Sequence record: PQ462667.1
Direction: 5' to 3' (one strand)
From: Escherichia phage HMD-P3
DNA: 64,000 nt
Part shown: piece by piece, positions 1 through 64,000 of the stretch
How positions within the stretch are numbered: position 1 is the first letter of the stretch
Layout: the number at the start of each line of letters is the position of its first letter
Position numbers and translations under genes: made by a program
The notes under the pieces: generated by a model
Database searches by the model: none
Told to the model about the DNA's origin: nothing
What the model saw: only the letters and a program-made list of their open reading frames with translations

Positions 1-1
1 C

Positions 2-223
2 GTCGTTTTTGATAGCTTTTACAGCTTTCGCCGCTTTTGGTTTTGCTGGTTTATTTGCTTCTAACCAATCACAAATCGCGGTCGAGTGTTTCGTTGTATC
101 GTAGACCGCTTTTGATATATCGTCGCAGACTTCCAGCTTAGTAGCGCGCAGACGTTTACCGTAGAAATTAAAATCAGCGGCCAGCTTCAGGATAACGGTT
201 TGTTTTTCTGCGGAAAAAATCAT
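2..223 (-). CDS. hypothetical protein, partial (ORF runs off the window start)
   Basis: Minus-strand ORF with ATG at 221-223 and no stop down to position 2; upstream GGAG-type leader (ccctttaatggagtttta) shared with the next three genes. Confidence 0.4.
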   Translation of the reverse strand, partial: MIFSAEKQTVILKLAADFNFYGKRLRATKLEVCDDISKAVYDTTKHSTAICDWLEANKPAKPKAAKAVKAIKND

Positions 224-319
224 GATAATAAAACTCCATTAAAGGGATTAAAAAACGTTTGTTATTGGCAATATTGCCAAATATAACGCCTCGAATAATA
301 GGCGTTATAATTTGCAACA

Positions 320-532
320 TTAATTTAAAGGCATCAGGCTAGAACTAACACCACAAACAACGGCGGCAATAAAACAAATCAGACCTAAACGCTTTGCCAG
401 CCTAGATTTACGTTTAAAATAATACGAATCTAAATCATTTTGAAAATATGCGAACAATAGCGAGGCCGCCATAATAAATAAGCCTAGAATCAATGATTCA
501 GTAGGATAAAAGATCATTTTTAAAAACTCCAA
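320..532 (-). CDS. small membrane protein (two hydrophobic segments)
   Basis: 70-aa ORF with hydrophobic stretches; same conserved GGAG leader upstream. Confidence 0.5.
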   Translation of the reverse strand: MEFLKMIFYPTESLILGLFIMAASLLFAYFQNDLDSYYFKRKSRLAKRLGLICFIAAVVCGVSSSLMPLN

Positions 533-575
533 TTAAAGGGAAATTATAGTGGGGAATAATCCCCACTAGTTAAAT

Positions 576-983
576 TTATTCACCTGCGGCCTGTTTTACC
601 TCATCGGCAACGCCTAACAACTGCGCCACGGCGTCCAGCGTTTCCAGCTTCGCGCTTTCAAGGCTTGCCAGATCATCGGCGTCCTTGATAATGCCGGAAT
701 CGATAGCGTGCTTTGCAATTACTCGTACATAGTGAGCTTTACGGATTGAGCTGCCGCCGCCTACTTTGCGTGGCTTGTCGCTTTTTTGATATGCTTTCGC
801 GCTGGTCAATTTCGAACGAACTGACACGGGAGAAGTCGCGCCAACTGCTTTCGCGATCTCTTTCAGGCCGTCGCTATTTGCGAATTCTAAACCGTTTTCG
901 TTGATTAACTGCTGATACATGGTAACAGCCTGCTGAGTGTTTTCTTCGTTCCAGGAAAATTTTGCGGTTTTTGCGTTGGTCAT
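576..983 (-). CDS. hypothetical protein
   Basis: 135-aa ORF; conserved leader ttaattggagtttatacc directly upstream of the ATG. Confidence 0.55.
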   Translation of the reverse strand: MTNAKTAKFSWNEENTQQAVTMYQQLINENGLEFANSDGLKEIAKAVGATSPVSVRSKLTSAKAYQKSDKPRKVGGGSSIRKAHYVRVIAKHAIDSGIIKDADDLASLESAKLETLDAVAQLLGVADEVKQAAGE

Positions 984-1084
984 GGTATAAACTCCAATTA
1001 ATTTAATTTAAGGGATTAAATGATTAACATAATGTTAATCGTTATATGCCCCGAACTACTGGGGCATATAAAGTTAACACTAAT

Positions 1085-1336
1085 TTATAATACAGCTTCC
1101 CATTTTTCGTTGCGTTGAACAACCTTTACAACGTCGCCAGACTTTACGCGAACGTTATAAATCGGCTTGCCGTTGTTACTGCGCTCATTTTCAGCGTATA
1201 CCGCGTCAATTGTATCGAACGGCATGAGCGCCGCGCCTTTAATACGTTCGGCTTTTCCGGTTAATTCGTCCGTTTTAGTAACGAAAGGAATAAAAACGGA
1301 TTGACCAATTTTAGGCGCGGTAATAACGTTTTTCAT
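1085..1336 (-). CDS. hypothetical protein
   Basis: 83-aa ORF; same leader motif upstream. Confidence 0.5.
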   Translation of the reverse strand: MKNVITAPKIGQSVFIPFVTKTDELTGKAERIKGAALMPFDTIDAVYAENERSNNGKPIYNVRVKSGDVVKVVQRNEKWEAVL

Positions 1337-1370
1337 GGTATAAACTCCAAGTTATTTGTGGATTGTTCCG

Positions 1371-1400
1371 CATTATCTGCTAGAAAATACTAGCAGATAA
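1371..1400. promoter_or_regulatory. perfect 12-bp inverted repeat with 6-nt spacer (operator-like palindrome)
   Basis: attatctgctag-aaaata-ctagcagataat, about 35 nt upstream of the 1085..1336 start; no T-run, so not a typical terminator. Confidence 0.4.
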
Positions 1401-2159
1401 TAAGAAAAAATCCGCTCGCCATTATAAAATCAATTTAAGGAACTCCACGCGGGCCGCTATATCCCAGTTAGGGGGCGGGGCACATTATGGTAAGTACCGA
1501 CCGTCAAATTGTATCAAGTTATCGCTCTTATCGAACTGGGCACATCTTAAAGCCTATCGGCTAGATTGTCAAATAGTTTTTTCGTTTTCTTTTAAGTTAG
1601 GATTTTCCCAACTGAATAACATTTCGCAAAATATTTTCCCATCTTTATGATGGTACGCTATTTCGCTTCCGTGGTTCGCGCAAAAACTGATCACCGCTTC
1701 AGCTTGTTCTACCGTGATATTGTTAGCCGTTTCTTTGATTTTCATATCGTCGATTCCTTATAATGAATAAGTTTACCGCCGATAGGCTTTAAGATATACC
1801 CAATTTTTTTAAAGAGCGCAGCGGTAAACTTCCCGCCGTGTAGTTCGTCATTGCCGCCCTACGAGATAAATAATAACAAACAACGAAAAAGGCGCAACCT
1901 TATATTTGTAAAGAAATGTAAAGACAAACACCACCGGACACCGTGCGGCGACCTGGGCGCGGCGCGTTAAAATTAAAAGAAACGGGCGCGCGAATACCAC
2001 AAAATAGGGCAGATAAGCAAGTAATTTTTTCATTTATATTTGCTTTGCCCTACTTGACAAAATCTAAAAAGCTCGTGGCAGCGATAAACGGCCTATCCCT
2101 TTATGATTGGATGGCCAAAAACTTTATTGCGTTCTAGGGCGTTTTAGGCGCATTCTAGC

Positions 2160-2640
2160 CTTGTTGATAACTTATCCCCAAAAGCAAAAATGAAATTTTC
2201 CTATTTATCCACTTGACTTTTATTTTCCAGTGGATAACTACTTATTTTATAAAATTAATTAATTGACTTTTATTTGTTAGTATGCATCGGAAAGATAGCA
2301 GACTAATAATTGCTGGGATGATAATCATGCTGGTGGATTGTAACGGCTTAAACTATTAGCAGACTATTAATCACGGAAAATCTCATTAGCCAACTAACTA
2401 TTTCATGATATATAATATACTTATAAATTAATGAGAAATAATAACTATAAGAAATCATCACCAATATAATAACTATAAGAAATCATCACCATTATAATAA
2501 TAACGATAAGAAACTATCGGCCTAAGTGAGAACCACTATCATTTAAGTTATCCACAACGTTATCCACAGCACAAAATAATTTGACACGATAGGCGGCGAT
2601 ATGAGGGCTTTTACACAGACTTATCCACAGGTTATCCTAC
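2160..2640. promoter_or_regulatory. cluster of DnaA-box-like 9-mers
   Basis: Three perfect TTATCCACA at about 2548, 2560 and 2621 plus 1-mismatch variants near 2163, 2173, 2205 and 2231; region is ORF-free. Confidence 0.55.
2438..2517. repeat. iteron-like tandem direct repeat (28-bp period, about 2.8 copies)
   Basis: ataataactataagaaatcatcacca at about 2438 and 2466, degenerate third copy about 2494-2517. Confidence 0.6.
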
Positions 2641-2922
2641 TGTATAAATATACAGGGTAAAAAGGCAGTGTTAACGACTGCAATCAATTTTAAGCGGCCT
2701 AAAACGCTTTCTAACGAGCTAAACGATGCGGGGTAATATTAAAGTAAAGCCGCGACACGGCGCCCTGGTGGCTTCGCCGTGTTTTGCTCGTTATTACACC
2801 GCTGCGCGGTTATCATAAAATTAGGCGTTAGGCAAGGAAAATAAAAAGGTAAATTAATCTTTGCCTATGCTAGAAAATTACCGTTATCATTCACTCACCA
2901 ATTAACGAGGGAGGCCGAACAA

Positions 2923-3900
2923 ATGAGGCTTTATAAACCTGATAATGCCACCGTTTTAAAAGGTGCGCTGCGTAACCTGCTGGATGGTAGCAGAACAACC
3001 AGCATTAAGCACTTTGTTAACAAGGCCGAAGATATTCACCAAAATTTTTTTGATGATTTCGACGCCTATGATATGAGTAGTTTTTTGCAACTATATAAGC
3101 AAGGGGCAACGCTTGTTTTATATAATCGGGATAATCACCTGCTCACTAGTCGGGGGCCGGATACTGATTTCATAATCGTAAAAGGCAACACAGTAAAAGC
3201 CTATGATACTGGGGCGGGCTTAGAAGTTTTCACAATAGTAAACTATGAGGCTAATGATAATGATCTTTATGACGTAGAAAATTTTCTTGATTCATTTTGG
3301 CGTTATTTATCAGTTGGCTGGAATCGGTCAATTGGTGACGGGTATCGTCTGGCGGCTGTAATGGCCTTTGATGATGATGGCAATTTTTTGCTACCGTCGG
3401 AAATATACCCCTACATATATGATGGAGATATAGAAAGCGCGGGCTTTTCTTTCTGGAAGGAGAAAGATCAGCCCATTGACAACACGGAAAAACATGCTGT
3501 AAATTCTAGCACTCAAACTACTGAAAACAAAGGAAAAAATGCCATGACCAAGATCTCTAATATCGTTGCCGCCAATAAGTCTGCCGTTGTAAACGCTGCA
3601 AAACTGGAAGCGGGTAAAATTGCACTAACTCAAATCACGAAAGTAGCGGCTAAAAAAGCACCGTTCATGATCAAAGGTTATATCGATACGCCGATTGGTC
3701 GTGTAGTGATCGCTAACCTGCTGAGTGTAGCGGTTGACCAGTACGCCCCGAGTAACCAGAAAGCGAAAGCGGTAGCGGGGGCGGCTATGGAAGCGGCAAT
3801 GTTAGAAATGGTGCAAAGTTTTAACATCGCTGAGATGATCGATGAAATGGTAAAAGGTATCGATATTTCTACTTTTACCGTTAACACCGAAAACGAGTAA
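2923..3900 (+). CDS. hypothetical protein (325 aa)
   Basis: Long ORF with strong SD (gagggagg) 7 nt upstream; followed by a hairpin and T-run. Confidence 0.7.
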   Translation: MRLYKPDNATVLKGALRNLLDGSRTTSIKHFVNKAEDIHQNFFDDFDAYDMSSFLQLYKQGATLVLYNRDNHLLTSRGPDTDFIIVKGNTVKAYDTGAGLEVFTIVNYEANDNDLYDVENFLDSFWRYLSVGWNRSIGDGYRLAAVMAFDDDGNFLLPSEIYPYIYDGDIESAGFSFWKEKDQPIDNTEKHAVNSSTQTTENKGKNAMTKISNIVAANKSAVVNAAKLEAGKIALTQITKVAAKKAPFMIKGYIDTPIGRVVIANLLSVAVDQYAPSNQKAKAVAGAAMEAAMLEMVQSFNIAEMIDEMVKGIDISTFTVNTENE

Positions 3901-3928
3901 TAACTAGCCTATTGTAAAGTTTTGTAAA

Positions 3929-3954
3929 GGTCGCCTTTTATGGTGGCCTTTTTT
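3929..3954 (+). terminator. rho-independent terminator candidate
   Basis: ggtcgcc-ttttat-ggtggcc stem (with G-U pairs) followed by tttttt; a TATAAT hexamer follows at about 3957. Confidence 0.5.
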
Positions 3955-4018
3955 GCTATAATGCCTTTACACCGTTTGAGGACGGTTGAAAATTTTCCCA
4001 AAAATTTGGAGGCTTAAA

Positions 4019-4249
4019 ATGGTTGCTTTTTCTTCTTCTGACGCTCTTTTCACTGGTAAAGGCTGGGTATCAAATCGCTGGATTATTCAAGAAATGGTGC
4101 AAGAATACGGCATCGCTAAAACTTATAATACCATTCAGGCGCTTTATGATAATGATCAAATCGATCAGCAAACGGCGGGCTTTTTACTGGATACCCTGAA
4201 GGCGGAACACTGTACCAAAAAACAAGCCGCTAAAATTGTTTTAATGTAA
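4019..4249 (+). CDS. hypothetical protein (start moved to the ATG behind GGAGG)
   Basis: In-frame ATG at 4019 preceded by ggaggcttaaa; the track start at 3986 is a TTG without an RBS. Confidence 0.55.
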   Translation: MVAFSSSDALFTGKGWVSNRWIIQEMVQEYGIAKTYNTIQALYDNDQIDQQTAGFLLDTLKAEHCTKKQAAKIVLM

Positions 4250-4297
4250 TTAATAACGGGGCGTTACTTTCGCCCCACTAACTAGGGAGTATTACAA

Positions 4298-4480
4298 ATG
4301 ATTATTTTTCGGGCTATTCTGGCGGGTATCTTGGGCGCTATTTTGACCCTTTTCGCCACCGCTTATGGTATTCAAGATTCTTATTGTGGTTTGGTAAACA
4401 CAAAACCTATGGTTATTATTGGCGCGGGCGTCGCTGTATTTTCTTATCTGCTGGGCTGCATGACTAGTAAAGGAGAATAA
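4298..4480 (+). CDS. small membrane protein
   Basis: 60 aa, two hydrophobic segments; RBS ctagggag. Confidence 0.55.
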   Translation: MIIFRAILAGILGAILTLFATAYGIQDSYCGLVNTKPMVIIGAGVAVFSYLLGCMTSKGE

Positions 4481-4482
4481 AA

Positions 4483-4695
4483 ATGATCCGCAACGTTTCT
4501 CTTGCACGTTCGAAAGGCTTTAAGCTGGTGGACGCTAACACGTTCGAGCGTCCAGATTGTAAAATCGAATATGTAGCACGTAATAAAAATGCCTTTCGTG
4601 TTACCGAGAAAAAATTTGATAAGCGCGGCAACGTGATCATTGAAACGGTTAGGCACTTTGCCACCTTTTACGCTGCGTTTCGTGGGGTACTATGA
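4483..4695 (+). CDS. hypothetical protein
   Basis: RBS aaaggagaa; tightly packed with neighbours. Confidence 0.55.
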   Translation: MIRNVSLARSKGFKLVDANTFERPDCKIEYVARNKNAFRVTEKKFDKRGNVIIETVRHFATFYAAFRGVL

Positions 4696-4823
4696 AAAGC
4701 GTTATTGTTGTTCTCCTTGCAATGGCTGGCGGTTTTATCGCCACCTTATTTAAGAATGATCCCATTTCGTTGGGTATCTTTATGCTTTTATCTGGATACC
4801 TGATCGGGAGGATATGCAAATGA
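4692..4823 (+). CDS. small membrane protein (43 aa, below the ORF-track cutoff)
   Basis: ATGA overlap with the upstream stop; hydrophobic product MKSVIVVLLAMAGGFIATLF; hand translation. Confidence 0.4.
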   Translation: MKSVIVVLLAMAGGFIATLFKNDPISLGIFMLLSGYLIGRICK

Positions 4824-5164
4824 TCATTTACGAGGGCAATCGTTTTGTTGCTAATTGCCGCCCGGCATTGTTAGCAAACTATTTGAACCAGCTTTCGCCA
4901 GCTTATAAGGGCGTTATTAATATTTACGAGGGAAAGGCGCATTATAAAATCAATGCGGTCGTTGCCCGTGAACTAGCGTTTCAATTTTTAACCTTTGCAT
5001 CTTGCGACGTTCAGGTTATGGGTGAGGCATTAATTGCAGAAAATGAGGATGATTTTATTAATATTTTTCGCAAGGTATGCACCGAGCGCCTGATAATGAA
5101 AGGCGCATATATTCAATCCACGGCTGATAGTATTGAAACAGCGTTTCGAAAGGTGGCGCAATGA
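4814..5164 (+). CDS. hypothetical protein
   Basis: 116-aa ORF; gggagg RBS. Confidence 0.55.
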   Translation: MQMIIYEGNRFVANCRPALLANYLNQLSPAYKGVINIYEGKAHYKINAVVARELAFQFLTFASCDVQVMGEALIAENEDDFINIFRKVCTERLIMKGAYIQSTADSIETAFRKVAQ

Positions 5165-5376
5165 ATGAAATTACTTGGAATATGTTGCTGAAGGTTAAAC
5201 GGGTAAAATTAACACAGGATTTATGGGGAGTAGGTAAAACAGGGGATGTATTCACTGTGTTTAAAGACGCTCATCATAGGTTTATAAGAAGGAATAACAA
5301 TACCGGTACAGCGTTTTATTTAATTGATTTAATCAAATTACACGGTGAGGATATTTTCAAACTAGAATATGAGTAA
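5161..5376 (+). CDS. hypothetical protein
   Basis: ATGA start/stop overlap with the upstream gene. Confidence 0.5.
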   Translation: MNEITWNMLLKVKRVKLTQDLWGVGKTGDVFTVFKDAHHRFIRRNNNTGTAFYLIDLIKLHGEDIFKLEYE

Positions 5377-5431
5377 CTATATAATTTTGGCGTATTGCAA
5401 TGAGATAGCCAACTAATAACGGGGCGTTATT

Positions 5432-5626
5432 ATGAGCAATAAAATTATTGTAACCAAAACCAGTACAATGGTTGATATTTTTTACGTGCCCGATACGCCG
5501 GAAAACCGACAAGCGGTTGAGCGTGGGGAATATGATAAAGTGATTTATGATCACGATGGTTATTATCAGTATTTAGTGGATTCCTACGGGGAGGAGGAAA
5601 AAATCACGCATCGACTACCAGACTAA
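5432..5626 (+). CDS. hypothetical protein
   Basis: 64-aa ORF preceded by the taataacggggcg element also seen at about 4250. Confidence 0.5.
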   Translation: MSNKIIVTKTSTMVDIFYVPDTPENRQAVERGEYDKVIYDHDGYYQYLVDSYGEEEKITHRLPD

Positions 5627-5665
5627 TAATCATGGGGCGCAACTATCTGGGAGTGCCCCCAATTT

Positions 5666-5690
5666 TCAAATGAGAATGATTCTCATTTGA
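5666..5690. repeat. perfect 25-bp palindrome tcaaatgagaatgattctcatttga
   Basis: Read directly; founding copy of the AAATGAGAAT repeat family. Confidence 0.8.
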
Positions 5691-5889
5691 CCGCGCCCGC
5701 TATGGTTAGCCTGCTAATGGTTAGGGTGTTACGTGTCGCCTTGTGTGATCGTTAGCGTGCTAACTAATTTTCAAGCCTCCTCCAATTTTGCCCTTGTTTT
5801 AGTATCCCCACCAAAATTAAACGCGTTAGAATGCGATCTAGGACGTTTTAGCGGTATATTAGAACTATTCACTGCGTAGGAATACTGTA

Positions 5890-5995
5890 TATTTATCCAG
5901 TAGGATAAGCTGTGGATAAGTCTGTTGATAACGCTTCAAAATGGCTAGAATTTTGTCAAGTCAAATCGTGCTGTTGATAAGTCTGGGGATAACTT
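5890..5995. promoter_or_regulatory. second DnaA-box cluster
   Basis: tgtggataa (perfect, reverse orientation) at about 5921, plus ttatccag, tgttgataa (twice) and ggggataac. Confidence 0.5.
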
Positions 5996-6017
5996 AAATA
6001 ACAGTGTTTCTCACTTC

Positions 6018-6180
6018 CGTTCTTAAATGCGAATCATTATCATTCGCATTCCACTTTTTAAATGAGAATCATTCCACTTTCTAAATGAGATTGATTCTCG
6101 TTTCACTTTCTAAATGCGAATTATTATCATTCTCATTCCGCTTTTTAAATGAGAATGATTCTTATTATCATTCGTATTTA
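6018..6180. repeat. about 6 direct or partly palindromic copies of the ctttttaaatgagaatcatt family
   Basis: Copies at about 6023, 6051, 6073, 6098, 6125 and 6143; ORF-free. Confidence 0.7.
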
Positions 6181-6206
6181 GCGCAGGGCAATTGCCCTGC
6201 GCTTTT
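6181..6206. terminator. GC-rich perfect hairpin (gcgcagggc-aatt-gccctgcgc) followed by TTTT
   Basis: 22-bp palindrome then a T-run; could terminate transcripts from either direction. Confidence 0.55.
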
Positions 6207-6943
6207 GTGCAAATCCGACATTGCTCCACGGGTGTTACGTGCGGGCATGTATGTGCAAATCCGACAATTTTTGGCAGTGTGCAAATCTGACCCGAAAAAT
6301 TTTTATAGTGTGCAAATCCGACAATGAATTTTCCTAAAAACTCCAGCAATCCGATGCTGCGCATCAATCCTGTGGAATTAACTAGAATATGTGCAAATCC
6401 GACATGGGTTTATTTGTGCGAATCCGACAAGATTTTTATGACTTCGATGAGAGGGTGTGTGATTGTGTGAGTTTAGGGAGAAGATGAGAGAGTGAGAGAA
6501 AATTAGGGGAACTACGGAAGGGGCGCATGTTTGGTGCAGGGCACCAGATTTGCGGGGATTTTGGGGAAGAGTTGAGAAGATTTGAGTTAATTTGAGATTA
6601 GTGGAGATAAAGTAAAATTTTATTAGCAAAATGGGGCAAAATAACTTGACAAGTGAAAATTTCTGTGGCTCTAAAAACTCAGGCAATCATGGGCCTTCGG
6701 CCCGAAATAATGCTGCTATTTTCAGGAGATTATGTGTTCCTAAAAACTTAGGTAATTGTGCAAATCCGACCATAAATTTCTAGAAACACAATGTGCAAAT
6801 CCGACAGTAATTTCTGGAAATGTGTTTTCAAAAAATGTCTCCTAGAAATAACCGCCCTCCCCATAACCGCCCTGTATAGGAAAACCGGCCTAGGATATTT
6901 ATAGTAGATGAAAAACTGCCCTAGAACATGTGCAAATCCGATT
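6206..6943 (+). repeat. nine same-orientation copies of the 15-mer TGTGCAAATCCGACA
   Basis: Copies at about 6206, 6252, 6278, 6309, 6390, 6415, 6757, 6792 and 6929 (four with one or two substitutions); irregular spacing. Confidence 0.8.
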
Positions 6944-7351
6944 TAAAGTTCAGTGTAAACCCTAGAGTTAGTGTTCAACTATTCCTAGAAACTTAGGAGT
7001 CTAGAAGAAAGTGTTGTGCCATCCTAGCAGATGAGCGGCAACAGGTGTATCATCTTAAACACAGATATTGCCTTTAAATATTTTTTAGTTATTTAAAAGT
7101 AAATATACCCCCATTTCATGAGAGTTAGCCCCTCTAGGCGCGTGCGATTTGATACATCCTCCTAAGTCTCGGTGTGGAAGAACAATTGACGAGAACCTGC
7201 GAGCAGAACCGTCATCAAGTGTTTTCCTACGAGGAATGATGTAAATCTACGGCCTAGAGGTAAAAACAAGTTGATGTTTTTAATCTATGAGATTATTATA
7301 ACACATTATTCTCACGAATGTCAAGCAGATTTCGTTATTTTTAAATTTTCG

Positions 7352-8189
7352 TCATGAGTTTGGAGTTGGGTAAACTTTTATACAACCTTGACTTAATAGA
7401 TACTCTTCTGCCTCTACAGCTTTAATGTTGAATATCTCTTTTGCTCCATCGAATTTATAATGGTTAGCAAATTTATTTTCGAAAAATTTATGTGCTTGAT
7501 GTTCTATTCTGTAAGCGAGTTCTTTCGATCCTTTTAATGATACGGCGACCACCGAGATCTACACCTGAGGAAACACTCTTTCCCTACACGACGCTCTTCC
7601 GATCTTGATGTTCTATTCTGTAAGCGAGTTCTTTCGATCCTTTCTTATATTGGTAGATACCAAATACTTCCATATCTTCGAAACCCGGCACACGCAATTT
7701 ATCATACTCTAGATTCTTAAACCTTTGATGTGGCTCTCTAGAGACTCCAATCTTTGTCTTTAATTTTTTCCTAGACTGATCTTTATTAGAGAAGATATAG
7801 AGATATGTGGGAAATTGAACATCTTCATCTACTTCTGGCTTCTCGACAGGTGTATTAAGGTTGCTTTCTCTAGCACACTGTAAACAGCCGTGCCCATCTA
7901 GGTGGGATCTAGCAGTTTGCATAAAGTATCCTTTATGCTTATAGCACCATATCTCTACTAACTGATTGGCTGTCTTATAATTAACTTTTTCATACCCATA
8001 TTCTTCTTTCTGGACTTTTAAAGCTTTCCTAATAAAGATAAGGTTTAAGGCCTCTTGTTGGAAGTCAGGGTGAAGTTGCCTAATCTTCGTTATATTAGTA
8101 GAGCCATTTGACTTCAAAAAGTTTTTAAGAGGAAACCTCCGGGCTTCCTCTCGTAGCTTTTTATTAATTTCAGTACGTAAATCATCCAT
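7352..8189 (-). CDS. HNH-like (Cys/His-rich) homing-endonuclease-family protein, reading frame broken by the adapter artefact
   Basis: Track ORFs 7352..7552 and 7584..8189 share the duplicated peptide KGSKELAYRIEHQ; paralog of 10216..10659; motif CYKHKGYF...TARSHLDGHGCLQC. Confidence 0.6.
7536..7605 (+). other. Illumina P5/TruSeq adapter with 8-nt index CTGAGGAA (sequencing artefact)
   Basis: Exact AATGATACGGCGACCACCGAGATCTACAC-CTGAGGAA-ACACTCTTTCCCTACACGACGCTCTTCCGATCT; flanked by a direct duplication of about 40 bp (7494-7535 and 7606-7645). Confidence 0.95.
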
Positions 8190-8907
8190 CTTTATTAACC
8201 TTCAGAATAACCCCTTTTGACGCCATGAAAAGGAATGTTGCTAGGTAAGATGACTCGGAATTTAGCGCAGAATAATCTACACTTCCCCTAGGTCTAGTTT
8301 CTTGTTTAGTGTCAAGAATTGTTGATATATCAAACTTAACAGACTTAGCAACTTTTCTAGCTTGTTCAGGATCACGTAAAACTTCAAAGTGAGCAGCATC
8401 TAGAATAGGGTTAGATGTTGTTGAGTCATCAACTATACTTAGATGAACCTGCGCAAGTGTAGATACGATTCCTAGCTTTAATTCAGATAGAGAAGAATAA
8501 GGTGGTTCTACTTTCTTTGTAAGCCTAGGGAGATGATCGTATTTACATTGCTTTTGAGGAATCATCAAAATGTTAGGATAACATTCTAGACATGACTTTG
8601 CATTTCCTTCTTTAAAATACGGTAGTTCTTTATCTGCAAAGACGTGGAATGAGTCTGCTGAAAATCCTTTAATAGTAGGATCAACAGTTTGAATCAGACG
8701 ACGTAAACTAATATAAGAAGGTGCTAGAGTAACTTCTCCTGCATCTTTATTATATTTAGGTTGTCCACTAGCATTAATATATGCAGGATAAAACTCTGCA
8801 CAAAATGCTACTGCATGTGCCTCTAACTCATTAAGCTGAGAAACACATTTCCCATTACAAGCTCTAGCTAACTTAATAATCTCTGCTAAATTCTTTTTAA
8901 TACTCAT
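8182..8907 (-). CDS. hypothetical protein (241 aa)
   Basis: Long AT-rich ORF, start/stop overlap with neighbours. Confidence 0.6.
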   Translation of the reverse strand: MSIKKNLAEIIKLARACNGKCVSQLNELEAHAVAFCAEFYPAYINASGQPKYNKDAGEVTLAPSYISLRRLIQTVDPTIKGFSADSFHVFADKELPYFKEGNAKSCLECYPNILMIPQKQCKYDHLPRLTKKVEPPYSSLSELKLGIVSTLAQVHLSIVDDSTTSNPILDAAHFEVLRDPEQARKVAKSVKFDISTILDTKQETRPRGSVDYSALNSESSYLATFLFMASKGVILKVNKDG

Positions 8908-9527
8908 TAACTACCTCTCTTGTCCTCATTAATAGCAGCTCCCAACGCCTCCATAATAGCATCCTCTAAACTTCCATGTTTACTAGGATTATTAAAATGA
9001 ATAGTACAAACAGAACTCCTAGAAACTCCAGCATCCGCAGGTGCTACGCTTCGCATATCAGATTCAAAAGCTTCTTGAGTATGTTTTAACTGCACAGAAG
9101 GGCCGTAATCTTCCGCAAATTTATATGACTGCGTACTACTTACCACACCCCCACAAGGAACATTGTGCATATCTGACATTAATCTTTTATCGGAGTTATT
9201 CAGCATTGAGATTGTCCCTGACTGCCACGGATCTCTAATAGTCACTGGAGTACTAGGGCGGTTCACCTCAGTCTTCACAAGTTTGTACCCTGCATCGATT
9301 AATGCGTTAATTAGATTATCAGCCGGGATGCGAGCCTTGCCAAAAATCTCACGAGCGTTGTTGAGCCTGCCTTCAAAACCTTTACATGCTCTAATATTAG
9401 TGTGTGCAAAGGTTAGCTTCATAGATTTGAATTGTACAGTAGCAGTTAAATCTTTAAAGCTATAATCCCATGTATTCAGTTCATGGTCTGGTACTACTTG
9501 AATAGGTTGTTGTACATTAAAAGTCAT
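8907..9527 (-). CDS. hypothetical protein (206 aa)
   Basis: Long ORF, translationally coupled to neighbours. Confidence 0.6.
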   Translation of the reverse strand: MTFNVQQPIQVVPDHELNTWDYSFKDLTATVQFKSMKLTFAHTNIRACKGFEGRLNNAREIFGKARIPADNLINALIDAGYKLVKTEVNRPSTPVTIRDPWQSGTISMLNNSDKRLMSDMHNVPCGGVVSSTQSYKFAEDYGPSVQLKHTQEAFESDMRSVAPADAGVSRSSVCTIHFNNPSKHGSLEDAIMEALGAAINEDKRGS

Positions 9528-9712
9528 TATTTATTCTCCAGTTTGTCTAACAGTTTATGGGCTGCGATGTTATATTGTTTAAGTTCACGATTAAGGATTT
9601 GGTTCTCACTCTTTAGCTCTAGATTCTTATTATTAAGAATACTGCAGATTAGTAGAAGTGCTAGTATTAGTAACAGAGAACCTACGAGCATTAAAAGAAA
9701 AAGAGTTTCCAT
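9527..9712 (-). CDS. small membrane protein with coiled-coil tail
   Basis: N-terminal hydrophobic helix LLMLVGSLLLILALLLI. Confidence 0.5.
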   Translation of the reverse strand: METLFLLMLVGSLLLILALLLICSILNNKNLELKSENQILNRELKQYNIAAHKLLDKLENK

Positions 9713-9957
9713 TATTTAACTCCCATGTAACGTTTGAGATACACAATGAAGTCTTCTGCTGTATGCGCTGTGCTACCTTGAGATACGAATAGCTTGAGAG
9801 CTTCACGTTGTAGTTTTAGACCCGCTACCTCACCACGTAATTTTACTAGATCTTCTGCTAGTTCTCTAGCTCTACGCATAATAGCAAAAGATACAAGTAC
9901 TACGATGAATAACATAACTACTAAAATAATTGCTATGATTTCCATATTAACATCCAA
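9712..9957 (-). CDS. small membrane protein
   Basis: Hydrophobic helix IIAIILVVMLFIVVLV. Confidence 0.5.
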   Translation of the reverse strand: MDVNMEIIAIILVVMLFIVVLVSFAIMRRARELAEDLVKLRGEVAGLKLQREALKLFVSQGSTAHTAEDFIVYLKRYMGVK

Positions 9958-10223
9958 CTTTTATCACACATTTGGGCATGCTCTATCAATTCATTCATTG
10001 ATATACTGGCATCATAAATACTCTCTAGTATATCCCTTCTGTCAAATTCGTCAACCAAATATTCTACGTTATTTATTACTACTTTATACAGATCTGGGAC
10101 TAGTGAGCATGTATTTGGTATTGGGCGACTGCTTAAGTCTATTTCATTATAGCCCCACGTTGTTTTAAATAGTTTGTTACTAAGTGCTGCTAATGGATTT
10201 GACCATATAATATAGCTACTCAC
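9933..10223 (-). CDS. hypothetical protein
   Basis: 96-aa ORF. Confidence 0.45.
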   Translation of the reverse strand: MSSYIIWSNPLAALSNKLFKTTWGYNEIDLSSRPIPNTCSLVPDLYKVVINNVEYLVDEFDRRDILESIYDASISMNELIEHAQMCDKSWMLIWKS

Positions 10224-10659
10224 TATTTATCTCCATTCTTAACTTTGAAAACTTATTATACCAAACTATATGATTATCGTCAATTACAAATTTATGATAA
10301 CATGCTGGCACGGTGTAGGTTCCATAATCCGTGACACGCTGCACAACCTTGTGTGCACACAGTCGACAACCATGCCCTTCTAAATGAGATCTAGCAGTTT
10401 GCCAGTAATAACCATCATGGTCCTGGCAATAGATCTCGACTTGCTGTTGCATTGTTTTATAATTTACACGCTCATACCCAAAGAAAGCTCCATGAGCTGC
10501 AATAGCTTTCTTGATAAATATAAGATTTAGTGCTTCTTGCTGAAAGTCGGGATGTAGCTGCTTAATCTTAGTTCTATTAATAGATCCATCTGATTTGATA
10601 AACCTATTTATTGGGAAGTTGTTAGCTTCCTCGATTAGTAATTCATTTACTTTTTCTCT
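10216..10659 (-). CDS. HNH-like homing-endonuclease-family protein (paralog of 7352..8189)
   Basis: Shared block NxxKIxQLHPDFQQEALNLIFI...QTARSHLxGHGC; start moved to the internal Met (MREKVNELL) to avoid overlap with 10664..10888. Confidence 0.6.
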   Translation of the reverse strand, partial: REKVNELLIEEANNFPINRFIKSDGSINRTKIKQLHPDFQQEALNLIFIKKAIAAHGAFFGYERVNYKTMQQQVEIYCQDHDGYYWQTARSHLEGHGCRLCAHKVVQRVTDYGTYTVPACYHKFVIDDNHIVWYNKFSKLRMEINSE

Positions 10660-10663
10660 CATA

Positions 10664-10888
10664 TTAGATATTCTCACACCTAAGATAGAAACATTCGTAA
10701 GCATCACCAGTAAACTCTTTATCTTGTAGTATACACTTAGCCTGGTCTTCTGGTACTCCAGCATCTAATAATTGTTGTTTACTTGGCTTTTCAGCGAATA
10801 CCTTTACAAAATATTCACCATCCTGATTGTATTCATTTATATCTCTAGTGAGGACATATACTTGCATTTGAAGTTCCTTGAAACACAA
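10664..10888 (-). CDS. hypothetical protein
   Basis: 74-aa ORF. Confidence 0.45.
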   Translation of the reverse strand: MCFKELQMQVYVLTRDINEYNQDGEYFVKVFAEKPSKQQLLDAGVPEDQAKCILQDKEFTGDAYECFYLRCENI

Positions 10889-10921
10889 AAGGCCAGAACA
10901 ATTAAGTCCTGGCCTCTAGAA

Positions 10922-11293
10922 TTAATGAAGTTGTTTACCACTTCTTAACATAGTGGCCGTTTCCATAAGATTTAACGTTGTATCACGCTTTTTGATTTGT
11001 TTGTCGAGTTCATCGGTACGTTTGCCAATGTAAGCGTTAATAGCCATATTCATAGCTGAGGCGAGATCTTCTTTGGTTATCTCTTCATCATCTAAAGCTA
11101 ATTTAGCCAAAGAATCGAAAGTACTAGAAAGTCCTATAAGGTCAGAAGCTTCCCCAGCCAAAATAGGGTTAACATTATCTATTGTTACTTCTAGCATGGA
11201 GTTAACAATATCTTCTCCGTCTACTAGACCAGATTCAATATTACTCTCCCATTCCTTCATCTGCTCCAGCAATGGATTTTTCTTTTCTGTCAT
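10922..11293 (-). CDS. hypothetical acidic protein
   Basis: Start moved to the Met preceded by aggaaacc. Confidence 0.5.
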   Translation of the reverse strand: MTEKKNPLLEQMKEWESNIESGLVDGEDIVNSMLEVTIDNVNPILAGEASDLIGLSSTFDSLAKLALDDEEITKEDLASAMNMAINAYIGKRTDELDKQIKKRDTTLNLMETATMLRSGKQLH

Positions 11294-11702
11294 GGTAGAG
11301 GTTTCCTGTGTCAGTTGGTAAGAAGGACGATTGAGCTTTAGGCGGATGTTGTTTAGCAATCCAGTTAAGAATCAGCACACGACTAGGAACAATATCAGTG
11401 TTGTACCAGAAATCATGAACCCATTGACGAGCATCCTCAAACTTACCAAATTTATACGCTTTCTTAAACAATTTAAATCCAAAACAATCCGGTGTAAAGT
11501 CTACTTCACGATACTGAATTACTTTAGAACCAGTTAGGTCTTGGATCGCTGCATTAATTTCTGTATGAGAGAATTTTGTTTCGTGAAACTTATTAAAGAA
11601 TCGGTAGTTGAAGCGTCCGTTCGTTTCGACAAATAACTGGATAAAGAGATCGTTAAATTGGTTATCAAACCAGTAATTCTGTAGTTGTTGTAGTGCTGTC
11701 AT
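11241..11702 (-). CDS. hypothetical protein
   Basis: 153-aa ORF. Confidence 0.55.
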   Translation of the reverse strand: MTALQQLQNYWFDNQFNDLFIQLFVETNGRFNYRFFNKFHETKFSHTEINAAIQDLTGSKVIQYREVDFTPDCFGFKLFKKAYKFGKFEDARQWVHDFWYNTDIVPSRVLILNWIAKQHPPKAQSSFLPTDTGNLYHDRKEKSIAGADEGMGE

Positions 11703-11899
11703 TTACGAACTCCGTTAATTGCCATAATGATGCCTTCATACATAAAAGGAAGTAGTTCAGAAGTGTAGAAGATATTTTCCGTTATTCCTAGATGTCGAAA
11801 AAGTATATTAAATAATGTTGTTAGAAATACAATCTGAGGCAGTAATACAAAATACTCAGTTACAATCTTTGGTGCCTGATAAACAAGACGTTTTATCAT
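11699..11899 (-). CDS. small membrane protein
   Basis: Hydrophobic segment. Confidence 0.45.
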   Translation of the reverse strand: MIKRLVYQAPKIVTEYFVLLPQIVFLTTLFNILFRHLGITENIFYTSELLPFMYEGIIMAINGVRK

Positions 11900-11998
11900 T
11901 GTTTTTAAGTCTCCTTATTACTTTGGCCTGCTCCACAATAATAAAAACTGCAAGCACTAATAGTGCTATTAGCCCCGCAGTAATTGGTACTAAATCAA

Positions 11999-12325
11999 TC
12001 ATGGGAGACGCCATACGTAATTAGCTGTCTGTAGGATCTTAGGTGTGTCATTATGATACATTACTACAGACTTTGGTGAATAGCTATCAGCTAGTTCTTT
12101 ACGAATCATTTCACACTCTTCACCAGTATCAATATTTTTAACTATCACTTTCATATTAAGCGGTGTTAATACAGAAAGTGGTTTCCAGGAGTCCTCAATC
12201 TCAATTCCTACCTTTTTCTCGATTAACATGAGAACTTCTAATGTATCATCTGGAATACTAATATTATTATTCACAAACTGTAATATCTCATGTAAGGTAT
12301 TTAATTCATTAAAATTAAGCTTCAT
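11999..12325 (-). CDS. hypothetical protein
   Basis: 108-aa ORF. Confidence 0.5.
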   Translation of the reverse strand: MKLNFNELNTLHEILQFVNNNISIPDDTLEVLMLIEKKVGIEIEDSWKPLSVLTPLNMKVIVKNIDTGEECEMIRKELADSYSPKSVVMYHNDTPKILQTANYVWRLP

Positions 12326-12560
12326 CTTTAAGAATATCCTCTACCATATCACAAGACTGTTGCAATTCATTCGCAATTCGTTTAATATCGGTTTTTGTTA
12401 CTTTACCAACTAACATCACCAGTAGCATAGAAAAGATAATAAGTGGAACTGGAATAACAAATAAAGCTACCTTAACAACATTCTTTGGCGTCCATGTGTG
12501 GTATTTAGTAACCAGTACACCAACCACAATTAGATAAAACGCTAGAATAAACATCATCAT
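12315..12560 (-). CDS. small membrane protein
   Basis: Two hydrophobic helices. Confidence 0.5.
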   Translation of the reverse strand: MMMFILAFYLIVVGVLVTKYHTWTPKNVVKVALFVIPVPLIIFSMLLVMLVGKVTKTDIKRIANELQQSCDMVEDILKDEA

Positions 12561-12838
12561 TTTTTAATCTCCGTAATTATCTGTGCACGCATTACTTTAT
12601 TAGGTAATTTTGTATTCCCAGCTATTGCTTCAATATTGTTTAGTTTTTCTTTTAGAATATCTGAGCGTCTTTGTGCTAGTTCAATATCTTGTTCTTGTTC
12701 TATTAAGCGGCAGTGAAGTCCACTATTAGTAGTAAGCATACTCTCTATATTTTTTCGTATGCTTACAATACCAATAATCCCACCTATAGCTACTAGTGTC
12801 ATAAGCACTAGCAATCCAATGAGAATTTCAGTTAACAT
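12557..12838 (-). CDS. small membrane/coiled-coil protein
   Basis: N-terminal transmembrane helix, then coiled coil. Confidence 0.5.
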   Translation of the reverse strand: MLTEILIGLLVLMTLVAIGGIIGIVSIRKNIESMLTTNSGLHCRLIEQEQDIELAQRRSDILKEKLNNIEAIAGNTKLPNKVMRAQIITEIKK

Positions 12839-13001
12839 TAAATACCTCTACATTTTTCGTTATCCGGGACTAATTTACACATTTCTACATTTAACTCGTG
12901 GAGAGATTTGTCTACCTCAGTTAATCGCATGTTAAGAGCAACCATATTATATATTAATACTCCTATAAGGAATGACAGTATTGAAATTGATACTCTTTCC
13001 A

Positions 13002-13271
13002 TTATTTCTTACCTTTCAGTTGCTTAACTTCACGCTCAAAAGATGCTGCACGACGTTCAGCAGTCGCCTGATGTTCTTTCGCAAAACGTGCTTCCTGTTT
13101 TGCAAGGTTGAACGCCATAGCATTCTTATTCAGGGAATCATACATCTTTTTCATTGCCGGAATAGACATCTTCATGAGCTGGCCTTCAAAACCCTGCATG
13201 TCGAGGAGAATTGCCAGAACGTTAGCCATTTCGATTTTTGTCATGTTTTCCATTAGAATTTCCTCTCTCAT
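13002..13271 (-). CDS. hypothetical protein
   Basis: 89-aa ORF directly downstream of a T5-type early promoter/leader. Confidence 0.55.
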   Translation of the reverse strand: MREEILMENMTKIEMANVLAILLDMQGFEGQLMKMSIPAMKKMYDSLNKNAMAFNLAKQEARFAKEHQATAERRAASFEREVKQLKGKK

Positions 13272-13285
13272 TAATTTATGAACTT

Positions 13286-13314
13286 ATTATACAGAATTTT
13301 AAGGCTTAAAGCAA
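13286..13314 (-). promoter_or_regulatory. T5-type early promoter (TTGCTT-N17-TATAAT) with conserved leader
   Basis: Minus-strand reading: ttgctttaagccttaaaattctgtataat, then aagttcataaattaatgagagagga-ATG. Confidence 0.6.
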
Positions 13315-13331
13315 CTGAATTTTTTAATTAC

Positions 13332-13763
13332 TTACCAATCGTTAACAACGCCGGAGAACTCAGAAGCAAAAACTTTTTCAAATTTCTCTGCAATTTCAGG
13401 ATGATCTTTGCAGATCAGCTCAATACAGGCTTCTGGAGTCATCCCTTCATCTTCAGGATCACCATAGTATTTATCCCAAAGATCATCAGGAATGATATGC
13501 TCCGCCAAATCTTGGAAAGAGATTAACTGATAACGTTCTGCCTCCTCAGCGATAAGAATTTCGCACAGATCTTTATCTATATCGCTACGATAATCCGCAA
13601 TTAATAGGGCATTGCAAGCATGACATTCCCAGACCATCAAACGTTCAGAGATAGGGTTAGACTTATCCTGAACGTAAGACTGGAACAAGGTTCGGAAAGT
13701 TGCCTTAACTTGTTCAAACTTATCTGCTGCTGCGAAAACTAGAGCTTTATCAACTTTGTTCAT
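13332..13763 (-). CDS. hypothetical acidic protein
   Basis: 143-aa ORF with promoter/leader module upstream. Confidence 0.55.
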   Translation of the reverse strand: MNKVDKALVFAAADKFEQVKATFRTLFQSYVQDKSNPISERLMVWECHACNALLIADYRSDIDKDLCEILIAEEAERYQLISFQDLAEHIIPDDLWDKYYGDPEDEGMTPEACIELICKDHPEIAEKFEKVFASEFSGVVNDW

Positions 13764-13930
13764 TTTGATTCCTTCTCATCAATTTATAAAGTAATTATAC
13801 AGAAACTTAAGCATTTTAGCAAATAAAACTTTTAATTAAAATGCCTAATCCCGTGCCAATAGCAATACAAATGATTATAAGTATTGCTATCGCTTGTATG
13901 ATTCGTTTAATAATAGCCTCAGCTATATAC

Positions 13931-14521
13931 TTAGACATTTATATCACCACGTAATACAGCAGCTACATCTTCCCCTATTTGTAATACTTCGCCGGTAGTA
14001 CAATTAACTACTCTATCATAGCTAGTAAACTTACCAGACACAATATCCTCTAGTGGAACTGGAGTTTTACTCATTTCAAATGAGACATTAATATAACGTG
14101 GGTCACGTAAAGAAATAGTATGTACATGTCCGTGAATATTTAGTTTACCACGAAGTTCATTGGGGTGCAAAGGGCAGTGAGATAACCAAAACTTTTTGCC
14201 ACCTCCAGTCTGTTTACCTAGAGCCTGAATATCATCATAAACTTCCACTAAGTCCCTAATACTCAGTCCTTGACGCTCCGCATCATGATTACCCATAATC
14301 AGTTGATTAGGAACATTGTGGATAACCGACTTTAATTTGGCCAAGCCTTCACGACCTACTGCAATATCTCCTAGCAAAATAAGTTTTGTTCGCTTACCAA
14401 TATTCTTGGACAAAGTATCTAAAATATACTCATCGTGTTCTTTCATGTTCTTAAACCACGGACGGAAACGTAACGCTCCAGGGTGATCTAGGTGCAAGTC
14501 TGACCAGAATTTAACTTTCAT
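13931..14521 (-). CDS. calcineurin-like metallophosphoesterase
   Basis: Motifs SDLHLDH, GDIAVG, GNHD, GHVH. Confidence 0.7.
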   Translation of the reverse strand: MKVKFWSDLHLDHPGALRFRPWFKNMKEHDEYILDTLSKNIGKRTKLILLGDIAVGREGLAKLKSVIHNVPNQLIMGNHDAERQGLSIRDLVEVYDDIQALGKQTGGGKKFWLSHCPLHPNELRGKLNIHGHVHTISLRDPRYINVSFEMSKTPVPLEDIVSGKFTSYDRVVNCTTGEVLQIGEDVAAVLRGDINV

Positions 14522-14837
14522 TACTCTTTTCCTTATTCTGTATTAAACTATCAGCCCAAGAGGTTAACACTTTGGTTTTAAACTCCTCTGGAGTCTCTCC
14601 TTCCTTAAGGTCTACCTCATTAAGGTAGGTAGTAAGCCTTGTTTCTATCTCTATTTCAGCAGGAGAATTAAAACAAAAATTGACTGCTATTCCAGAATAT
14701 ATTACTCCGGTATCTCCTTTGACGAAAGCATTAACTAATGCCCTCCAACGAAGGGCATCAATACGCATTGCTCGTAATTCTTCTTGTACTTCTTTCATTC
14801 TATCATTCATTAAAGAATCCTCTGTACACCGCAGCAA
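14511..14837 (-). CDS. hypothetical protein
   Basis: 108-aa ORF. Confidence 0.5.
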   Translation of the reverse strand: MLRCTEDSLMNDRMKEVQEELRAMRIDALRWRALVNAFVKGDTGVIYSGIAVNFCFNSPAEIEIETRLTTYLNEVDLKEGETPEEFKTKVLTSWADSLIQNKEKSNES

Positions 14838-15685
14838 TTATTTTTATCTGTGGTAAATGTGGTGATTTTGCCCGTTTCATCATTAACTTGCGCAACCGTC
14901 AACTGCCCGTTGAAAACACCGCCAGTATCAAGATAAACACGGTTTTTATAAAGAAGTGGGTAAGGAACCCCAGTGTGTCCGTGGAACACAAAATCTACCC
15001 CCTTAACTTCTGGCACTTCTACCATGTATTTTTCTTTAAATCCTGCATAACGCTGGAAATATGGGTGTTCCTCACCATTTTTGGACAAGTAGAAGCCTAT
15101 TTCTTGGATTACATCTCGATCCCATAAATATGGTTCAACATGGTATCCCGTATGGTCATGTGGGTCTTCCTTAGCTGCTTCTACTTGCGCAATAAGATTA
15201 TCCCATACTGGGGTTTCTACTTCATTACCGCATTCTTTGTACGTAAAAGGTACACCACCATGAACAACACCAAATTTCTTACCACGATGTCTAACAGTTA
15301 GGAATACTGGCATTTTTTCAGCCATATCTTCGGCAATATTTTTAATGGTGTCTGCATCTAGTTCATTCATAGCCCACATACCACCATTATACATCCAATT
15401 AGCCCAATCTCCCACAATCATAAATTGGTCATGATTACCCCGGACACTGATAAAGCGTGGATTATATAGGAATTTGGCTAAAACTTGTAAGTTTTGTGTA
15501 CCTCGGTCAATTAAGTCACCAACACATACTACGCAATCTTTTTTGCTATTATACCCCGCTAATTTCAGCGCATCTTCTAGCAAATCGTTGCATCCATGAA
15601 TATCACCAACGAAAAACAAGTTGGCCTCATCCGGCACTACTAGAGTTTTATGTACATTGAATTCTTTTTTCATAATTATTCCCAA
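14810..15685 (-). CDS. serine/threonine protein phosphatase (PPP family, lambda-phosphatase-like)
   Basis: Motifs GDIHG, GDLIDRG, GNHD. Confidence 0.8.
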   Translation of the reverse strand: MGIIMKKEFNVHKTLVVPDEANLFFVGDIHGCNDLLEDALKLAGYNSKKDCVVCVGDLIDRGTQNLQVLAKFLYNPRFISVRGNHDQFMIVGDWANWMYNGGMWAMNELDADTIKNIAEDMAEKMPVFLTVRHRGKKFGVVHGGVPFTYKECGNEVETPVWDNLIAQVEAAKEDPHDHTGYHVEPYLWDRDVIQEIGFYLSKNGEEHPYFQRYAGFKEKYMVEVPEVKGVDFVFHGHTGVPYPLLYKNRVYLDTGGVFNGQLTVAQVNDETGKITTFTTDKNNCCGVQRIL

Positions 15686-15921
15686 ATAACAGTTAAAATA
15701 GTTGTGCCATAATCATTAGATAGTTGGAGAGTATAACCCTCTTTATAGAGGGCTTTTATAGCTTCATAACTAATTTCATCACGATTAAACTGTACAAAAG
15801 AGCCTCCAATCTCCACAGAAGAAACTATTCTCTTTTTAACATACTTATATGGTTTCTTTCTGCTATTAATAAGTGCAGCTCTATTTATCCTGGCTAAACG
15901 TTTTGCTTGTTCCGCTAACAT
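15676..15921 (-). CDS. hypothetical protein
   Basis: 81-aa ORF. Confidence 0.45.
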   Translation of the reverse strand: MLAEQAKRLARINRAALINSRKKPYKYVKKRIVSSVEIGGSFVQFNRDEISYEAIKALYKEGYTLQLSNDYGTTILTVIWE

Positions 15922-16018
15922 TTAATCCTCCAATCAATTTATATAAGTATTATACCAAAATTTTTAGCAAAAAGCAAGTAAAATAAAAGCCTGATCAGCT
16001 AAGATCAGGCTTTGTTTA

Positions 16019-16309
16019 TTAGTCCTCTGGATTATCATCCAGGAAATTTTTAATAGCTTCGTGCATAGTTTCTTTACGAAGCTGACGTCCAATCAGAATA
16101 TGATTAGCTTCTACTCGACCATTAGGTAAGCGATCCGCCAGAACTACTACAGGAACTTGGCGCACACCAAATTTCTGCATTAATTCTGTATTATCAGTCT
16201 CTTTATGGATTTCCAAATTATAGTCACTGACTACTTTATCAAATACTGGCTCAAACATTTTGCAAGGATTGCAAGTGGAACCTTTCAATAGATATACTAA
16301 TTTACTCAT
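16019..16309 (-). CDS. thioredoxin/glutaredoxin-fold redoxin-like protein
   Basis: CxxC motif (CNPC) near the N-terminus, size about 10 kDa. Confidence 0.5.
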   Translation of the reverse strand: MSKLVYLLKGSTCNPCKMFEPVFDKVVSDYNLEIHKETDNTELMQKFGVRQVPVVVLADRLPNGRVEANHILIGRQLRKETMHEAIKNFLDDNPED

Positions 16310-16733
16310 AGTTATTAATGGCCTCTAAGAAGTTTCTCATAGTTTTTACGGTTGCGGTGCTTAGATCAAGATTTACACCCAAACACTCGGTTAATGCCTC
16401 CTGATAAGGAGCCTTCAATCTGCCTTCTGGGACTTCTACCTTTTTATACTCTTTATTTTTGACCTTTTTAATCATAGTCTCTAGTACAAGAAGCGGTAAT
16501 TTAGCACCTTCAATATCAGTACCCAAAAGTTCAGTTAAAATTTTATTAAGATCAAGACGAGTTAACTTTTTGCCCTTAGACATAGATGCACCTACCTTTG
16601 TATCAATAGATTTTTCCGCTTTCTTTTCGAGCTTTTTGTACTCAGGAGAGTCATGATCACGGAGTGCAATGTTTAGCTCGTAATGTGGTATACGAAAATG
16701 TTCCGCCATTTGAGTATAGAAACGATCAGACAT
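16302..16733 (-). CDS. hypothetical protein
   Basis: 143-aa ORF. Confidence 0.5.
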   Translation of the reverse strand: MSDRFYTQMAEHFRIPHYELNIALRDHDSPEYKKLEKKAEKSIDTKVGASMSKGKKLTRLDLNKILTELLGTDIEGAKLPLLVLETMIKKVKNKEYKKVEVPEGRLKAPYQEALTECLGVNLDLSTATVKTMRNFLEAINNYE

Positions 16734-16808
16734 AATATATACCTCTCTTAACTAATTTATGTATATATTATATAATAACTAGGGCTAAAAGTCAACTACT
16801 TTTTTATC

Positions 16809-17225
16809 TTAATCTACTACATGTATAAATCTTTTCCTAACTAGATACATAGTTATTGGGTAAATTGAGTACATAAGTATCGGGGAGAAAAGGGTGAAAT
16901 ACGCTGTAACTCCCCCAGCTAACATCAAAGGTATTAATGCTAGAGTAAGGGCCATAAGAATCATGCCGAATGAAACAGCCAAAGCTATGGATACTGGATT
17001 CTCTAGTTCCATCCATAGCCAACAGTACTTCGTATCTCCATGGCAATTGTATTTACAAACGCCGAATGAACCCATAATTATATACTCTAGTCCTTGAATA
17101 ATCTTTATTAATAAGTTATTTCTGGTAACTAGTGCAATGATAGTAAAGATTATCAGTGCAACGAATACTACTAGACTTATTTTCCAGATACCTAGCAGCA
17201 TCATAGTGAATAGTTCTGCAAACAT
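16809..17225 (-). CDS. integral membrane protein
   Basis: Four hydrophobic segments. Confidence 0.5.
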   Translation of the reverse strand: MFAELFTMMLLGIWKISLVVFVALIIFTIIALVTRNNLLIKIIQGLEYIIMGSFGVCKYNCHGDTKYCWLWMELENPVSIALAVSFGMILMALTLALIPLMLAGGVTAYFTLFSPILMYSIYPITMYLVRKRFIHVVD

Positions 17226-17304
17226 GGCTTTCTCCTATCTTTAGAAAATTATTAAAGCCCCCTTTTGCCTAAAAAGGCGGGAATATTCCCGCCTCAGTTA
17301 TTAA

Positions 17305-17718
17305 TTAAACTAGTTCTACATGACCGCCATCATAGGTACCACGTTTTATTTCGTCGTGATAGTCTCCCGAAGCATTCCAATCAGCACCAAAACGAAGTTT
17401 AATACCTAGTTCTTTACCTGCTTGTTCAAAAGCCTTTTTAACTGCCCAAAATGCTTCTAAGTCGTTCCAATCAATCTTGCCATTAATGTATGGAGCAAAA
17501 TCAAGAGCATCCCCAGTAATATGCTTGCTTTTACTAGGATCTTTTAAAAATGAAGTACCATTAGCAATATTCTGGGCACTTTGTGCTACTGTACGAATAC
17601 CTTGTACGATCGTAAAATCATATGGAGATAATTCTAAAGCTCTACGAGCTACTTTTTGTAACTCTGGCTTAACAGTAGCTAACTGTTTTTCGCTATTTTT
17701 ACCAAATTTAAAACTCAT
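17305..17718 (-). CDS. lys: endolysin, L-alanyl-D-glutamate peptidase (M15 zinc peptidase, T5 Lys-like)
   Basis: 137 aa; M15 H...D...H signature (HITGDALD...GGHVE); agrees with my recollection of the T5 endolysin. Confidence 0.85.
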   Translation of the reverse strand: MSFKFGKNSEKQLATVKPELQKVARRALELSPYDFTIVQGIRTVAQSAQNIANGTSFLKDPSKSKHITGDALDFAPYINGKIDWNDLEAFWAVKKAFEQAGKELGIKLRFGADWNASGDYHDEIKRGTYDGGHVELV

Positions 17719-18371
17719 ATTGATCTACCTAAAGATCTCTGTTGTGGGGAACAGAGCTTTGTTAAGTACTCGTTAAATTTCTCAGAATCGGCTGCATCTA
17801 CAGGATTATCTTTCCAAGCAATACCAATATATCCAGCATAGATATTGTTTAGATTGAAATACGGACAAGTGTATATGTAATTAAAAGTAACGTTCTTAAA
17901 CGCAGGTATATTTAACCCCATGTATTTATTTACTTTTACACTTAAGTCCGAGGCGTAGTTAAAGCCGTCTAAGTGTCGTCTATATAGCTCAGACGTTTTA
18001 TTTACTGCTTTATCGGCCAAGTCAGCCCTATCTAATTGCGCATTGCTTTCCCATGCAATAATGTTAGAATAATCATTAACGGCTTCGGGTTTATACTTGA
18101 CAACAAAAACAGCATCCGCACCCGTTTGGGAAAAAAGAACCATGCTCTTTTCTCTAGCTACGTTAGGAAAATTACTTATCCTTTGAGTTTGAACATCCTG
18201 TAGAACCGCAGACGTGGAGAAAGTCTTTAAGAATGACATCACCTCACTAGTATTACTAACAAATAAGAAAATAATGACAGCAACTAAGATAGTTAGCAGA
18301 CGTTTAAGAAGCGATGCTGGATCTTTCGCTTCTTGGAGCAGTACCGTTAATAATTGTAAGAACTTTTCCAA
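17715..18371 (-). CDS. putative holin
   Basis: Immediately upstream of and overlapping the endolysin; transmembrane helix ILVAVIIFLFV. Confidence 0.5.
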   Translation of the reverse strand: MEKFLQLLTVLLQEAKDPASLLKRLLTILVAVIIFLFVSNTSEVMSFLKTFSTSAVLQDVQTQRISNFPNVAREKSMVLFSQTGADAVFVVKYKPEAVNDYSNIIAWESNAQLDRADLADKAVNKTSELYRRHLDGFNYASDLSVKVNKYMGLNIPAFKNVTFNYIYTCPYFNLNNIYAGYIGIAWKDNPVDAADSEKFNEYLTKLCSPQQRSLGRSI

Positions 18372-18527
18372 TTGTAACCTCCTCTAACCAGTACCATTAT
18401 ACTAATTTTGGAGGAAAATTACAATGTGTTTTTAAAGATCACTTCTGGAGCATAAAATTTTGTCGTTGTCAAGAAGAATTTTAGATAAAAGAAAAGCCAG
18501 GGTCGTTAAACCCTGGCTTAAAACTAC

Positions 18528-19127
18528 TTACTCTTTGTTGTGCTCCTCGAATTGAGGTAACTGGGCTTTATTATATTGCTCAGATCGATATTTTGCCAAG
18601 ATTTCAATACGCTTATGGATTTCTTTGCTATCTAGATAGATATTTTTATTGTCTTTTACCATCTCGTCGATTTCGTCTATTGAGAAGAACGGATAGTAGA
18701 CATCTAGCATCATATCTTCTACGAACTTGTTGTAAGATTCATAGGCTTTCTTGATTTCTTGACCCTTCTCACAGAATCCGCCAGAGAACGTGTGTCCCAT
18801 TAGCGTAGCATGTGGATGTACTACCCACCCATGGCAGGATAGGAAAATTGTGCAGTAAGCAGAAGCACTAGGACCAACCAGATGCCCTATAACTGTTCCA
18901 CGGCAATTAGCAATTAAGTTAGATAACTGTGCAGCAGTATCAACATAACCACCCGGGCCATTAATCATCAGATTAATTTCGTCATCCTCATGTGCCTGCA
19001 TAAGTACCATTGATAAATCACGGTATTCATCCGGCGGGCCTAATTCTTCATCAAAGAAAAAGGTATACTCGTTAGATTGGCGAATGGAGTGAAACAGGTT
19101 AGTCTTTTCTTCTTTTTTATTAGTCAT
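18528..19127 (-). CDS. ClpP-like serine protease
   Basis: NGPGG motif and GPSAS serine-containing segment resembling ClpP. Confidence 0.5.
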   Translation of the reverse strand: MTNKKEEKTNLFHSIRQSNEYTFFFDEELGPPDEYRDLSMVLMQAHEDDEINLMINGPGGYVDTAAQLSNLIANCRGTVIGHLVGPSASAYCTIFLSCHGWVVHPHATLMGHTFSGGFCEKGQEIKKAYESYNKFVEDMMLDVYYPFFSIDEIDEMVKDNKNIYLDSKEIHKRIEILAKYRSEQYNKAQLPQFEEHNKE

Positions 19128-19139
19128 AGCGATCCTTGA

Positions 19140-19892
19140 TTATCCAACTAGTGGTTCTAGCTCTAAGTCACAGAAGTTATAAACTTCTAGTTTAAGATTA
19201 TTGATACCATCGAATTTATTAACTAATTCGTGAGTAATATATTTTGCAGGAATACCACTTTCAGATGGATGATCTGATTTAATAGTGAACTTCTGCTCAG
19301 CGGGTACTACATTTACTATCAAAGAATCCATATCTAAATGGTTTGTTTCTCTGAGTAACTCTCCTTCGTTGGGGAATCTAACATCTGTTATTACGGCGAC
19401 GTCTGGGTCGTCTTTAGCGATGGATTGCTCCAGAATTATGAGCCAAATGCGTTCATGCACCAGCTGCCTTCCTAGCTCTGTCCCTACGAGCTGTAACATT
19501 TTTCTCGGAGAAATAAATAAACTATAAAGTCCGTCTTCTTTATTCTCTGAGATAAGTTGTTGAGGATTAAGGTATTTTTCCTCAAAAATAGGCCAAACGT
19601 ACGAGAAGTCTTCAAACTTATCGATACCGTACTTAAACCACACATCTCTGGCTCGCTCCAATTGAGATTGTGTGACCGTAAACCATTGGTCAATCTCTTT
19701 TCCCCTGCGCTCTCCTAGAAACTCTGGAGTTACACCGAGGATTACGGATGCAAGTTCATAAACGGGCTTAGCAAAACTATAACGACGGGATAAACACGTT
19801 GGATACGTGTCATTACACCAATCGATAATTAATTTTGCAACGGTATCTTTTCCCGAACCAGCTTCACCATGTAAACCGACTAATACTGACAT
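19140..19892 (-). CDS. dnk: deoxynucleoside monophosphate kinase
   Basis: Walker A GEAGSGKDT at the N-terminus; 250 aa as for T5 dNMP kinase. Confidence 0.75.
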   Translation of the reverse strand: MSVLVGLHGEAGSGKDTVAKLIIDWCNDTYPTCLSRRYSFAKPVYELASVILGVTPEFLGERRGKEIDQWFTVTQSQLERARDVWFKYGIDKFEDFSYVWPIFEEKYLNPQQLISENKEDGLYSLFISPRKMLQLVGTELGRQLVHERIWLIILEQSIAKDDPDVAVITDVRFPNEGELLRETNHLDMDSLIVNVVPAEQKFTIKSDHPSESGIPAKYITHELVNKFDGINNLKLEVYNFCDLELEPLVG

Positions 19893-20245
19893 TAATCTTT
19901 CCTATTGTTAATTGGTGGATAATATACTAAACAACGTTTTTCTTGCAAATCCTGACGATAGAAGCAAACCATACCTGTCAGTCGTGAAATATATGAATAT
20001 TCTGCCTCACGGCATTTTGCCAACATATTCCAATCTTTATATGGTACAACAACTACTACGCCATCTTCTCCATTTGTAGCTAATTTCTTTTCAAACTTAA
20101 AGTCAAAGCTACAAGGTTGGAGTCCTTTAGGCCAATCTACATGAGCTGTTGGTAACTCATGTGAGGGTTCTGGCTTTATTTCTTGCGCACAGCCTGTGAT
20201 TGTGATTGCGGCTGCGAGCAGTATTCCACACTTCCAGAAAGACAT
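19892..20245 (-). CDS. putative o-spanin (outer-membrane lipoprotein, Rz1-like)
   Basis: Signal peptide with lipobox ITGC; 5' end overlaps the 3' end of the upstream gene by 70 nt. Confidence 0.5.
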   Translation of the reverse strand: MSFWKCGILLAAAITITGCAQEIKPEPSHELPTAHVDWPKGLQPCSFDFKFEKKLATNGEDGVVVVVPYKDWNMLAKCREAEYSYISRLTGMVCFYRQDLQEKRCLVYYPPINNRKD

Positions 20246-20619
20246 GCTAATCTCTCCTCAAATTCTTTACTCTGCTTTTTAGCATTTAATGTTACCAATC
20301 CAGGCTTTGCAGCTATAATGTCTTGACGACTAAGTGCTTTATCAAGCTGACTAATCTTTTTGTCTAGATCTGCTTGCGAAATATTATTCATTGTGAAATA
20401 CTGATTCATTCTAGTCTCACGAAGTTCGCTTTCAGCTTTCACTTTATTAAGTGAAGTCTCTAGAGAAGAAATCTTTTTAGTAGCTACCGCAAGATCTCCC
20501 GCCAAAGTCTCCACTTTATTTACTAAGTGATAAGCACCGAATCCGATGCCTATCGCTAGACCTGCTCCCAGGATATACCACTTACCTTTCCATAGAGAAC
20601 CGATAAAGTTTTTTATCAT
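20176..20619 (-). CDS. putative i-spanin (Rz-like)
   Basis: N-terminal transmembrane helix YILGAGLAIGIGFGAY, then coiled coil. Confidence 0.5.
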   Translation of the reverse strand: MIKNFIGSLWKGKWYILGAGLAIGIGFGAYHLVNKVETLAGDLAVATKKISSLETSLNKVKAESELRETRMNQYFTMNNISQADLDKKISQLDKALSRQDIIAAKPGLVTLNAKKQSKEFEERLACLSGSVEYCSQPQSQSQAVRKK

Positions 20620-21296
20620 CTTTTCATATTCCTGAATGACGTAACCGTATCAAATCCATGTGCTGCTAGACGGTCTTTATCTGATACAGTAATCATATCA
20701 GGCTCGCCCGTCCCTAACACGCCCCAGATATATTGCTCGATCATCTGGTGCAAACGGTATAAGTTACTTTCAATTTCCTGCCACGGAATACCTGATAGGT
20801 GTAGACGCGGATTAGTTATAATCTTGAAGTATTTATTGCTATCTTTATCATTTGGAACTAATGAATCTAGAACTGCTAGCGGTACTCTTAGCTCAGATAA
20901 GGCTTCTTTAGCTTTCGGGGTAACTTCTTCTTGCCACGATAAGATCGACTCTTTTGGCTTCCCTCTGTTTATGTCTAGCAAAGAAAACCCTGTTGACCAT
21001 CCCTTCTCATCTAAAATTTCTAACGCCTTGTCCAGGCTGAAGGTTTTTACTTGGGTATCCAGTACATCAATGTGGTATAACCAGTAAATCTCCCCAGCTA
21101 GGAAGAAAGGCAAAATTTTAAAGTAGCCAATCTTCCCCTCAATACGAGCAATCCTACGTTCTTGCATGATCATATAGTTGCCCTCATCTGGGGCTTTTAT
21201 TGTTAGCTCTTCAGTTTTACGTTCCCAAACACGATCTGCGTCAAATAAACTGTTCTGCAAATCATACACATCTACGAATTTAGAGATGATTCTCAT
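20616..21296 (-). CDS. hypothetical protein (226 aa)
   Basis: Long ORF. Confidence 0.55.
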   Translation of the reverse strand: MRIISKFVDVYDLQNSLFDADRVWERKTEELTIKAPDEGNYMIMQERRIARIEGKIGYFKILPFFLAGEIYWLYHIDVLDTQVKTFSLDKALEILDEKGWSTGFSLLDINRGKPKESILSWQEEVTPKAKEALSELRVPLAVLDSLVPNDKDSNKYFKIITNPRLHLSGIPWQEIESNLYRLHQMIEQYIWGVLGTGEPDMITVSDKDRLAAHGFDTVTSFRNMKR

Positions 21297-21450
21297 ATTT
21301 AATCCTCTTGCCTCAATCTATGAGTATATTATACAAAAGTTTGGGCATCTAAGCAACTAAAATTTTATTATAAAAATAGCCCAGTCGCAAAAGTGCAGGC
21401 TGGGCTTTGTCATTATTTGCTTTTGCTAGTAAGTTGATTTAGCATCAATC

Positions 21451-21831
21451 TTATGTAATATTAGTTTCTCTAGCTTTGTGTAGTACCCCTGCATTTCTCC
21501 ACAATTTGATGTCAGCAACTGTTTCTTTATAAGGAGCTATGGTAAAACCTAGTGGGCCAGCACCAAATAATCCTAAGAATCCTATTGCACGCATGTAGAA
21601 TAAACATTCTTCGCCTGTCATTTCTTCAACTGCTTTTCTTTGTTTTTCGTTTTCAAACCCGTGCTCCTTGTTGTCTATACGAAGGTGTTTAATGAACCAT
21701 TCAGCAGAATATTCATCTAAGTGTCTAAGTATAGCTATTGCATATCCAGCGCCAATTAAAAACCAAGCGGTAACAAGAATTAGTACTATAGTCATATAAT
21801 CTCCAGTTAAGGTCAGCGACCAACTCACCAC
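21451..21831 (-). CDS. membrane protein
   Basis: Hydrophobic segments. Confidence 0.5.
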   Translation of the reverse strand: MVSWSLTLTGDYMTIVLILVTAWFLIGAGYAIAILRHLDEYSAEWFIKHLRIDNKEHGFENEKQRKAVEEMTGEECLFYMRAIGFLGLFGAGPLGFTIAPYKETVADIKLWRNAGVLHKARETNIT

Positions 21832-21906
21832 TTACCGCACTAAGGGGGCACGACTCCCTTATCCGTAACAGTTGCAGGTGACGCAACTCGGTCCTACGCG
21901 AGTTCT

Positions 21907-22191
21907 TTAGGTATTCTGCATTTCAGCTTTAAATTTTTTCATATTACGAGTCTTTCTATAAAAGAAAAACACAGATGTTGGGCCTAGAAGAATATCCACA
22001 ATAAATATCATAGATCTAGCACATCTGAGTAATGTTTTATCATCAAGAGGAGGCAGATCTAACGGTCGAGTTTTATGTATAACGTATAATATTACATCTT
22101 TATTCTTAGAAACATACAGATCATCAACCAAGCTGTAAATAGCTACTATAGATCCAATGACGAACCAAAGAGCAAATGGAGAGATAATCAT
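21907..22191 (-). CDS. small membrane protein
   Basis: Hydrophobic N-terminus. Confidence 0.45.
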   Translation of the reverse strand: MIISPFALWFVIGSIVAIYSLVDDLYVSKNKDVILYVIHKTRPLDLPPLDDKTLLRCARSMIFIVDILLGPTSVFFFYRKTRNMKKFKAEMQNT

Positions 22192-22484
22192 TTCAGATCC
22201 TTTTCATTAATTAGAATATTAGTAAACAGTGGAGTAACTCCTAGACTCATAGTAGGTCCAAACGTATTCATGGCTACCCACAATTGCATAGTGATCATCC
22301 CATCTTTAATCTCTGGATCTTTATATTCTTCGATACGTTTTTTGGCAAAGGCAACTACATCTGGAGTACTACCGTTCTTTACAACATGATCATGCCAAAA
22401 CTGAGCGTTTTCACTCCGTAGGAATGTTAAAACATCCTTAGTTGCTGGAATCTGCACTGTGCTATTGATGTTTAGTCTTTTCAC
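22188..22484 (-). CDS. hypothetical protein
   Basis: 98-aa ORF. Confidence 0.45.
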   Translation of the reverse strand: MKRLNINSTVQIPATKDVLTFLRSENAQFWHDHVVKNGSTPDVVAFAKKRIEEYKDPEIKDGMITMQLWVAMNTFGPTMSLGVTPLFTNILINEKDLK

Positions 22485-22881
22485 GTTCTTCTCTCCGACG
22501 TTTGCGTTCTTTCATCATATGAGCTGCTACAACTTCATGGTAGTAGTCATTAATGTTACCTTCTGGTAAGAAATGCTTAATAGTCTCTAACTGACAAATA
22601 ACTCGATGAAGATGGTTATTTGGTAGACATAATTTTATACCTGCAACAAATCCAGAGAAGCCTGGAATACTGAACATGGGTTGGGCTTCTGCTCTACCTT
22701 CAGAGTTGATATTAAGCTCAATTGAGATACCCATTTTCATACTATAAAGCTGGCAATATTCTCCATTACCAGACCTTGACCAAACAGTGAAATCCTCATC
22801 AATTTGATCTTGAATTTCCGTAATTGCAAATTTAATTCTAGGGTCTAAATTATTCATCTTCACCTTCAAAGTCGCAATCAT
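22462..22881 (-). CDS. hypothetical protein
   Basis: 139-aa ORF. Confidence 0.5.
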   Translation of the reverse strand: MIATLKVKMNNLDPRIKFAITEIQDQIDEDFTVWSRSGNGEYCQLYSMKMGISIELNINSEGRAEAQPMFSIPGFSGFVAGIKLCLPNNHLHRVICQLETIKHFLPEGNINDYYHEVVAAHMMKERKRRREEREKTKHQ

Positions 22882-23155
22882 AACGACAAGTAAAAGAACT
22901 GGAGCTATTAGTACGTTGAGTGGTTATTTCACCACGTTTGCTAATAGTAACGGCTGGAGTAGAGAAGTTTTTATTAGTATAGATCTCTACTTTACCATTA
23001 CGTTCCTTAACATCACGAACTTTACCATACTCGGTAATAATGCCGTTCTGTTGGACTTTAACATTACCATTTTTCATAGAAACTTTGGTAGATGCCAGAG
23101 AACCGAAACTAACTGTGGAGATCATCAGTGCAATAATAAACTTATTCATCTTCAT
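22850..23155 (-). CDS. secreted/periplasmic protein (signal peptide)
   Basis: Start moved to MKMNKFIIALMISTVSFGSLAS. Confidence 0.5.
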   Translation of the reverse strand: MKMNKFIIALMISTVSFGSLASTKVSMKNGNVKVQQNGIITEYGKVRDVKERNGKVEIYTNKNFSTPAVTISKRGEITTQRTNSSSSFTCRYDCDFEGEDE

Positions 23156-23423
23156 CCTCCCCACTACAATCACGACATACATCATAATCGTTGAAAGAAC
23201 GTTCGTGAGCTTCACACCACCAAGAACAAGAATCGCAGAGAAACATTTCGGTTTTCTCTAGTGCTTGGCCTAAAAGATCATCAGCTTCCTCAGCAGTAAT
23301 CTTCAATCCGCACACATCTGCCACACGTTCTTTAATTAAACGACCTGCTTCGTGGTAAGACATACAGGTTCCCGCAACATCATGTTCAAGAACATGAACA
23401 GCACAGTCTAGACGAGTTTTCAT
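23142..23423 (-). CDS. Cys-rich zinc-finger-like protein
   Basis: CDSCSWWC...CRDCSGED; promoter/leader module upstream. Confidence 0.5.
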   Translation of the reverse strand: MKTRLDCAVHVLEHDVAGTCMSYHEAGRLIKERVADVCGLKITAEEADDLLGQALEKTEMFLCDSCSWWCEAHERSFNDYDVCRDCSGEDEDE

Positions 23424-23499
23424 TTCAAACCTCTCTCATCAATTTATAAACATATTATAGCAAGAAAAGAGAGGTTTAGCAAATGAATTATTTCAGAAT

Positions 23500-23847
23500 T
23501 TAGTCATAGCACCACCATAATCCACGCTTACGCATGTCATGATCGCGATTATAATCATAATTTTCTGGATCTTTCATCACGCGGTGGAGTTCTTGACGAT
23601 TCCCTTGACGAACCATTTTATTAGAATGCCACTTAACATTCTTACTAATAGAATTCCAGTTATAACCATCCTTTTTCTCATTACGAATGGTTGCTTCCTT
23701 CATTTCCTGTTCTACATCATCCCAGGATTTAGCATAAATAACACGAATCCAGTAGCCATTTTCTTTGAGGAAAGAATATTCTTGAGAGAAGTGTTCTTTA
23801 GACTTCCACCACTGATCACCAGATTGTCTACGATAAGTACGGCTCAT
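23500..23847 (-). CDS. hypothetical basic protein
   Basis: 115-aa ORF. Confidence 0.5.
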   Translation of the reverse strand: MSRTYRRQSGDQWWKSKEHFSQEYSFLKENGYWIRVIYAKSWDDVEQEMKEATIRNEKKDGYNWNSISKNVKWHSNKMVRQGNRQELHRVMKDPENYDYNRDHDMRKRGLWWCYD

Positions 23848-23968
23848 ATTACCTCCATTAAGTCTTTTAAATTAACCTAATGTGGGTGAATTTTATTATA
23901 CATAAACTATTTTCCTGTATACAGAAAAACCCCAGACTACTTATTCAATAGCTGGGGTTTGTTATTAA

Positions 23969-24283
23969 TTACAGATCGGGGCGTTCATCTTCGAAACAGC
24001 CTGAGCTAATTCCTTCTCCGAATCCTACAAAGCCATCAAATTCATCATTTGAGATGCCCATAATCATTGCTTCCATTTTCCTAATCTCCGAGATTTTCAT
24101 GCCTGCTTTACTATTCTTATAGTACTTGCGAGGGTTCCCACACATCCAACAAGAACAGATGCAAGGAGTAGTAGTGATAATACCTAACCGCTTAGGGCTT
24201 TCTTCATGTGGAAAGACTGTCCAGTACTTCTTGCGGTTGTTCTTCACACGTTGCCGGTGATGACGTCTTAATGCTCGATCCAC
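23969..24283 (-). CDS. Cys-rich protein
   Basis: CICSCWMCG cluster. Confidence 0.45.
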   Translation of the reverse strand: MDRALRRHHRQRVKNNRKKYWTVFPHEESPKRLGIITTTPCICSCWMCGNPRKYYKNSKAGMKISEIRKMEAMIMGISNDEFDGFVGFGEGISSGCFEDERPDL

Positions 24284-24364
24284 ACATTTCTCCTAAAACT
24301 TGGGAGATAAACGGAGTTTGCTCGACTACCTTGCGTAGCTGGGAGAAATCGTATCCAAACCCCA

Positions 24365-24733
24365 TTACATCGCCTGAGTAAATGTACGACTAATAACGTC
24401 GTTCTGTTGTTCACGAGTCAGTGCATTAAATCGAACAGCGTAGCCAGAGACACGGATGGTCAACTGAGGATATTTTTCAGGATGTTTCTGCGCATCCAAA
24501 AGCTGATCACGGCTTAACACATTGACATTTAGGTGCTGACCACCTTCGATTTGAGGGGCGACTTCCACTTTGACTTCACGGAAGGCTTCGGGATCGAATT
24601 GTGGTGTGATACCTTCTAGATCTTCAACTAGAACTTTCTGTTTAAGTTCACCATTGTCGGAGTATAGCTGAATAATCTGATTTTCATGAACAAGGTTAAT
24701 TACGCCAGATTTAAGATTTTGATATGCTTTCAT
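24365..24733 (-). CDS. grcA: autonomous glycyl-radical cofactor (GrcA/YfiD-like)
   Basis: C-terminal [29 protein letters not shown], near-identical to the E. coli YfiD glycyl-radical motif. Confidence 0.85.
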
Positions 24734-24756
24734 TAGATCTCCCCGATGTTAGAATT

Positions 24757-24832
24757 TGGTAGTTAGTAGTGGATTTGAACCACTGTAGTCGCTCCGTATG
24801 AAGGAGGTGCATAACCACTCTGCCAACTAACT
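24757..24832 (-). tRNA. tRNA, anticodon CAT (Met or Ile2)
   Basis: Hand fold: acceptor agttagt/actaact, T-loop ttcaaat, anticodon loop ttCATac, encoded CCA. Confidence 0.6.
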
Positions 24833-24928
24833 ATTATGTTTTATTAGGCTAAGTAAGTATTCTTTATACTCTCTAGTCCAATTAGCTTTTTTAAACTTTC
24901 CTGGACGCATAGTCTTAATTCCTAAATT

Positions 24929-25005
24929 TGGTACTCCGGGAGGGATTTAAACCCCCGATCTCTCGGTTATCAGCCGAGTGCTTTAGATCGCTAAGCTACC
25001 GAAGC
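24929..25005 (-). tRNA. tRNA-Ile (GAT)
   Basis: Anticodon arm ctcgg-ctGATaa-ccgag; T-arm and CCA present. Confidence 0.7.
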
Positions 25006-25006
25006 A

Positions 25007-25234
25007 TTAACATTTCACAGCAGAACGTTTGCCATTTCTAGGTGCACCTGGAAGTCGTGCACGTTCTGCCATTCTTCGCTTAATCTTTGAGATATTTTCT
25101 AGTGTTTGTTCTTCAGGCTTAATACCTGAAACACTACACCACTGATTACCATCCCATGCGGTAATGATCATAACACCATTACCCATAATCTTTTCTGTGA
25201 AAGTAATTCTCATTATAGCAACTCGTCTAAGCAA
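25007..25234 (-). CDS. hypothetical protein
   Basis: 75-aa ORF. Confidence 0.45.
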   Translation of the reverse strand: MLRRVAIMRITFTEKIMGNGVMIITAWDGNQWCSVSGIKPEEQTLENISKIKRRMAERARLPGAPRNGKRSAVKC

Positions 25235-25506
25235 GAGGTATATTTAAGTTTACCATCTTTATCTACTTTGATTTCGACTTCCGCTCGTGGTACTTGACGA
25301 ACTACACCATGAATCATCTTATAGCGAATGCCTTTAGCTGGTTCACGATCTTTTGGAAATACTTGCTTAACCGTTACTACTTTATACCCTTCACGCGGTG
25401 TTAACACTACTACTTGATCACCTTCTTTGATCTTCCAAGAGCTAGGAAATTCATAGGTATAGCGTTGACCACCAGTTTGGAACACAACAGAAAGATAACG
25501 TTTCAT
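25213..25506 (-). CDS. hypothetical protein
   Basis: 97-aa ORF with promoter/leader module upstream. Confidence 0.5.
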   Translation of the reverse strand: MKRYLSVVFQTGGQRYTYEFPSSWKIKEGDQVVVLTPREGYKVVTVKQVFPKDREPAKGIRYKMIHGVVRQVPRAEVEIKVDKDGKLKYTSCLDELL

Positions 25507-25573
25507 TTGGTTTCCCTCTCATTAATTTATATAAATATTATAACAATAAATAAGAGAGAAAGCAAATGAATTT

Positions 25574-25741
25574 TTAATAAAGTTTAGTCACTTCATAAAC
25601 TATACTACGAGATTCTTTATTACGTTGTATTAAATTAGCATATGCTTCTTCAGCTTCATTTTTAGTATTAAAGTCTATAACGTGAGAGGTATTAGCTCTG
25701 TTTGATTGGCTATACCAGATAACTACTAGGAGTTTAAACAT
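25574..25741 (-). CDS. hypothetical small protein
   Basis: Start moved to an internal Met to avoid overlap with the tRNA 3' end. Confidence 0.35.
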   Translation of the reverse strand: MFKLLVVIWYSQSNRANTSHVIDFNTKNEAEEAYANLIQRNKESRSIVYEVTKLY

Positions 25742-25755
25742 ACTAATCCTTAAAT

Positions 25756-25842
25756 TGGTGCTGGGCACAGGATTCGAACCTGCAACGGGATTACTCCTCC
25801 TGATTACAAATCAGGTGCATTCAACCATTCTGCCAACCCAGC
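25756..25842 (-). tRNA. tRNA with long variable arm, anticodon ambiguous (loop UUUGUAA)
   Basis: Acceptor gctgggt/gcccagc, T-arm gcagg-ttcgaat-cctgt, 15-nt variable arm; UGU by standard numbering, GUA if shifted. Confidence 0.6.
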
Positions 25843-26007
25843 AGAACCCGTTATTTCAACGGGATTTCTTTTTCAATAACAGAAGACTTATCAGTCATAA
25901 CTGTCATTGCCATTTGTTGTAGAAATTCAAAGGTGAAGGCTACACGTTCTTCACCAATCTCTACTTCTACACGTTTCTTTTGTTTATCGATCTTAACTTT
26001 TAGGTTA

Positions 26008-26229
26008 TCAGCCATCTTCTGGTTCTCGTTGCTGCACTACTTCTAGCCAGTCTGGTAGAAGAAACTTTGTACGAAATTCTTCGTAAGTTTCTTTGGGATA
26101 AAAGCTAAAACCTCCTTTCTCGTCATTCAGGATAACAGAGCCGTCAGTCTGTTCGTATGCTCGGTATGTTTCTCCAATAACAATAACTCGTTTATCGGTA
26201 CTTTTATTACGAAATTCAAAAACGTGCAT
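26008..26229 (-). CDS. hypothetical protein
   Basis: 73-aa ORF. Confidence 0.45.
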   Translation of the reverse strand: MHVFEFRNKSTDKRVIVIGETYRAYEQTDGSVILNDEKGGFSFYPKETYEEFRTKFLLPDWLEVVQQREPEDG

Positions 26230-26246
26230 AATGTTTCCTTAAAAAT

Positions 26247-26321
26247 TGGTGCGGGATACGAGAGTCGAACTCGTGTCTACTGGTTGGAAGCCAGTTATTC
26301 TAGCCACTGAACTAATCACGC
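26247..26321 (-). tRNA. tRNA-Gly (TCC)
   Basis: Anticodon arm actgg-ctTCCaa-ccagt; T-arm acgag-ttcgact-ctcgt; CCA. Confidence 0.65.
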
Positions 26322-26327
26322 GTAAAT

Positions 26328-26402
26328 TGGCAGGAAAGTAGGGATTCGAACCCTAACTAAGAGATTCAAAATCTCCAGTGCTAACCATTACACTACTTTC
26401 CA
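26328..26402 (-). tRNA. tRNA-Gln (TTG)
   Basis: Anticodon loop ttTTGaa; 3' end ...GCCA as in E. coli tRNA-Gln. Confidence 0.6.
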
Positions 26403-26408
26403 ATTGTT

Positions 26409-26484
26409 TGGCTGGGATGCCACGGATCGAACGTGGAACCTTCGATGTCAGAAATCGACGATCTGCCAATTGATCTACACCCCA
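26409..26484 (-). tRNA. tRNA-Gln (CTG)
   Basis: Acceptor tggggtg, anticodon arm tcgat-ttCTGac-atcga, T-arm ccacg-ttcgatc-cgtgg, 3' AGCCA. Confidence 0.65.
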
Positions 26485-26500
26485 ATAATTTCATCTCATT

Positions 26501-26695
26501 CTACGGAAAAATTGTTGTTGGCTCAGATTCTTCCAAACGTTTGCCTTCATGATCTACTCGAATAACTCCGCATCCTTCGCAAATCACAACAGCACCGTAG
26601 CCTTCTTTAACTTCTGCTTCTGTAATCAAACCAGAAAGATCACCAGTATCTTTACCCCACATATCAATGGAGCATTGTTTGCAGAAATCAGCCAT
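26501..26695 (-). CDS. zinc-ribbon protein
   Basis: CKQC...CEGC. Confidence 0.45.
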   Translation of the reverse strand: MADFCKQCSIDMWGKDTGDLSGLITEAEVKEGYGAVVICEGCGVIRVDHEGKRLEESEPTTIFP

Positions 26696-26720
26696 ATTTT
26701 ATTTCCTATTTAAGTTAATT

Positions 26721-26797
26721 TGGGGTGGCTAGTGGAATTCGAATCCACATAGGCCTGATTCACAATCAGGATCATTAACCAATTATGATATAGCCAC
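26721..26797 (-). tRNA. tRNA-His (GTG)
   Basis: Anticodon arm cctga-ttGTGaa-tcagg; discriminator C. Confidence 0.65.
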
Positions 26798-27165
26798 AAT
26801 TGAAAACTCGCAGGGTTAGCGAAACCTCCCTCAATTAGCATGTTCTAGAATACTAATCAAGTTATCTCCTATTGCACGCAGCTCAAGACGAGTACGAATT
26901 TTCAATTGTGGCGGCTCTCCGAAACTCTTCTACTCTAGCCTTAGCAGCTTACTCCCGAACGCATGTCGGGGAAGTCTTACTAAGAGCATCAAATAGCACC
27001 GTTACACTTTGAGCCATAGATATATCAAGAAGTAGAAGGACTTGAACCTTCACGAGATAGACCATTTATCTCAGCCGCTTTATGAGGTATGTTGTAGGGA
27101 GTGGATGTTCCCTATAAACCTTTTAGGCAGCCCCGTCTACCGATTCCGGCATACTTCAAGAACTT

Positions 27166-27348
27166 TTATAAACCAGCAGAAGCCTCATTTAAAGCATCAA
27201 CAATAGCCTGTTGTTGCGTCCATCCTCTACCAGTAGAATTAACATGTGGAAGATATACTTCCCAATAACCGTCCTCTAGTAAGGTTATTTGTGCACTAAA
27301 CTCTGTGCCATCAGTTAGTGTAACCTTCACAGTTTTTGTTAAAGACAT
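27166..27348 (-). CDS. hypothetical protein
   Basis: 60-aa ORF. Confidence 0.4.
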   Translation of the reverse strand: MSLTKTVKVTLTDGTEFSAQITLLEDGYWEVYLPHVNSTGRGWTQQQAIVDALNEASAGL

Positions 27349-27364
27349 ATATTATCCTATAAGT

Positions 27365-27454
27365 TGGCAGAAGATAATGGAGTCGAACCATCACCGTATC
27401 GCTACAGCGGGCTGGTTTTCAAGACCAGTTACGTACCACTACGTCCTATCTTCT
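27365..27454 (-). tRNA. tRNA-Ser (TGA)
   Basis: Long variable arm; anticodon arm ctggt-ctTGAaa-accag; discriminator G. Confidence 0.7.
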
Positions 27455-27467
27455 AGTATTTATTGTA

Positions 27468-27815
27468 CTAATAGTCACTCGTACTAGTGAAGTTTTCTAC
27501 TTTTCCACAAATTTTACAAGTCCTACGATGGTAGTAGGTAATTTTTACTTTAGACCAGCCATCGTGATCATTACCTAGGTTTTCTGTTACTCCCCAAGTA
27601 TGAGAACACTCATTTTCAATTTGCTTAGTAAGAGCGTTATAGCGAGTATAAAACTCCTCCTGAGCAATAGCAAATTCTTTCTGTAGTTTATCACGAGCAA
27701 TAATAGCACGTTCCAGATATGTTAAATCAGGCATTCCAGCTTTTTCAGCAGCATCTATAATCTTATCTTCATCTAAAGATGCTAAAAACTCTAGAGCTTT
27801 ATCTTTTGCTAGCAT
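27468..27815 (-). CDS. zinc-finger-containing protein
   Basis: CSHTWG...CKICGKV. Confidence 0.5.
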   Translation of the reverse strand: MLAKDKALEFLASLDEDKIIDAAEKAGMPDLTYLERAIIARDKLQKEFAIAQEEFYTRYNALTKQIENECSHTWGVTENLGNDHDGWSKVKITYYHRRTCKICGKVENFTSTSDY

Positions 27816-27834
27816 TATTATTACCTCAAATGTT

Positions 27835-27925
27835 TGGCGGAAGAGGAGAGATTTGAACTCTCAAGCCGTTTTACCAGTCAGCCACTTTCCAAGCGGTTTT
27901 CGTCGCCAATTCGATTTGCTCTTCC
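27835..27925 (-). tRNA. tRNA-Ser (GGA)
   Basis: Long variable arm; anticodon loop ttGGAaa; 3' GCCA. Confidence 0.6.
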
Positions 27926-28037
27926 AATAATAAGATGATGCCTCTATCACGCCAGGCAGTTACGCCTCGCTGGGATTCGAACCCATTAAAACAGCTCAAC
28001 CGAGATAGTAGGTTTAATTTACTCTGACCATCAAATT

Positions 28038-28120
28038 TGGTGCTTGCGGAGGGACTCGAACCCACACGAATTAACACGAACTCCTAAGGATCGCGCGTCT
28101 ACCAATTACGCCACGCAAGC
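28038..28120 (-). tRNA. tRNA-Leu (TAG)
   Basis: 5' gcttgcgtggcgtaattggtagac resembles E. coli tRNA-Leu; anticodon loop ctTAGga. Confidence 0.6.
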
Positions 28121-28606
28121 AATTATTTCTTCAAGTGGAGCATGAACCCACTCATTATTTCTAGATGAAAAAGAACTTAGGATTTCTTTTTCTTTGAGTT
28201 CATAATTATCTACTAGTTTATAATACTCTAATACATAGTCCCGAAAAGGGGAGTATGTTTGATAGGTATTTAATCTAGTCTCAGCATCTTTGGCTGCTCC
28301 TACTTTAAACCAGCCTGGAAAAGCTGGATTAGATATTATATAAATATATCCCAGCTTATTATTTATATTATTGATATAACAGTAAAGCTGTACTACTCTT
28401 AGGGATCTTTGATAGCTATGCTCTAGTCTCTTTTGGTATGTATTTGACTTCTTATCCTTACTAGGATTGGCCTTTCTAACTATATACCCATTATACCATA
28501 GAGCTATTTGCATGTAATTACTAGCGGTTACGTCTAGTTTGTTATTGTGGAGGAATATTTCTAACTCATTTAAGTTATCTTTTCTCCCATTTTTAGCTAT
28601 CTTCAT
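28106..28606 (-). CDS. T5orf172/GIY-YIG-like domain protein (homing-endonuclease-like)
   Basis: GYIYIISNPAFPGWFKVGAA...YQTYSPFRDY; paralog of 31392..31937. Confidence 0.65.
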   Translation of the reverse strand: MKIAKNGRKDNLNELEIFLHNNKLDVTASNYMQIALWYNGYIVRKANPSKDKKSNTYQKRLEHSYQRSLRVVQLYCYINNINNKLGYIYIISNPAFPGWFKVGAAKDAETRLNTYQTYSPFRDYVLEYYKLVDNYELKEKEILSSFSSRNNEWVHAPLEEIIACVA

Positions 28607-28624
28607 ACTACATACCCTTTAATT

Positions 28625-28700
28625 TGGTGGACAGTAGGAGAGTCGAACTCCTCACTCCTGAGTGCAAGTCAGGTATTTTCCCCAGATAAACTAACCGCCC
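28625..28700 (-). tRNA. tRNA-Ala (TGC)
   Basis: G3-U70 pair in the acceptor stem; anticodon arm cctga-ctTGCac-tcagg. Confidence 0.7.
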
Positions 28701-28985
28701 AAACTCTTTAGTTTACTAAGGCTATTAGCTCGGCGTAACTACAGCACCTTCGCTTCAAGCGGAAGGAACCGCGTCATCTCGCAAACCCGATACACTATTC
28801 AGTTGCCGCTGAATCTAGTGGACTAATCTAGAACTTCTCCCGAATCATAGGGATCGTGCTTTTTGGCAGCCAGTCCTAGGTCGAGCTAATACCTTAGTGA
28901 ACTATGATGAGGATTTCTCCTCATCAATTTATATAAATATTATAACAAGAAATTAAGCATCAAGCAACTGCATTTTTCTTGAAAT

Positions 28986-29064
28986 TGGTGGGTCGCCTGG
29001 GACTCGAACCCAGAACCTTCCGATTAAAAGTCGGATGCTACTAAACCTATTGAGCTAGCAACCC
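28986..29064 (-). tRNA. tRNA-Lys (TTT)
   Basis: Anticodon arm tccga-ctTTTaa-tcgga; T-arm ctggg-ttcgagt-cccag. Confidence 0.7.
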
Positions 29065-29073
29065 AAAATAACT

Positions 29074-29151
29074 TGGTAGCGGGTTCCAGTACTGCCCTGG
29101 ACTTACTTAGCTTATGAGACTAAGAAGAACTCTATGCCTCCCACCCGCAAT
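29074..29151 (-). tRNA. tRNA-like element, anticodon CAT, with non-canonical T-loop (GGCAGUA) and unpaired 1:72
   Basis: Anticodon arm ttagt-ctCATaa-gctaa, D-stem gagg/cttc, T-stem tccag/ctgga, CCA encoded. Confidence 0.35.
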
Positions 29152-29155
29152 TGTT

Positions 29156-29231
29156 TGGTCAGTGCGGCAGGACTCGAACCTGCGACCCGAAGCATCCAAG
29201 GCTCCCACGCTACCAACTGCGCTACGCACTG
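29156..29231 (-). tRNA. tRNA-Pro (TGG)
   Basis: 76 nt; anticodon loop ctTGGat; T-arm gcagg-ttcgagt-cctgc. Confidence 0.7.
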
Positions 29232-29240
29232 TTAATTCTT

Positions 29241-29438
29241 TTATTGTGGAGGAATATTAATAATTCGTCCATCTACACAATAAACGGTACTAGGAATCGT
29301 ACTATATATGTAGAAATTCTTTATATTACTCTCTCCGCCACAGAAATTTTTAGCAAATTCATACTCTTTATTAATGGTTGAGTCAAATTTAAAACAACCA
29401 GTAAGTAGGAATACAGATAGTAATAAAACTTTCTTCAT
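29241..29438 (-). CDS. small lipoprotein
   Basis: MKKVLLLSVFLLTGC (signal peptide with lipobox). Confidence 0.5.
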   Translation of the reverse strand: MKKVLLLSVFLLTGCFKFDSTINKEYEFAKNFCGGESNIKNFYIYSTIPSTVYCVDGRIINIPPQ

Positions 29439-29891
29439 TTAGCTTTCCTTCTCTTCACTTTATAAGATATATTATACAGAGAATTAAGCAGAATAGCAAA
29501 TGAATTTTTAATAAATTTACTTATTGTGTAGGCCACCTGGAGGCTACCAACCCCACGGCTGACAAAGAAGTTTGCGAGACCTCTCTTAAATGCCAGAATA
29601 GACCCGCCGATCTATCGGAACCTACATAATAAGTAAACTTTATAGTGTCATTCTAGACAGGACTCGAACCTGTTATCACTTGTGCGGACTTACGAGAACC
29701 ATTCTTTCACTCGAATCGAACGAGCTTCTGCCCTCGCCAAGCTGGTTTCCCCATCAACCACGCTAGAATGTTTGATTATTTTCAGTGCAAGAGTCCGAGT
29801 CTTGGACACGACCGCTTCGCAAGTACATAGGCAGCTTATCATGAGTCAGCACTTCCGAATTGCTAGCCCCGTGTTCTGCACTGAAATTTTG

Positions 29892-30239
29892 TTAATTTAA
29901 CAGTAAAGTACGATCTACTTCACCATTAATTGTTCGGCATTCTTCTGGGATCTCTGGTGTAGCCTTATATTCCCACCACTCAGAACCGTCATATTCACCA
30001 CGTTCTAACCAAGTTCCGTCAGTAAACCATACATTACCATAAAGCAATTGCCCACCATAACCAGAATCATATTTAAAGTCTAGATTATTTAGAAAATCTT
30101 CAATATCTTTTTCTGTATAACCTACGGGCAATACCCAAACTTCTTTGTCCCCATAATAACCGAATTCTATCTTAATACACTTAACTTCAGAATTAGTATT
30201 CTTTAGGGCAAGTAACAACTCTTCTTTAGCATTAATCAT
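29892..30239 (-). CDS. hypothetical protein
   Basis: 115-aa ORF. Confidence 0.5.
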   Translation of the reverse strand: MINAKEELLLALKNTNSEVKCIKIEFGYYGDKEVWVLPVGYTEKDIEDFLNNLDFKYDSGYGGQLLYGNVWFTDGTWLERGEYDGSEWWEYKATPEIPEECRTINGEVDRTLLLN

Positions 30240-30265
30240 AGCATATTTCTCGTGCTAGTTTAATT

Positions 30266-30342
30266 TGGCGCGACCGATGGGATTTGAACCCACATTCCCT
30301 CCCGTGACAGGGGAGTACCATTACCAAGCCAGCCCCGGTCGC
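30266..30342 (-). tRNA. tRNA-Asp (GTC)
   Basis: Anticodon loop ctGTCac; discriminator G. Confidence 0.7.
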
Positions 30343-30351
30343 ATAATTCAT

Positions 30352-30537
30352 TTACTCAGCTTTGAGTTTTTCAATAGCTGCATTAAGTTCCTTAAGAAAC
30401 TCTTTCCGTACATTAAGCTCTCGAATACTCATTAAAAGATCAGCCTTTCGAGCTTCAATATCTTTTTGTCGGCACTTAATGTTATTAGCTGTGTTATCAC
30501 GATGAACTTCTAACTGTGCAATTACATTCTTGGACAT
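30352..30537 (-). CDS. small coiled-coil protein
   Basis: 61-aa ORF. Confidence 0.4.
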   Translation of the reverse strand: MSKNVIAQLEVHRDNTANNIKCRQKDIEARKADLLMSIRELNVRKEFLKELNAAIEKLKAE

Positions 30538-30639
30538 GCTTGTTTCCTCAGTTATTAATGAAAATGGTATCTGTGGCTGAATTCGATGTCAGCAATGATA
30601 GCTGGTTGGCTACCGGCTTACTTAACTCTACACAGAATT

Positions 30640-30722
30640 TGGCGGGCCGTGTAGGATTCGAACCTACGTTGTCTTTCGACACGGATTAACAATCCGCCAC
30701 CAAACCGCTTGGCTAACGACCC
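30640..30722 (-). tRNA. tRNA, anticodon GTT (Asn?) with unusually long variable region
   Basis: Anticodon arm gcgga-ttGTTaa-tccgt; T-arm gtagg-ttcgaat-cctac; 83 nt. Confidence 0.5.
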
Positions 30723-30730
30723 TAAAAATT

Positions 30731-30806
30731 TGGACGACCGCATGAGATTTGAACTCACATAAAAAGGATTTGCAATCCTTCGCCTAAGCCATTCAGCCAA
30801 CGGTCG
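30731..30806 (-). tRNA. tRNA-Cys (GCA)
   Basis: Anticodon arm aagga-ttGCAaa-tcctt; discriminator U as in tRNA-Cys. Confidence 0.7.
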
Positions 30807-30875
30807 ATTTATCTTGTTCTGCCATGTTGCTTCTCCAGTTCAATTTATGTAATTATTATACAGAACTTTTGTAAA

Positions 30876-31163
30876 CTAAGCAACTACATTTTTTAAGAAT
30901 TTGATGCCTTTCTTTTTCTTCTTATATTTCCACGTTAAGGGATTCTGTCGATTATGAACGCTTGAGATCTTCGTCTCATCAAAGTTCTTCAATATCATGT
31001 AATCACAAGATAGTTGTTCTAGTGGAATGTGATCACCGTCAAAAGCATATACATAAGGCTGTTGACTAGCACGATAATGATAGACTTTGTTAATTCTACG
31101 TTTCAGCGACTTATCCGCGCAGTAAATAAAGAAATTTTCAGGATGCATCAGCAGCTCCTTCAA
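30876..31163 (-). CDS. hypothetical protein
   Basis: 95-aa ORF. Confidence 0.45.
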   Translation of the reverse strand: MKELLMHPENFFIYCADKSLKRRINKVYHYRASQQPYVYAFDGDHIPLEQLSCDYMILKNFDETKISSVHNRQNPLTWKYKKKKKGIKFLKNVVA

Positions 31164-31165
31164 AT

Positions 31166-31240
31166 TGGTGCACCCTGTTCGTATCGAACGAACCTCTCAA
31201 GCTCTTCAGGCAAGCGCTAATCCATCTCAGCTAAAGGTGC
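31166..31240 (-). tRNA. tRNA, probable Phe (GAA)
   Basis: Acceptor, D-stem and T-arm (gttcg-ttcgata-cgaac) are good; anticodon stem has two mismatches in my reading. Confidence 0.5.
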
Positions 31241-31246
31241 AAATTT

Positions 31247-31322
31247 TGGCAAACCTACTAGGACTCGAACCTAGACCGTACGGTTTTGGAGACCGACATG
31301 CTGTCCAGTAACACTCTAGGAA
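31247..31322 (-). tRNA. tRNA, probable Trp (CCA)
   Basis: Anticodon loop ctCCAaa and T-arm ctagg-ttcgagt-cctag are good; acceptor pairing poor in my reading. Confidence 0.4.
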
Positions 31323-31331
31323 TGCAGAAAT

Positions 31332-31406
31332 TGGTACACCCACGGAGAATTGAACTCCGATTCTCAGATTGAAATCCTGATGTCCTAACCATTAGACGAT
31401 AGGTGC
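31332..31406 (-). tRNA. tRNA-Glu (TTC)
   Basis: D-arm tcgtctaatggttaggaca resembles E. coli tRNA-Glu; anticodon loop atTTCaa. Confidence 0.6.
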
Positions 31407-31937
31407 ATTAACTATTTCTTTATTAACTTTCTGTACTAAATGTTCCAAGCCAGAAAGTTTATTAATTTGTTCAAATATTTTATTTAGTTTTCTCTGAGGC
31501 AACTTAACCCATTCATGGTCCCTATCTTGATAGAGGCTATGGACAAACTTTTCGCCTTCCTTTCTATCAAACCAGAAAGACCAGTGTAGCATTGTATAGT
31601 CCCTAAAAGGGCTATATGTTTGATAGTTTGCTAAGCGTTTCTTTGGGTTAGCTGACATACCAATCTTAAAATAATTGGGCCAGGCCTTATTTGCTATAAA
31701 ATATATGAAGCCTTCTTTTATGGGAAGTTTATTTTCTTGCTTAAATTTAATTAAGGATAAGCACAATAGTTTAACATTATATCTAAGATCTCCTAAGGAG
31801 ACTTTCTTAGCCTTTGTATTACTTAACTCTAAGTAAACTTTCGAGCATTCAACTATTAAATCTGGAGTTATATCAAACTCCTTAGTTTTTGTTATTATCT
31901 GTCTTTTTTGAAGCTCATTTATTAACTTATTGTGCAT
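31392..31937 (-). CDS. T5orf172/GIY-YIG-like domain protein (homing-endonuclease-like)
   Basis: GFIYFIANKAWPNYFKIGMS...YQTYSPFRDY; paralog of 28106..28606. Confidence 0.65.
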   Translation of the reverse strand: MHNKLINELQKRQIITKTKEFDITPDLIVECSKVYLELSNTKAKKVSLGDLRYNVKLLCLSLIKFKQENKLPIKEGFIYFIANKAWPNYFKIGMSANPKKRLANYQTYSPFRDYTMLHWSFWFDRKEGEKFVHSLYQDRDHEWVKLPQRKLNKIFEQINKLSGLEHLVQKVNKEIVNAPIV

Positions 31938-31955
31938 ATTACTTCCTTAGTAATT

Positions 31956-32036
31956 TGGTGGGGGATGGAGGACTCGAACCTCCGCGTGATATACCCGGTC
32001 TACAGCCAGGCGCCGTCGCCACTGAGCCAATCCCCC
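31956..32036 (-). tRNA. tRNA-Tyr (GTA)
   Basis: Acceptor gggggat; anticodon arm cctgg-ctGTAga-ccggg; long variable arm. Confidence 0.65.
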
Positions 32037-32225
32037 ATATTTGAATGAAAAGTAAGTCGGTTAAACTCAAGGTGGAATATTTCAGGATTTCCTGACTTTA
32101 CCCCTAAAGGCAACTCGCCTAATTACTTCTCATTCAGATATGTTTCCAAATTAGATAAATATTATATCAAGTTTTATAGTATTGGGCAAGTCAAATTTTA
32201 AAGAACTTGCCCAATGCTGTATTAG

Positions 32226-32501
32226 TTAGTCGAACTTAGGAGTGACAGTTAAGGAGAACGGAAGTTCAAAAACTTCTTCGCCCTCATCACTAACAGTGAT
32301 TACACGACCTTTAAGTTCAGACATTGAAATATCAATATCAGCTTTTGCATCTGGAGCCATGCCAGCTTCAACACATTTAGCTTTAATTTCCGGCAGAAGT
32401 TCTACATCGTAGAAATAAAGCCATTCAATCTCACCTTCCCAGCCTTCCCAGGATTTACAGATTGCACTTTCAATACCAGCTGCTATAACACGATTTTGCA
32501 T
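32226..32501 (-). CDS. hypothetical protein
   Basis: 91-aa ORF with promoter/leader module upstream. Confidence 0.5.
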   Translation of the reverse strand: MQNRVIAAGIESAICKSWEGWEGEIEWLYFYDVELLPEIKAKCVEAGMAPDAKADIDISMSELKGRVITVSDEGEEVFELPFSLTVTPKFD

Positions 32502-32591
32502 TCGTTAACTCCTTCATCAATTTATACAACTATTATACCAGAAATTTAAAGCAAAAGGCAAGTACATTTTTAAAAATTCTGTTTGGAGGAG

Positions 32592-32798
32592 CTAAACTCC
32601 AGATTCTTCAGCCAAGTCTAGACTAATAAGAGATATAGCCATAATTGCCGCTCCATGTTCTTTTTCTCCAGTCTCTTTAGCTAGAGTTATAATGTCAAGA
32701 AATTGCTTATGAAAATCTGCAACCTCTTGAGTTATACCTGCCTCAGCAATCATGCCTTTAAGCATGAAACGTTGTGCTGTAATTTCAGGATTAGCCAT
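32592..32798 (-). CDS. hypothetical protein
   Basis: 68-aa ORF. Confidence 0.4.
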   Translation of the reverse strand: MANPEITAQRFMLKGMIAEAGITQEVADFHKQFLDIITLAKETGEKEHGAAIMAISLISLDLAEESGV

Positions 32799-32973
32799 GT
32801 TGTTTCTCCAGTTTCATCTTTAATAATCTACAAATAAAATCAATGTCTTCATCCGTGCCTAGATCTCTGTCTTCAAGAGTTGCCTTGAAGTTTTTAGTCA
32901 ATTCCATGAGGATAACTTCCCTAGAACGACGTGTTGGCGGAGGTGGATGTCTATACATCTTATTTCCTTAATT

Positions 32974-33050
32974 TGGTAGGGGTGGTGGGATTCGAACCCA
33001 CAAAACCTGAATTTTAAGTCCAGTACCTATGCCAATTCGATTACACCCCC
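32974..33050 (-). tRNA. tRNA, anticodon TAA (Leu-UAA-like) with short variable arm
   Basis: Anticodon arm ctgga-ctTAAaa-ttcag; T-arm gtggg-ttcgaat-cccac; 77 nt. Confidence 0.5.
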
Positions 33051-33151
33051 ATGTAATCAGTTTATTAGTTGATACATATTATAGCCTAGTGAAAATCCTA
33101 CTACTAGTCCTACAAACCAACCAATATAATAATCTTTTAGTTTCACAGGTA

Positions 33152-33337
33152 TTATCCTCGTTCAATATCTAGGGAAATACCGCAGTTAGGATTAATACCT
33201 GTACCCTTGCAATTTGGGCAAACCCAGATATTGCAAAAAGTATCTCCTGCTTCTGCATCAGAACTTTCACCAATTCCCCTACACTCAGGGCAGGCACATT
33301 CTTCTAGCTCTTGCTTGAGTTCTTGAAACTTAGACAT
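33152..33337 (-). CDS. zinc-ribbon protein
   Basis: CPECRG...CPNCKG. Confidence 0.45.
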   Translation of the reverse strand: MSKFQELKQELEECACPECRGIGESSDAEAGDTFCNIWVCPNCKGTGINPNCGISLDIERG

Positions 33338-33346
33338 AAAGTCTCC

Positions 33347-33535
33347 TTAGTCAATTACTTTTGAGGCTTCAAGGTAGTCGATATAGTGTACGTTTTCTAC
33401 CGTAATCATATAATCAGCCACTTTATCCATAGCTTGGGCTTCAGAGGTAGCTCTGGCTAACCTATATCCTTTTTTATATTCATCCGGGTATTCTCTATCT
33501 TGAATAAACACAACATAAACTATATATAGATCCAT
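33347..33535 (-). CDS. hypothetical protein
   Basis: 62-aa ORF. Confidence 0.4.
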   Translation of the reverse strand: MDLYIVYVVFIQDREYPDEYKKGYRLARATSEAQAMDKVADYMITVENVHYIDYLEASKVID

Positions 33536-33553
33536 TTGTGACCTCTATTTAAT

Positions 33554-33631
33554 TGGTGGCTCCCCGAGGATTCGAACCTACGTACCTTCCGGTTATGAGC
33601 CGGGTGCTCATACCATATGAGCTTGAGAACC
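33554..33631 (-). tRNA. tRNA, anticodon CAT (Met or Ile2)
   Basis: Acceptor ggttctc/gggagcc (G-U pairs), D-stem gctc/gagc, anticodon loop ctCATaa. Confidence 0.55.
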
Positions 33632-33637
33632 AAAATC

Positions 33638-33726
33638 TGGCGGAAGAAGTGGGAATCGAACCCACAAGGCTATATTTCAAACCGACAGATTAGCAATCTG
33701 CTGCAATACCGTTATGCTATTCTTCC
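33638..33726 (-). tRNA. tRNA-Ser (GCT)
   Basis: Long variable arm; anticodon arm gcaga-ttGCTaa-tctgt; T-arm gtggg-ttcgatt-cccac. Confidence 0.65.
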
Positions 33727-33747
33727 GAATTTATAAGATATATTATA

Positions 33748-34317
33748 TTAGAAATTTAGCTTCATAGCAAGAAAATTTTTCAAGTTTTCGGTAGACATCT
33801 CATCCACATCTACAGGAGAAACAAATCCATTTAATTGTCTAGCAAACTTTTCACCAGCAGGATCGTTGTCCCCAACAGCTACTAATTTGAAAGGTAATAA
33901 TTTCAGTTGCTTTAATAACGCTTTTCCTGGAGAAGAACCCAGCATTGCCAGGGCTGGATAACCAGCATTATGTAATGCAACTGCCTTAAATACAGATTCA
34001 GCAATCAATACTACTTTTTCATCTCCATTGAGAGTTTCTAGTCCCCATACACACTGTGTAGTGGAGTAGGTAAAATATTTAGCCTCAAAGGGGCACTTAC
34101 CATGCCCTTTTGGAGCAGAAGGATTATACGTCTGATAGCCCCGCAACATCCCAGAGAAGTCATACAATGGGACTGTTAGCCACCCTTCCGGGCTTAACCA
34201 GCAATGATATTTATCTGTATCAAATCCTCTAGATAAGAGGTGCTGTGTTAGCTCATCAACATTCATATTTGGTTCCTCTCTCAAATTTATAGATATATTA
34301 TACAGAGAATTTAGCAT
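33748..34317 (-). CDS. Toprim-domain-like protein (189 aa)
   Basis: VVLIAESVFKA ... LVAVGDNDPAGEKFA matches the Toprim E...DxD layout; call by motif only. Confidence 0.45.
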   Translation of the reverse strand: MLNSLYNISINLREEPNMNVDELTQHLLSRGFDTDKYHCWLSPEGWLTVPLYDFSGMLRGYQTYNPSAPKGHGKCPFEAKYFTYSTTQCVWGLETLNGDEKVVLIAESVFKAVALHNAGYPALAMLGSSPGKALLKQLKLLPFKLVAVGDNDPAGEKFARQLNGFVSPVDVDEMSTENLKNFLAMKLNF

Positions 34318-34441
34318 TCAAGCAATCAAATTTTTTAACTTTTTAGAGGAAAATCATAGGGCACTTAAGGGTAGCAGATAAGTGGTGAGGACCAAAATTT
34401 GTGACTCCACTAAAAATCCGGGGGCAATTTTTAAAGACCCC

Positions 34442-34470
34442 TTGACATTTTTGTTGGGGTAGTGTAAAGT
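34442..34470 (+). promoter_or_regulatory. sigma70-like promoter (TTGACA-N17-TAAAGT) for the plus-strand island
   Basis: Read directly upstream of 34533; differs from the TTGCTT/TATAAT early module. Confidence 0.45.
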
Positions 34471-34532
34471 ATATGTTATGGATGAGTGATCAAAGAGACA
34501 CACATTTTCTATATACTAGGAGGTGTCAAAAA

Positions 34533-35525
34533 ATGACAGAAGAAGTAGCTAAGAGTCCTGAGACCGTCGCTAGCGTTGCAGCAGAACTGCACCGTCACGA
34601 GGAATCAGATAAGAAAAAGTGGGAGAAGGTCAGAGCCTACGAAGAAAAACATCGTGAACACGATGAAGATGATGAAGAAGATGACGATGATGAACATTGT
34701 CATAAATATGGAAAACATAAAATGCAAGAACCAGTAAACGTATTCACTAGTGGCTTCCCTGGCCTAATGGGCGGTTACCCAGCAAACGCAGGTGCTTTTG
34801 GTGGTGAAGGTATGGGTCTATTCGGAGCTATCCTAATCGGTGCTCTATTAACAGGCGGATTCGGTGGTTTCGGTGGATTCGGTGGACGTGGTGTAGTTGG
34901 TGATGGTAGCGCAGTTGATGCAGTGCTTCAGAATCAAGATACCGCTAGTATTCTAGCAGCTATTAACACTACTCGTACAGAAGCTAATCAGGGTACTGGA
35001 GCTGTTTTAAGCGCAGTTAATAATGGTTTTAGCCAGACATCCCAAAACCAGAGCCGTGATACTCAGTCTGTACTAACTACGATCTATGGTACGGGTGCTA
35101 ATCTGTCTAATCAAATCTGCCAGGAAACTCGCAACGTTATTCAGGGTCAGTTCGATCTTTCTCGCCAGATTGATCAATCTTTCGCAGCTAACCAGATAGC
35201 TCGTGCACAAGATAAGTTTGATTCTGCACAGATCGCTTTCCAGCAGACTTTACAAACTAATAACCAGTTTGCAGCTGTTCAGGCTCAGATGTGTGCTAAC
35301 CAGAACTCTCTGGAACGTCAGATCGCTGAATGTTGCTGTGAACTTCAGACTGCGATCGCTGGTGTAACTACTGCACGTATCCAGGACGAGTTAGACGCAT
35401 GTCGCCTACGTGAAGCAATCGCTGCGGGTAGTGGTGCTAACGGTCAGGTAATTAATCAAATCGCTTTAAGTCTTGGTGCTATCACTCAGACTCTGGCTGG
35501 TCTGCAGGCTAAACTGCCGGCTTAA
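34533..35525 (+). CDS. acidic N-terminus / glycine-zipper hydrophobic segment / Q,N,S,T-rich protein
   Basis: Start moved to the ATG behind taggaggtg; DEDDEEDDDDEH tract, GMGLFGAILIGALLTGGFGGFGGFGG, long polar low-complexity tail, CCCE; E. coli-like codon usage. Confidence 0.65.
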   Translation: MTEEVAKSPETVASVAAELHRHEESDKKKWEKVRAYEEKHREHDEDDEEDDDDEHCHKYGKHKMQEPVNVFTSGFPGLMGGYPANAGAFGGEGMGLFGAILIGALLTGGFGGFGGFGGRGVVGDGSAVDAVLQNQDTASILAAINTTRTEANQGTGAVLSAVNNGFSQTSQNQSRDTQSVLTTIYGTGANLSNQICQETRNVIQGQFDLSRQIDQSFAANQIARAQDKFDSAQIAFQQTLQTNNQFAAVQAQMCANQNSLERQIAECCCELQTAIAGVTTARIQDELDACRLREAIAAGSGANGQVINQIALSLGAITQTLAGLQAKLPA

Positions 35526-35546
35526 TATTAAGGGGAGGAGCCCATT

Positions 35547-35963
35547 ATGAGTAAATATGGTTTTGTAAATAACGGACTTAATCAAAGTATGGGCTCCCAG
35601 CAGCCCATTCCAGGTCTGGATAACCCCTACTTACAACAGTTGCAACAGCGTTTAGCAGAAGCGCAACAGATGCAGCAACAACTCCAGCAAAATCCTAGAA
35701 GTGTGAGTCCTATACAAATGATGCAGCAAATGAGCGGGCAGTCGCAAATGCCTCAACAAATGCAGCAACAGATGCCGCAGCAGCAAGTTCAGCAACAAAC
35801 CCAACAACCGCAGGTTTCTGCGGAAGGACAGGCAGTACTAGCCCTTTTCGAAGACTTCGCAAAGACAGAGGATGGGAAGCAGCTTGTATCACTTATGGGT
35901 AAGTTTAATAGCTTCTGCCAAAGCCAAATTGCAAAAGCTCAAAATAGCGGTGATAACTCCTAA
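35547..35963 (+). CDS. glutamine-rich protein
   Basis: Q-rich runs (QQLQQRLAEAQQMQQQLQQ, MPQQMQQQMPQQQVQQQTQQPQ); RBS aaggggagga. Confidence 0.6.
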   Translation: MSKYGFVNNGLNQSMGSQQPIPGLDNPYLQQLQQRLAEAQQMQQQLQQNPRSVSPIQMMQQMSGQSQMPQQMQQQMPQQQVQQQTQQPQVSAEGQAVLALFEDFAKTEDGKQLVSLMGKFNSFCQSQIAKAQNSGDNS

Positions 35964-35972
35964 GGAGGAATT

Positions 35973-36167
35973 ATGTGTTGCAGAAAATCTGTTTCGTGCT
36001 GCCCAATGCCTGTAGCACGTTGTTGCTCTCCAGCAATGTTTACGCAAATACCGGCGTTCAATCCGTTTGCCTTTAAGCCTACTCTTATCCTGCCCCCTAG
36101 AGTAGATTTTCAGTCAAGATTGGCCTCCCGTATGGGTGGTTGCTGTACACCGAGAGTGTGGTTCTAA
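35973..36167 (+). CDS. Cys-rich small protein
   Basis: MCCRKSVSCCPMPVARCC...GGCC; RBS aaggagga. Confidence 0.5.
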   Translation: MCCRKSVSCCPMPVARCCSPAMFTQIPAFNPFAFKPTLILPPRVDFQSRLASRMGGCCTPRVWF

Positions 36168-36180
36168 ACCAAAAAACAAA

Positions 36181-36213
36181 AGCCCCTGCCGAAAGGTAAG
36201 GGGCTTTTTCTTT
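36181..36213 (+). terminator. rho-independent terminator
   Basis: gcccct-gccgaaaggta-aggggc followed by ttttt. Confidence 0.65.
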
Positions 36214-36217
36214 TGCC

Positions 36218-36259
36218 TTAAATACAGAAAAGCCCGCGCTCTCAGAGGAAACGCGGGCT
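36218..36259 (-). terminator. rho-independent terminator (convergent)
   Basis: agcccgcg-ctctcagaggaaa-cgcgggct with a T-run on the minus strand (plus aaatacagaaa). Confidence 0.6.
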
Positions 36260-36283
36260 TGGTTAGAAGATTACGTGTAACTA

Positions 36284-37231
36284 TTACTTGTTACGCATAT
36301 CCATGATCATTTGACCATCGTAGCCAGTACCTACCACAGTCTGAGGCACACCACCTTGATACTTCTGAGCACGAATCATTTCAACTTCCAGTTGCTTCCA
36401 GCGAATCATCTCAGGAGTAATGGTACGTTGCAATGCGGCGTTAGCTTCAGCTTCTTTTTTAGCTGCGTACAGTTTAGCATCTGCGTCACGTTCATTAGCA
36501 ATAGCTTGGTTGTTGCGAGCTTCACGATCTGCTTCTGCTTGTTTAACTTTTTGCTGTGCTTCCTGTTCAACGCGGGCAAGTTCAGCTTTCGCAGCGTTAA
36601 CTTGCTCTTCACGAACTTTGGTATTCTGTACCTGTTCCATGATTACCGGTGGCAAAGTAATATCCTGAAGAAACACCTGCTTAACTGTGTAACCATATGG
36701 GCGTGCATACTCTTCAACTTCCTGTTGAATTGCAGTTTGCAATTGAGCCTGAATTTTAGCATCAAACAAATCTTGTGCTTTAGGTACAGACTTACCAAAC
36801 TCACGAATAGTAGACAGTAATTTTTCAGTTACATATTTGTCTAATGCTTGATCCTGGGTACCTGCATTAATACGGTTAATCGGTGCCTTAGAACCATCAA
36901 ACTGCAACATAACAGTCAGGTCAACAGTGGATTTAAACTTATCCTGACTAGGAACCTGAAGTTTATCTAATTTTAGAGCAATATCTTTAGTACTAAAAGT
37001 ATCGAAAGAAGCAAAAGGATTTACAATATGAAAGCCGGGTAATACTGGGCTAGGGTCAACTTTACCCAGGAAAGTCTGGGTTTTAACAGTACCGTCTTGG
37101 ACAACAGTATAAGAGTTAAGAGCCAGAACTAAACCTACCAAACCAACTGCAGCACCAATACCCCAACGTTTGATATTACGCATTAATTTTTGCTCATAAG
37201 TCAGTTCTTTAGTGTTTTTAGTAGCAAACAT
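36284..37231 (-). CDS. SPFH/band-7 (prohibitin/HflC-like) membrane protein
   Basis: N-terminal transmembrane helix WGIGAAVGLVGLVLAL, central domain, C-terminal Ala/Glu/Gln-rich coiled coil. Confidence 0.55.
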   Translation of the reverse strand: MFATKNTKELTYEQKLMRNIKRWGIGAAVGLVGLVLALNSYTVVQDGTVKTQTFLGKVDPSPVLPGFHIVNPFASFDTFSTKDIALKLDKLQVPSQDKFKSTVDLTVMLQFDGSKAPINRINAGTQDQALDKYVTEKLLSTIREFGKSVPKAQDLFDAKIQAQLQTAIQQEVEEYARPYGYTVKQVFLQDITLPPVIMEQVQNTKVREEQVNAAKAELARVEQEAQQKVKQAEADREARNNQAIANERDADAKLYAAKKEAEANAALQRTITPEMIRWKQLEVEMIRAQKYQGGVPQTVVGTGYDGQMIMDMRNK

Positions 37232-37265
37232 ATATTTCCTTTGTTTTAGTTACAGTTAATAAAAT

Positions 37266-37340
37266 TGGCCGAGGTGACAGGATTCGAACCTGCATAAAGG
37301 AATTTAGAAGACTCCTGCCTCTCCCTTAGACTACACCTCG
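37266..37340 (-). tRNA. tRNA-Arg (TCT)
   Basis: Perfect acceptor cgaggtg/cacctcg; anticodon arm ggagt-ctTCTaa-attcc. Confidence 0.6.
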
Positions 37341-37844
37341 TTTAAGTATTTTTAAGAACTCTCGTAAAAACTCTTAAAAATACAGACGATACCGGGAGAG
37401 TCATAAGTCTCACTCATTAAGTATTTCAAGACAAAATACGGTAACGTCTACTATTTTCCAGTTTAAGTCAGGGTGACTTAGTGGTTATGTCCTGCGGTAT
37501 ATTGAGGACTCGGTTAGGCTCGGGGTCATGACTTCCCGCCTTTTGCTGCTACTCAACAGGAGTTATCGCGAATTACCTGTGCTATTGTGCACCATTAGTG
37601 ACATCTCTCATGCCAGCATTTCCCACTTTGTGGATAGCTTGAAAAACTACTCCGATATGGAGAAAGAACTTCACTATCCTAGAATACCTTCTAAAGTTCT
37701 TCTTTAGCCTGGACATAGTTAAATCGTAATAAAACTATTCAGCAGACTGGTTGGTTAGTCTGGAACCAACTACCGCGTGGTTTAGGCAGTGCGCAACTAA
37801 CCTCGGAAGCTTTTACTTTAAAAGCATCAGTTATCCAGTTCTTA

Positions 37845-37920
37845 CCGACCATAGGATTCGAACCTACATCTTCCACCAGTTACGGCTTGATAATACCAAT
37901 TATACTAGGACGGCAGTGTT
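37845..37920 (-). tRNA. tRNA-like element, no encoded CCA, anticodon not resolved
   Basis: T-arm gtagg-ttcgaat-cctat and 6/7-bp acceptor found; anticodon arm not convincingly foldable by hand. Confidence 0.3.
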
Positions 37921-38174
37921 ACTACATAAGTGATTTCCACACCCCACTATTTATAAATTAGAGAAGAGTTTAGGGGAGAGGTTTCAGACGCCTCATTTTA
38001 CACGTTCTAGCCACTAACCGGGATTGCCGCCCCCTGTGTACTAGTTTTACAACTAACCCACCGACTCTATTCAATGCGCTTCGGTTGGGATTATGCATTC
38101 AGCGTAATCGGCTCGCTGTTCCCTAATTTATGAATATATTATACAGAATTTAAAGGCATTTAGCAAATAAATTT

Positions 38175-38618
38175 TTAATTAAATTCGCCAGCAATCTGAG
38201 CAGCAGTACCACCATCATAACGCCCAGGAAATTCTTCCTTAATCGCTTTCATCAGCATACCTTTTGTAATTCCAGGGTTTAGCTTAACTAATTCTGCAAA
38301 GTATTTACGAATCTCAGTATCAGATAACTGAGGAGGCAGATACTCCTGCAACCACTTATTTAGAATGTATTCATACTGAGCAGACTGCAAGCTATAGCTA
38401 TCAAGATCTTGACCATGAAGTTTAGCTTTCATCTGGTTAATGCTTTTTAGTTGAGCTTTGAGATAAGACACAAATTGTTCAGAAGTGATGAAATCTTTAT
38501 CAATACGCTGAAGATCCCCGATTATGGTCTGATAACTTTTAGCGACTTCTTTATCAGAACCATTAAACTTAGAATCCTGCAAAGCTCTACGCAAAACATC
38601 TAAAATATTCTCTTCCAT
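38175..38618 (-). CDS. hypothetical protein
   Basis: 147-aa ORF. Confidence 0.55.
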   Translation of the reverse strand: MEENILDVLRRALQDSKFNGSDKEVAKSYQTIIGDLQRIDKDFITSEQFVSYLKAQLKSINQMKAKLHGQDLDSYSLQSAQYEYILNKWLQEYLPPQLSDTEIRKYFAELVKLNPGITKGMLMKAIKEEFPGRYDGGTAAQIAGEFN

Positions 38619-38788
38619 TATTTCATTCCTAGCGCTTGGTTAAAAGATTGTTCTGTCATAACTGCTGAGACTTTGGCGAAATCAAACTTTTTAGGGTTCG
38701 TAGTGATTTCAGCAACGTTAGAAGTTTTAACAGTTTTCGTAGTACGAATACCGCGAGTGTTAACACCAATAATTACAACTGATTTCAT
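38618..38788 (-). CDS. small protein (56 aa, below the ORF-track cutoff)
   Basis: Hand translation MKSVVIIGVNTRGIRTTK...; TAATG overlap with the downstream gene; promoter/leader module upstream. Confidence 0.4.
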   Translation of the reverse strand: MKSVVIIGVNTRGIRTTKTVKTSNVAEITTNPKKFDFAKVSAVMTEQSFNQALGMK

Positions 38789-38856
38789 ACTTCGCTTCCT
38801 CTCATTAATTTATGGAAGTATTATACGGAAATTTAAGTAGTTAAGCAAGTAAATTT

Positions 38857-39324
38857 TTAAGTTTTAGTGACAACAGGTTTATAGAATGTATGTCCCTTAA
38901 TTTTAGTTGTTTTCTTAAATTTCTTTGTCCAGTAAGGTTTATCTTTACCACTATGGAAGTATAGTGCTCCATGTGTAGGATCTTGTGGTAAATCAACGTA
39001 GTATATCACTCTAGCTAAATTCTTAGCGGTTTGCCAAGCCTCATCAGTTTTATCAACTTTTGGTCTCTTAGATACCCAAGAGAACTGGTTAGACTGATAT
39101 ACTACTTTACAGTAGGAATCTGGGAATTTACCGGAGTTTACACGGTTTTTAGTAACATGTGCAATCGCCGTCATTCCCTTTATGCCCTCACCACGACTTT
39201 CGAAATAGATATTTTTAGCAATGCAATCTATTTCTTTTGCATCGTGCGATGCCTGACTACTAAAGCTGAAGGTAAGGGCAGCTACTAAAAGCAAAGCTGC
39301 CTTCATTCTTTTTACTCCTGCCAA
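38857..39324 (-). CDS. secreted cell-wall hydrolase (SleB/CwlJ Hydrolase_2-like)
   Basis: Signal peptide; NIYFESRGEGIKGMTAIAHVTKNRV ... QFSW. Confidence 0.65.
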   Translation of the reverse strand: MAGVKRMKAALLLVAALTFSFSSQASHDAKEIDCIAKNIYFESRGEGIKGMTAIAHVTKNRVNSGKFPDSYCKVVYQSNQFSWVSKRPKVDKTDEAWQTAKNLARVIYYVDLPQDPTHGALYFHSGKDKPYWTKKFKKTTKIKGHTFYKPVVTKT

Positions 39325-39629
39325 TCATATTCAACACGATTGGGATTTTCTTTATACCCTAAGTCAAGCAAATCATTACGCATATTTTGCTTAGCTACTG
39401 GGTTCGAGGTTACTAGTACCACTTTCTTTGGTCTCTGCCCAAATTCTAATAGTAAACGAAGAATTTGATAACCTTCCATACCATCTACAGCCAAGTCATT
39501 ATCCATATAAACGAAATGGCCTGTGGTATCAGTTTTATTCAGAAACTCTACAGCGGCTTCTGGGGTTCGAATGATAATGTCCATTCCGTGAAGATTACGC
39601 ACATCATCAATCAAAATATGAAAAGTCAT
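39312..39629 (-). CDS. hypothetical protein
   Basis: 105-aa ORF with promoter/leader module upstream. Confidence 0.5.
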   Translation of the reverse strand: MTFHILIDDVRNLHGMDIIIRTPEAAVEFLNKTDTTGHFVYMDNDLAVDGMEGYQILRLLLEFGQRPKKVVLVTSNPVAKQNMRNDLLDLGYKENPNRVEYDWQE

Positions 39630-40071
39630 AATAGCCTCGTTTCATCAATTTAAAAATATATTATACATATAATTTAGTAGATTAGCAAATACATTTTTAA
39701 ATTGTGAAACTAGTAAACCGATAAACAGCCTAGAGGCGCCACAGGCCATACCTTATGAGCCATGTACCTTTGATCTAGGGTTTTAATCATCAACGAATAC
39801 TTTGCATCTTTTAGCTTTAGAAGTTTAGAAGTTTGAGTTCTTTAAACTTTTCAGCTTTCATACTTAAATGTTGATCTTTGAAGTTGTGTCGGTAATATCA
39901 ACGACGCTTTGTTTTTACGTGTCAGCTTAAAAGGCTGGTGTAATAAACATAATCTCCAATAGATTATACTTTATAGTATGGTCAGCGGTCCTATTTAACC
40001 TCGTATTTCAACCGCTGCTGCGAGGTAAGATGCTTGGGCTTTCGTCTACCGATTTACTAGCTTTTAAATTA

Positions 40072-40710
40072 TTACTCTACTTCAATGAAGGTAGAGGCGT
40101 TAGACTCGGACAGAACAAAGTCAACATTTGTTGCAAAGTCCTGATATTCCTCGTCATGCTGCTTAATCAGCTTTTCCAGTTCCAGCGGATCAATCAAGAA
40201 TGGAGTATTCTTGAGTTCCAGCAGGTTGAGCTGCATTTTAACTTCATCTTCGGAAGTTTTCTTATCGCGAGTAGCCATGCTATCCTGCAAACGCTCATAT
40301 TTAGCATCAAACTGTGCTTTCTGCGTATTAAACTTAACCGTAGCGGCATGGAACTGCTTACGCATGTTAGCAAGCAGTTGAGCTTTAAGTTCCATAGAAC
40401 GCTTAGCTTCAATTGCTTCCGCAACAGTCATCTTACGAGAGCCAATCTCAACGATTGTTTCTGCATTGCTCTTAATCAGAGCAGATTTGATACTATCACG
40501 CTTAGACATCATATCCAGCAGAGACTGGAAATCAGTCTTAATACGAGTAGACAGATCGGCTACTTCGATTGCAGCGCCAACTACAACCTGGTTTTTATCC
40601 TTACCTTCACCAACAGCGATCAGAAGCTGCTGTTCAGTAGCTTTACGGATTTTAGCTTCCAGAGATTTGATAGTTGCCAGAGCACGAGTTTTAGAAATAC
40701 GAGTAGTCAT
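40072..40710 (-). CDS. hypothetical coiled-coil protein
   Basis: 212-aa ORF. Confidence 0.55.
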   Translation of the reverse strand: MTTRISKTRALATIKSLEAKIRKATEQQLLIAVGEGKDKNQVVVGAAIEVADLSTRIKTDFQSLLDMMSKRDSIKSALIKSNAETIVEIGSRKMTVAEAIEAKRSMELKAQLLANMRKQFHAATVKFNTQKAQFDAKYERLQDSMATRDKKTSEDEVKMQLNLLELKNTPFLIDPLELEKLIKQHDEEYQDFATNVDFVLSESNASTFIEVE

Positions 40711-40763
40711 TATTTGCTTCCTTATATGAAGTTTGAGATTTGAATTTGTTTGAATTTGGTCTA

Positions 40764-40946
40764 TTACAGACCAATTGCCAGCAGAGTGCGCAGAACAGTA
40801 TCGTTACTGTTATCAATTTTAGGATTAGCACGATTTAGTAGATTAAAGATTTTCTGGATACCTGATTGACGTTCAGCCATACGACGGATACCCAGATTAC
40901 GAGTAGCTTTCTTACCATTTTTACGAACATTTTTAGATACTGGCAT
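40764..40946 (-). CDS. small basic protein
   Basis: 60-aa ORF with promoter/leader module upstream. Confidence 0.45.
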   Translation of the reverse strand: MPVSKNVRKNGKKATRNLGIRRMAERQSGIQKIFNLLNRANPKIDNSNDTVLRTLLAIGL

Positions 40947-41016
40947 ATTTGTTTTCCTTTTATTGTTTTCTCAAATTTATGAATATATTATACAGAATTT
41001 TGGAGCCGGAAGCAAA

Positions 41017-41718
41017 TCAAATTTTCATTTTTTCGATCATAGCTGCAACACAATAGCTCTCAACTAAGGCATCAAATGCAGGATCATGCTTAACCGGATA
41101 AATCCCATAACGAATAGTGTCCATCTTCTCCATTTTAGCTATTGCCCAGCTAATACCTTCGGTCTCTAGAGCTTTATAACTGTATCCAGCTTGCATCCAG
41201 AGATTACGAAGAGATCGAACATTGCCCAAATTCCAGAATTTCCACGGAACTACTTCTTCATTGGTTCCAGCATGGAACGTGTTTGCAGAGTAGATAGTCA
41301 TATCAAACTCTGGGCCATTGCCATAATACAAAGCATTTTCGCCTAGAGCCAACTCCATAATATTTTTAGCCATAGAGAAGGCAGCATAGTTTGAGCCAAG
41401 TTTATTAGTGCAATGATGTTTACCATTTTGGAAGGCAATCAGTTTTGGATTACGCTCGTTCATAGCTTCCATAATGTGGATAGCAGACGGGCTATTTTTA
41501 GCTTGATCCATCCAGAATGCTAGAGTAGATGCTGTAACTTTGGCACCAGAATTAAGTTGATCTTGCACATCCAAAGTAACAAATACTAGATCAGGGTCTT
41601 TATCAATCCCATGCATAGCTACAAAAGCGAAAGAAGGCATTGCGATATGAGTAGTACCACAATCTCCTGGAGTTCCTAGAGATTCAATATCTAGCATACC
41701 AAATGGTTTTACTTTCAT
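41017..41718 (-). CDS. putative DEDD-family 3'-5' exonuclease
   Basis: N-terminal MLDIESLG (Exo I D-x-E). Confidence 0.45.
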   Translation of the reverse strand: MKVKPFGMLDIESLGTPGDCGTTHIAMPSFAFVAMHGIDKDPDLVFVTLDVQDQLNSGAKVTASTLAFWMDQAKNSPSAIHIMEAMNERNPKLIAFQNGKHHCTNKLGSNYAAFSMAKNIMELALGENALYYGNGPEFDMTIYSANTFHAGTNEEVVPWKFWNLGNVRSLRNLWMQAGYSYKALETEGISWAIAKMEKMDTIRYGIYPVKHDPAFDALVESYCVAAMIEKMKI

Positions 41719-41746
41719 AAGTTATCCTTTATTGTGTAGAAAACTA

Positions 41747-41968
41747 TTAAAGAGCTGTCTCTTTAATAGACTCCCACTTCTTGGGGTCTTTAAAACCAGG
41801 GAGCATATCCTCACTGACATCCCAGTTCTCCTCCATATAGAGGTCATCTAAGTCTAACTCACCCACTGCTAAATCCATTACCTCATGACTAGAAAGTCGT
41901 GTATAATCCCTAGCGGACTTATGAGTGCTAGCACGGTTAAAATCATTCTTTGCTACAAAATTACGCAT
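41747..41968 (-). CDS. hypothetical acidic protein
   Basis: 73-aa ORF. Confidence 0.45.
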   Translation of the reverse strand: MRNFVAKNDFNRASTHKSARDYTRLSSHEVMDLAVGELDLDDLYMEENWDVSEDMLPGFKDPKKWESIKETAL

Positions 41969-42009
41969 AGTTTCTCCGATTAAGAGGGGCTTTCGCCCCT
42001 ATTTATCTA

Positions 42010-42525
42010 TTACTTCGCTTTACGCTTGCGAGCTGGTTTAGCAGATTTACGAGCAGAATCACCCGTGAACTTAATGCCTACACCGTAACACAGAGCACGA
42101 ACATTATCTTTACTATACTCTACACCAAAGATATTTGGCTTAACAGAACCAAACTGTCCACGAGTATCACGCAATACATCTGCTGTTGGTTTACGCTTCT
42201 GGTTAACTGCCTTCTCATAGTCTTTCATAGACATACCATTACGAGAGAACAATTCAGCCCCAGCGTTGAAGCTCAGGGAAACTGGGACAGATTTGTGGCC
42301 GTAATTTTCTACATACATAACCATTTTGTAGGATTTACGGGTGGCATTTTTAGCTTTAGGCTTCTGACGAATCGGAGCCGGATTATTCAGTGCTTGCGCA
42401 GCCTGAGCATCGGTAGGATGCTTACGCAGGTGACGTTCCAGACGAGCTTTGCGATTAGCCTCAGTCTTCGGGAAAGTTTTAACTGCCGGAGCTGCTTGAG
42501 TTTTTGCGTTTTTCTGCTTAGCCAT
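42010..42525 (-). CDS. basic, Lys/Arg-rich putative nucleic-acid-binding protein
   Basis: Basic N- and C-termini. Confidence 0.5.
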   Translation of the reverse strand: MAKQKNAKTQAAPAVKTFPKTEANRKARLERHLRKHPTDAQAAQALNNPAPIRQKPKAKNATRKSYKMVMYVENYGHKSVPVSLSFNAGAELFSRNGMSMKDYEKAVNQKRKPTADVLRDTRGQFGSVKPNIFGVEYSKDNVRALCYGVGIKFTGDSARKSAKPARKRKAK

Positions 42526-42608
42526 TATTTGTTTTCCTTTTTGTTTATCAATTTATGAAGTATATTATACGAGAATTTGAAGCGTTTAGCAAATGAATTT
42601 TTTAAAAA

Positions 42609-42887
42609 TTATCTACCAACCATCTTAGCTTGTTCGGCATCTGAGACATATTGATACGCCCCTTTATTATACGCTGGAGCAGTACACATTTTCTTACGCT
42701 CAATCTCTTCTTGAGCTTTTCTTTCGCGTTCAGCTAACTCTTCGTCCAGATAAACTAAACGTTGCTCTGGAGGAGGTGGAAGACGTGTTTCTGGCTCACC
42801 AATATTAGCCTTTCTTATTTGACGAGGTGATTGTGCACGTTTTCTCAATGGCTTAAATCCTAATGAATTTGAGTTATAAATCCGCAT
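42609..42887 (-). CDS. hypothetical protein
   Basis: 92-aa ORF. Confidence 0.45.
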   Translation of the reverse strand: MRIYNSNSLGFKPLRKRAQSPRQIRKANIGEPETRLPPPPEQRLVYLDEELAERERKAQEEIERKKMCTAPAYNKGAYQYVSDAEQAKMVGR

Positions 42888-42963
42888 AAAGCCCTCCTCA
42901 CTTTCAATATGAATATTATACTAAATTAGAGGGCTTTAAGCAAGTGAATTTTTAATTTATTTA

Positions 42964-43440
42964 TTACATCTCAGCCATTTCAGCTTCAGTAATAACTGTA
43001 TTACACAATGCATCTACAGCTTCATTACCACTAATACCAGAATGTCCTTTGACCTTAATAAAGGTAGGGTTAGTGTTATGAAAGTTGATATACTGCTGTG
43101 TTAATTTAAATGCTTCCTGCCAAAGTTCTAGATTAAGAGGAACTTCACCATCTGCTTTCTTCCATCCTTTCCTTTGCCAAGAAAACATCCAACTTTCCAT
43201 GCCATTTTTGCAATAAGCAGAGTCAGTATAGATAGCAATTGGTCTATTATCTTTTTTAACAGACCAACGTAGAGCTTCTACAATAGCTGTGAGTTCCATC
43301 TCATTATTTGTAGTTTTAGGATTATAACCAGATTTAGAACCTAAACGATCGTCGTTATCATCATAGACAATAAAACCCCAAGCACCTGGACCTGGATTAG
43401 ACTTACAAGCACCATCTGTGTAAATGTGGAAAACGCTCAC
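42964..43440 (-). CDS. rnh: ribonuclease H
   Basis: IYTDGAC...TNNEMEL...YTDS...GHSG RNase HI motifs. Confidence 0.85.
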   Translation of the reverse strand: MSVFHIYTDGACKSNPGPGAWGFIVYDDNDDRLGSKSGYNPKTTNNEMELTAIVEALRWSVKKDNRPIAIYTDSAYCKNGMESWMFSWQRKGWKKADGEVPLNLELWQEAFKLTQQYINFHNTNPTFIKVKGHSGISGNEAVDALCNTVITEAEMAEM

Positions 43441-43985
43441 TTATTAAGTTCCTCTACTGGTGGGTAATAGTTGGTATAGAAATCTTCTATAACTGCTTCG
43501 CTACCATGAAGTGTTTTTCTTAGTTCATTAGCCTTTATGACCGCACTTTCTAGATCTAAGTAGTCAAAAACACCCCCGTAAATATTTTTACCATTATTAT
43601 CAATTACCTGTACTTGCCATTTCTGTAGTTGTTTGTTCCAGTGTACACCTAGATATCCAGATTTACTCGATGCGGTACAATTTCTATTATTAGACTGGCT
43701 TGTAGCTTCTCTTAGATTTATCCACCTATTATCTGACCTAATTCTATTTTTGTGGTCTATTAAATCAGGTATTGATCCTGTCATGTATAGAAAGGCTAAC
43801 CTATGTGCTAAATAATCTATTTTATCTATCTTAATAGTTATATAGCCATCTTTTCTTAGGTATCCAGCGGGCGAACCTGCTTTTCCTCCCCTACCACGAC
43901 TCACCTTATTAGTAAATATACCAGTATCTGGATCATAGATTAGTATTTCTTTTAATCTTTCTTGGCTAGGTAGCTTTTTACTCAT
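43437..43985 (-). CDS. HNH homing endonuclease
   Basis: YLAHRLAF...DHKNRIRSDNRWINLR...QSNNRN. Confidence 0.65.
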   Translation of the reverse strand: MSKKLPSQERLKEILIYDPDTGIFTNKVSRGRGGKAGSPAGYLRKDGYITIKIDKIDYLAHRLAFLYMTGSIPDLIDHKNRIRSDNRWINLREATSQSNNRNCTASSKSGYLGVHWNKQLQKWQVQVIDNNGKNIYGGVFDYLDLESAVIKANELRKTLHGSEAVIEDFYTNYYPPVEELNK

Positions 43986-44361
43986 CTAACCATCCTATGT
44001 CTATACTAAGTAGTGCTTTTATTCCTGTAATACCTGTACCATAAGTATTATATCGAATAGCACTTCTGCTCTTTACTTCAAGTATATTTTCATGCTCTGT
44101 ATTTTCTAGAATTTCTGTAGATATACCTAAATATCCTAATTGATCTTCCTCGTCCCAACCCATATCTTCTAGAAGATTTAGACGTAACTCTACCTTCTCA
44201 TCTCCATTTCCTACAGAGTAGTGGTCTTCTAAAGTCCTGAATTTAGAAGTGATAGAATCTAGTATTAATAATACCTGTTCCTTAGTAATAGTTTCTTTAT
44301 CACCCTGTAAGTAATTGGAGTAATTCAGAAGGGCTTGTTCTAATTCAATTTCTTTACTCAT
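43978..44361 (-). CDS. hypothetical acidic protein
   Basis: 127-aa ORF. Confidence 0.5.
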   Translation of the reverse strand: MSKEIELEQALLNYSNYLQGDKETITKEQVLLILDSITSKFRTLEDHYSVGNGDEKVELRLNLLEDMGWDEEDQLGYLGISTEILENTEHENILEVKSRSAIRYNTYGTGITGIKALLSIDIGWLDE

Positions 44362-44374
44362 TTTATTATCCTTT

Positions 44375-44434
44375 TGTACTTATTGAGTATATTATATTTG
44401 AAATTGTACTCAATAAGCGAGTACAATTTCAAAT
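44375..44434. promoter_or_regulatory. nested inverted repeats overlapping a promoter -10 region
   Basis: 16-bp perfect IR atttgaaattgtactc / gagtacaatttcaaat (about 44395-44434) plus 11-bp IR cttattgagta / tactcaataag (about 44379-44417); terminator-like hairpin agccccgaagggct at about 44441. Confidence 0.5.
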
Positions 44435-44460
44435 ATAATAGCCCCGAAGGGCTACTTAAG

Positions 44461-45300
44461 TTAAGAGGACATCTTAGCTTTAAGAGCTGGATGTGGATCA
44501 TATCCTTCCAGCTTGAAAGACCAGGCCGCAGTATTATTCTCTAATAAATCATAAAGATCTACAAATTCTGGCATTACTAGAGCTGGCAAAGGACGTGGTT
44601 TACGTTTCAATTGCTCCTCTACTTGCCCTATATGATCACTATAAATATGTGTATCTCCACCACTAAAGATGAGATAACGAGGTTTTAATCCAGTCAGTTT
44701 TGCTAGGATATGTGTTAGTAAAGCATAACTAGCAATATTGAAAGGTAGACCTAGAAAACAGTCTACAGAACGTTGTGTCCATTTAAGATCTAAGTATCCA
44801 TCATTACTTACGTAACATTGGAAACCATAGTGACACGGTGGTAATGCCATCTTATCCAGTTCAGCTACGTTCCATGCAGATACTAGGTGTCTACGACCAT
44901 GTGGATTATTCTTGAGACCCTCAATGAGTTCTAGGATCTGATCTCGTCCACCAAAGTTGCGCCATTGTTTACCATATACTGGCCCCAGATTACCTCTGTC
45001 ATAACCCATGCTTATGGCTTGGTCTTCATAATTTGGAGTCCAGATAGTCCACTGTCCTTCGTCACGCCCAAATGTGAATACTCGTAGATCATGGAGATTT
45101 GTAGATCCAGATAAAAACCATAGGAGTTCTCCAACTACCGATTTCCAAGCTAGACGTTTAGTGGTTACAGCTGGAAATCCTTCACGTAGATCGAACTTAG
45201 CATAGGAATCGAAAATCGAAACTGTGCCTGTCCCCGTACGATCGTTACGTGGTTCACCTAGTAAAATTACATCTGTTAGAATTTTTAAATATTGTTGCAT
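44461..45300 (-). CDS. thyA: thymidylate synthase
   Basis: PCH active-site cysteine; DCFLGLPFNIASYALL. Confidence 0.9.
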   Translation of the reverse strand: MQQYLKILTDVILLGEPRNDRTGTGTVSIFDSYAKFDLREGFPAVTTKRLAWKSVVGELLWFLSGSTNLHDLRVFTFGRDEGQWTIWTPNYEDQAISMGYDRGNLGPVYGKQWRNFGGRDQILELIEGLKNNPHGRRHLVSAWNVAELDKMALPPCHYGFQCYVSNDGYLDLKWTQRSVDCFLGLPFNIASYALLTHILAKLTGLKPRYLIFSGGDTHIYSDHIGQVEEQLKRKPRPLPALVMPEFVDLYDLLENNTAAWSFKLEGYDPHPALKAKMSS

Positions 45301-45833
45301 TAATAAGTAACCAATTCCTGTACAAATCGCAGGCTGTTATCACTGTTTGCGCCAGTTGCGTAAACTAAACGAGTAGATTCATAGTTGTAATCTAGAATCG
45401 TATTATCCAGATGTACATCTGCCTCTAGTTTTTGATTACTAAAGATTGTGGATACGAAAGCACTTTCAATATGACCATGAATATACATTTCGTACAGTAA
45501 TGTTGCGCCACCTAAAACCACTGTCTGTTGATCTTTTAAGAATGTAGGTAATGTATCCCCAATCTTAGAAATTGGAGTGTAAATACCATGTTTAATATCA
45601 TCAGGCAGAGGACGATCCGCACGAATAAAGAGGTCAGATTCTCCAATCATACGTTGCCGAACAACTTCTGGAAGTGCTAAATAAGTACCCGCACCAATGA
45701 TGATGTTATCTGGGTTCAACACGTCCAGTTGAGAGTAGAAAGCATCTAGTTCTTCTTTGAAGGAACCCCATGGAAGTTTACCTCGGAGGCCGAACTCCCC
45801 ATTCGGCCCAACTGCATATAATGCCGTTATCAT
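45300..45833 (-). CDS. frd: dihydrofolate reductase
   Basis: AVGPNGEFGLRGKLPW N-terminal motif; ATGA overlap with thyA. Confidence 0.75.
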   Translation of the reverse strand: MITALYAVGPNGEFGLRGKLPWGSFKEELDAFYSQLDVLNPDNIIIGAGTYLALPEVVRQRMIGESDLFIRADRPLPDDIKHGIYTPISKIGDTLPTFLKDQQTVVLGGATLLYEMYIHGHIESAFVSTIFSNQKLEADVHLDNTILDYNYESTRLVYATGANSDNSLRFVQELVTY

Positions 45834-46975
45834 AAGAAATCTCCAAATTCATTGCCCAGATCTTTCAGAGTATCAGTAGAGGTCTCAGTTACCTGACCTA
45901 CACGGTATGCTGCACCAATCTGGATTTCTTGTGGAGCAGGCTGTAGAGAAGTAGTATCCAACCAGTTCATGATCCACGGAATAGGGTTTTTGGTAATTAC
46001 TGGTAAGTGACTAGGCCATTCTACACCAATGTGCATAAATGCGTTACGTCCCACAAAGTACAAATACTCTTCTAGAAGTTCTGCGTTCAAACCAATCAGG
46101 CTACGACCTTTGAAAATGAAATGACCCCATTCAATTTCAGTTTTCAGAGTTTTCAGGAGCTGTGCTGGTGCTTTAGCCACTGCTTCATCTACCAGATCTT
46201 TGTCAAATTGCTGAAACATAATCTGGATGATTGCTTTGGACATCTGAGTATGCAGAGCTTCATCTTTAGCGATTAATTGCAGATTTTTAGCAATACCTTG
46301 CAGAATATCGTTCTCTGCTAATGCAAAGGTACATGCAAAGGATGCGTAAAACTGCATTGCTTCCAGACCATAGATCGCAAAGTAAGCGTCTAATAGTTTA
46401 GCCTGAGTTTCACGTTTAACTTCAGGGAACTCAGTTTCTGGGTATGTATTGTCGCCACGATGATCGCGTACTGCGATGAAATACTGACCTAACTGGTACA
46501 GTTCATCGAATAGTTCAACAGAATCAGCGATGCGTGCGAATGCTTCTTGGTTTTTGGTTACAGAATCAATAAATTCTGCTGGATCAGTTAACACATTACG
46601 AATAATATTGCTATAAGCACGACTATGCAGATCTTCAAAATAGCTCCACTGCTTGAGCATACCTTCCAATTCTGGACGACTTACAAGCGGCATAATAGCT
46701 GCTTCAGGAGCACGACTGATAAAGGAGTCGGTTTGGGTTTGCCATGCTAAGTTCAGGAGTGTAATTTCCTGAATTTCACGCGGAAGGTTAGGCCATTGTT
46801 TCTTATCTGCTTCCAGACTGATTTCAGTTTCAGTCCAAAATTGAGAGCGTTGCAGTAGTGCCAGACGTTCTAGTTCTGGATGTGCTACACGTACGTAATC
46901 TGCGATACCGAGAGAATCTCCCAGGAAAAGGTCAGCGTTAGTATGATCCCAATTCAGGTTTAGTAAAGTAGTCAT
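45830..46975 (-). CDS. nrdB: ribonucleotide reductase class Ia small subunit
   Basis: Di-iron ligand pattern (...EALH...), 381 aa. Confidence 0.85.
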   Translation of the reverse strand: MTTLLNLNWDHTNADLFLGDSLGIADYVRVAHPELERLALLQRSQFWTETEISLEADKKQWPNLPREIQEITLLNLAWQTQTDSFISRAPEAAIMPLVSRPELEGMLKQWSYFEDLHSRAYSNIIRNVLTDPAEFIDSVTKNQEAFARIADSVELFDELYQLGQYFIAVRDHRGDNTYPETEFPEVKRETQAKLLDAYFAIYGLEAMQFYASFACTFALAENDILQGIAKNLQLIAKDEALHTQMSKAIIQIMFQQFDKDLVDEAVAKAPAQLLKTLKTEIEWGHFIFKGRSLIGLNAELLEEYLYFVGRNAFMHIGVEWPSHLPVITKNPIPWIMNWLDTTSLQPAPQEIQIGAAYRVGQVTETSTDTLKDLGNEFGDFL

Positions 46976-47006
46976 TGATTTTCCTCTTTCTCACTATTTC
47001 AGGAAT

Positions 47007-47035
47007 ATTATAGCAAATCTGGTAGAGATTAGCAA
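47007..47035 (-). promoter_or_regulatory. T5-type promoter (TTGCTA-N17-TATAAT) for nrdB
   Basis: Minus-strand reading: ttgctaatctctaccagatttgctataat. Confidence 0.55.
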
Positions 47036-47045
47036 GTAAAATTTC

Positions 47046-47075
47046 AAAGAAAAAGGAGACCCGAAGATCTCCTTG
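47046..47075. terminator. hairpin with flanking A- and T-runs between nrdA and nrdB
   Basis: aaaaaggagacccgaagatctccttgttttt. Confidence 0.5.
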
Positions 47076-47081
47076 TTTTTA

Positions 47082-49412
47082 TTAAATAGTACAACCACCG
47101 GATGCACAACCGGCTGCTTCTTCTCCAGCACCTCCACCATTTGCGGTATTGAAGTTAGCATAATACCAAGTTTTCCACCCATACTTAACAGCAGTCATGA
47201 AATCACGAACTACTACTGGGCCAGGAATGATTTCATTCTCAAACTTGGTGTAGTCATAGTACATATTCGTACTGATAGACTGACTGAAGAATTTCTGCAT
47301 AGTTGCTACCCATTTGATCCACTCGATACGATCTACATCATAAGCCAGTTTATAGCTCATTAACGTTTCCCAATCGGTTGCGCCTGGAGCAATTGCAATT
47401 ACTTTATTTACTGCACTACCTTTAATAGATACAATCTTACGGGGTGGTTCGATAGAGTTAGTAACACCTAACAGAACAGAAGAACTTTCCCCTGGCATCT
47501 GAGCAGTCAGAACAGAGTTACGCATACCATATTTCAGAATATCTGCACGCAGAGACTCCCAATCCATTTCTAGACCTACGGATACCAGTTCATCAACAGT
47601 TTTCTTGTACGTGTCGATTACCAGAATTCCTTTAGATGGTTTAGTACGATCAAACCACTCACATGCACCCTGTTCTTTAGCTAGGCGTACAGAGGCTTTA
47701 TGCAGGAAGTAAGACAGTTTTTCAGCTTCACGGTGAATCCAGTTACGGGCTTCAATACCTTCATAAGCCAGACCTTCTGCCGCCATTGCACCTGCTGCGT
47801 TCATCAGGCCAATACCAACATTACGACGTTTCTTAGCCGTATATTCCATAGTTGGGAACGGATAATCCTGAATTTCAATAATTGTATCAACGAATTTCAG
47901 GAGGATGTAGCAAGTTTTTTCCCACTCAGCCAAAGATTCCATGCGCCCAAGTACAACACCACCTAAGTTACACAGAGATACTTCACCAATATCCTCCGGC
48001 TTCATTTGATCAAGCTGCTCTTTTGTCTTGTACAGCTCTGTAATGTGATGGAACGGGCGTGTAGGCTGAGTAATTTCAACACAAAGGTTTGTCATACGGA
48101 TCGGATCAAGGAAGTTACCGTGACGATTAGATTCCCCGATGTGATGAGCATACATACGTCCTGTTTCCATTCGGATACGTAGCCAAGTATCTAGGATTTC
48201 TTTTGCAGAGACTTTAGGAGCTGCTGGAACTGTTTTTCCTTCGTGGTCGATCTTTGTAAGAGATGCCACACGTTTCTCCGCTGCCACGTAGATTTCTTCA
48301 AATTTAGCCTCGTCATCACTATAAAACGCTTCATGAACTTCTGGAGCATAGAAGTATGACATTAGCGTAATATCTTCGTTTTTCAGATAACGTTTTAACA
48401 AAAGATTGTTGAAGCTCAGAGAGTAATCCATCTTATCGATTTTATTCTCATCTGTAGCACGTTGTTGCTTAACCTGCATCAATTGAATGATTTCAGGGTC
48501 GAAGTATGGATAAGACACTGTAGCAGAACCACCACGAGTTTGCTGAGTATTGGCCTTTACTGAGCGGTCAATGTGTCGATAATATGGCAGTTTTCCGGAA
48601 TGCGGGAATGCCCCATTTCGCACCGGATCAGCAATTGATCGGCTTTCAAGATGATACCCGATTCCCGCTCTGGCTGCGACCATTTTGAAGACGATGTGCT
48701 CGGCGGTGTCGATTGAATCCAACGTGTCAGTGGAATCCACGAGGCAGCAACTAGCAAATCCACGGTCACTAGAGCGCAGACCAACCAGTGGCGGCGTAGG
48801 AACGTTAATTTTGTGGAGCGACATTGCGTTGTAGAGGTCGATTGCATCTAGAATTGTCCAGTTAGGTTGAGATAGCATCGCCATTGCCATACCCATGTAG
48901 GCAAACTGCGGAGTTTCATAAATTTCACCAGTGGCTATGTTACGGCGGGAATACTTATCAAAGAACTGCTTCAGCCCACCACTAGTAAAAAGACGGTCAC
49001 GATCATGGTCGATAACCTGATTCAGAGCTTCAAATTGCTCATCGGTAATCCATGCACTCATGTCTTCCCATGCACCTACGCTAACCATATGGTCATGGAA
49101 GAAACGCAGAGAAGGCGGTTCGAAGGAATCATAAAGGCGTTTACGCATTTGCGCAAGACGTAATTCCTTTGCTGGCACATCATATGCTGGATTATCTTTG
49201 ATAAGACTTTCAGCAGCTTTAATTAATGCATCCATCAGAGTGTCGGAATCTACAACCCCTTTAGGCAGAGTTTTTTGAGCAGCCATAGTAATGGCTGACC
49301 AACTTACATCAACTGTTTTGCAACCATACTCTGCCCAACCATTGATTTTTTCAGGAGCAAAGTCTTCTACAGTACCGTCACGTTTAATTACTTTTTCAAT
49401 GCGATGGCTCAT
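47082..49412 (-). CDS. nrdA: ribonucleotide reductase class Ia large subunit
   Basis: Start moved to MSHRIEKVIKRDG (ATP-cone, RBS aaaggaaag); active-site region NLCVEI...; 776 aa. Confidence 0.9.
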   Translation of the reverse strand: MSHRIEKVIKRDGTVEDFAPEKINGWAEYGCKTVDVSWSAITMAAQKTLPKGVVDSDTLMDALIKAAESLIKDNPAYDVPAKELRLAQMRKRLYDSFEPPSLRFFHDHMVSVGAWEDMSAWITDEQFEALNQVIDHDRDRLFTSGGLKQFFDKYSRRNIATGEIYETPQFAYMGMAMAMLSQPNWTILDAIDLYNAMSLHKINVPTPPLVGLRSSDRGFASCCLVDSTDTLDSIDTAEHIVFKMVAARAGIGYHLESRSIADPVRNGAFPHSGKLPYYRHIDRSVKANTQQTRGGSATVSYPYFDPEIIQLMQVKQQRATDENKIDKMDYSLSFNNLLLKRYLKNEDITLMSYFYAPEVHEAFYSDDEAKFEEIYVAAEKRVASLTKIDHEGKTVPAAPKVSAKEILDTWLRIRMETGRMYAHHIGESNRHGNFLDPIRMTNLCVEITQPTRPFHHITELYKTKEQLDQMKPEDIGEVSLCNLGGVVLGRMESLAEWEKTCYILLKFVDTIIEIQDYPFPTMEYTAKKRRNVGIGLMNAAGAMAAEGLAYEGIEARNWIHREAEKLSYFLHKASVRLAKEQGACEWFDRTKPSKGILVIDTYKKTVDELVSVGLEMDWESLRADILKYGMRNSVLTAQMPGESSSVLLGVTNSIEPPRKIVSIKGSAVNKVIAIAPGATDWETLMSYKLAYDVDRIEWIKWVATMQKFFSQSISTNMYYDYTKFENEIIPGPVVVRDFMTAVKYGWKTWYYANFNTANGGGAGEEAAGCASGGCTI

Positions 49413-49562
49413 TTGGCTTTCCTTTTTATAGTTATCAGGATTTAAGGAATATTCTACTTTATTATCGGTCATTAGGCAAATAAAATTTTCTGATAGAAAA
49501 GGCCCGAGTATTTTCATACCCAGGCCCTATATATTACCAGTCTAGCTTTTTAGCTTATTCAA

Positions 49563-49847
49563 TTACTTTAGCTCTCTAGCTACTTCTTTTAATAGAATAT
49601 CTATGGAGGTGCTCAGCTCGTTATAATTGAATGGTTTATTTGGATTTGAGGTTACAATTTTCCACGCTAGGGTTGTCTTAGGACTTTCTTCCCCTTCCTT
49701 ACGTGTAATCATATTAGCAGCACTCAGTGAAGTACGATGTATTTTAGTTTTACGGCTCAGATGAACGACGTTTCCCATATTACACCTTCCCCATGTCTTT
49801 AAAAATATCATAGAATGCTTTAGACTCAACAGAACGAACGTTATCAA
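49563..49847 (-). CDS. hypothetical protein
   Basis: 94-aa ORF. Confidence 0.45.
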   Translation of the reverse strand: MITFVLLSLKHSMIFLKTWGRCNMGNVVHLSRKTKIHRTSLSAANMITRKEGEESPKTTLAWKIVTSNPNKPFNYNELSTSIDILLKEVARELK

Positions 49848-50541
49848 TCAATTCGATCATTGAGAATGGGGCATTTTCGTATTTCTCATAGACTTCCATA
49901 AGGAGCGCTAGACCTGAGTCACCTTTAATGTCTTTCTGAGCTATATCTCCGCAGATAATTAAACGGCAGTCTTGCCCTACACGAGTTAGGAGACAAATCA
50001 TTGCCTCAACGGAAATATTCTGAGCTTCATCGACAATTACATAGGAGTTGTTGAAAGTTCTGCCACGAGCATGTTCGATAGCCAAAAATTTAATTTTCTG
50101 ACGTTCGACATATCCTTTATATGCATGATCGCCGATGGCCCATTTCATACCATCAGCTATTGGCTCCAACCAAGGCTCTAGCTTTTCCGCTAGATCACCA
50201 GGAAGCATACCAAGAGACTTACCTAGAGGTTCATTAGGACGTACGAGGATCACTTGCTCAATATCTGAGTGAATGTCTACGAGTTCCTGAGCTGCAAGAA
50301 CGGACGGAATAAAGGTTTTACCAGTACCTGGCTCACCTATACCTACAGTCACTGTGTTGTTCTTGATCATATTGATATATGATTTTTGCTCGCGGTTTTT
50401 ACCTACTAGGGATTTAGCAACTGGGTTAGCGTAATCAGTAGAAAAATCAGCCTGAATTACGTTATTCTCATATTTGTTGCCACGCTTTCTTGAACCATTG
50501 CGGTTCTCTCTTTTTTGACGTGCTTTTCCCATAAATAACAC
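49780..50541 (-). CDS. phoH: PhoH-like ATPase
   Basis: Walker A GEPGTGKTF; PhoH-like size and layout. Confidence 0.8.
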   Translation of the reverse strand: MLFMGKARQKRENRNGSRKRGNKYENNVIQADFSTDYANPVAKSLVGKNREQKSYINMIKNNTVTVGIGEPGTGKTFIPSVLAAQELVDIHSDIEQVILVRPNEPLGKSLGMLPGDLAEKLEPWLEPIADGMKWAIGDHAYKGYVERQKIKFLAIEHARGRTFNNSYVIVDEAQNISVEAMICLLTRVGQDCRLIICGDIAQKDIKGDSGLALLMEVYEKYENAPFSMIELIDNVRSVESKAFYDIFKDMGKV

Positions 50542-50605
50542 TCCTATAGTGTACTTCGCTAACAGAGGATCAACAAAAAGATCTTGTTTATCAACTTACA
50601 AATAT

Positions 50606-50634
50606 ATTATACCAATATATACAGTAAAAAGCAA
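50606..50634 (-). promoter_or_regulatory. T5-type promoter (TTGCTT-N17-TATAAT) for phoH
   Basis: Minus-strand reading: ttgctttttactgtatatattggtataat. Confidence 0.55.
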
Positions 50635-50826
50635 CTACAATTTTAAATAAGCCTATGATATTGCATTTAAATAAAAAATTTGCTTGCTTTTAACGTGAGA
50701 TGTGTGATACTAGATAATCATTTTATATCGCGTGCACGAGTGCGTGATTATACAATTTTTAATAGAGATTGGCAAATAAAATTTTTTGACTCAGATCATG
50801 TTACAGAACTTTATAGTAAAATATTG

Positions 50827-50855
50827 TTGACATCCGCCCTCGAATGAGTTATAAT
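50827..50855 (+). promoter_or_regulatory. consensus sigma70 promoter (TTGACA-N17-TATAAT) for nrdD
   Basis: ttgacatccgccctcgaatgagttataat, 30 nt upstream of the ATG. Confidence 0.7.
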
Positions 50856-50884
50856 AGTAGTCTTAGTTAGAGAAGGAGAGTATA

Positions 50885-52759
50885 ATGAATCGCAATGAAG
50901 AACTAAAGTATAAAGAAATGCAGGCGTTAATTAGAAACTGCAAAGAGATTATCGAAGGGTCAGCAGATGAAGAGCTGCTGTTTAATAATGCTAATAAACC
51001 CTCAGAACGTTTCCCTACACAAAGGGATATGCTTGCAGGTGAATTGAGTAAGTATCTGATTCTAGAAGAAATGCCAATTCAGATTCGAAATGCTCATATG
51101 ATTGGGGATATTCATTTCCATGATGCTGATTATGCTGCATTAGGCATGACTAACTGTTGTCTGGTAGCTCTGGAAGATATGCTGAAGAATGGTATGAAGG
51201 TTGGTAATGCTGAAATTAGCACTCCAAACTCTATCACTACTGCGGCGGCTATTACTGCTCAGATTATCACTCAGGTTAGCTCTCATCAGTATGGTGGTAC
51301 TTCTGTAGATCGCCTTGATGAAGTATTAGCCCCTTATGTTCGTAAATCCTATGACAAAAATCATGCGTTTGCAAAACGTTGGACTAAGGATGAAGCCAAA
51401 GCATCAGTAATGGCTACGGAGATGACTGAAAAGGAAGTCTATGATGCCTGTCAGGGTCTAGAGTATGAAATCAATACGATGTTCAACTCTAACGGTCAGA
51501 GTCCATTTATTACCTTTGGTTTTGGTCTAGGAACTTCTTGGGAAGCACGTCTAGTACAGAAAGCAATACTGAAAGTACGCATGGATGGTTTAGGTATCAA
51601 TAAACGTACAGCTATCTTCCCGAAACTGGTATTTGTACTTCGTGATGGAGTAAATATGAAACCAGGAGATGTTAATTATGACATCAAGAAGTTAGCTATG
51701 AAATGTACTGCTGAACGTATGTATCCAGACTATATCAGCTATGATAAGGTTGTGGAAGTTACTGGGGACTACAAAGTTTCTATGGGTTGTCGTTCATTCC
51801 TAGCTGCTACAGAAGATGGTGAAACTGCCGGTCGTAATAACTTAGGTGTTGTTTCTGTAAACTTGCCTAGAATTGCTATCGAAGCTGAAGGAAATATTGA
51901 CCTATTCTTTGATTTGCTTGAGCTACGTGTAGATACAGCGTTAAAAGCGTTGGAGTGGAGAGTTGATCGCTTAAAATACATTCAAGCTAAAGCTGCACCC
52001 ATCCTGTATATGTCAGGAGCCTTTGGACTGCGCTTGGAGCCTGATGAATATGTATTCGATCATTTCTATAACCGTGCTTCTGTATCTCTAGGGTATATTG
52101 GTTGCCATGAAATGCTACAGTTTATGTTTGGCAAAGATGTAGACACAATGTCCGAGACCTGCATCAAGTTTGTTCAGCGTGTATTGCAGTACATGCGGGA
52201 TAGAGTCGATCAGAAGAAGGAAGAAACTAAATTAGGTTATAGCCTGTATGCTACACCATCAGAATCCCTATGTGACCGTTTTTGTCGTCTAGACCGTGAA
52301 TATTTCCCAGAGCATGAAGATATTCTGTCCAAAGGATACTACACTAACTCGCACCACCTTGATGTAGAACGTAAAGTTGCTCCCAATGTGAAATTTGATT
52401 ATGAATCTAACTTTACTCCGATTGCTTCTGGTGGGTGCATTTCCTATGTAGAACTACCGGATATGAAACGATTCCCAGATGCACTGGAATGGGTTATTAA
52501 TTATGCTGCTAGTAAGGTTCATTACTTCGGTATTAATACCCCAGTGGATTCTTGTGGTAAATGTGGATTCTTAGGTGAAACAATAGCATCCGAAGATGGA
52601 TTTAAGTGCCCTATCTGTGGTAATCATGACCCCGAAACTCTTGAAGTAACTCGTCGAGTTTGTGGGTATCTTGGAAATCCGGGTGCTCGTCCATTTAACC
52701 CCGGCAAACAGCACGAGGTGATGGGCAGAGTGAAGCATCAGGATATTCGAGCTAAGTAA
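50885..52759 (+). CDS. nrdD: anaerobic ribonucleoside-triphosphate reductase (class III)
   Basis: C-terminal glycyl-radical motif RVCGYLG and Zn ribbon CGKCGF...CPICG. Confidence 0.9.
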   Translation: MNRNEELKYKEMQALIRNCKEIIEGSADEELLFNNANKPSERFPTQRDMLAGELSKYLILEEMPIQIRNAHMIGDIHFHDADYAALGMTNCCLVALEDMLKNGMKVGNAEISTPNSITTAAAITAQIITQVSSHQYGGTSVDRLDEVLAPYVRKSYDKNHAFAKRWTKDEAKASVMATEMTEKEVYDACQGLEYEINTMFNSNGQSPFITFGFGLGTSWEARLVQKAILKVRMDGLGINKRTAIFPKLVFVLRDGVNMKPGDVNYDIKKLAMKCTAERMYPDYISYDKVVEVTGDYKVSMGCRSFLAATEDGETAGRNNLGVVSVNLPRIAIEAEGNIDLFFDLLELRVDTALKALEWRVDRLKYIQAKAAPILYMSGAFGLRLEPDEYVFDHFYNRASVSLGYIGCHEMLQFMFGKDVDTMSETCIKFVQRVLQYMRDRVDQKKEETKLGYSLYATPSESLCDRFCRLDREYFPEHEDILSKGYYTNSHHLDVERKVAPNVKFDYESNFTPIASGGCISYVELPDMKRFPDALEWVINYAASKVHYFGINTPVDSCGKCGFLGETIASEDGFKCPICGNHDPETLEVTRRVCGYLGNPGARPFNPGKQHEVMGRVKHQDIRAK

Positions 52760-52801
52760 GCTAATCAGCCGGGTTGCTAGTCGACCTGGCTTTTATTTTA
52801 T

Positions 52802-52830
52802 TTGCTTTCAGCCAAAAATTTATATATAAT
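52802..52830 (+). promoter_or_regulatory. T5-type promoter (TTGCTT-N17-TATAAT) with conserved leader
   Basis: tttgctttcagccaaaaatttatatataat, then agatttataaatttgagaggag-ATG. Confidence 0.6.
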
Positions 52831-52858
52831 AGATTTATAAATTTGAGAGGAGAAAGAT

Positions 52859-53239
52859 ATGGAATTAAAGCCCTATATAGTTGAATCTACATGTGGTAGT
52901 TTCCATCTGGGTGTGGATAATATTGCTGAGGCTGTCTTTGCTGCTACAGGTGATTACTCGCATATAGAGGGTGTTGCATACCCTACCATTATTGGCGATT
53001 GGGTGGGAACAAATCTAGATGTATCGCCTTATAACCCATATTGCTTGTTTGATGAAGACAGAGATGAAGTAAAATGTAATCTTGAATTTGTGTATAATAG
53101 AGTGTTAAAAGTGTACCAACGTAGCCCCAATGGGTACGAAGATATTACTTGGAGTATTAAACAGTATCTTAAAGATATATACTCTAGTTTTTCTGACGAA
53201 GACCTAGAAACAGTTGCAGTGGAGTTTAATAATGACTAA
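52859..53239 (+). CDS. hypothetical acidic protein
   Basis: 126-aa ORF behind the promoter/leader module. Confidence 0.55.
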   Translation: MELKPYIVESTCGSFHLGVDNIAEAVFAATGDYSHIEGVAYPTIIGDWVGTNLDVSPYNPYCLFDEDRDEVKCNLEFVYNRVLKVYQRSPNGYEDITWSIKQYLKDIYSSFSDEDLETVAVEFNND

Positions 53240-53438
53240 GAATGTGAAACACCTTAAATATCGCTTAATTTACAACGGACGTATGGAAACAGAAGATCTG
53301 GCCCAGTTAGCTATTAATTCTAATGAGGTTACAGTACGCGCGCTGGCAATTGAAAAGTTGCGTGCCTCTTATGAAAATCGTGTTATGGAACTAGAGGAGA
53401 AACTTTATGGCATTCTCGAAGCCGATGCTACCAGATAA
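53214..53438 (+). CDS. hypothetical protein
   Basis: 74-aa ORF. Confidence 0.45.
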   Translation: MQWSLIMTKNVKHLKYRLIYNGRMETEDLAQLAINSNEVTVRALAIEKLRASYENRVMELEEKLYGILEADATR

Positions 53439-53628
53439 GGGTTTAAACGCCGCTTTGGAAAACGCATTAATGCAGCGCTGGGAAACTGGCTATAAGGATG
53501 GTGTTGAATCCTGCGCTACTATGCTAGAAGTTATTGCTAATACCTTAATGGAGAAAGGCAATAAAGAATTAGCTGAGCTATTAGACAGTATTGGGCAAAA
53601 CTTCAGAGAACAGGTGAAAAATGCGTAG
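53407..53628 (+). CDS. hypothetical protein
   Basis: 73-aa ORF. Confidence 0.45.
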   Translation: MAFSKPMLPDKGLNAALENALMQRWETGYKDGVESCATMLEVIANTLMEKGNKELAELLDSIGQNFREQVKNA

Positions 53629-54436
53629 ATTAATTATTATTAGTGGTGCAGGTTTGAGTGTTGAAAGTGGTGTACGAGCTTTTCGTACTGATACTGCTAG
53701 CGGTAAAGCATTGTGGGATGATTATGATCTAGAAGAAGTATGTAATATTCATGCCTTTCGCGGTAATTTTTATCATAAAACCCATATGTTTTACAACAAG
53801 CGTCGTGAAGAACTAAAAACTGTTGAACCCAATCTTGCGCATTTGCGTATTGGTGAATGGTATAAACAATATCCAGGTCAAATAGTAAACTTGACTACCA
53901 ATGTTGATGACCTTATTGAGCGTGCTGGCGTTCCACATAGTGACATTCTGCACATTCACGGATATTTAAAAGAGGTTGTTGTAGCTGATAACTACAATAG
54001 TAGCAATAAACGGATTATTGATGTAGGATACAATTCTATTGATCCAGATGATTATAAATGGGTTAAACCTAATGTAATCTTCTTTGGAGAGCATGCTCCA
54101 GCATATGCGGAGATGTACAATGTTTTTGATGGTATTACCAGTCAAGATATGATCATTGTGGTTGGTTGCTCCAACCAAGTAATTAACTTCTACTGGGAAT
54201 TATTTCCTGTTCTTAATTTGACTGCTGCTAAGCTAATGGTTGTTAACTACTATGATAGTGCCCTAGCGGTGGAACCGGGCTATCAAGGTATGACTCGTAG
54301 TGAGATGTATCAACTGGAAGAACGTGGTATCCCTTACTGGAGTAAAGGTGCGGTAGATGCTTTCAGTGATCCTGATTTTATTGCTCGTGTAGAAGCTCAT
54401 TTAGGGGGTAGACCTTATGTATCAGGAACTAAGTAA
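53621..54436 (+). CDS. Sir2-family NAD-dependent deacylase-like protein
   Basis: IISGAGLSVESGVRAFR (sirtuin Rossmann motif), NVDDL, IFFGE. Confidence 0.7.
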   Translation: MRRLIIISGAGLSVESGVRAFRTDTASGKALWDDYDLEEVCNIHAFRGNFYHKTHMFYNKRREELKTVEPNLAHLRIGEWYKQYPGQIVNLTTNVDDLIERAGVPHSDILHIHGYLKEVVVADNYNSSNKRIIDVGYNSIDPDDYKWVKPNVIFFGEHAPAYAEMYNVFDGITSQDMIIVVGCSNQVINFYWELFPVLNLTAAKLMVVNYYDSALAVEPGYQGMTRSEMYQLEERGIPYWSKGAVDAFSDPDFIARVEAHLGGRPYVSGTK

Positions 54437-54929
54437 TACTCCAATTATTTTTCTAGACATTGATGGGGTGCTCAATTCGAGCATCTCCCACCATCATGCA
54501 CCTGATAATGAAAAGATTTTCTTTGGAAGTGACTGGGTTTTCAAACCGCTTCTCAAGGCTTTTCAGGACTTTATTCGTCCTTCTCCAATAATGATTGTTG
54601 GAGTATCATCTTGGTTCTCTGTCAGAAATGAGATGGAGAACGTTCAGATTATGACCGGATTAGGTCTTATCGATCGCTTTCTTGGTACAACGGATTTTAC
54701 TGGTGGTGGATTATCTAGGGGTAATTCTGTTCTTCGTTTCGTCGAAAAGCATAAGCTCAAACATTGGTGTGTACTTGATGATGCGGGTGCTATGATGTAT
54801 CAGTATCCAACGGTTATAGTCAACGGTAGAACTGGGATAAATCTTCAAGATTTAAAAGCTGTTAGCTATATGCTAGAATTTAGCCCAGATCTTGAAATGT
54901 GTAAATCCTTACAACAATTTAAGGTGTAA
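54417..54929 (+). CDS. HAD-superfamily phosphatase-like protein
   Basis: N-terminal IIFLDIDGVLN (HAD motif I). Confidence 0.5.
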   Translation: MYQELSNTPIIFLDIDGVLNSSISHHHAPDNEKIFFGSDWVFKPLLKAFQDFIRPSPIMIVGVSSWFSVRNEMENVQIMTGLGLIDRFLGTTDFTGGGLSRGNSVLRFVEKHKLKHWCVLDDAGAMMYQYPTVIVNGRTGINLQDLKAVSYMLEFSPDLEMCKSLQQFKV

Positions 54930-54931
54930 AT

Positions 54932-55360
54932 ATGTTCAATAATGTATTCTCTAAAGAAGCTAACCCAATTTTGGTTAACTTTTGGCGTACTCTCCCGGCT
55001 AGCCTGTATAATGAGGCTATTAACTCCTTGAAAATATGGTGTGAGAATAACGAAATCTCTTTTGCTTTTAAAGATGATGTTGATGAGGCCCCTTGTATTG
55101 GTTTAAGTGTGCAGGTAGAGGAGGGTCTTGAAGAGATTGTCGGCTGGAAAGAGTTAGATGAAATGGGCTTAGTTTTTGCGTTAAACTATAAGCTGTTTAT
55201 GCCTGCTAAGCATCGCCTCGTTGTTAACTATAAAACTAGTGAATCTCCTGGTTTTCAGGTTAATGAACGTTATGGTTGGTCTTACTCACCGGAAGAAGTA
55301 AATGAGGGGATTCAGAAACTTCGACGTTTCGGGTATATAATCCCAGGTTTAACTGCTTAA
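54932..55360 (+). CDS. hypothetical protein, paralog A
   Basis: Shares PCIG...W.EL...GL..ALN and C-terminal G(Y/I)..PGL(T/S) with 55370..55759. Confidence 0.55.
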   Translation: MFNNVFSKEANPILVNFWRTLPASLYNEAINSLKIWCENNEISFAFKDDVDEAPCIGLSVQVEEGLEEIVGWKELDEMGLVFALNYKLFMPAKHRLVVNYKTSESPGFQVNERYGWSYSPEEVNEGIQKLRRFGYIIPGLTA

Positions 55361-55369
55361 GGAGGCAGA

Positions 55370-55759
55370 ATGGAACAAGTATATTGGCGTCAGATTGACC
55401 CTAGTTTGGTGAAACGTGCGGAGAAGCTGCTACAACGTTGGTTGGGGGTAAGACAAGCCTCCTTTACTTTTCCGGAACAGCAAATAGATGACCCCTGCAT
55501 TGGTGTTTTCCTGTCTGGATATGCCGGGGAATGGGAATTGGATTGGAATGAATTGTCTGCTATGGGCTTGATTGTTGCCCTAAACTTCTCTATATTCCAT
55601 CCACGTGGTTTGGCCATATGTCGTGTGCCGGATGATGGTTGTTCGCCCCATCTTTTACAGGTGGAAGATGATATTTGGGAGTACACTCCAGATATTCTCA
55701 AAGAAGCTAAAGAACAATTAAACCGTGTTGGGATCTATGTTCCGGGGTTAAGTGACTAA
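55370..55759 (+). CDS. hypothetical protein, paralog B
   Basis: Tandem paralog of 54932..55360. Confidence 0.55.
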   Translation: MEQVYWRQIDPSLVKRAEKLLQRWLGVRQASFTFPEQQIDDPCIGVFLSGYAGEWELDWNELSAMGLIVALNFSIFHPRGLAICRVPDDGCSPHLLQVEDDIWEYTPDILKEAKEQLNRVGIYVPGLSD

Positions 55760-55785
55760 TGATTTTTATTAGCTGAACTCTGATT

Positions 55786-55812
55786 ACCGAGTCATTTTGG
55801 CTCGGTTTTCTC
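55786..55812 (+). terminator. rho-independent terminator
   Basis: ccgag-tcattttgg-ctcgg followed by ttttc. Confidence 0.6.
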
Positions 55813-55853
55813 TATGCTCAAGGACACTGATAGCACCTTTGGGAAAATTTTAC

Positions 55854-55882
55854 TTGCAGGATGCCCAAAATCTTGATATAAT
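55854..55882 (+). promoter_or_regulatory. T5-type promoter (TTGCAG-N17-TATAAT) heading a 650-nt leader
   Basis: ttgcaggatgcccaaaatcttgatataat. Confidence 0.5.
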
Positions 55883-56515
55883 ATTTATATTGAATTGAGA
55901 GACATTAGTAAAAATTGATTTTGCTAATTTTTCTTGTTTACAATCCGCGATACGGAACAGTTAGGCTGCCCCATTAAGGGTTGTTTTAACTGTTACGTGT
56001 TAGTTTTTAAACAAATAATTAATAGAATACTTAGCGATCTACATCCCGTAGGAACCCTGGTAAGGCCTCGAAGCAACCTAGTGTGAGGTGGTTGTGAAGT
56101 GAGACGGGAAGAGTGAAAAACTCTGAGAAGTGATGACGTAAGGTATACTGCATCTAGTATGAGCTAGTATATGAAGCATTAGGTGAGCAAATCTGGCTTA
56201 GCGGCCATCCTCAAGGATTTGTGCGGTATAGTGAAGCGGCAGTGTAGCGTGAAAGGGGAAGTTGCCACCCCCCTTCAGTATTTGCGATTAATTGTTGAGA
56301 AATTGACAGTAACAGTTGTTCTATTCTTTCTGAATAGTCCTAAAGAAAACTTATTTCATTTCCAACACAGGAGTATTGTTGTGTTCTCAATCCTACAAGG
56401 TCATGCAGGATTTCATCGCGATTTAGCCACAGGCAATTGGCGGGAAGTTAAAGCAGAAAACTATCTTTTTGCTAAAAGATTTTCCTCAAAGCATCCTGAA
56501 GGTAAACCAGCTTCA

Positions 56516-59170
56516 ATGCCCTTCAAGTTTGATGTAATTGATGAAGTTGATCCTCAAACCCTAGTAGAAATGCTCCCTCTTATGAGACGTTTAACGTCTG
56601 ACCCTCATATCGTTGCGGTACGAGGTCGATGTCTTGCACCTAAAAATAATGTGCGACGTAAGAAGGGCAACTTTAATGTATCTAACCCAAGTCATATAAT
56701 TGCAATGGACGTGGATGGTATTGTAGATACAGGTGGTTGTAACAAGTTTGATCTTGTTGGCATGGCTCGACATATTATTAGAATGTTAAATAGTATTAGT
56801 GAGGATATGTTTCCTCTTGATGCAGGGTTTATCGCTCATGCATCGTCTTCGGCTGGGCTAAAACCAGGTATCCGAATGCACTTAATACTAGAATCTAATG
56901 TTAAAGTAACTCAGGGTCAAATCAAATTCTTATTTACATCTATCAACGAAAGTAGTAGACAAAAGTATGGCTTTGATATTGCCGACTTAGCTTATTACTC
57001 TTCCGTACAGCTCCATTATTTTGCAGATCCGTTATTTACTGATGGTATAGTAGATCCGTTTAAAGCGGAGGGTGCTTCACGTCTGGTATTTGTTAAGGGT
57101 TCTAAGGTAAACTTACCCAATAATCTGGTTGATTATGAAACAACTAGAGGTGAGTTTAAAGAGGAGTTTTACTCTTTACTCGACCAAATTAAGGGTAAAA
57201 AAGCTGCCTCTGATAAAGTAGAGGAAACTATCAGCGAACTAGAAGAAGCTGAGGATGGAGTGTACCTACGTATCATACCTAAACTCTATCACAGAGCTTT
57301 AGAGGATGGTGTTGATTTTGCGTGGCTAGAAAAAGAAATCCGTCCAGCCTTATCAGAATATATTGCAACTAAAGATAATAGTCGTAATATTCAAGATTAC
57401 TTTAATAACGGTCGTAAACAGGCTCTGAAAGCGTTTGTTAATAATTCTAAACGCGATATACCTGATGTTTTAAAAGGTATTCCACTTAAAAAGCTAGAAA
57501 CTAATTCTTTAGAAACTGATAACTTCTTGAAATTAAATACTGTACCACCAGAAGGTTATATGACTTTTGTAAAAGCAAGTCTAGGTACAGGTAAAACTAC
57601 GGCGGTTGTGCGTTGGTTAGATTCAGGAGTTATTAAGGGTAATTTCTTAGCAATTACCAATACTCGAGCACTGGTATCTTCAAATGCTAAGAAATTTAGT
57701 GCAGGACAATATGATAAGTCTGTAGATATGCTTAATTTTAAGCGTGGCGCTATTGACCGTATGTCCACAACTATTCACTCTTTGCATAAGTTCAAGAGTT
57801 TTATTGGTCAAATCGATGCAATCTTTATCGATGAATGTGATGCTGTAATGAATGACCTATTATTCGCCCCGGTTGTTAAACAACGTCGTGAATGTATTCA
57901 GGTTCTTCGGGATATTCTTGCAACTGCAAAAATCATTATATTATCTGATGGGGATATTAGTGCTGAAACAATTGAAGCATATGGTTCTTTGATTGAGTTT
58001 GATAAACCGGTTGCATTTTATAATCACCACCGTAAGATGCTGTCAAAAGCTCATGCTTATGAATTCCCTGATGAATCCAGTATTTGGGTTGCACTTCAGA
58101 CTTCTCTAGAGATGGGTGAGAAGTCTATCCTAGTATCTGACTGTGGTCCAGATGAACTGAATGAGAAGGGTATGGCATTGCGTCGTAATACGGGTGCGTT
58201 AGTTAAGGAAATCCACTCAAACTCTACGTCTGATGTAGATATTCGACGTATTCTGGATTACACAACTAATGAGCTAATTGACCAACAAATTGATTGCTTA
58301 TTATGTAGTCCATCCGTAACGAGTGGTGTTGACTTTAACTATTTTGATAACGTATTCGTTATCACTAGAACCTCAAACCAAGCGCCAAACATGCGTTTTC
58401 AAGCAATCAGGCGCGACCGTGGCGCTCAGAACATTTATTATTTTATTGATAAATCTACGAGTGGATTCTCCGCAGGTTCTGAACAATATAACATTGATGA
58501 AGGTTGGCTGGAGTTAGCACAGCAATTATACGCACGTCGTAGGGAGCTGGAATCTAGGAACTATACTAGTACTTTACGTTATTACTTGCTTGATCAGGGT
58601 GCAACTATTGATATTTTCAGTGAAAGCTGGGGAACTATCGAAGGTGCAGGAAAAGAGTATACGGAAGAGCGAATCAAAGCTATTTTGTATTCAACTCCTG
58701 ATTATTGTGCTCCACGCCATGCAGATGCGTATGAGGCTAAACTACTTCTTGTTCGCTATTATCATCTTGAGTCTATTAAAGATGTAACAGTTGAGCACGT
58801 TGAACAATATATCAAGGATAAACCGAATGATCGAGCTGCATTCTTCCATAAGATGCACGAGATGTTCTGGGAAGATATTAAGAAGTGTTCAAATGTCACT
58901 ATCAAACCATTCATAGAAGCTCTGAAAGGTAAGAAGAAAGATTTCTTCCTTAAAACAGGTCAGAGTGCTAACCCAAAATATGCAAGAATGTATCTTGGTA
59001 TGATGGGTATTGGTAAGGATATGAACACTGAAAATATTGTAGACTGGTACAGAACCTATTGTAAAATCGAGTGTATGCCAATCCCGTATAAGTTTATGAC
59101 TGATGAGGAGAAACATATGCATGATGAAGCAATGGCAGAGCTAGGTGCTAGAAATGACAGTGAAGAATAA
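56516..59170 (+). CDS. large P-loop NTPase / helicase-like protein (putative replication initiator)
   Basis: Walker A ASLGTGKTT and Walker B IFIDECD; start moved to MPFKF because the first 111 codons of the track ORF lie in a C-poor leader; the true start is uncertain. Confidence 0.65.
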   Translation: MPFKFDVIDEVDPQTLVEMLPLMRRLTSDPHIVAVRGRCLAPKNNVRRKKGNFNVSNPSHIIAMDVDGIVDTGGCNKFDLVGMARHIIRMLNSISEDMFPLDAGFIAHASSSAGLKPGIRMHLILESNVKVTQGQIKFLFTSINESSRQKYGFDIADLAYYSSVQLHYFADPLFTDGIVDPFKAEGASRLVFVKGSKVNLPNNLVDYETTRGEFKEEFYSLLDQIKGKKAASDKVEETISELEEAEDGVYLRIIPKLYHRALEDGVDFAWLEKEIRPALSEYIATKDNSRNIQDYFNNGRKQALKAFVNNSKRDIPDVLKGIPLKKLETNSLETDNFLKLNTVPPEGYMTFVKASLGTGKTTAVVRWLDSGVIKGNFLAITNTRALVSSNAKKFSAGQYDKSVDMLNFKRGAIDRMSTTIHSLHKFKSFIGQIDAIFIDECDAVMNDLLFAPVVKQRRECIQVLRDILATAKIIILSDGDISAETIEAYGSLIEFDKPVAFYNHHRKMLSKAHAYEFPDESSIWVALQTSLEMGEKSILVSDCGPDELNEKGMALRRNTGALVKEIHSNSTSDVDIRRILDYTTNELIDQQIDCLLCSPSVTSGVDFNYFDNVFVITRTSNQAPNMRFQAIRRDRGAQNIYYFIDKSTSGFSAGSEQYNIDEGWLELAQQLYARRRELESRNYTSTLRYYLLDQGATIDIFSESWGTIEGAGKEYTEERIKAILYSTPDYCAPRHADAYEAKLLLVRYYHLESIKDVTVEHVEQYIKDKPNDRAAFFHKMHEMFWEDIKKCSNVTIKPFIEALKGKKKDFFLKTGQSANPKYARMYLGMMGIGKDMNTENIVDWYRTYCKIECMPIPYKFMTDEEKHMHDEAMAELGARNDSEE

Positions 59171-59387
59171 AAAATGGGAAACAAGGAAGTTCCCAGTAAA
59201 AGAACGTAAAGTTCCTGTTTACGACACTTCGGAAAAGCTATGTAGGGTGGTACCGCATAGATTAGTTGGCATCCCTAACATATCCGAGTGGTTACTTAAA
59301 CAACGGAAAACAAACGTGTCTCTTCGCATCGGCTTTGAGTTAGATAAAGTCTATGCTGAACTTGCTTCTTTGCTCAAGGAATCGTAA
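59145..59387 (+). CDS. hypothetical protein
   Basis: 80-aa ORF. Confidence 0.4.
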   Translation: MLEMTVKNKKWETRKFPVKERKVPVYDTSEKLCRVVPHRLVGIPNISEWLLKQRKTNVSLRIGFELDKVYAELASLLKES

Positions 59388-59395
59388 AAATTTAT

Positions 59396-59424
59396 TTGCT
59401 TTCAGGAAAATTTTTCTGTATAAT
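59396..59424 (+). promoter_or_regulatory. T5-type promoter (TTGCTT-N17-TATAAT) with conserved leader
   Basis: ttgctttcaggaaaatttttctgtataat, then agatttataaatttgagagaggag. Confidence 0.6.
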
Positions 59425-59455
59425 AGATTTATAAATTTGAGAGAGGAGTTTAAAT

Positions 59456-60160
59456 ATGGCTGGTTCTCGTAGAAAGAAACACATTCATGAAATCCCGGAT
59501 GAAGTCTTTAAAAAGGTTATAGAGCATCTGGAGAACGGTGGTACTAAGAAAGCAGCATGTGAAATGCTCGGCGTATCGTCCAATCCAACTATGGAAAGGA
59601 TGATTGAAGAATGGCAAGACCGCCAGATCCAAGTTGCCGAAATGAAGAAAAAGAAACGTGGCACACTTATTGAAGGCATCGAGTTAGCTAACGTTATTGA
59701 GCAGTATTTATCTGGTGATTCTTTTGAAGAAATTGCCGATCGTAATTATCGCTCTGTAGCAATGGTTAAATCTGTTCTGGAACGATACGGTGCTCTACTT
59801 CGTTTGAATGATATTGTAGATCCATTGAATCCTCCGATTATTCCTGATGATGCTGTAGCAGAAGAATTTGCAGTTGGTGAACTTGTTTGGGTTCCTGGAT
59901 ACCAGTGTATCGGTGAAATCAAAAAAGCAATGGATAATCCTGTTGGTTGCTACCGTGTATGGCTTCTATCAGAAGGCAAACAACAGAACGTCCATTATAT
60001 GAATTACGAGCTGGCTTCTGTTAAACATCTGGAAAAGTTAGGGGTAGACGTAAAATCTCTGGGGTATAAATGGACTCGTGAAGAAATTATTACGTTGATT
60101 AACGAAGCTGTTAAGGCTGCCCTGAAACTTGATAAAGAAAAAGGAAAACGCCGTGAGTAA
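59456..60160 (+). CDS. putative DNA-binding protein (helix-turn-helix-like N-terminus)
   Basis: GGTKKAACEMLGVSSNPTMERMI resembles an HTH. Confidence 0.5.
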   Translation: MAGSRRKKHIHEIPDEVFKKVIEHLENGGTKKAACEMLGVSSNPTMERMIEEWQDRQIQVAEMKKKKRGTLIEGIELANVIEQYLSGDSFEEIADRNYRSVAMVKSVLERYGALLRLNDIVDPLNPPIIPDDAVAEEFAVGELVWVPGYQCIGEIKKAMDNPVGCYRVWLLSEGKQQNVHYMNYELASVKHLEKLGVDVKSLGYKWTREEIITLINEAVKAALKLDKEKGKRRE

Positions 60161-60383
60161 ACTAACAGATTTGCTTAAAGATGGAGATGTAAAATATCTC
60201 CAGCGTGATAGTTGGGAAAATAATAAATACTTTACAGTGGTTTTAGAATTTAACGTAGGGCAGGGTACAGTGACCGAACATGTGTGGGAGAACGGTATGG
60301 AATCCCCACTTATCCGTCAAGTAAACCTTACCCTAGACGAGGCTCTGGCCGACGATTGGGAGATCATTGAGCTAGATGTGTAG
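60129..60383 (+). CDS. hypothetical protein
   Basis: 84-aa ORF. Confidence 0.45.
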   Translation: MIKKKENAVSKLTDLLKDGDVKYLQRDSWENNKYFTVVLEFNVGQGTVTEHVWENGMESPLIRQVNLTLDEALADDWEIIELDV

Positions 60384-60489
60384 CAATTACAGAAAAATTT
60401 CAGTTGCTTAATCCTATAATTCTTGATATAATATTCTCATAGTTTGAAAGAACTATTCTGTTTAATTCTTAATTAAGGAAATATAAAAT

Positions 60490-60900
60490 ATGACTACTCC
60501 AACTCAGTGGACTGATGAACTGTTCGAAAAAATGTCTTCCGAATACGTTGCTCGTATGGAGCAATTCCCAGAGGATGAACGTCCGGGTGTTAGCATGGAA
60601 ATTGTTAGCGAAATTGCCCAGGAAAATGGTGTAACTCCGAACGGTTTTCGTATGAAGCTGACTAAAGCAGGTTTGTATATCAAGAAAGCTGCTGGCTCTG
60701 CTTCTAAATCTAGCGCATCTACTGGAGAAAAAGCTTCTGGTGGTTCTCGTACTTCCAAAGCCCAGGCGCATGCAGATCTTCGTTCAGCGTTCTCTGATGC
60801 TGGCCTAGCACCAGATTTTCTGGATGATGCAATTATCGACAAACTGACCGGTAAAGCGGCTGCTCATCTGGCAGAAGCAATCCGAGCTATCACTAAGTAA
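60490..60900 (+). CDS. hypothetical protein
   Basis: 136-aa ORF; promoter ttgctt...tataat at about 60404-60432; E. coli-like codon usage. Confidence 0.55.
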   Translation: MTTPTQWTDELFEKMSSEYVARMEQFPEDERPGVSMEIVSEIAQENGVTPNGFRMKLTKAGLYIKKAAGSASKSSASTGEKASGGSRTSKAQAHADLRSAFSDAGLAPDFLDDAIIDKLTGKAAAHLAEAIRAITK

Positions 60901-60936
60901 TTTTTAGATAAATCCACCAACAAAAGGAACACAGTT

Positions 60937-61233
60937 ATGACCAAAGCTGAAATTATCGCACAATGTGAAAAATTTGGTGAGTTTTATCTTCATTACGAGA
61001 AACTTCGTCAGAAAGGAACCACGTACCTTCAGGGTACGATGGAATTTGATCCAGCCCAAGATAAATATCTGGCTGAGCGTATTAAACGTGAACGTATTCG
61101 TAAAGCGAAAGATGATGAAATCCTTGTCTTCTCTCGTACTAATGATAGCTTCCGTTTTATTCCTGTCGAGAAAGTCCGTCGTGTGACTAGCCTCCAATCA
61201 GAGTTAGATCGTGCTTCTCCAGTAGGCCGATAA
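60937..61233 (+). CDS. hypothetical protein
   Basis: 98-aa ORF; RBS aaaaggaaca. Confidence 0.5.
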   Translation: MTKAEIIAQCEKFGEFYLHYEKLRQKGTTYLQGTMEFDPAQDKYLAERIKRERIRKAKDDEILVFSRTNDSFRFIPVEKVRRVTSLQSELDRASPVGR

Positions 61234-61243
61234 GAAACCAATT

Positions 61244-61266
61244 AGCCCCTATATGGGGCTTTTTGT
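61244..61266 (+). terminator. rho-independent terminator
   Basis: agcccc-tatat-ggggct followed by ttttt. Confidence 0.65.
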
Positions 61267-61283
61267 GTATTTGGGATATGTAA

Positions 61284-61592
61284 ATGAGCGAACAGGTAAA
61301 TCAAAACTATGAAGGACACGTTGATGACCAGTCCATCATACTTTGGGAGAAGGAGGGAGAACAAGTAAGATTAACAGTATCTGAATTTCGTGGGAATCTA
61401 TACATGGGTATTCGTTACTGGCTTCTTGATATTAATGATGAATGGTTTCCAACGAAATCTGGCTTCTCTTTTCCTTACACCCTAGAAACAACATCACAGC
61501 TTTTCTATGCGTTTACACAGATTCTTAGCGAATCTGAGGTTTTACATGAAGTACAGAAACGAGCTGAAGAACTCAAAGCCAAGAATGCCTAG
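61284..61592 (+). CDS. hypothetical protein
   Basis: 102-aa ORF; terminator hairpin gccaagaa-tgcctag-ttcttggc-ttttt overlaps the stop. Confidence 0.5.
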   Translation: MSEQVNQNYEGHVDDQSIILWEKEGEQVRLTVSEFRGNLYMGIRYWLLDINDEWFPTKSGFSFPYTLETTSQLFYAFTQILSESEVLHEVQKRAEELKAKNA

Positions 61593-61619
61593 TTCTTGGC
61601 TTTTTCTTTATAAATGTAT

Positions 61620-61648
61620 TTGCTTTCAACTCAGTTTTGTTATATAAT
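61620..61648 (+). promoter_or_regulatory. T5-type promoter (TTGCTT-N17-TATAAT) with conserved leader
   Basis: ttgctttcaactcagttttgttatataat, then atttatataaattgatgagaggatc. Confidence 0.6.
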
Positions 61649-61659
61649 ATTTATATAAA

Positions 61660-61866
61660 TTGATGAGAGGATCAATTATGAACATAACACTTCCAAAAAT
61701 TCAAGCAAAGTTAAACCTAGTATCAACTGCTAGAAATAACTATCTAGATAACTTTGGTGGAATCAACGATAAAGCGTACAAAGATGCGTGGTTGAAAGAA
61801 GCGCAAGAGTTAGCCGATCTCACTACTCAGTATAGTAAAGAACTACAGGTAGAAATGAATGACTAA
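61660..61866 (+). CDS. hypothetical protein
   Basis: 68-aa ORF behind the promoter/leader module. Confidence 0.5.
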   Translation: MMRGSIMNITLPKIQAKLNLVSTARNNYLDNFGGINDKAYKDAWLKEAQELADLTTQYSKELQVEMND

Positions 61867-62830
61867 TGTAAAAGACTTTATTAAACGTTGTCAAGAAGCA
61901 TATTACCAGGGAATGTCTTTAATCTCTGACGAAGAATATGATCGTCTGATTAAAAGATTTCCGTTAGAAGAAGAGATCGGGCCTAAGGGTGATATTCCAC
62001 ATCTGTATCGTATGTATTCTTTACAGAAAGTTTATTATAATCGTGGAGATAAACCTCCGTTTAACCCATTAGGTCAGGTAGAAACTGATAAGTTAGATGG
62101 TTGTGCGATTTCTCTGTTATATATTAATGGCGAATTTGTTCAAGCACTAACTCGTGGTAATGGTATTCTAGGGAACGATGTCACAAGCAACGTAAGATTG
62201 CTGAACATTCCTAAAAAGATTTCCCAAAAAGTACCTACTCAAATCACTGGTGAAGTTCTAATTACAAAAGAAGTAGAAAATAAACGTAACTTTGCCTCTG
62301 GTGCTATTAACCTCAAAGATAGTGATGATTTCGTACAGCGTATCGGAGAAGGTGGTTTAATCTTCGTTGCATACGGTATCCAGTGTTCTGGTGAATCTGT
62401 AGGTATTACAGAAACGTATTTAAAAGATATGCTTTGGCTAGAGAATGAGAACTTCTTAACAGTTGTTAATGTGCGTTCCTTCTTTAAGTGGATTCCAACG
62501 GATGGTAAAGTTGTTCGTATTAATGACAACAACAAATTCTTCCGAGAAGGCTGGACTAATAAATTTCCTCGTGGAGCATTCGCTATTAAAGAGGATGAAG
62601 AAGGTGAGATTACTACTCTTACTAAAGTTGAATGGCAGGTAGGGGCTTCTGGTAAAGTAACTCCAGTTGGTTATTTCGAACCGGTAATTATTGATGATGC
62701 TACAATTGTTAAGGCGACTCTTAATAACGTTGATTATATTAACTCTCTCGATCTAGAGATCGGTTGCCAGATTCGAGTAATTCGTGCTGGTGGTGTAATC
62801 CCGTGCATAGTAGAGCGAGTATACGATTAA
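61859..62830 (+). CDS. ligA: NAD-dependent DNA ligase, adenylation-domain subunit
   Basis: KxDG adenylation motif in ETDKLDGCAISLLY. Confidence 0.8.
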   Translation: MTNVKDFIKRCQEAYYQGMSLISDEEYDRLIKRFPLEEEIGPKGDIPHLYRMYSLQKVYYNRGDKPPFNPLGQVETDKLDGCAISLLYINGEFVQALTRGNGILGNDVTSNVRLLNIPKKISQKVPTQITGEVLITKEVENKRNFASGAINLKDSDDFVQRIGEGGLIFVAYGIQCSGESVGITETYLKDMLWLENENFLTVVNVRSFFKWIPTDGKVVRINDNNKFFREGWTNKFPRGAFAIKEDEEGEITTLTKVEWQVGASGKVTPVGYFEPVIIDDATIVKATLNNVDYINSLDLEIGCQIRVIRAGGVIPCIVERVYD

Positions 62831-62973
62831 TACATAACCCTTTGCTACCCATCTACCATATCGGAATTATAAAGTGGTTATTGACATTTTCGCCGCTTAG
62901 GTATATACTATTATCATTCAGTTGAGGGATAGAAAGTTATGGCGAGGGTAAGCAAAGTTAGTTAAAATTGTAG

Positions 62974-63002
62974 TTGCTAAATGCTTAAATACTTGCTATA
63001 AT
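62974..63002 (+). promoter_or_regulatory. T5-type promoter (TTGCTA-N17-TATAAT) for ligB
   Basis: ttgctaaatgcttaaatacttgctataat, then atttatataaattgataaggaag; a second TTGACA-N17-TATACT lies at about 62880-62908. Confidence 0.55.
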
Positions 63003-63029
63003 ATTTATATAAATTGATAAGGAAGAAAT

Positions 63030-63812
63030 TTGATGAAAATCGAAATTCCAATACAATGTCCCTCTTGTGGTTCTAAGCTAGATCTTGTCAACGGACAATT
63101 ATTCTGTCGGAATAAGTCCAACTGTCCAGCGCAATCAAGTAAGTTAATTGAGAACTTCTGTACAAAAATGAAGTTAAAGGGCTTTGGCCCAAAAACTATT
63201 GAGAAGCTGGAGCTGACGAAGATTTCAGAACTATTCTACCTAACCGAAGAAGATTTGGTTAGAGCCGTGGGTAGCAAGGTTGCCGCTAAATTAATTAGCG
63301 AATTAAATACTAAAGTTCGCGGAGACATTGACTTTGGTTCAGTTCTCGGTTCTTTAGGAATCCCTCTAATTGGAGAGGTTGCAGCAAAGAAATTATCCCA
63401 AAATTGCACTAGCTTCCACGATGTGAAGGCTGACGGCAAGGCTGGAGAAAACTATAAAACCTGGCTAAATTCCCCACAAGGCAAGGATGTTATTGAATTA
63501 CCGTGGAAATTCTCAACTGGTATCAGAGGTGCAAAAGCTAATATTATCATTACAGATGAATTAGTTGCCCAGCCAAACGGAATCGCGGTATGTATTACCG
63601 GATCTTTGCAAGATTTTGCAAATCGAACGGATGCAACAAACTATTTAGAAAGTCTAGGATATACGGTTAAGAAATCCGTTACCAAAGACGTCAAATACCT
63701 AATCTGTGAGGATGAATCAAAACGTTCTTCCTCATCTTATAAGAAAGCCGAAACGAATGGGATAGAAATCCTGTCGATTAAAGAACTATTGGAGAAAAAT
63801 AATAATGTCTAA
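63030..63812 (+). CDS. ligB: NAD-dependent DNA ligase, C-terminal subunit (Zn finger / HhH / BRCT-like)
   Basis: CPSCGSKL...C...C zinc finger at the N-terminus; separate ORF from ligA. Confidence 0.75.
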   Translation: MMKIEIPIQCPSCGSKLDLVNGQLFCRNKSNCPAQSSKLIENFCTKMKLKGFGPKTIEKLELTKISELFYLTEEDLVRAVGSKVAAKLISELNTKVRGDIDFGSVLGSLGIPLIGEVAAKKLSQNCTSFHDVKADGKAGENYKTWLNSPQGKDVIELPWKFSTGIRGAKANIIITDELVAQPNGIAVCITGSLQDFANRTDATNYLESLGYTVKKSVTKDVKYLICEDESKRSSSSYKKAETNGIEILSIKELLEKNNNV

Positions 63813-64000
63813 ACTGAACTGGAACGTAGAAGGTGTAACCGAGTCTCTGAAAGCAAAAGCCACTGCTCTGGGTGTTGCTGTAATCTCTCAAGAACAAGTA
63901 GCTGCTATCGCTGCTGAACTGGCTGCTGAAACTGGCAAAGACGTTACAGCTCGCTCTGTCGGCTCTAAACTGCGTAAAGAAGGTTTTGAAGTACAGAAAG
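63806..64000 (+). CDS. hypothetical protein, partial (runs off the window end)
   Basis: ATG overlapping the ligB stop (aataATGtctaa); open to the window end; E. coli-like codon usage. Confidence 0.5.

What the first reader, a model, noticed from the sequence alone, without database searches (positions are those of the whole stretch)
6430..6620. C-depleted purine-rich tract with extreme strand asymmetry
About 190 bp in which the plus strand is almost entirely G/A/T (gagagggtgtgtgattgtgtgagtttagggagaagatgagagagtgagagaaaattagggga...). The only ORF is an implausible minus-strand 102-aa frame of low-complexity residues. Such tracts can form triplex or G-rich structures or act as a polymerase or packaging pause site. 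It sits inside the repeat locus between the two 15-mer sub-arrays.
Basis: seen in the sequence. Interest (0 to 1): 0.4.

Follow-up and report, generated by a model that had tools for sequence, protein, structure and literature searches.

The report
Polar curved DNA beside T5 genome end
The C-poor stretch is real and is a conserved piece of non-coding DNA, with one G-rich strand and a repeat every helical turn, lying just inside the right edge of the long terminal repeat of T5-like phages; it most likely helps the packaging enzyme find and cut the genome end, but this has not been tested.

Summary
Observation confirmed. Window 6430-6620 has 11 C in 191 nt against a 20% background. It holds the two longest C-free runs of the 64 kb (6446-6511 and 6554-6626), split by a GC hairpin (6523-6554).

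The window is a T5-like phage. The tract lies 45-225 bp inside the right boundary of the long terminal repeat (…TTGACA…CTGTGGCTC|TAAAAA, 6671|6672). This is the non-coding region annotated in T5 as the injection stop signal, between iteron sub-arrays DRD1-6 and DRD7-9.

The same layout occurs in four Demerecviridae lineages.
- Two thirds of tract columns vary, yet C stays near 3% and T↔C changes are under-represented (p=0.003).
- G blocks and A/T blocks alternate with a 10-bp period in all nine genomes tested.
- The hairpin-to-cut distance is exactly 113 bp in 28 of 28 Markadamsvirinae sequences.

Best reading (confidence about 0.4, inferred): a strand-polar, probably curved architectural arm of the terminase cutting and packaging-start site, in a cosB-like position.

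Main rival: a Rho-loading (rut) tract or transcription insulator. The minus-strand RNA is the most C-rich, G-poor and unstructured stretch in the window, and a conserved consensus promoter points at it.

Triplex and G-quadruplex readings fail. The 102-aa ORF is a by-product of a G-free strand.

The parts
6446..6511 (+). Left C-free run of 66 nt. It is G/T/A only and made of degenerate 10-bp units (GAGAG/GGG starts). It includes the highly conserved block GAGGGTGTGTGATTGTGTG.
   Evidence: Of 66 columns, 45 vary among 28 Markadamsvirinae sequences, yet pooled C is 2.9%.
6523..6554 (+). Central GC-rich hairpin: CGCA..GGTGC-AGG-GCACC..TGCG. It lies within the only C-containing block of the tract (6512-6553) and is followed by GGGATTTTGGGG.
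   Evidence: Folds at -22.4 kcal/mol on the plus strand and -12.6 on the minus strand. A hairpin is present in every lineage with a different sequence. One outer pair is C-G in 10 sequences and A-U in 8. The inner stem varies as GGTGC/GCACC, GGCGT/ACGCC or GGCG/CGCC.
6554..6626 (+). Right C-free run of 73 nt. Six units sit in exact 10-bp register at 6554-6613: GGGGATTTTG GGGAAGAGTT GAGAAGATTT GAGTTAATTT GAGATTAGTG GAGATAAAGT. Two of them are Wang et al.'s 'direct repeat A' copies 2 and 3.
   Evidence: T5 annotation. Of 73 columns, 49 vary with pooled C of 2.6%. No indels: TTTTGGGG lies exactly 113 bp from the cut in 28 of 28 sequences.
6614..6671 (+). A/T-rich terminal segment, in phase with the units to its left: AAAATTTTAT TAGCAAAATG GGGCAAAATA ACTTGACAAG TGAAAATTTC TGTGGCTC. 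It ends at the right boundary of the terminal repeat (the mature right genome end).
   Evidence: Boundary placed by the T5 AY587007 repeat end (10139), Sw2 PhageTerm (9816), KpGranit PhageTerm (10100), phiR201 (9901) and IMG/VR contig ends. In 6627-6671, 35 of 45 columns are invariant. GGGNAAA...TTGACA is conserved in My1 and KpGranit; pVp-1 keeps the TTGACA.
6672..6725 (+). First unique DNA outside the repeat: TAAAAACTCAGGCAATCAT-GGGCCTTCGGCCC-GAAATAATGCTGCTATTTTCAGG. It is nearly invariant. The hairpin is at 6691-6703.
   Evidence: In 6672-6711, 34 of 40 columns are invariant. Alignment A1. The Sw2 record annotates this hairpin as a minus-strand terminator.
6207..6429 (+). Iteron sub-array DRD1-6 (GTGCAAATCCGACA), all in one orientation, to the left of the tract.
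   Evidence: T5 annotation 'direct repeat D copies 1-6'.
6758..6942 (+). Iteron sub-array DRD7-9, same orientation, outside the repeat. DRD7 starts 87 bp from the boundary in the window; I read the same offset by eye from the T5 sequence.
   Evidence: T5 'direct repeat D copies 7-9'.
6180..6203 (.). Perfect palindrome AGCGCAGGGCAATTGCCCTGCGCT, the homologue of the T5 7.9% major nick site. The nick on the minus strand would fall after GCGC, between 6202 and 6203.
7295..7324 (-). Consensus sigma-70 promoter (TTGACA, 18-bp spacer, TATAAT, with an upstream TG) pointing left toward the repeat and the tract. No conserved ORF lies behind it.
   Evidence: Equivalent promoters face the boundary in My1 (11 of 12 matches), pVp-1 (12 of 12) and KpGranit (12 of 12).

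Best explanation
The tract is the strand-polar, helically phased and probably intrinsically curved arm of the module that defines the right boundary of the T5-type terminal repeat. It would be the architectural part of the terminase recognition and cutting (pac/cos-type) site.

Shown: about 18 helical turns of DNA carry a G-rich block (GRG) followed by an A/T block once per 10 bp, always on the same strand. These run in register into GGGCAAAATA-ACTTGACAAG-TGAAAATTTC-TGTGGCTC, where mature genomes end.

Inferred:
- The left end of T5 is injected first, so the right end should be packaged first. The initiating cut would then be made at 6671|6672, and the DNA just to its left, which is this tract, would enter the capsid first. 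That is the position cosB holds relative to cosN in lambda.
- A packaging protein (a small terminase or a partner, possibly together with whatever binds the DRD iterons on both sides) would bind or wrap this phased DNA. That would place the nuclease at a fixed distance and set the packaging direction.
- C is excluded because every turn presents the same oriented C-free unit.
For: 1. Position. The tract ends 45 bp from the repeat boundary. That boundary is placed at the same nucleotide by independent end determinations: T5, Sw2, KpGranit, phiR201 and IMG/VR contig ends.

2. Family-wide architecture. The order is iterons, then a G-rich C-poor tract with a GC hairpin, then phased A-tracts and TTGACA, then the boundary where it has been determined. 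It holds in Markadamsvirinae (442 records) and Sugarlandvirus. In My1 the tract is the strongest skew of the first 16 kb (0.75). In pVp-1 it is the strongest skew of 49.5 kb; the pVp-1 boundary itself is not determined.

3. Helical phasing. AA/TT periodicity of 9.75-10 bp over the last 226 bp has power 2.03, against a mean of 0.52 (sd 0.29) in 283 control segments of the window; none reaches it. G and AA/TT both show a 10-bp period in all 9 genomes tested. Six units lie in exact register.

4. Spacing is conserved while sequence is not. TTTTGGGG lies exactly 113 bp from the cut in 28 of 28 sequences, although 49 of 73 columns vary. The whole distance from the last iteron to the cut is 239-241 bp in 27 of 28.

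5. The cut site is the most conserved part of the locus: 69 of 85 columns are invariant within 45 bp either side. The left genome ends share no such motif. This fits sequence-specific initiation at the right boundary.

6. C exclusion is maintained through substitution. T↔C columns versus T↔A/G columns are 4:30 in the tract and 13:14 in the flanks (Fisher p=0.003).
Against: - No protein binding, curvature or packaging data exist for this DNA. The T5 pac site and packaging direction are inferred, not demonstrated.
- Bending of double-stranded DNA does not by itself require strand asymmetry. G also outnumbers C in the spacer positions of the 10-bp units (9 G against 0 C in the six-unit block, counted by eye), which hints at a single-strand or RNA-level constraint.
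- This model leaves unexplained the conserved consensus promoter that points at the tract in all four lineages.
- Epseptimaviruses tolerate an iteron copy inside the left half, giving 16-17 C.
- T5 records annotate the region as the injection stop signal.
Confidence: 0.4

Rival explanations
1. Rho-loading (rut) tract or bidirectional transcription insulator between the pre-early genes in the repeat and the early region. Leftward transcripts, from the consensus promoter at 7324->7295 or from read-through of the leftward early operon, would carry the minus-strand sequence. That gives two G-free, C-rich, unstructured stretches split by a hairpin, like rutA-boxB-rutB of lambda tR1. Rho would load there and stop transcription before it runs into the repeat. 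On the plus strand, the hairpin plus T-run would stop rightward pre-early read-through.
For: - The minus-strand RNA over 6446-6525 has %C minus %G of 41, against a window mean of -1 (sd 8), and 27 YC dimers in 80 nt. Both are the maxima for either strand of the 64 kb. The RNA is predicted unstructured apart from the one hairpin.
- G exclusion on that strand persists through substitutions, and GRG on the plus strand reads as CYC on the RNA, so YC dimers are kept.
- A near-perfect sigma-70 promoter 620-760 bp outside the boundary faces the tract in the window, My1 and KpGranit. pVp-1 has one about 440 bp from the tract. No conserved ORF follows it in the window.
- The scan found no strong minus-strand intrinsic terminator between promoter and tract in the window.
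- In Epseptimavirus the hairpin is followed by TTTTT, and plus-strand folds use G.U pairs.
Against: - A rut site needs neither a 10.0-bp register continuing into the cut site nor indel-free spacing (113 bp in 28 of 28).
- My1 keeps an equally extreme tract although a strong intrinsic terminator (13 pairs, followed by TTTTT) lies between its promoter and the boundary.
- The scan does not call the window's hairpin a terminator, because the T-run starts 4 nt after the stem.
- No paper linking T5 to Rho-dependent termination was found.
Confidence: 0.25
2. Part of the injection stop signal or of second-step-transfer control. The curved, protein-coated tract, with the DRD iterons, would act as a physical roadblock in the tail or portal, or as the site where A1/A2 act to restart DNA transfer.
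For: - The T5 record AY543070 includes the tract in its 'injection stop signal' feature, 9140..10149.
- It lies 370-550 bp to the right of the estimated shear point (9618; Davison, bioRxiv 10.1101/866236). During the pause that DNA would lie in the tail or envelope channel.
- No experiment has dissected the region.
Against: [quoted passage not shown]
- Nothing in the sequence ties the tract to the stop, whereas its register and spacing are tied to the repeat boundary.
- Strand composition should not matter to duplex DNA passing through a channel.
Confidence: 0.12
3. Non-B DNA or a priming element: G-quadruplex, triplex or R-loop formation by the G-rich strand, serving as a replication origin primer (ColE1, mitochondrial CSBII or switch-region type) or as a polymerase pause site.
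For: - GC skew of 0.74 and 8 G-runs of at least 3 nt.
- DnaA boxes, iterons and A/T-rich DNA nearby resemble an origin.
- Sugarlandvirus has canonical G4 motifs.
Against: - No canonical G4 motif in 7 of 8 genomes.
- GGG and GAG interchange freely.
- The longest purine run is 10 nt.
- No conserved rightward promoter would make G-rich RNA. The conserved promoter faces the other way and would make pyrimidine-rich RNA.
- T5 origins were mapped near the genome centre, according to Davison.
Confidence: 0.05
4. No function of its own. The tract would be a degenerate array of tandemly amplified 10-bp units that merely fills the space between functional iterons and the cut site. On this view the composition is inherited from the founder unit.
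For: - TRF finds only 2.1 clean copies of a 10-bp unit.
- Only about a third of columns are invariant.
Against: - Lineages whose tracts give no BLAST match to one another (My1) keep the same skew, phasing and position.
- C is excluded although about 68% of columns have changed.
- The spacing is free of indels.
Confidence: 0.08

Closest known systems
T5 'Repeat Region 3', annotated as the injection stop signal of the left terminal repeat (Heusterspreute 1987; Wang 2005, AY587007; Davison, bioRxiv 10.1101/866236)
   Same: The tract is the same locus. It is the stretch between direct repeat D copies 6 and 7 and contains Wang's 'direct repeat A' copies 2 and 3. The order of LexA-like palindrome, DnaA boxes, DRC palindromes, nick site, DRD iterons and repeat end is colinear with T5.
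   Different: The literature I could read lists repeats and palindromes only. It does not mention strand asymmetry, 10-bp phasing, fixed spacing to the repeat end, curvature of this part or Rho. Davison places the stop signal further left.
Terminase recognition sites with bent DNA beside the cut: lambda cosN-I2-cosB, SPP1 pacL-pacC-pacR, P1 pac (from my knowledge of those systems)
   Same: It lies next to the mature end on the side inferred to be packaged first. It has phased A-tracts, repeated elements on both sides of the cut (DRD1-6 and DRD7-9) as in SPP1 and P1, and a highly conserved cut-site core.
   Different: As far as I know, no known pac or cos site excludes one base from one strand over about 180 bp. 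No binding protein has been identified. The T5 terminus is one edge of a roughly 10-kb direct repeat, not a cohesive end or a headful start.
Rho-utilisation sites, for example lambda tR1 rutA-boxB-rutB (from my knowledge)
   Same: On the minus-strand RNA there are two C-rich, G-poor, unstructured stretches of about 70 nt flanking a hairpin, with many YC dimers. The RNA is untranslated and lies downstream of a strong promoter.
   Different: It is more extreme than typical rut sites, with 3 G in 80 nt. It has strict 10-bp register and indel-free spacing to a DNA cut site, which Rho does not need. No evidence of termination exists.
Herpesvirus pac1 and ciliate telomere repeats, that is, a T-run flanked by G-runs near a DNA end (recalled from memory; a lead only)
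   Same: GGGGATTTTGGGG (or GTTTTTGGGG) lies 113 bp from the end, and the G-rich strand runs 5'->3' toward the terminus.
   Different: Only the right end is G-rich. The left ends of T5, SPC35, Sw2, KpGranit, My1 and phiR201 show no consistent asymmetry or shared motif. The distance to the end differs from pac1.

Membership tests
T5-type terminal-repeat non-coding region (Repeat Region 3, annotated as injection stop signal) | Lies in the non-coding right end of the left terminal repeat of a T5-like phage, colinear with the T5 repeats (DnaA boxes, DRC, nick palindrome, DRD iterons). | tested here: met
   About 92% identity to SP01 and SPC35 over 1.7 kb. T5 annotations. Motif positions.
T5-type terminal-repeat non-coding region (Repeat Region 3, annotated as injection stop signal) | Acts in cis to stop DNA transfer at about 8% of the genome. 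| not testable with these tools
   Needs first-step-transfer (blender) assays on mutants. The literature says the region has not been dissected.
Terminase recognition site (pac/cos architecture) | Lies immediately next to the site where mature genome ends are made. | tested here: met
   The tract ends 45 bp from the boundary defined in T5, Sw2, KpGranit, phiR201 and by IMG/VR contig ends.
Terminase recognition site (pac/cos architecture) | Intrinsically bent or helically phased DNA with fixed spacing to the cut. | tested here: met
   10-bp AA/TT and G periodicity in 9 of 9 genomes. 113-bp spacing in 28 of 28 sequences. Curvature itself was inferred, not measured.
Terminase recognition site (pac/cos architecture) | Bound by the terminase small subunit and required for cutting and packaging; lies on the first-packaged side. 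| not testable with these tools
   No binding or packaging data. Packaging direction is inferred from left-end-first injection.
Rho-dependent terminator (rut site) | An RNA stretch of at least 60-80 nt that is C-rich, G-poor and unstructured. | tested here: met
   Minus strand: 36 C and 3 G in 80 nt, 27 YC dimers (the window maximum), only one hairpin predicted.
Rho-dependent terminator (rut site) | Transcribed in that orientation as untranslated RNA. | tested here: inconclusive
   A conserved consensus promoter faces it in four lineages and no conserved ORF follows in the window. There are no expression data, and My1 has an intervening intrinsic terminator.
Rho-dependent terminator (rut site) | 3' ends that depend on Rho or are sensitive to bicyclomycin. 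| not testable with these tools
   No paper found.
Intrinsic (Rho-independent) terminator, for the central hairpin on the plus strand | A GC-rich stem-loop followed immediately by a U-rich tract. | tested here: not met
   The stem is present. In the window the T-run follows GGGA, 4 nt after the stem, and the scan does not call it. Epseptimavirus versions (GCTGC-G/A-TTTTT) come closer.
G-quadruplex-forming sequence | Four G-runs of at least 3 nt with loops of 7 nt or less (or 12 nt or less). | tested here: not met
   No such motif in the window, T5, SPC35, an Epseptimavirus, phiR201 or pVp-1. My1 has one only with loops up to 12 nt. Canonical motifs occur only in Sugarlandvirus.
H-DNA or triplex-forming tract | A long homopurine-homopyrimidine mirror repeat. 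| tested here: not met
   The longest purine run in the tract is 10 nt; longer runs occur elsewhere in the window.
R-loop or G-skew priming region (ColE1, CSBII or switch-region type) | A promoter upstream that makes the G-rich strand the RNA. | tested here: not met
   No conserved rightward promoter. The conserved promoter is on the opposite strand.
Iteron-type replication origin | Iterons and DnaA boxes together with an adjacent initiator gene and a mapped origin. | tested here: inconclusive
   Iterons and DnaA boxes are present. No initiator gene is adjacent. Davison cites T5 origins near the genome centre.

The most novel reading that the evidence does not exclude
Transcription-coupled marking of the packaging start. 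The conserved consensus promoter outside the repeat would drive host RNA polymerase into the boundary. There the G-free rut-like tract and hairpin would stall or release it through Rho, on a curved, polar DNA arm. That event would license or position terminase to cut at CTGTGGCTC|TAAAAA. This would be a host-polymerase and Rho analogue of the T7 requirement for RNA polymerase pausing at the concatemer junction. It is the one model that uses all the conserved features together: the strand polarity, the 10-bp register, the exact spacing and the facing promoter.
Probability: 0.1. Interest if true: 0.75.

Novelty: new variant of a known kind. Interest (0 to 1): 0.45.

Why it matters
The right end of the T5 terminal repeat has been catalogued for about 40 years as a thicket of repeats labelled 'injection stop signal'. 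No function has been assigned to any part of it, and the T5 packaging site has never been defined.

This analysis splits the region. The last 230 bp or so, plus about 55 bp outside the repeat, behave as one module locked to the genome end: exact spacing, helical register and a near-invariant cut site. That module is conserved across four Demerecviridae lineages infecting Escherichia, Salmonella, Klebsiella, Pectobacterium and Vibrio.

This gives concrete, separable experiments for three questions: how T5 ends are cut, what insulates pre-early from early transcription, and which part of the region is left to be the true stop signal. It also matters for engineering T5-like therapeutic phages and for placing termini correctly in assemblies.

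Tried and rejected
- **Telomere-like G-rich 3' strands at both ends.** Rejected. The T5 left end is C-rich on the plus strand, but My1 and phiR201 are not.
- **A shared inverted cut-site motif at both ends** (CWGTGG seen in T5). Rejected. The left ends of SPC35, Sw2, KpGranit, My1 and phiR201 do not share it.
- **TTGACA at 6646 as the -35 of a boundary promoter with a curved upstream activator.** Rejected. The best -10 candidate (TCTAAA, 18-bp spacer) lacks the key A2 and T6 positions. The spacer is 19 bp in KpGranit, My1 and pVp-1 have no -10 at all, and the scan does not call it.
- **A small RNA gene on the plus strand of the tract.** No conserved promoter, and no Rfam hit. The only weak hits fall elsewhere and below threshold.
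- **Protein-coding potential of the 102-aa ORF.** No PHROG family. The longest open frame changes between relatives, and G-free DNA cannot encode TAG or TGA.
- **Plasmid or origin homology.** No plasmid match.
- **Cytosine deamination as the cause of the bias.** Rejected on composition, since G rather than T replaces C.
- **Helical phasing of the DRD iterons.** Spacings of 46, 26, 31, 81 and 25 bp show no common phase (my arithmetic).
- **Davison 2015.** The paper could not be retrieved.
Full report
**1.

Window 6430-6620 has 57 A, 69 G, 54 T and 11 C, so C is 5.8% against 20% for the whole window. The two longest C-free runs in the 64 kb are adjacent: 6446-6511 (66 nt) and 6554-6626 (73 nt). 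They are separated by a 42-bp block that holds 8 of the Cs. GC skew in 150-nt windows peaks at 0.74, against a mean of -0.03 (sd 0.17), and no other part of the window exceeds 0.6.

G replaces C, while A and T stay near background. The tract is therefore G-rich rather than homopurine: its longest purine run is 10 nt. The 102-aa minus-strand ORF exists.

**2. Where it is**

The 1.7 kb around the tract is about 92% identical to Salmonella phages SP01 and SPC35. It matches 555 phage records, nearly all T5-like, and no plasmid. The tract alone matches 442 records.

In T5 the homologous stretch is AY543070 positions 9987-10169. That lies inside the left terminal repeat (1..10219) and inside the feature annotated 'injection stop signal' (9140..10149). 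It is 240-420 bp to the right of the 7.9% major nick.

AY587007 annotates direct repeat D copies 1-6 to its left and copies 7-9 to its right, with 'direct repeat A' copies 2 and 3 inside it.

The right boundary of the repeat falls at window 6671|6672, in ...TTGACAAGTGAAAATTTCTGTGGCTC|TAAAAACTC. Five independent sources agree on it:
- the T5 repeat end at 10139;
- the Sw2 PhageTerm end at 9816;
- the KpGranit PhageTerm end at 10100;
- the phiR201 repeat end at 9901;
- IMG/VR genome contigs that stop 234-236 bp after the last iteron.

So the tract occupies the stretch 45-225 bp inside the boundary. In the right copy of the repeat it is nearly the last DNA of the virion chromosome.

**3. Conservation across the family**

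I aligned 31 distinct sequences.

Among the 28 Markadamsvirinae, 94 of the 139 columns in the two C-free runs vary, yet pooled C stays at 2.6-2.9%. Pure A/G columns number 32 and pure C/T columns 4. T varies with A or G in 30 columns and with C in 4. In the flanks those counts are 14 and 13 (Fisher p=0.003). C on the plus strand, which is G on the minus strand, is therefore selected against rather than merely inherited.

The most conserved part of the locus is the cut site itself: 69 of 85 columns are invariant within 45 bp on either side.

Lineages whose tracts are too divergent to align well keep the same layout:
- Klebsiella phage KpGranit (Sugarlandvirus) has iterons, a G-rich C-poor tract, GGGGTTGACA and CTGTGGCTC|TAAAAA.
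- Pectobacterium phage My1 (Mccorquodalevirinae) has its strongest GC skew of the first 16 kb (0.75; 9 C and 62 G in 150 nt) ending about 70 bp before its repeat end.
- Vibrio phage pVp-1 (Ermolyevavirinae) has the strongest skew of 49.5 kb at the homologous spot next to TTGACA. Its repeat boundary is not determined.

A GC-rich hairpin sits in the middle of the tract in every lineage, with a different sequence each time. Within Markadamsvirinae one outer pair is C-G in 10 sequences and A-U in 8. The inner stem appears as GGTGC/GCACC, GGCGT/ACGCC or GGCG/CGCC.

**4. Anatomy**

Written in rows of ten, the right half is GGGGATTTTG GGGAAGAGTT GAGAAGATTT GAGTTAATTT GAGATTAGTG GAGATAAAGT AAAATTTTAT TAGCAAAATG GGGCAAAATA ACTTGACAAG TGAAAATTTC TGTGGCTC. 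A G-rich triplet opens each helical turn, an A/T block closes it, and the register runs straight into the cut. T5, an Epseptimavirus, My1 and KpGranit show the same register.

AA/TT periodicity of 9.75-10 bp over the last 226 bp has power 2.03. The mean over 283 control segments of the window is 0.52 (sd 0.29), and none reaches the observed value. G and AA/TT are both 10-bp periodic in all nine genomes tested.

The spacing is rigid. TTTTGGGG lies exactly 113 bp from the cut in 28 of 28 Markadamsvirinae sequences, although two thirds of the intervening tract columns vary. The distance from the last iteron to the cut is 239-241 bp in 27 of 28.

These are properties of double-stranded DNA: one unit per turn, the same face of the helix and a fixed distance. 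They are the usual signature of curved or wrapped DNA.

**5. Best explanation**

The tract is most likely the architectural, direction-setting arm of the site where terminase recognises and cuts the concatemer to make the right genome end.

The chain of inference is as follows. T5 injects its left end first. In phages where this has been studied, such as lambda and T7 (my knowledge), the end injected first is the end packaged last. The right end should therefore be packaged first. The initiating cut would be at 6671|6672, and the DNA that stays with terminase and enters the capsid first would be this tract. That is the cosB position.

Three further observations fit sequence-specific initiation at the right boundary:
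- the cut-site core is conserved;
- the left ends have no comparable motif;
- iterons lie on both sides of the cut.

A same-orientation unit on every turn would give both the periodicity and the strand polarity, and a polar array would tell the enzyme which side to package. None of this has been shown biochemically, so my confidence is about 0.4.

**6. The main rival**

Read as RNA from the minus strand, the tract is the most rut-like stretch in the window. It has 36 C and 3 G in 80 nt and 27 YC dimers, and it is unstructured apart from the hairpin.

A consensus sigma-70 promoter (TTGACA, 18-bp spacer, TATAAT, with an upstream TG; 7324->7295) lies just past the last leftward early gene. It fires toward the tract, with no conserved ORF behind it. 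Near-perfect promoters in the same orientation exist in My1, pVp-1 and KpGranit.

A Rho-loading site, or a bidirectional insulator between the pre-early and early regions, would explain the strand-level selection better than packaging does. It does not explain the exact 10-bp register running into the cut or the indel-free spacing. My1 also keeps the tract although a strong intrinsic terminator lies between its promoter and the boundary. I give this reading 0.25. The two functions could coexist.

**7. Other readings**

A role in the injection stop cannot be excluded. The tract lies in the annotated feature, 370-550 bp beyond the estimated shear point. However, Davison places the signal further left, and nothing in the sequence links the tract to the stop.

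The remaining readings fail their own criteria:
- Triplex: the longest purine run is 10 nt.
- G-quadruplex: no canonical motif outside Sugarlandvirus.
- R-loop priming by G-rich RNA: no conserved rightward promoter.

The 102-aa ORF has no PHROG match. Its frame is not conserved, and it is open only because a G-free strand cannot contain TAG or TGA.

**8. Novelty**

The locus and its repeats are long known. The literature I could read does not mention the base exclusion, the phasing, the fixed spacing to the end, the family-wide conservation or the facing promoter. I could not retrieve Davison 2015 or Heusterspreute 1987.

I class the tract as a new variant of a known kind: a terminus-proximal recognition architecture with an unusual strand-polar composition. 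Interest is moderate. It turns part of an old, vaguely labelled region into a defined module with clear experiments.

Noticed in passing
window 7536-7605, with duplicates at 7497-7534 and 7606-7643: A full Illumina P5 adapter, i5 index (CTGAGGAA) and TruSeq read-1 adapter are embedded in the assembly, flanked by a 38-bp duplication. This assembly artefact splits a minus-strand early ORF into 7352..7552 and 7584..8189.
   Followed up: partly
window 5882-5901; T5 L002 2411-2430; pVp-1 L106 about 13960-14045: T5 'palindrome D' (TACTGTATAAATATACAGTA) fits the LexA SOS-box pattern CTGT-N8-ACAG. The window copy has one mismatch (CTGTATATTTATCCAG). Vibrio phage pVp-1 has two copies. In all three the box sits next to the paired DnaA boxes. 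Davison's preprint does not mention LexA.
   Followed up: partly
window 5668-5688 and five copies in 6016-6170; also pVp-1, and the left genome ends of Sw2 and My1: The 'DRC' palindromes (AAATGAGAATnATTCTCATTT) resemble the 7-1-7 Fur box TGATAATnATTATCA. This is notable for phages that use Fur-regulated receptors such as FhuA. Binding was not tested.
   Followed up: no
window 7295-7324 (minus strand); My1 L095 13606-13634; pVp-1 L106 13009-13037; KpGranit L028 2657-2686: A near-perfect sigma-70 consensus promoter lies 620-760 bp outside the repeat boundary (in pVp-1, about 440 bp from the tract; its boundary is not determined). It points into the repeat in all four lineages, although the DNA just downstream of it differs between T5 and the window. 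Its product or purpose is unknown.
   Followed up: partly
L029 (Sugarland MG459987), record position 10138: The PhageTerm 'repeat region' end in this record falls at ...CCTGCGC|TTATGTGC. That is the homologue of the T5 7.9% nick site, not the CTGTGGCTC|TAAAAA boundary used by its relative KpGranit. A strand nick was probably mistaken for a terminus.
   Followed up: partly
window 6672-6725: The first 54 bp outside the repeat, including the hairpin GGGCCTTCGGCCC, are almost invariant across Tequintavirus and Epseptimavirus. They are more conserved than most of the repeat's non-coding DNA.
   Followed up: partly
window 6840-6880: Short direct repeats AACCGCCCT(C/G) (ATAACCGCCCTCCCCATAACCGCCCTGTAT) are invariant in all five aligned phages and are also present in My1 and KpGranit just outside the boundary. 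Their function is unknown.
   Followed up: no
window 59390-59480 and 52780-52900: The other long C-free runs of the window are A/T-rich early promoters of the T5 P_N25 type with purine-rich leaders (…TTGCTTTCAGGAAAATTTTTCTGTATAATAGATT…ATTTGAGAGAGGAG). They are unrelated to the tract.
   Followed up: no
L026 (AY587007) versus L002 (AY543070): The two T5 records differ at the cut-site core, CTGTGGATC versus CTGTGGCTC. They also number the repeat end differently, 10139 versus 10219.
   Followed up: no

What the first reader, a model, noticed from the sequence alone, without database searches (positions are those of the whole stretch)
7494..7645. Illumina adapter plus 40-bp duplication embedded in the assembly, splitting an endonuclease gene
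Positions 7536-7605 are an exact P5/TruSeq universal adapter (AATGATACGGCGACCACCGAGATCTACAC, 8-nt index CTGAGGAA, ACACTCTTTCCCTACACGACGCTCTTCCGATCT). The same 40-bp genomic segment sits on both sides (about 7494-7535 and 7606-7645). The two flanking track ORFs (7352..7552 and 7584..8189) both contain KGSKELAYRIEHQ and their junction residues are translated from adapter. Removing about 110 bp restores one HNH-like gene of roughly 243 aa. This is a technical artefact, not biology, but it corrupts the annotation.
Basis: partly seen in the sequence, partly recalled or inferred. Interest (0 to 1): 0.7.

Follow-up and report, generated by a model that had tools for sequence, protein, structure and literature searches.

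The report
Sequencing adapter left inside phage assembly
A 70-base synthetic Illumina adapter and a 40-base repeated stretch of genome were left inside this T5-like phage assembly, splitting one endonuclease gene into two false ones; it is a laboratory and software artefact, not biology.

Summary
Window 7536-7605 is an exact full-length TruSeq/P5 universal adapter: a 29-nt P5 part, the 8-nt index CTGAGGAA, and the 33-nt read-1 primer site. It is flanked by an exact 40-nt direct repeat (7495-7534 = 7604-7643; the first 2 nt of the right copy are also the last 2 nt of the adapter), and there is one stray T at 7535. Deleting 109 bp restores a single 242-aa ORF that is 97-98% identical to the intact 729-nt gene of close relatives (Salmonella phage SE11, Escherichia phages PNJ1902 and DaisyDussoix), none of which has the insert. 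The same adapter occurs in 24 unrelated phage GenBank records, many at record ends. In 8 of 8 records inspected a run of T precedes it, which is the mark of reads running into the flow-cell spacer and explains the stray T. The likeliest origin is a contig that began with an adapter read-through and overlapped its own other end by about 40 nt, whose ends were later joined or rotated without trimming. Two corrections: the gene is a T5orf172/GIY-YIG-type endonuclease, not HNH, and the excess is 109 bp and the protein 242 aa, not 110 bp and 243 aa. The break is not at a phage terminus, terminal-repeat boundary or T5 nick site. Biological interest is low; the value is for database hygiene.

The parts
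7495..7534 (+). Left copy of the duplicated genomic 40-mer (CTTGATGTTCTATTCTGTAAGCGAGTTCTTTCGATCCTTT). It is probably the 3' end of the original contig.
   Evidence: Exact 40/40 match to 7604-7643. Relatives have this sequence only once.
7535..7535 (+). Stray T, neither genome nor adapter. It is probably a remnant of the poly-T run that precedes P5 when reads run through into the flow-cell spacer.
   Evidence: SE11 has C after CCTTT. In 8 of 8 other phage records a run of 3-13 T comes directly before AATGATACGG. A paper on solid-phase amplification describes surface primers built as 10 T plus the P5/P7 sequence (PMC11123353).
7536..7564 (+). P5 flow-cell binding part of the Illumina universal adapter (29 nt, exact).
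   Evidence: Exact match. 100% matches in unrelated phage records, many at record ends.
7565..7572 (+). 8-nt i5 index slot, CTGAGGAA.
   Evidence: It lies between the two constant adapter parts. The other contaminated records differ mainly in this slot.
7573..7605 (+). TruSeq read-1 sequencing-primer site (33 nt, exact). Its last two bases, CT, are identical to the genome.
   Evidence: Exact match.
7604..7643 (+). Right copy of the duplicated 40-mer. The genomic insert of the adapter-bearing fragment starts at 7606 (or 7604) and runs rightwards.
   Evidence: From 7604 onwards the window is collinear with SE11.
7352..7552 (-). False ORF 1 (66 aa). It is the C-terminal 60 residues of the real endonuclease, with a spurious GTG start and 6 residues read from the adapter and the stray T.
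7584..8189 (-). False ORF 2 (201 aa). It is the N-terminal 195 residues of the real endonuclease, with 6 residues and a stop codon read from the adapter.
7352..8189 (-). True gene after removal of 109 bp: 729 nt, 242 aa. It is a free-standing T5orf172/GIY-YIG-type endonuclease, present in some Tequintavirus genomes and absent from others.
   Evidence: Repair gives one ORF that is 97-98% identical to SE11 QEI25639.1 and its homologues in PNJ1902 and DaisyDussoix. Pfam T5orf172 and MUG113. PHROG 4605, 681 and 18411. Absent from Spc35 and Kenya-K38 with collinear flanks.

Best explanation
This is an assembly artefact. Some library fragments were shorter than the read length, so reads ran through the insert into the P5-side adapter and on into the poly-T spacer of the flow-cell oligo. 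Untrimmed, such reads gave the assembler a dead-end branch of the form T(n) + 70-nt adapter + genome from 7606 rightwards.

T5-like genomes assemble as a circle because their terminal repeats collapse. The adapter branch was therefore a branching point, and the contig was cut there. The contig started with the adapter branch and, after going round the genome, ended with the same about 40-nt junction word (a typical k-1 overlap for k = 41). The two ends were then joined, or the contig was rotated into T5 orientation. The overlap was not recognised because the adapter masked it.

The result is genome-40mer, T, adapter, 40mer-genome: 109 extra bases that shift the frame and split the endonuclease gene into two false ORFs.

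Shown: the adapter identity, the duplication, its absence from relatives, gene restoration on removal, and the T-run signature in other records. Inferred: read-through as the source, the graph-vertex origin of the 40-mer, and the joining or rotation step.
For: - Exact 70-nt adapter and exact 40-nt flanking repeat.
- Close relatives have a single copy of the 40-mer, no adapter, and an intact 729-nt CDS.
- Deleting 109 bp restores a 242-aa ORF 97-98% identical to theirs.
- The adapter is complete to its very first base. A library molecule ends there, so nothing genomic can be joined to it in a normal read.
- The same adapter is found in 24 unrelated phage records. Of the 13 whose adapter context I inspected, 8 have it at or near a record end. 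One follows a scaffold gap of Ns (vB_EcoM_01). One lies between two 'tail fiber protein' CDSs with a 25-bp flanking duplication (TAC1), the same architecture as here.
- In 8 of 8 records a T-run precedes AATGATACGG, often with poly-C or poly-G beyond it. This matches the stray T at 7535.
- Surface primers built as 10 T plus P5 are described in PMC11123353.
- The window is in T5/Spc35 orientation and starts about 2.85 kb from the Spc35 left end, consistent with a re-oriented record.
Against: - No reads are available, so coverage, soft-clipping and the assembler used are unknown.
- The source record was not found in the phage, protein or contig collections, so I could not see where the junction lies in the full record or whether the record was rotated.
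- A 40-nt overlap fits k = 41 but is not a default of the commonest phage assembler settings (own knowledge). It could simply be an arbitrary overlap of two contig ends.
- Only one stray T survives, whereas other records keep 3-13. Up to 4 T are possible here if the genome's own TTT is counted.
Confidence: 0.9

Rival explanations
1. The artefact is the same, but it arose from a real chimeric library molecule or PCR template switch (genome fragment joined to the 5' end of a P5 adapter) whose reads the assembler threaded into the consensus. On this reading it was not made by joining contig ends.
For: The junction is internal to the window. The stray T (A on the other strand) could also be a non-templated A added by a polymerase (own knowledge).
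Against: The 5' end of the P5 strand is unphosphorylated and single-stranded in Y-adapters (own knowledge), so ligation to it is not expected. A chimera does not explain why both flanks are the same 40-mer in register. The T-run before P5 recurs at contig ends and after N gaps in other records, which points to run-off reads and not to chimeras.
Confidence: 0.06
2. The fragment end at 7606 is biological: a physical genome terminus, the terminal-repeat boundary, a T5-type site-specific nick, or a cut by the endonuclease itself. Such a site would make adapter-joined ends abundant at that exact position, so the artefact would mark a real DNA end.
For: T5-like virions have fixed termini and site-specific nicks (PMC10644984). 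The junction lies only about 0.87 kb beyond the mapped inner end of the terminal repeat.
Against: The terminal-repeat inner boundary maps to about window 6650-6675, not 7606 (Spc35 TR 1-9573, K38 DTR 1-9560). The adapter orientation implies a left-hand end with DNA running rightwards, which is the wrong polarity for the right end of the right repeat. The T5 nick consensus R/GCGCRGG (PMC3517423) has its nearest sites at 6180-6203, 1.3 kb away, and none is at the junction. A single read can extend a contig end, so no hot spot is needed.
Confidence: 0.03
3. The 109 bp are really present in the phage DNA, for example a mobile element with a 40-bp target-site duplication or an engineered insert.
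For: Insertions flanked by direct repeats are a hallmark of transposition (own knowledge).
Against: The insert is base-for-base a commercial synthetic oligonucleotide with an index slot. It occurs in unrelated phage records of many hosts, often at record ends. It encodes nothing and has no terminal inverted repeats. None of the 30 best-matching relative records listed spans the adapter (all align in two pieces), and no Tequintavirus record carries the adapter at this locus.
Confidence: 0.01

Closest known systems
Illumina TruSeq-type universal (P5/i5) adapter contamination at contig ends in deposited assemblies
   Same: The constant parts are identical (29 + 33 nt) with an 8-nt index slot. A T-run precedes it, as in 8 of 8 other phage records. 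Close relatives lack it.
   Different: Here the adapter is internal (7.5 kb into the window) and flanked by a 40-nt duplication. In most other records inspected it sits within about 150 nt of a record end.
Acinetobacter phage TAC1 (MK170160.1), internal adapter between two 'tail fiber protein' CDSs
   Same: The adapter is internal to the record and lies between two CDSs with the same product name. A direct duplication of genomic sequence (25 bp) flanks it, and a T-run comes before P5.
   Different: TAC1 has Nextera-type adapters as an inverted pair plus junk bases, and a 25-bp repeat where this window has 40 bp. I did not verify that its two CDSs are halves of one gene.
Uncollapsed k-mer overlap at the ends of circular contigs from de Bruijn graph assemblers
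   Same: A short exact direct repeat of fixed length marks where the two ends of one contig meet. 40 nt equals k-1 for k = 41 (inference).
   Different: The usual overlap is directly adjacent and easily trimmed. Here 71 nt of non-genomic sequence separates the copies and hides the overlap.
T5orf172 (PF10544) / MUG113 GIY-YIG-type free-standing endonucleases of T5-like phages
   Same: The repaired protein scores above the Pfam cutoffs for both families over residues 129-226. It is 97-98% identical to the SE11, PNJ1902 and DaisyDussoix homologues, the SE11 one annotated 'endonuclease'. It is present or absent among close relatives, as homing endonuclease genes are.
   Different: In this record the gene is split by the artefact. 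Catalytic activity and target site are untested.

Membership tests
Illumina TruSeq/P5 universal adapter (synthetic oligonucleotide) | P5 29-mer AATGATACGGCGACCACCGAGATCTACAC present exactly | tested here: met
   7536-7564, exact
Illumina TruSeq/P5 universal adapter (synthetic oligonucleotide) | Read-1 primer site ACACTCTTTCCCTACACGACGCTCTTCCGATCT present exactly, separated from P5 by an 8-nt index | tested here: met
   7573-7605 exact; 8-nt CTGAGGAA at 7565-7572. I could not assign the index to a specific kit.
Illumina TruSeq/P5 universal adapter (synthetic oligonucleotide) | Same sequence occurs in unrelated organisms' records and is absent from close relatives at the same locus | tested here: met
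   24 unrelated phage records carry it. SE11, PNJ1902, DaisyDussoix and the other listed relatives lack it.
Contig-end join / uncollapsed circular overlap | Exact direct repeat of genomic sequence on both sides of the join, single-copy in relatives | tested here: met
   40/40 repeat; single copy in SE11
Contig-end join / uncollapsed circular overlap | Junction coincides with the ends of the original contig; no reads span it | not testable with these tools
   No reads or assembly graph available; source record not found
T5orf172 / MUG113 (GIY-YIG-like) endonuclease | Pfam match above the curated gathering score | tested here: met
   PF10544 27.8 bits (cutoff 20); PF13455 23.4 bits (cutoff 22.3), residues 129-226 of the repaired protein
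   No HNH Pfam family at E <= 1. The only HNH-labelled hit is a weak match to PHROG 559 (E 1.8e-6), far below PHROG 4605 (1.6e-59) and PHROG 681 'endonuclease' (7.4e-23).
Transposable element with target-site duplication | Element-encoded functions or terminal inverted repeats between the direct repeats | tested here: not met
   The 70 nt between the repeats are entirely the synthetic adapter. The repeat scan of 6000-9500 found no inverted-repeat arms at the ends of the 7536-7605 insert.
T5-type site-specific nick | Consensus 5'-R/GCGCRGG-3' at the break (PMC3517423) | tested here: not met
   Nearest sites are at 6180-6187 (+) and 6196-6203 (-); none near 7495-7645
Phage physical terminus / terminal-repeat boundary | Break coincides with the mapped end of the direct terminal repeat | tested here: not met
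   Spc35 TR end 9573 and K38 DTR end 9560 map to about window 6650-6675, about 0.87 kb from the adapter

The most novel reading that the evidence does not exclude
The position of the adapter is not arbitrary. On this reading a preferred double-strand break or fragile site exists inside the mobile T5orf172 endonuclease gene (for example self-targeting or a minor T5 nick converted to an end during library preparation). That would make fragment ends at 7606 abundant enough to be assembled, so the artefact would accidentally report a real DNA end.
Probability: 0.03. Interest if true: 0.35.

Novelty: not a real feature. Interest (0 to 1): 0.07.

Why it matters
It has no biological significance. It matters for data quality in three ways:
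- The record carries 109 non-genomic bases.
- One endonuclease gene is annotated as two false proteins whose ends are translated from an adapter, and such products can seed spurious protein families.
- The genome length and any comparative alignment at this locus are wrong.

The side observation may be useful to curators. A T-run (often with poly-C or poly-G beyond it) directly before AATGATACGG, together with a flanking short duplication, is a simple signature for finding internal adapter joins that end-only screens miss. It was seen in 8 of 8 other phage records inspected.

Tried and rejected
1. Physical terminus or terminal-repeat boundary. I mapped the Spc35 and Kenya-K38 annotated repeats onto the window. 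The boundary falls at about 6650-6675, not at the adapter, and the polarity is wrong.
2. T5 nick site. The consensus RGCGCRGG was searched; the nearest sites are 1.3 kb away.
3. Other adapter remnants in the window (P7, read-2, Nextera), exact and fuzzy. None were found beyond three isolated chance 16-mer matches with 2 mismatches at 49969/49970, 60331, 11757 and 21262.
4. Finding the source record. I tried the exact junction in IMG/VR, exact look-ups of both false ORF products, the repaired protein and the neighbouring 241-aa protein, and a 20-kb search of the phage collection (best 97%). Nothing was found, so I could not see where the junction lies in the full record or show that the false proteins have reached public protein databases.
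5. DaisyDussoix as a reference for termini. It is deposited rotated to start at the terminase with the repeat collapsed, so it was uninformative for termini. My first local BLAST script also failed on file naming.
6. The HNH label. Rejected by Pfam.
7. Assigning the index CTGAGGAA to a kit. Not attempted beyond recognising that it is in the index slot.

Full report
**What is in the sequence.** Reading 7200-8300 and exact string searches show three adjoining parts. Window 7536-7564 is AATGATACGGCGACCACCGAGATCTACAC. Positions 7565-7572 are CTGAGGAA. Positions 7573-7605 are ACACTCTTTCCCTACACGACGCTCTTCCGATCT. Together these 70 nt are the full-length P5-side TruSeq-type universal adapter with an 8-nt i5 index slot (adapter identity from my own knowledge of the Illumina sequences). 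It is the only adapter in the 64 kb. P7, the read-2 primer site and the Nextera sequences are absent, both exactly and with up to 2 mismatches per 16-mer. By my own arithmetic, an exact match of 62 fixed bases has a chance expectation of about 6e-33 in this window.

**The flanking repeat.** On either side lies an exact 40-nt direct repeat, 7495-7534 = 7604-7643. The first two bases of the right copy (CT) are also the last two of the adapter, so the strictly genomic duplication is 38-40 nt. Base 7535 (T) belongs to neither the adapter nor the genome.

**Effect on the ORFs.** The ORF list shows two minus-strand ORFs, 7352..7552 (66 aa) and 7584..8189 (201 aa). Both contain KGSKELAYRIEHQ. The start of the short ORF (MVAVSL) and the tail of the long one (DRKSVV plus stop) are read from adapter bases. 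Deleting 109 bp gives one ORF of 242 aa; 7497-7605 or 7535-7643 give the identical result. Deleting 110 bp breaks the frame.

**Comparison with relatives.** The window is a T5-like phage (Tequintavirus, Demerecviridae). 412 phage records match 6900-8300, and the best 30 all align in two pieces that skip the adapter. In Salmonella phage SE11 (99% identity) the alignment across the junction shows one copy of the 40-mer, no adapter, and C where the window has the stray T. SE11, PNJ1902 and DaisyDussoix each annotate a single 729-nt CDS there. The repaired protein is 97-98% identical to them over its full length, whereas the two false ORFs each align to one part only.

**The adapter in other records.** The adapter alone finds 24 unrelated phage records, including Enterococcus, Klebsiella, Bifidobacterium, Acinetobacter, Listeria, Aeribacillus and Paenibacillus phages. 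They differ mainly in the index slot, and many copies lie within about 150 nt of a record end.

**How it probably arose.** I inspected 13 of those records, and in 8 of them I looked at the bases directly upstream of the adapter's first base. In all 8, a run of 3-13 T immediately precedes AATGATACGG, often with poly-C or poly-G beyond it. Surface-bound amplification primers built as 10 T plus the P5/P7 sequence are described in PMC11123353. That Illumina flow-cell oligos have such a spacer is my own knowledge.

The simplest reading is that reads from inserts shorter than the read length ran through the insert, the adapter and into the spacer. This gives T(n)-adapter-insert on the P5 strand, and the stray T at 7535 is what remains of that run.

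Three internal cases are instructive:
- In vB_EcoM_01 the T-run and adapter follow a scaffold gap of Ns, so this is an adapter-led contig start that was concatenated.
- In Pd_22F they follow poly-G/poly-C junk.
- In Acinetobacter phage TAC1 the adapters lie between two CDSs both called 'tail fiber protein' and are flanked by a 25-bp genomic duplication, the same architecture as here.

Because the adapter here is complete to its first base, where a library molecule ends, the genomic sequence to its left cannot have been joined to it in a normal read. It must have been placed there by joining contig ends.

My inference runs as follows. T5-like genomes assemble as a circle because the terminal repeats collapse. 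The adapter branch was the branching point, so the contig began with T-adapter-genome and, after going round, ended with the same junction word (40 nt = k-1 for k = 41). Later joining, or rotation into T5 orientation, left 40mer-T-adapter-40mer inside the record. The window is indeed in T5/Spc35 orientation and starts about 2.85 kb from the Spc35 left end. The joining step and the value of k are inferred, not shown.

**Biological alternatives tested.**
- Terminal-repeat boundary or physical end. The annotated left repeats of Spc35 (1-9573) and Kenya-K38 (1-9560) map to about window 6650-6675, roughly 0.87 kb before the adapter. The adapter polarity (DNA running rightwards from 7606) is wrong for the right end of the repeat.
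- T5 site-specific nick. The published consensus is 5'-R/GCGCRGG-3' (PMC3517423). The nearest sites are at 6180-6187 and 6196-6203, and none is at the junction.
- Real insertion with target-site duplication. This is excluded because the insert is a synthetic oligonucleotide found in unrelated records and absent from the relatives examined.

**What the gene really is.** The repaired protein matches Pfam T5orf172 (PF10544; 27.8 bits, cutoff 20) and MUG113 (PF13455; 23.4 bits, cutoff 22.3) over residues 129-226. No HNH family appears at E <= 1. In PHROGs it matches 4605 (N-terminal half, unknown function, 1.6e-59), 681 'endonuclease' (7.4e-23) and 18411 'homing endonuclease' (3.3e-10). The HNH-labelled PHROG 559 is only a weak hit. 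So it is a GIY-YIG-type T5orf172 endonuclease, not HNH-like. Spc35 and Kenya-K38 lack window 7338-8183 altogether while both flanks stay collinear. This presence/absence pattern is expected of a free-standing mobile endonuclease gene.

**What could not be done.** The source record was not found. The junction has no exact match in IMG/VR. The false ORF products, the repaired protein and the neighbouring protein are not in the protein or contig collections. The nearest phage record is about 97% identical. I therefore could not see where the junction lies in the whole record, nor show that the false proteins have entered public protein databases. Reads are not available, so coverage and clipping are untested.

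**Verdict.** I put confidence that the feature is non-biological at 0.9 or above, and confidence in the specific contig-end mechanism at about 0.6. It is not a real feature of the phage, so interest is low. Its value is in correcting the record and as a recognisable signature (T-run + P5 + flanking short duplication) for similar hidden joins.

Noticed in passing
window 6005-6941: An ORF-poor stretch of about 1 kb holds dense repeat arrays: five units of about 30 nt (TTTCTAAATGAGAATCATTC-like, 6011-6162) and at least seven copies of TGTGCAAATCCGA(C) (6198-6941), plus several imperfect inverted repeats. It spans the mapped inner end of the terminal repeat (about 6650-6675). It probably corresponds to the T5 injection-stop-signal region (own knowledge, not tested).
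   Followed up: partly
window 3436, 4421, 6180 (+); 6196, 19704, 36233, 53510 (-): The T5 major-nick consensus RGCGCRGG occurs 7 times against 2.1 expected, and 0 of 100 shuffles reach 7. Adding the 2.85 kb offset to the Spc35 left end, the minus-strand sites at 6196, 19704 and 36233 fall at about 9.0, 22.6 and 39.1 kb. These are close to the classic T5 major nicks at 7.9, 18.5 and 32.6% of the genome (percentages from memory). Two sites at 6180-6203 face each other on opposite strands.
   Followed up: partly
window 7338-8183: The whole T5orf172 endonuclease gene is absent from Spc35 and Kenya-K38, with both flanks collinear (Spc35 10235/10242). Only 31 of 412 matching records cover at least 80% of 6900-8300. 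This presence/absence pattern is typical of a mobile free-standing endonuclease gene.
   Followed up: partly
L009 (MK170160.1, 22231-23059), L010 (MZ092003.1), L011 (PP129558.1), L014-L018: Other deposited phage genomes carry Illumina adapters. Some are internal: TAC1 between two 'tail fiber protein' CDSs with a 25-bp flanking duplication; Pd_22F after poly-G/poly-C; vB_EcoM_01 after an N gap. In CHRF_10034 and Escherichia phage 1W, annotated 'hypothetical protein' CDSs overlap the poly-C/T-run run-off sequence and reach into the adapter.
   Followed up: partly
window 24757-37340, minus strand: A cluster of 22 tRNA genes, as is usual for T5-like phages. Nothing anomalous was noted.
   Followed up: no
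window 2524-2655 and 5885-6016: A segment of about 132 nt matches, at 75-80% identity and in inverted orientation, a second site within the terminal-repeat region of Spc35, Kenya-K38 and SE11. This suggests a dispersed inverted repeat inside the terminal repeat.
   Followed up: no

Follow-up and report, generated by a model that had tools for sequence, protein, structure and literature searches.

Reiterated early promoters of a T5-like phage share a start-of-transcript sequence separable from the ribosome-binding site

The unit that recurs along both strands of the window, i.e. the whole stretch of 64 000 nucleotides from Escherichia phage HMD-P3 (PQ462667.1) analysed here, consists of the strong early promoters known from T5-like phages, together with the T5 start-of-transcript sequence and a ribosome-binding site. 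Our favoured reading, to which we give a probability of about 0.85, is that these modules are host sigma-70-dependent early-class promoters of a T5-like phage and that their leader is made of the initial transcribed sequence (ITS) and a Shine-Dalgarno sequence (SD). About 31 copies were found between positions 13,260 and 63,030 (Table 1), each oriented like the gene or genes downstream, and the pre-early region (1-13,000) contains none. A previous, sequence-only reading had announced more than 20 copies on both strands, which is borne out: all 22 that it listed exist, its plus-strand positions being the exact starts of the -35 element and its minus-strand ones the low-coordinate (ATG) end of the module. 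Absent from its list were copies 15977, 21356, 32189, 33770, 50634, 50775 and 55854 and the weak 18424 and 49479 (copies are named by their -35-side coordinate, e.g. 28967 for module 28913..28977).

From 5' to 3', the module comprises an A/T-rich UP block (AAAAATTTA), TTGCTW, 17 bp, TATAAT and an A/T-rich discriminator; ATAAATT(G)A follows at the predicted +1, and after it a purine-rich SD of the GAGAGG type. Start sites in HMD-P3 are predictions, placed by T5 orthology and by spacing from the -10 element. Its enrichment is far beyond chance, which confirms that the observation is genuine. With at most one mismatch, TTGCWW-N17-TATAAT gave 30 matches against 4.5 ± 2.3 in shuffled sequences (maximum 10), and the 19-mer leader, with at most three mismatches, gave 10 against 0.06 expected by chance. 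When a weight matrix of the upstream half (-45 to -7) was used, 28 sites scored above the best of 30 shuffles, all of them located between 13.3 and 63.0 kb and on the gene strand. The alignment of copies that had been proposed earlier was carried out, and its information profile shows conserved blocks in the promoter and start region at -45 to -37, -35, -10, -6, +1 to +7 and +11 to +17; within the 17-bp spacer, AA at -21/-20, T at -16 and G at -13 are conserved.

Table 1. Copies of the early module in the window; coordinates span -45 to +20 (TSS, predicted start site; core 9/9 or 7/7, matches to the start-site core)
Feature	Coordinates	Strand	Remarks
Early module	13260..13324	-	TSS 13279; ortholog of T5 promoter 16245-16319, 75/75 identical
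Early module (copy 13822)	13768..13832	-	TSS 13787; core 9/9; T5 P-F30 by position
Early module (copy 15977)	15923..15987	-	TSS 15942; T5 p18550 ortholog; T-tract of upstream terminator also serves as UP block
Weak/atypical promoter (copy 18424)	18372..18436	-	TTGTAA-N17-TATAAT, without ATAAATT core; T5 p20998 ortholog, 5' of holin gene
Early module (copy 21356)	21302..21366	-	TSS 21321 (ATAGATTGA); T5 p24443 ortholog
Early module	23428..23492	-	TSS 23447; core 9/9; T5 p26722 ortholog
Early module	25511..25575	-	TSS 25530; ortholog of T5 RefSeq feature P11
Early module, ORF-less (copy 28967)	28913..28977	-	TSS 28932; core 9/9; T5 P13b ortholog
Early module	29444..29508	-	TSS 29463 (ATAAAGTGA); T5 P13a ortholog
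Early module (copy 30883)	30829..30893	-	TSS 30848; core 9/9; T5 P14b ortholog
Early-type promoter (copy 32189)	32135..32199	-	TTGCCC-N17-TATAAT; start CTAATTTGG; T5 P14a ortholog; drives tRNA-Tyr
Early module	32506..32570	-	18-bp spacer; TSS 32525; core 9/9; T5 P15c ortholog (74/75)
Early module (copy 33770)	33715..33779	-	Drives tRNA-Ser(GCU); core ATAAATT 7/7; without SD; T5 P15b ortholog
Early module	34271..34335	-	TSS 34290; T5 P15a ortholog
Early module, ORF-less (copy 38166)	38112..38176	-	TSS 38131; core 7/7; T5 P16-17 ortholog
Early module	38794..38858	-	TSS 38813; T5 P-D/E33 ortholog
Early module	39634..39698	-	TSS 39653 (TTAAATTGA); T5 p43067 ortholog
Early module, long leader (copy 41015)	40961..41025	-	Core at +1, separate SD (AAAGGAAAA), ATG +35; T5 p44393 ortholog
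Early module, long leader (copy 42592)	42537..42601	-	Core 9/9 at +1, separate SD, ATG +31; T5 P-H207 ortholog (75/75)
Early promoter (copy 42943)	42887..42951	-	Diverged start region (ATATTGAAAGTGAGGAGGG); T5 p46337 ortholog
Weak copy (copy 44420)	44364..44428	-	TCGCTT, 18-bp spacer, diverged leader; 5' of region's thymidylate synthase side
Early promoter (copy 47035)	46980..47044	-	Diverged leader; T5 p50061 ortholog; terminator hairpin 47074-47053 directly upstream
Weak early-type promoter (copy 49479)	49425..49489	-	TTGCCT-N17-TAGAAT, without core
Early module (copy 50634)	50580..50644	-	GTAAGTTGA; long leader; T5 p53638 ortholog (75/75)
Promoter (copy 50775)	50722..50786	-	Early-type upstream half; GC-rich discriminator and start; without ATAAATT; T5 p53776 ortholog
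Early module	52792..52856	+	TSS 52837; T5 p55708 ortholog
Early promoter (copy 55854)	55845..55909	+	TTGCAG; start TTGAATTGAGAGAC; long untranslated leader; T5 p58999 ortholog
P-N25 ortholog (copy 59396)	59386..59450	+	+1 to +20 (ATAAATTTGAGAGAGGAGTT) as in T5; 5' of D2 gene
P-N26 ortholog (copy 60404)	60394..60458	+	Start ATAGTTTGA; long leader, ATG +52
Early module	61610..61674	+	TSS 61655; core 9/9; T5 p65284 ortholog (ligA)
P-K28a ortholog (75/75)	62964..63028	+	TSS 63009; core 9/9; 5' of ligB

The window belongs to a T5-like phage and is collinear with T5, with 87-96% nucleotide identity over long blocks. The comparison with T5 early promoters, also suggested beforehand, gave a match to an annotated T5 promoter for nearly all copies: only the weak 44420 and 49479 have no counterpart among the 75-bp regulatory features of the RefSeq record (NC_005859), and most of the others are identical to theirs at 65-75 of 75 positions (P-N25, P-N26, P-K28a, P-H207, P-D/E33 and P15a are among the promoters matched). 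T5 early promoters were defined by Gentz & Bujard (1985, J Bacteriol 164:70) and Ksenzenko et al. and aligned in Klimuk et al. 2020 (Fig. S5); the published early and late alignments mark an UP element and an ATATT discriminator (PMC7472727), and P15a (P15A) was confirmed as early in T5 by primer extension. Since the set of modules is thus described and annotated in phage T5, the observation as such is already known. The modules are orthologous in position and sequence, and the two phages share every element, from the UP block, TTGCTW, 17-bp spacer and TATAAT to the A/T-rich discriminator and ATAAATT start, as well as the downstream genes, tRNAs and stable RNAs; they differ only by point substitutions and a few changes in gene content, for instance the deletion of T5.070 behind 30883 or, near 43.5-44.4 kb in HMD-P3, an additional HNH endonuclease gene. 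The module is specific to the early class: TTGCTW and ATAAATT are absent from the T5 pre-early promoter P-H22 and the late P-G25 and P-J5, and the distant T5 early llp promoter carries the full module. It also recurs across the Demerecviridae, including Vibrio and Aeromonas phages: whether sites were picked on the upstream half alone or with a model-free pattern, ATAAATT-like starts were found far above background in relatives infecting Klebsiella, Serratia, Providencia, Aeromonas and Vibrio.

So many similar modules of about 75 bp could also serve chiefly in recombination, as substrates by which gene cassettes are shuffled, with gene conversion upholding their similarity. Promoter-early-stem-loop (PeSL) cassettes of T4-type phages, reportedly described by Arbiol et al. 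in 2010, have been proposed to act in this way, and there too a region of small, variable early genes is dotted with many early promoters of nearly the same sequence. Breakpoints of HMD-P3/T5 homology do fall at module positions -48, -4, +12 and +15, and two others narrowly miss the module (-55 and +31), but the 4 of 40 within module footprints are not a significant enrichment over the 1.9 expected (P = 0.12). Moreover, the HMD-P3 modules lack a shared stem-loop, and T4 early promoters have a consensus of their own. Orthologs (65-75/75) are far closer than the nearest paralogs (only ~45-55/75, the values shown by 13822 and 44420, the two copies without a scored ortholog), so that there has been no recent homogenisation. 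We consider this explanation highly unlikely.

The conserved leader turned out to be two usually abutting elements, a start-site core fixed to +1 and an SD whose position follows the ATG. The full 19-mer, thought to be common to the copies, is recognisable in only 10 of them, whereas its core, ATAAATT, is present with at least 6 of 7 matches in 21 of the 29 tabulated. Likewise, the spacing of 5-8 nt from TATAAT holds for the core, which starts at a fixed 6-7 nt, but not for the 19-mer as written, which starts at about 3 nt. The ATG lies at +22 to +27 in 15 core-bearing copies and farther away in three (+31, +35 and +52). Copies 41015 and 42592 have long leaders, in which the core remains at +1 while the SD, 10-30 nt farther downstream, stays beside the ATG; most early leaders, at only 21-26 nt, leave no gap between core and SD, which therefore resemble one long block. 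That the leader supplies the SD was correctly perceived. A good core is absent (≤5/7) from eight tabulated copies (18424, 42943, 44420, 47035, 50634, 50775, 55854 and 60404; the leader of 42943, 44420, 47035 and 60404 is diverged), and from the later-found 32189 and 49479. Since these are still annotated or orthologous promoters (44420 and 49479 being those without a T5 RefSeq match), the core is not obligatory. Among 22 ortholog pairs, divergence from T5 is 16% in the flank, 3.6% in the UP block, 0.8% in the -35 and 0% in the -10 element, 4.5% at +1 to +9 and 12.8% at +10 to +20. The segment +1 to +9 is the most conserved transcribed one and is under purifying selection. The purine content is 81% at +8 to +20 and 53% at +61 to +160.

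Two copies without an ORF behind them had been expected to drive noncoding or tRNA-precursor transcripts, as their T5 counterparts, P13b and P16-17, indeed do. Behind 28967, where no ORF of 20 aa or more was found, an RNA2H-equivalent RNA is followed by tRNA-Ala/Leu, and the transcript has a hairpin at +7 to +28. Behind 38166 comes an RNAX-equivalent region that contains a tRNA-like element (37843-37914), and tRNA-Arg follows it; a 42-aa ORF there lacks an SD and begins with an ATG that a Klebsiella relative does not share. At least three further copies drive tRNAs: 33770, where the tRNA-Ser body starts at about +9, 32189, and 30883, where a 10-codon ORF remnant precedes tRNA-Cys and tRNA-Asn.

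These data bear on the earlier proposal that the leader, being longer than an SD needs, may work as an operator of translation or as a site of RNA processing, for which we found no support. In T4, RegA translational operators and RegB GGAG cleavage sites are short AU-rich or GGAG sequences near many early mRNA starts. A shared translational enhancer or operator, e.g. an unstructured AU-rich landing pad for ribosomal protein S1 or a RegA-like repressor site, would fit a leader that is AU-rich, mostly unstructured, immediately 5' of the SD and of uniform length. It is nevertheless quite unlikely, as the core is anchored to the transcription start rather than to the AUG: it is perfect (7/7) on three promoters of tRNAs or stable RNAs only (28967, 33770 and 38166), remains 10-30 nt from SD and ATG in the long leaders, and is constrained where the SD-proximal part is not, while promoterless genes within operons have ordinary SDs without it. 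The analyses of leaders gave no support for a translational operator and no RNA structure common to the copies. Cleavage by RNase E or a RegB-like, GGAG-specific nuclease, acting on read-through polycistronic transcripts or setting the half-life of early mRNAs, would agree with AU-rich single-stranded sequence followed by GGAG-type motifs; also, many modules have no upstream terminator and hence are transcribed internally from upstream units as well. But the core is the extreme 5' end of primary transcripts, so that nothing upstream is left to remove, its conservation follows promoter geometry, no conserved structure is present and no dedicated nuclease was identified (no systematic search was made). 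We regard processing as very improbable.

We rather favour host sigma-70 promoters with a start tuned for escape. The UP-like block, TTGCTW, 17-bp spacer, perfect TATAAT and A/T-rich discriminator would make a very strong promoter, with transcription predicted to begin at the A of ATAAATT, 7 nt past the -10 element. ATAAATT(G)A and the purine-rich tract would then be the ITS, working at the level of DNA and RNA polymerase and letting the enzyme escape from a promoter to which it is bound very tightly; the second element would be the SD (GAGAGG, GGAG or AAGGA), 6-10 nt before the ATG. According to PMC12464699, which cites Kammerer et al. 1986, replacement of the N25 ITS (+3 to +20) lowers productive RNA about 10-fold and slows escape, which proceeds best with the native AT-rich, purine-rich ITS; the base composition given there for +1 to +11 and -11 to -1 sets +1 at the A of ATAAATTTGAG. 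Copy 59396 is identical at +1 to +20 to this ITS or downstream sequence region (DSR; Kammerer et al. 1986, EMBO J 5:2995; Hsu and co-workers), and other copies have its first 7-9 nt and a purine-rich continuation. Those experiments concerned one promoter, whereas here the core is common to the whole early class; it is by analogy with P-N25, the sole promoter on which escape was studied experimentally in this respect, that we infer a role in escape for every copy.

A role that could coexist with escape is that of a putative class-specific operator at -6 to +10 (discriminator and ATAAATTGA), read by a phage factor that would time the early class by turning it off or tuning it as early expression gives way to late. 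This factor could be the DNA-binding protein D5, involved in shut-off of early expression according to the T5 RefSeq note, or the RNA-polymerase-binding gpT5.026. The exact word is kept in 21 paralogs and in Demerecviridae from different host genera, and is missing from T5 pre-early and late promoters, all of which such an operator would account for. However, the effect of the N25 ITS is seen in vitro with pure host polymerase, so that a phage factor is unneeded to explain selection on the ITS; besides, the exact ATATT discriminator occurs in just 4 of the 29 tabulated copies, and Vibrio phage D11 accepts C at +2 in about half its sites. We thus hold the operator to be a possibility, albeit a rather doubtful one. 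A compositional model of escape alone, i.e. A/T-rich then purine-rich, leaves unexplained why over 20 paralogs, and phages of different host genera, keep the exact ATAAATT; this word may be recognised sequence-specifically, through a contact with RNA polymerase or by a phage factor. Beyond what was known from P-N25, the core is class-wide, kept on tRNA promoters, under purifying selection and family-wide.

A scan of the window for TTGCWW-N17-TATAAT with at most one mismatch returned 30 sites, compared to 4.5 ± 2.3 in dinucleotide-preserving shuffles, and 24 copies carry the -35/spacer/-10 pattern without any mismatch. The 19-mer leader proposed in the sequence-only reading was found 10 times when up to three mismatches were allowed, against 0.06 expected. 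The reiterated early-promoter unit described in that reading is thus confirmed. When in-register extraction was combined with a scan using a matrix derived from the upstream half alone, about 31 copies were obtained, all within 13,260-63,030. They comprise the 22 copies previously listed, together with 15977, 21356, 32189, 33770, 50634, 50775 and 55854 and the weak copies 18424 and 49479 (each copy is named by the position of its -35). Reiteration concerns this specific module rather than general promoter-likeness: a generic TTGACA/TATAAT sigma-70 scan of the window gave 45 sites versus 51.5 in shuffles, i.e. no enrichment. Such a scan misses the TTGCTT -35, because the latter agrees with TTGACA at 3 of 6 positions only. 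The modules lie on the minus strand from 13.3 to 50.8 kb and on the plus strand from 52.8 to 63.0 kb, in agreement with gene orientation and with a flip of the GC skew near 50-52 kb. Positions 1-13,000 (pre-early, first-step-transfer and terminal repeat region) are devoid of the module, which agrees with T5, where a promoter of another type is annotated in that region (P-H22: TTGACA-N17-TAAAAT).

The BLAST map shows the window to be collinear with T5 (NC_005859), the long blocks being 87-96% identical; the window has 22 tRNA genes, at 24.7-37.3 kb, and a 12-kb piece of it has matches at 96-98% in hundreds of T5-like phages of Salmonella and Escherichia. In the T5 RefSeq record, promoters are 75-bp features (from about -49 to +26), many of which carry names from the original mapping work, and their sequences show the same module, leader included. 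The sequence-only reading had suggested a comparison with published T5 early promoters, and this identified orthologs, among them those of P-N25, P-N26, P-K28a and P-H207 (see the table): every copy except the weak 44420 and 49479 maps to an annotated T5 promoter, most being identical at 65-75 of the 75 positions. The feature is an already known one, the early promoter class of T5-like phages, and this class includes the ortholog of P-N25, one of the best-studied promoters in the field of bacterial transcription.

Early modules named in the text with their T5 counterparts, and neighbouring elements (positions in the window)
Position	Strand	Feature	T5 counterpart	Remark
25565	minus	module	P11 (RefSeq name)	
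28967	minus	module	P13b	
29499	minus	module	P13a	
30883	minus	module	P14b	
32189	minus	module	P14a	drives tRNA-Tyr
32561	minus	module	P15c	
33770	minus	module	P15b	tRNA-Ser(GCU) starts at about +9
34325	minus	module	P15a	
38166	minus	module	P16-17	
38848	minus	module	P-D/E33	
42592	minus	module	P-H207	75/75
59396	plus	module	P-N25	+1 to +20 identical: ATAAATTTGAGAGAGGAGTT
60404	plus	module	P-N26	
62974	plus	module	P-K28a	75/75
28905-28926		perfect 9-bp hairpin		GATGAGGA-GAAA-TCCTCATC; MFE z = -4.25
30806-30848	minus	10-codon remnant		
33557-33631	minus	Rfam tRNA-model match	position of tRNA-Ile2(CAU)	40.3 bits; no ARAGORN call
37843-37914	minus	Rfam tRNA-model match, weak	within equivalent of stable RNA "RNAX"	33.7 bits; no ARAGORN call
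43435-44387		segment adjoining weak 44420 promoter	none collinear	
43480-43964			hegE HNH homing-endonuclease region	66% identical
47053-47074		terminator hairpin		directly upstream of a module
50722-50786	minus	promoter with GC-rich start	p53776	
55890-56180	plus	long untranslated leader	gap of about 470 nt	

An information profile was built from 29 copies. The UP block, at -45 to -37, reads AAAAATTTA, with A at -45 to -42 in 25-27 copies; the first five positions of the -35 hexamer (-35 to -31) are TTGCT in 26-28 copies, and TATAAT occupies -12 to -7 in all 29. Support is moderate for AA at -21/-20, T at -16 and G at -13 in the spacer. Immediately after the -10, position -6 is A in 26/29 copies, while the remainder of the discriminator (-5 to -1) is A/T-rich and loosely conserved, T being found at -3 in 21/29. 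Klimuk et al. 2020, who published aligned early and late promoters of T5, mark a UP element and an ATATT discriminator (PMC7472727); since ATATT in its exact form is limited to 4/29 copies, this discriminator is present as a loose consensus only. Transcription is predicted to begin with ATAAATT at +1 to +7 (per-position support 20-25/29), starting 6-7 nt past the -10 and kept at 6/7 or better in 21/29 copies. It is followed at +8 to +17 by the purine-rich GA(T)GAGAGG, with moderate support, and by an ATG located at +22 to +27 in 15 of the core-bearing copies. The annotated T5 promoter features likewise contain a transcribed block starting ATAAATT(T)GA at +1. The following attributes of the T5 early class are found in the window: TTGCTW/17 bp/TATAAT, an A/T-rich UP block, a conserved transcribed start and orthology. 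Terminator hairpins lie directly upstream of some modules (one is listed in the table, others precede 15977 and 52802), the T-tract of the terminator merging with the following promoter's A/T-rich UP block; terminator and promoter features overlap likewise in the T5 annotation.

The leader had been described as a long conserved block containing the SD. It is conserved and does contain the SD, but it resolves into two separable elements: the "long leader" consists of the classic T5 initial transcribed sequence (ITS) and an SD joined to it. Copies 41015 and 42592 have longer leaders, in which the core remains at +1 and a separate SD (AAGGAAAA) lies beside the ATG, at +35 or +31. Divergence computed over 22 window/T5 ortholog pairs amounts to 16% in the upstream flank, 3.6% in the UP block, 0.8% in the -35, 6.4% in the spacer, 0% in the -10 and 7.6% in the discriminator; it is 4.5% at +1 to +9 versus 12.8% at +10 to +20, so that the core is under purifying selection while the part with the SD shows no special constraint. 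Purines account for 81% of +8 to +20 and, on that strand further downstream, for 53%. An ATG within TTGATGAG was considered as the start of a mini-ORF and rejected upon direct reading of the sequences: it has no SD and its frame relative to the gene is inconsistent.

Promoters of RNA genes provide the other line of evidence. Two copies, 28967 and 38166, had been noted as having no ORF behind them and ascribed to noncoding or tRNA-precursor transcripts. This was correct: they are the orthologs of T5 P13b, downstream of which lie "RNA2H" (a stable RNA), tRNA-Ala and tRNA-Leu in this order, and of T5 P16-17, which precedes "RNAX", a stable RNA of 719 nt, with tRNA-Arg after it. There is no ORF of at least 20 aa behind 28967; the 42-aa ORF behind 38166 lacks an SD, and its ATG is not kept in Klebsiella phage Roth39 whereas the adjoining noncoding sequence is. 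Copies 32189 and 33770 also serve tRNA genes. A further one, 30883, retains SD and ATG followed by a 10-codon remnant and then tRNA-Cys; T5 has the T5.070 ORF at the equivalent position, which is deleted in the window. ATAAATT is present at 7/7 on 28967, 33770 and 38166.

For the leader, the sequence-only reading had proposed two possible roles, as a shared translational operator or as a site of RNA processing. A RegA-like translational operator is positioned by the start codon and confined to mRNA; the core of the window modules is neither, being fixed to +1, present on RNA-gene promoters and detached from SD and ATG in 41015 and 42592, so the operator idea is not supported. RNA processing likewise fits poorly with the RNA-gene promoters and with a two-element leader. 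No shared RNA fold was found in the leaders (mean MFE z-score -0.55), strong individual hairpins being limited to those of 28967 and 55854, and Rfam at gathering threshold gave only tRNAs in the window and no other RNA family. The 28967 hairpin spans +7 to +28 of the ORF-less transcript, sequesters an SD-like GAGGAG and is terminator-like on the opposite strand. That of 55854 (+8 to +45, z = -3.9) belongs to the long untranslated leader preceding the gene for the replication-origin-binding protein. We also considered that the modules might be sites of cassette shuffling or gene conversion, as with the PeSL cassettes of T4. Those have an associated stem-loop, whereas the window modules share none; moreover, homology breakpoints relative to T5 fall in modules in 4 of 40 cases versus 1.9 expected (P = 0.12), and orthologs are far closer than paralogs. 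This possibility is not supported.

The most likely mode of action of the module can be taken directly from the work on P-N25, which binds RNA polymerase extremely tightly and has escape as its rate-limiting step (PMC12464699). According to the account in that paper, citing Kammerer et al. 1986, replacement of +3 to +20 by an "anti" sequence cuts the yield of full-length RNA about 10-fold, and the half-life for escape rises from about 3 to about 45 min; the most efficient escape is obtained with the native AT-rich, purine-rich ITS (the original studies of Gentz & Bujard 1985, Kammerer 1986 and Deuschle 1986 are cited here through PMC12464699 and PMC7472727). From the base compositions given for +1 to +11 and -11 to -1, +1 is fixed as the A of ATAAATTTGAG (PMC12464699). 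On the basis of this published work, we read the module as a sigma-70 early promoter of which the first 10-20 transcribed nt belong to the promoter as an escape element, the SD coming after it. The published effect is that of P-N25, from which we infer an escape role for the core in all copies. P15A was shown to be early by primer extension (Klimuk et al. 2020; PMC7472727); early timing and start site have been established for P15A and Ppol of T5 (PMC7472727) and for N25 (PMC12464699), and a literature search for papers on the T5 transcriptome or on TSS mapping found nothing relevant.

The module is specific to its class: T5 pre-early P-H22 and late P-G25 and P-J5 have neither TTGCTW nor ATAAATT, and the early llp promoter, 50 kb distant, has the full module. 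In relatives whose D2 proteins are 66% to 37% identical, early regions of about 40 kb each (22 kb for Providencia) were searched; sites were picked by the upstream half alone and ATAAATT was accepted with at most one mismatch, 5-8 nt past the -10 (background about 0.01). The core was found at 6/14 sites in the Klebsiella phage, 10/17 in the Serratia phage, 3/7 in the Providencia phage, 3/6 in the Aeromonas phage, 3/5 in Vibrio phi3 and 3/15 in Vibrio D11. A model-free search for TTG-N3-N17-TATAAT, with about 1 site expected, gave 14, 17 and 10 in the Vibrio phages Cilsick, D11 and phi3, and 7 in Aeromonas Akh-2, the starts at these sites being A-T/C-A-A-A. These counts make the module a trait of the whole family (Demerecviridae). 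In D11 the PWM hinted at a drift of the start consensus throughout the lineage; the model-free scan and Cilsick, from a second Vibrio lineage, show this drift to be partial only, with ATAAA persisting. GenBank records labelled as Campylobacter phage or Listeria phage also contain T5-like sequence; the D2 proteins of Campylobacter phages C13 and A148 are 98.7% and 93.2% identical to that of the window, and such host labels are probably wrong.

This distribution is compatible with another explanation, namely that the word from -6 to +10 (A/T-rich discriminator plus ATAAATTGA) is a mark by which a phage-encoded factor, perhaps gpT5.026-modified RNA polymerase, D5 or another protein, would recognise the early class for coordinated shut-off at the early-to-late switch. 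The exact word is kept beyond the need of composition alone, on mRNA, tRNA and ncRNA promoters alike in the Demerecviridae examined (with the partial drift in D11), it is missing from pre-early and late promoters, and gpT5.026 reportedly influences both the interaction of polymerase with the discriminator and the early/late balance (PMC7472727). However, the effect of the P-N25 ITS requires no phage factor, and we regard a shut-off mark as unlikely, the preferred reading being that of a promoter with a transcribed escape element.

Two further regions deserve mention. The promoter with GC-rich start (copy 50775) has a full early-type upstream half, ATATT/ATAAATT being replaced by the GC-rich, partly palindromic discriminator/start CACGCACTCGTGCACGCG; it stands in tandem about 140 bp upstream of copy 50634, in the divergent region at the gene-strand flip, and a GC-rich block at the equivalent place is also found in T5 and in Klebsiella phage Roth39. 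The segment next to the weak 44420 promoter, with its similarity to hegE, suggests an extra homing-endonuclease insertion.

The additions to the literature are modest: retention of the start-site core on promoters of RNA genes, purifying selection on this core between orthologs, and its presence in Demerecviridae of Enterobacterales, Aeromonas and Vibrio. They sharpen the question of T5 early-class timing without answering it. The main value is in annotation, with about 31 transcription units and at least five tRNA/stable-RNA units in an unannotated T5-like genome.
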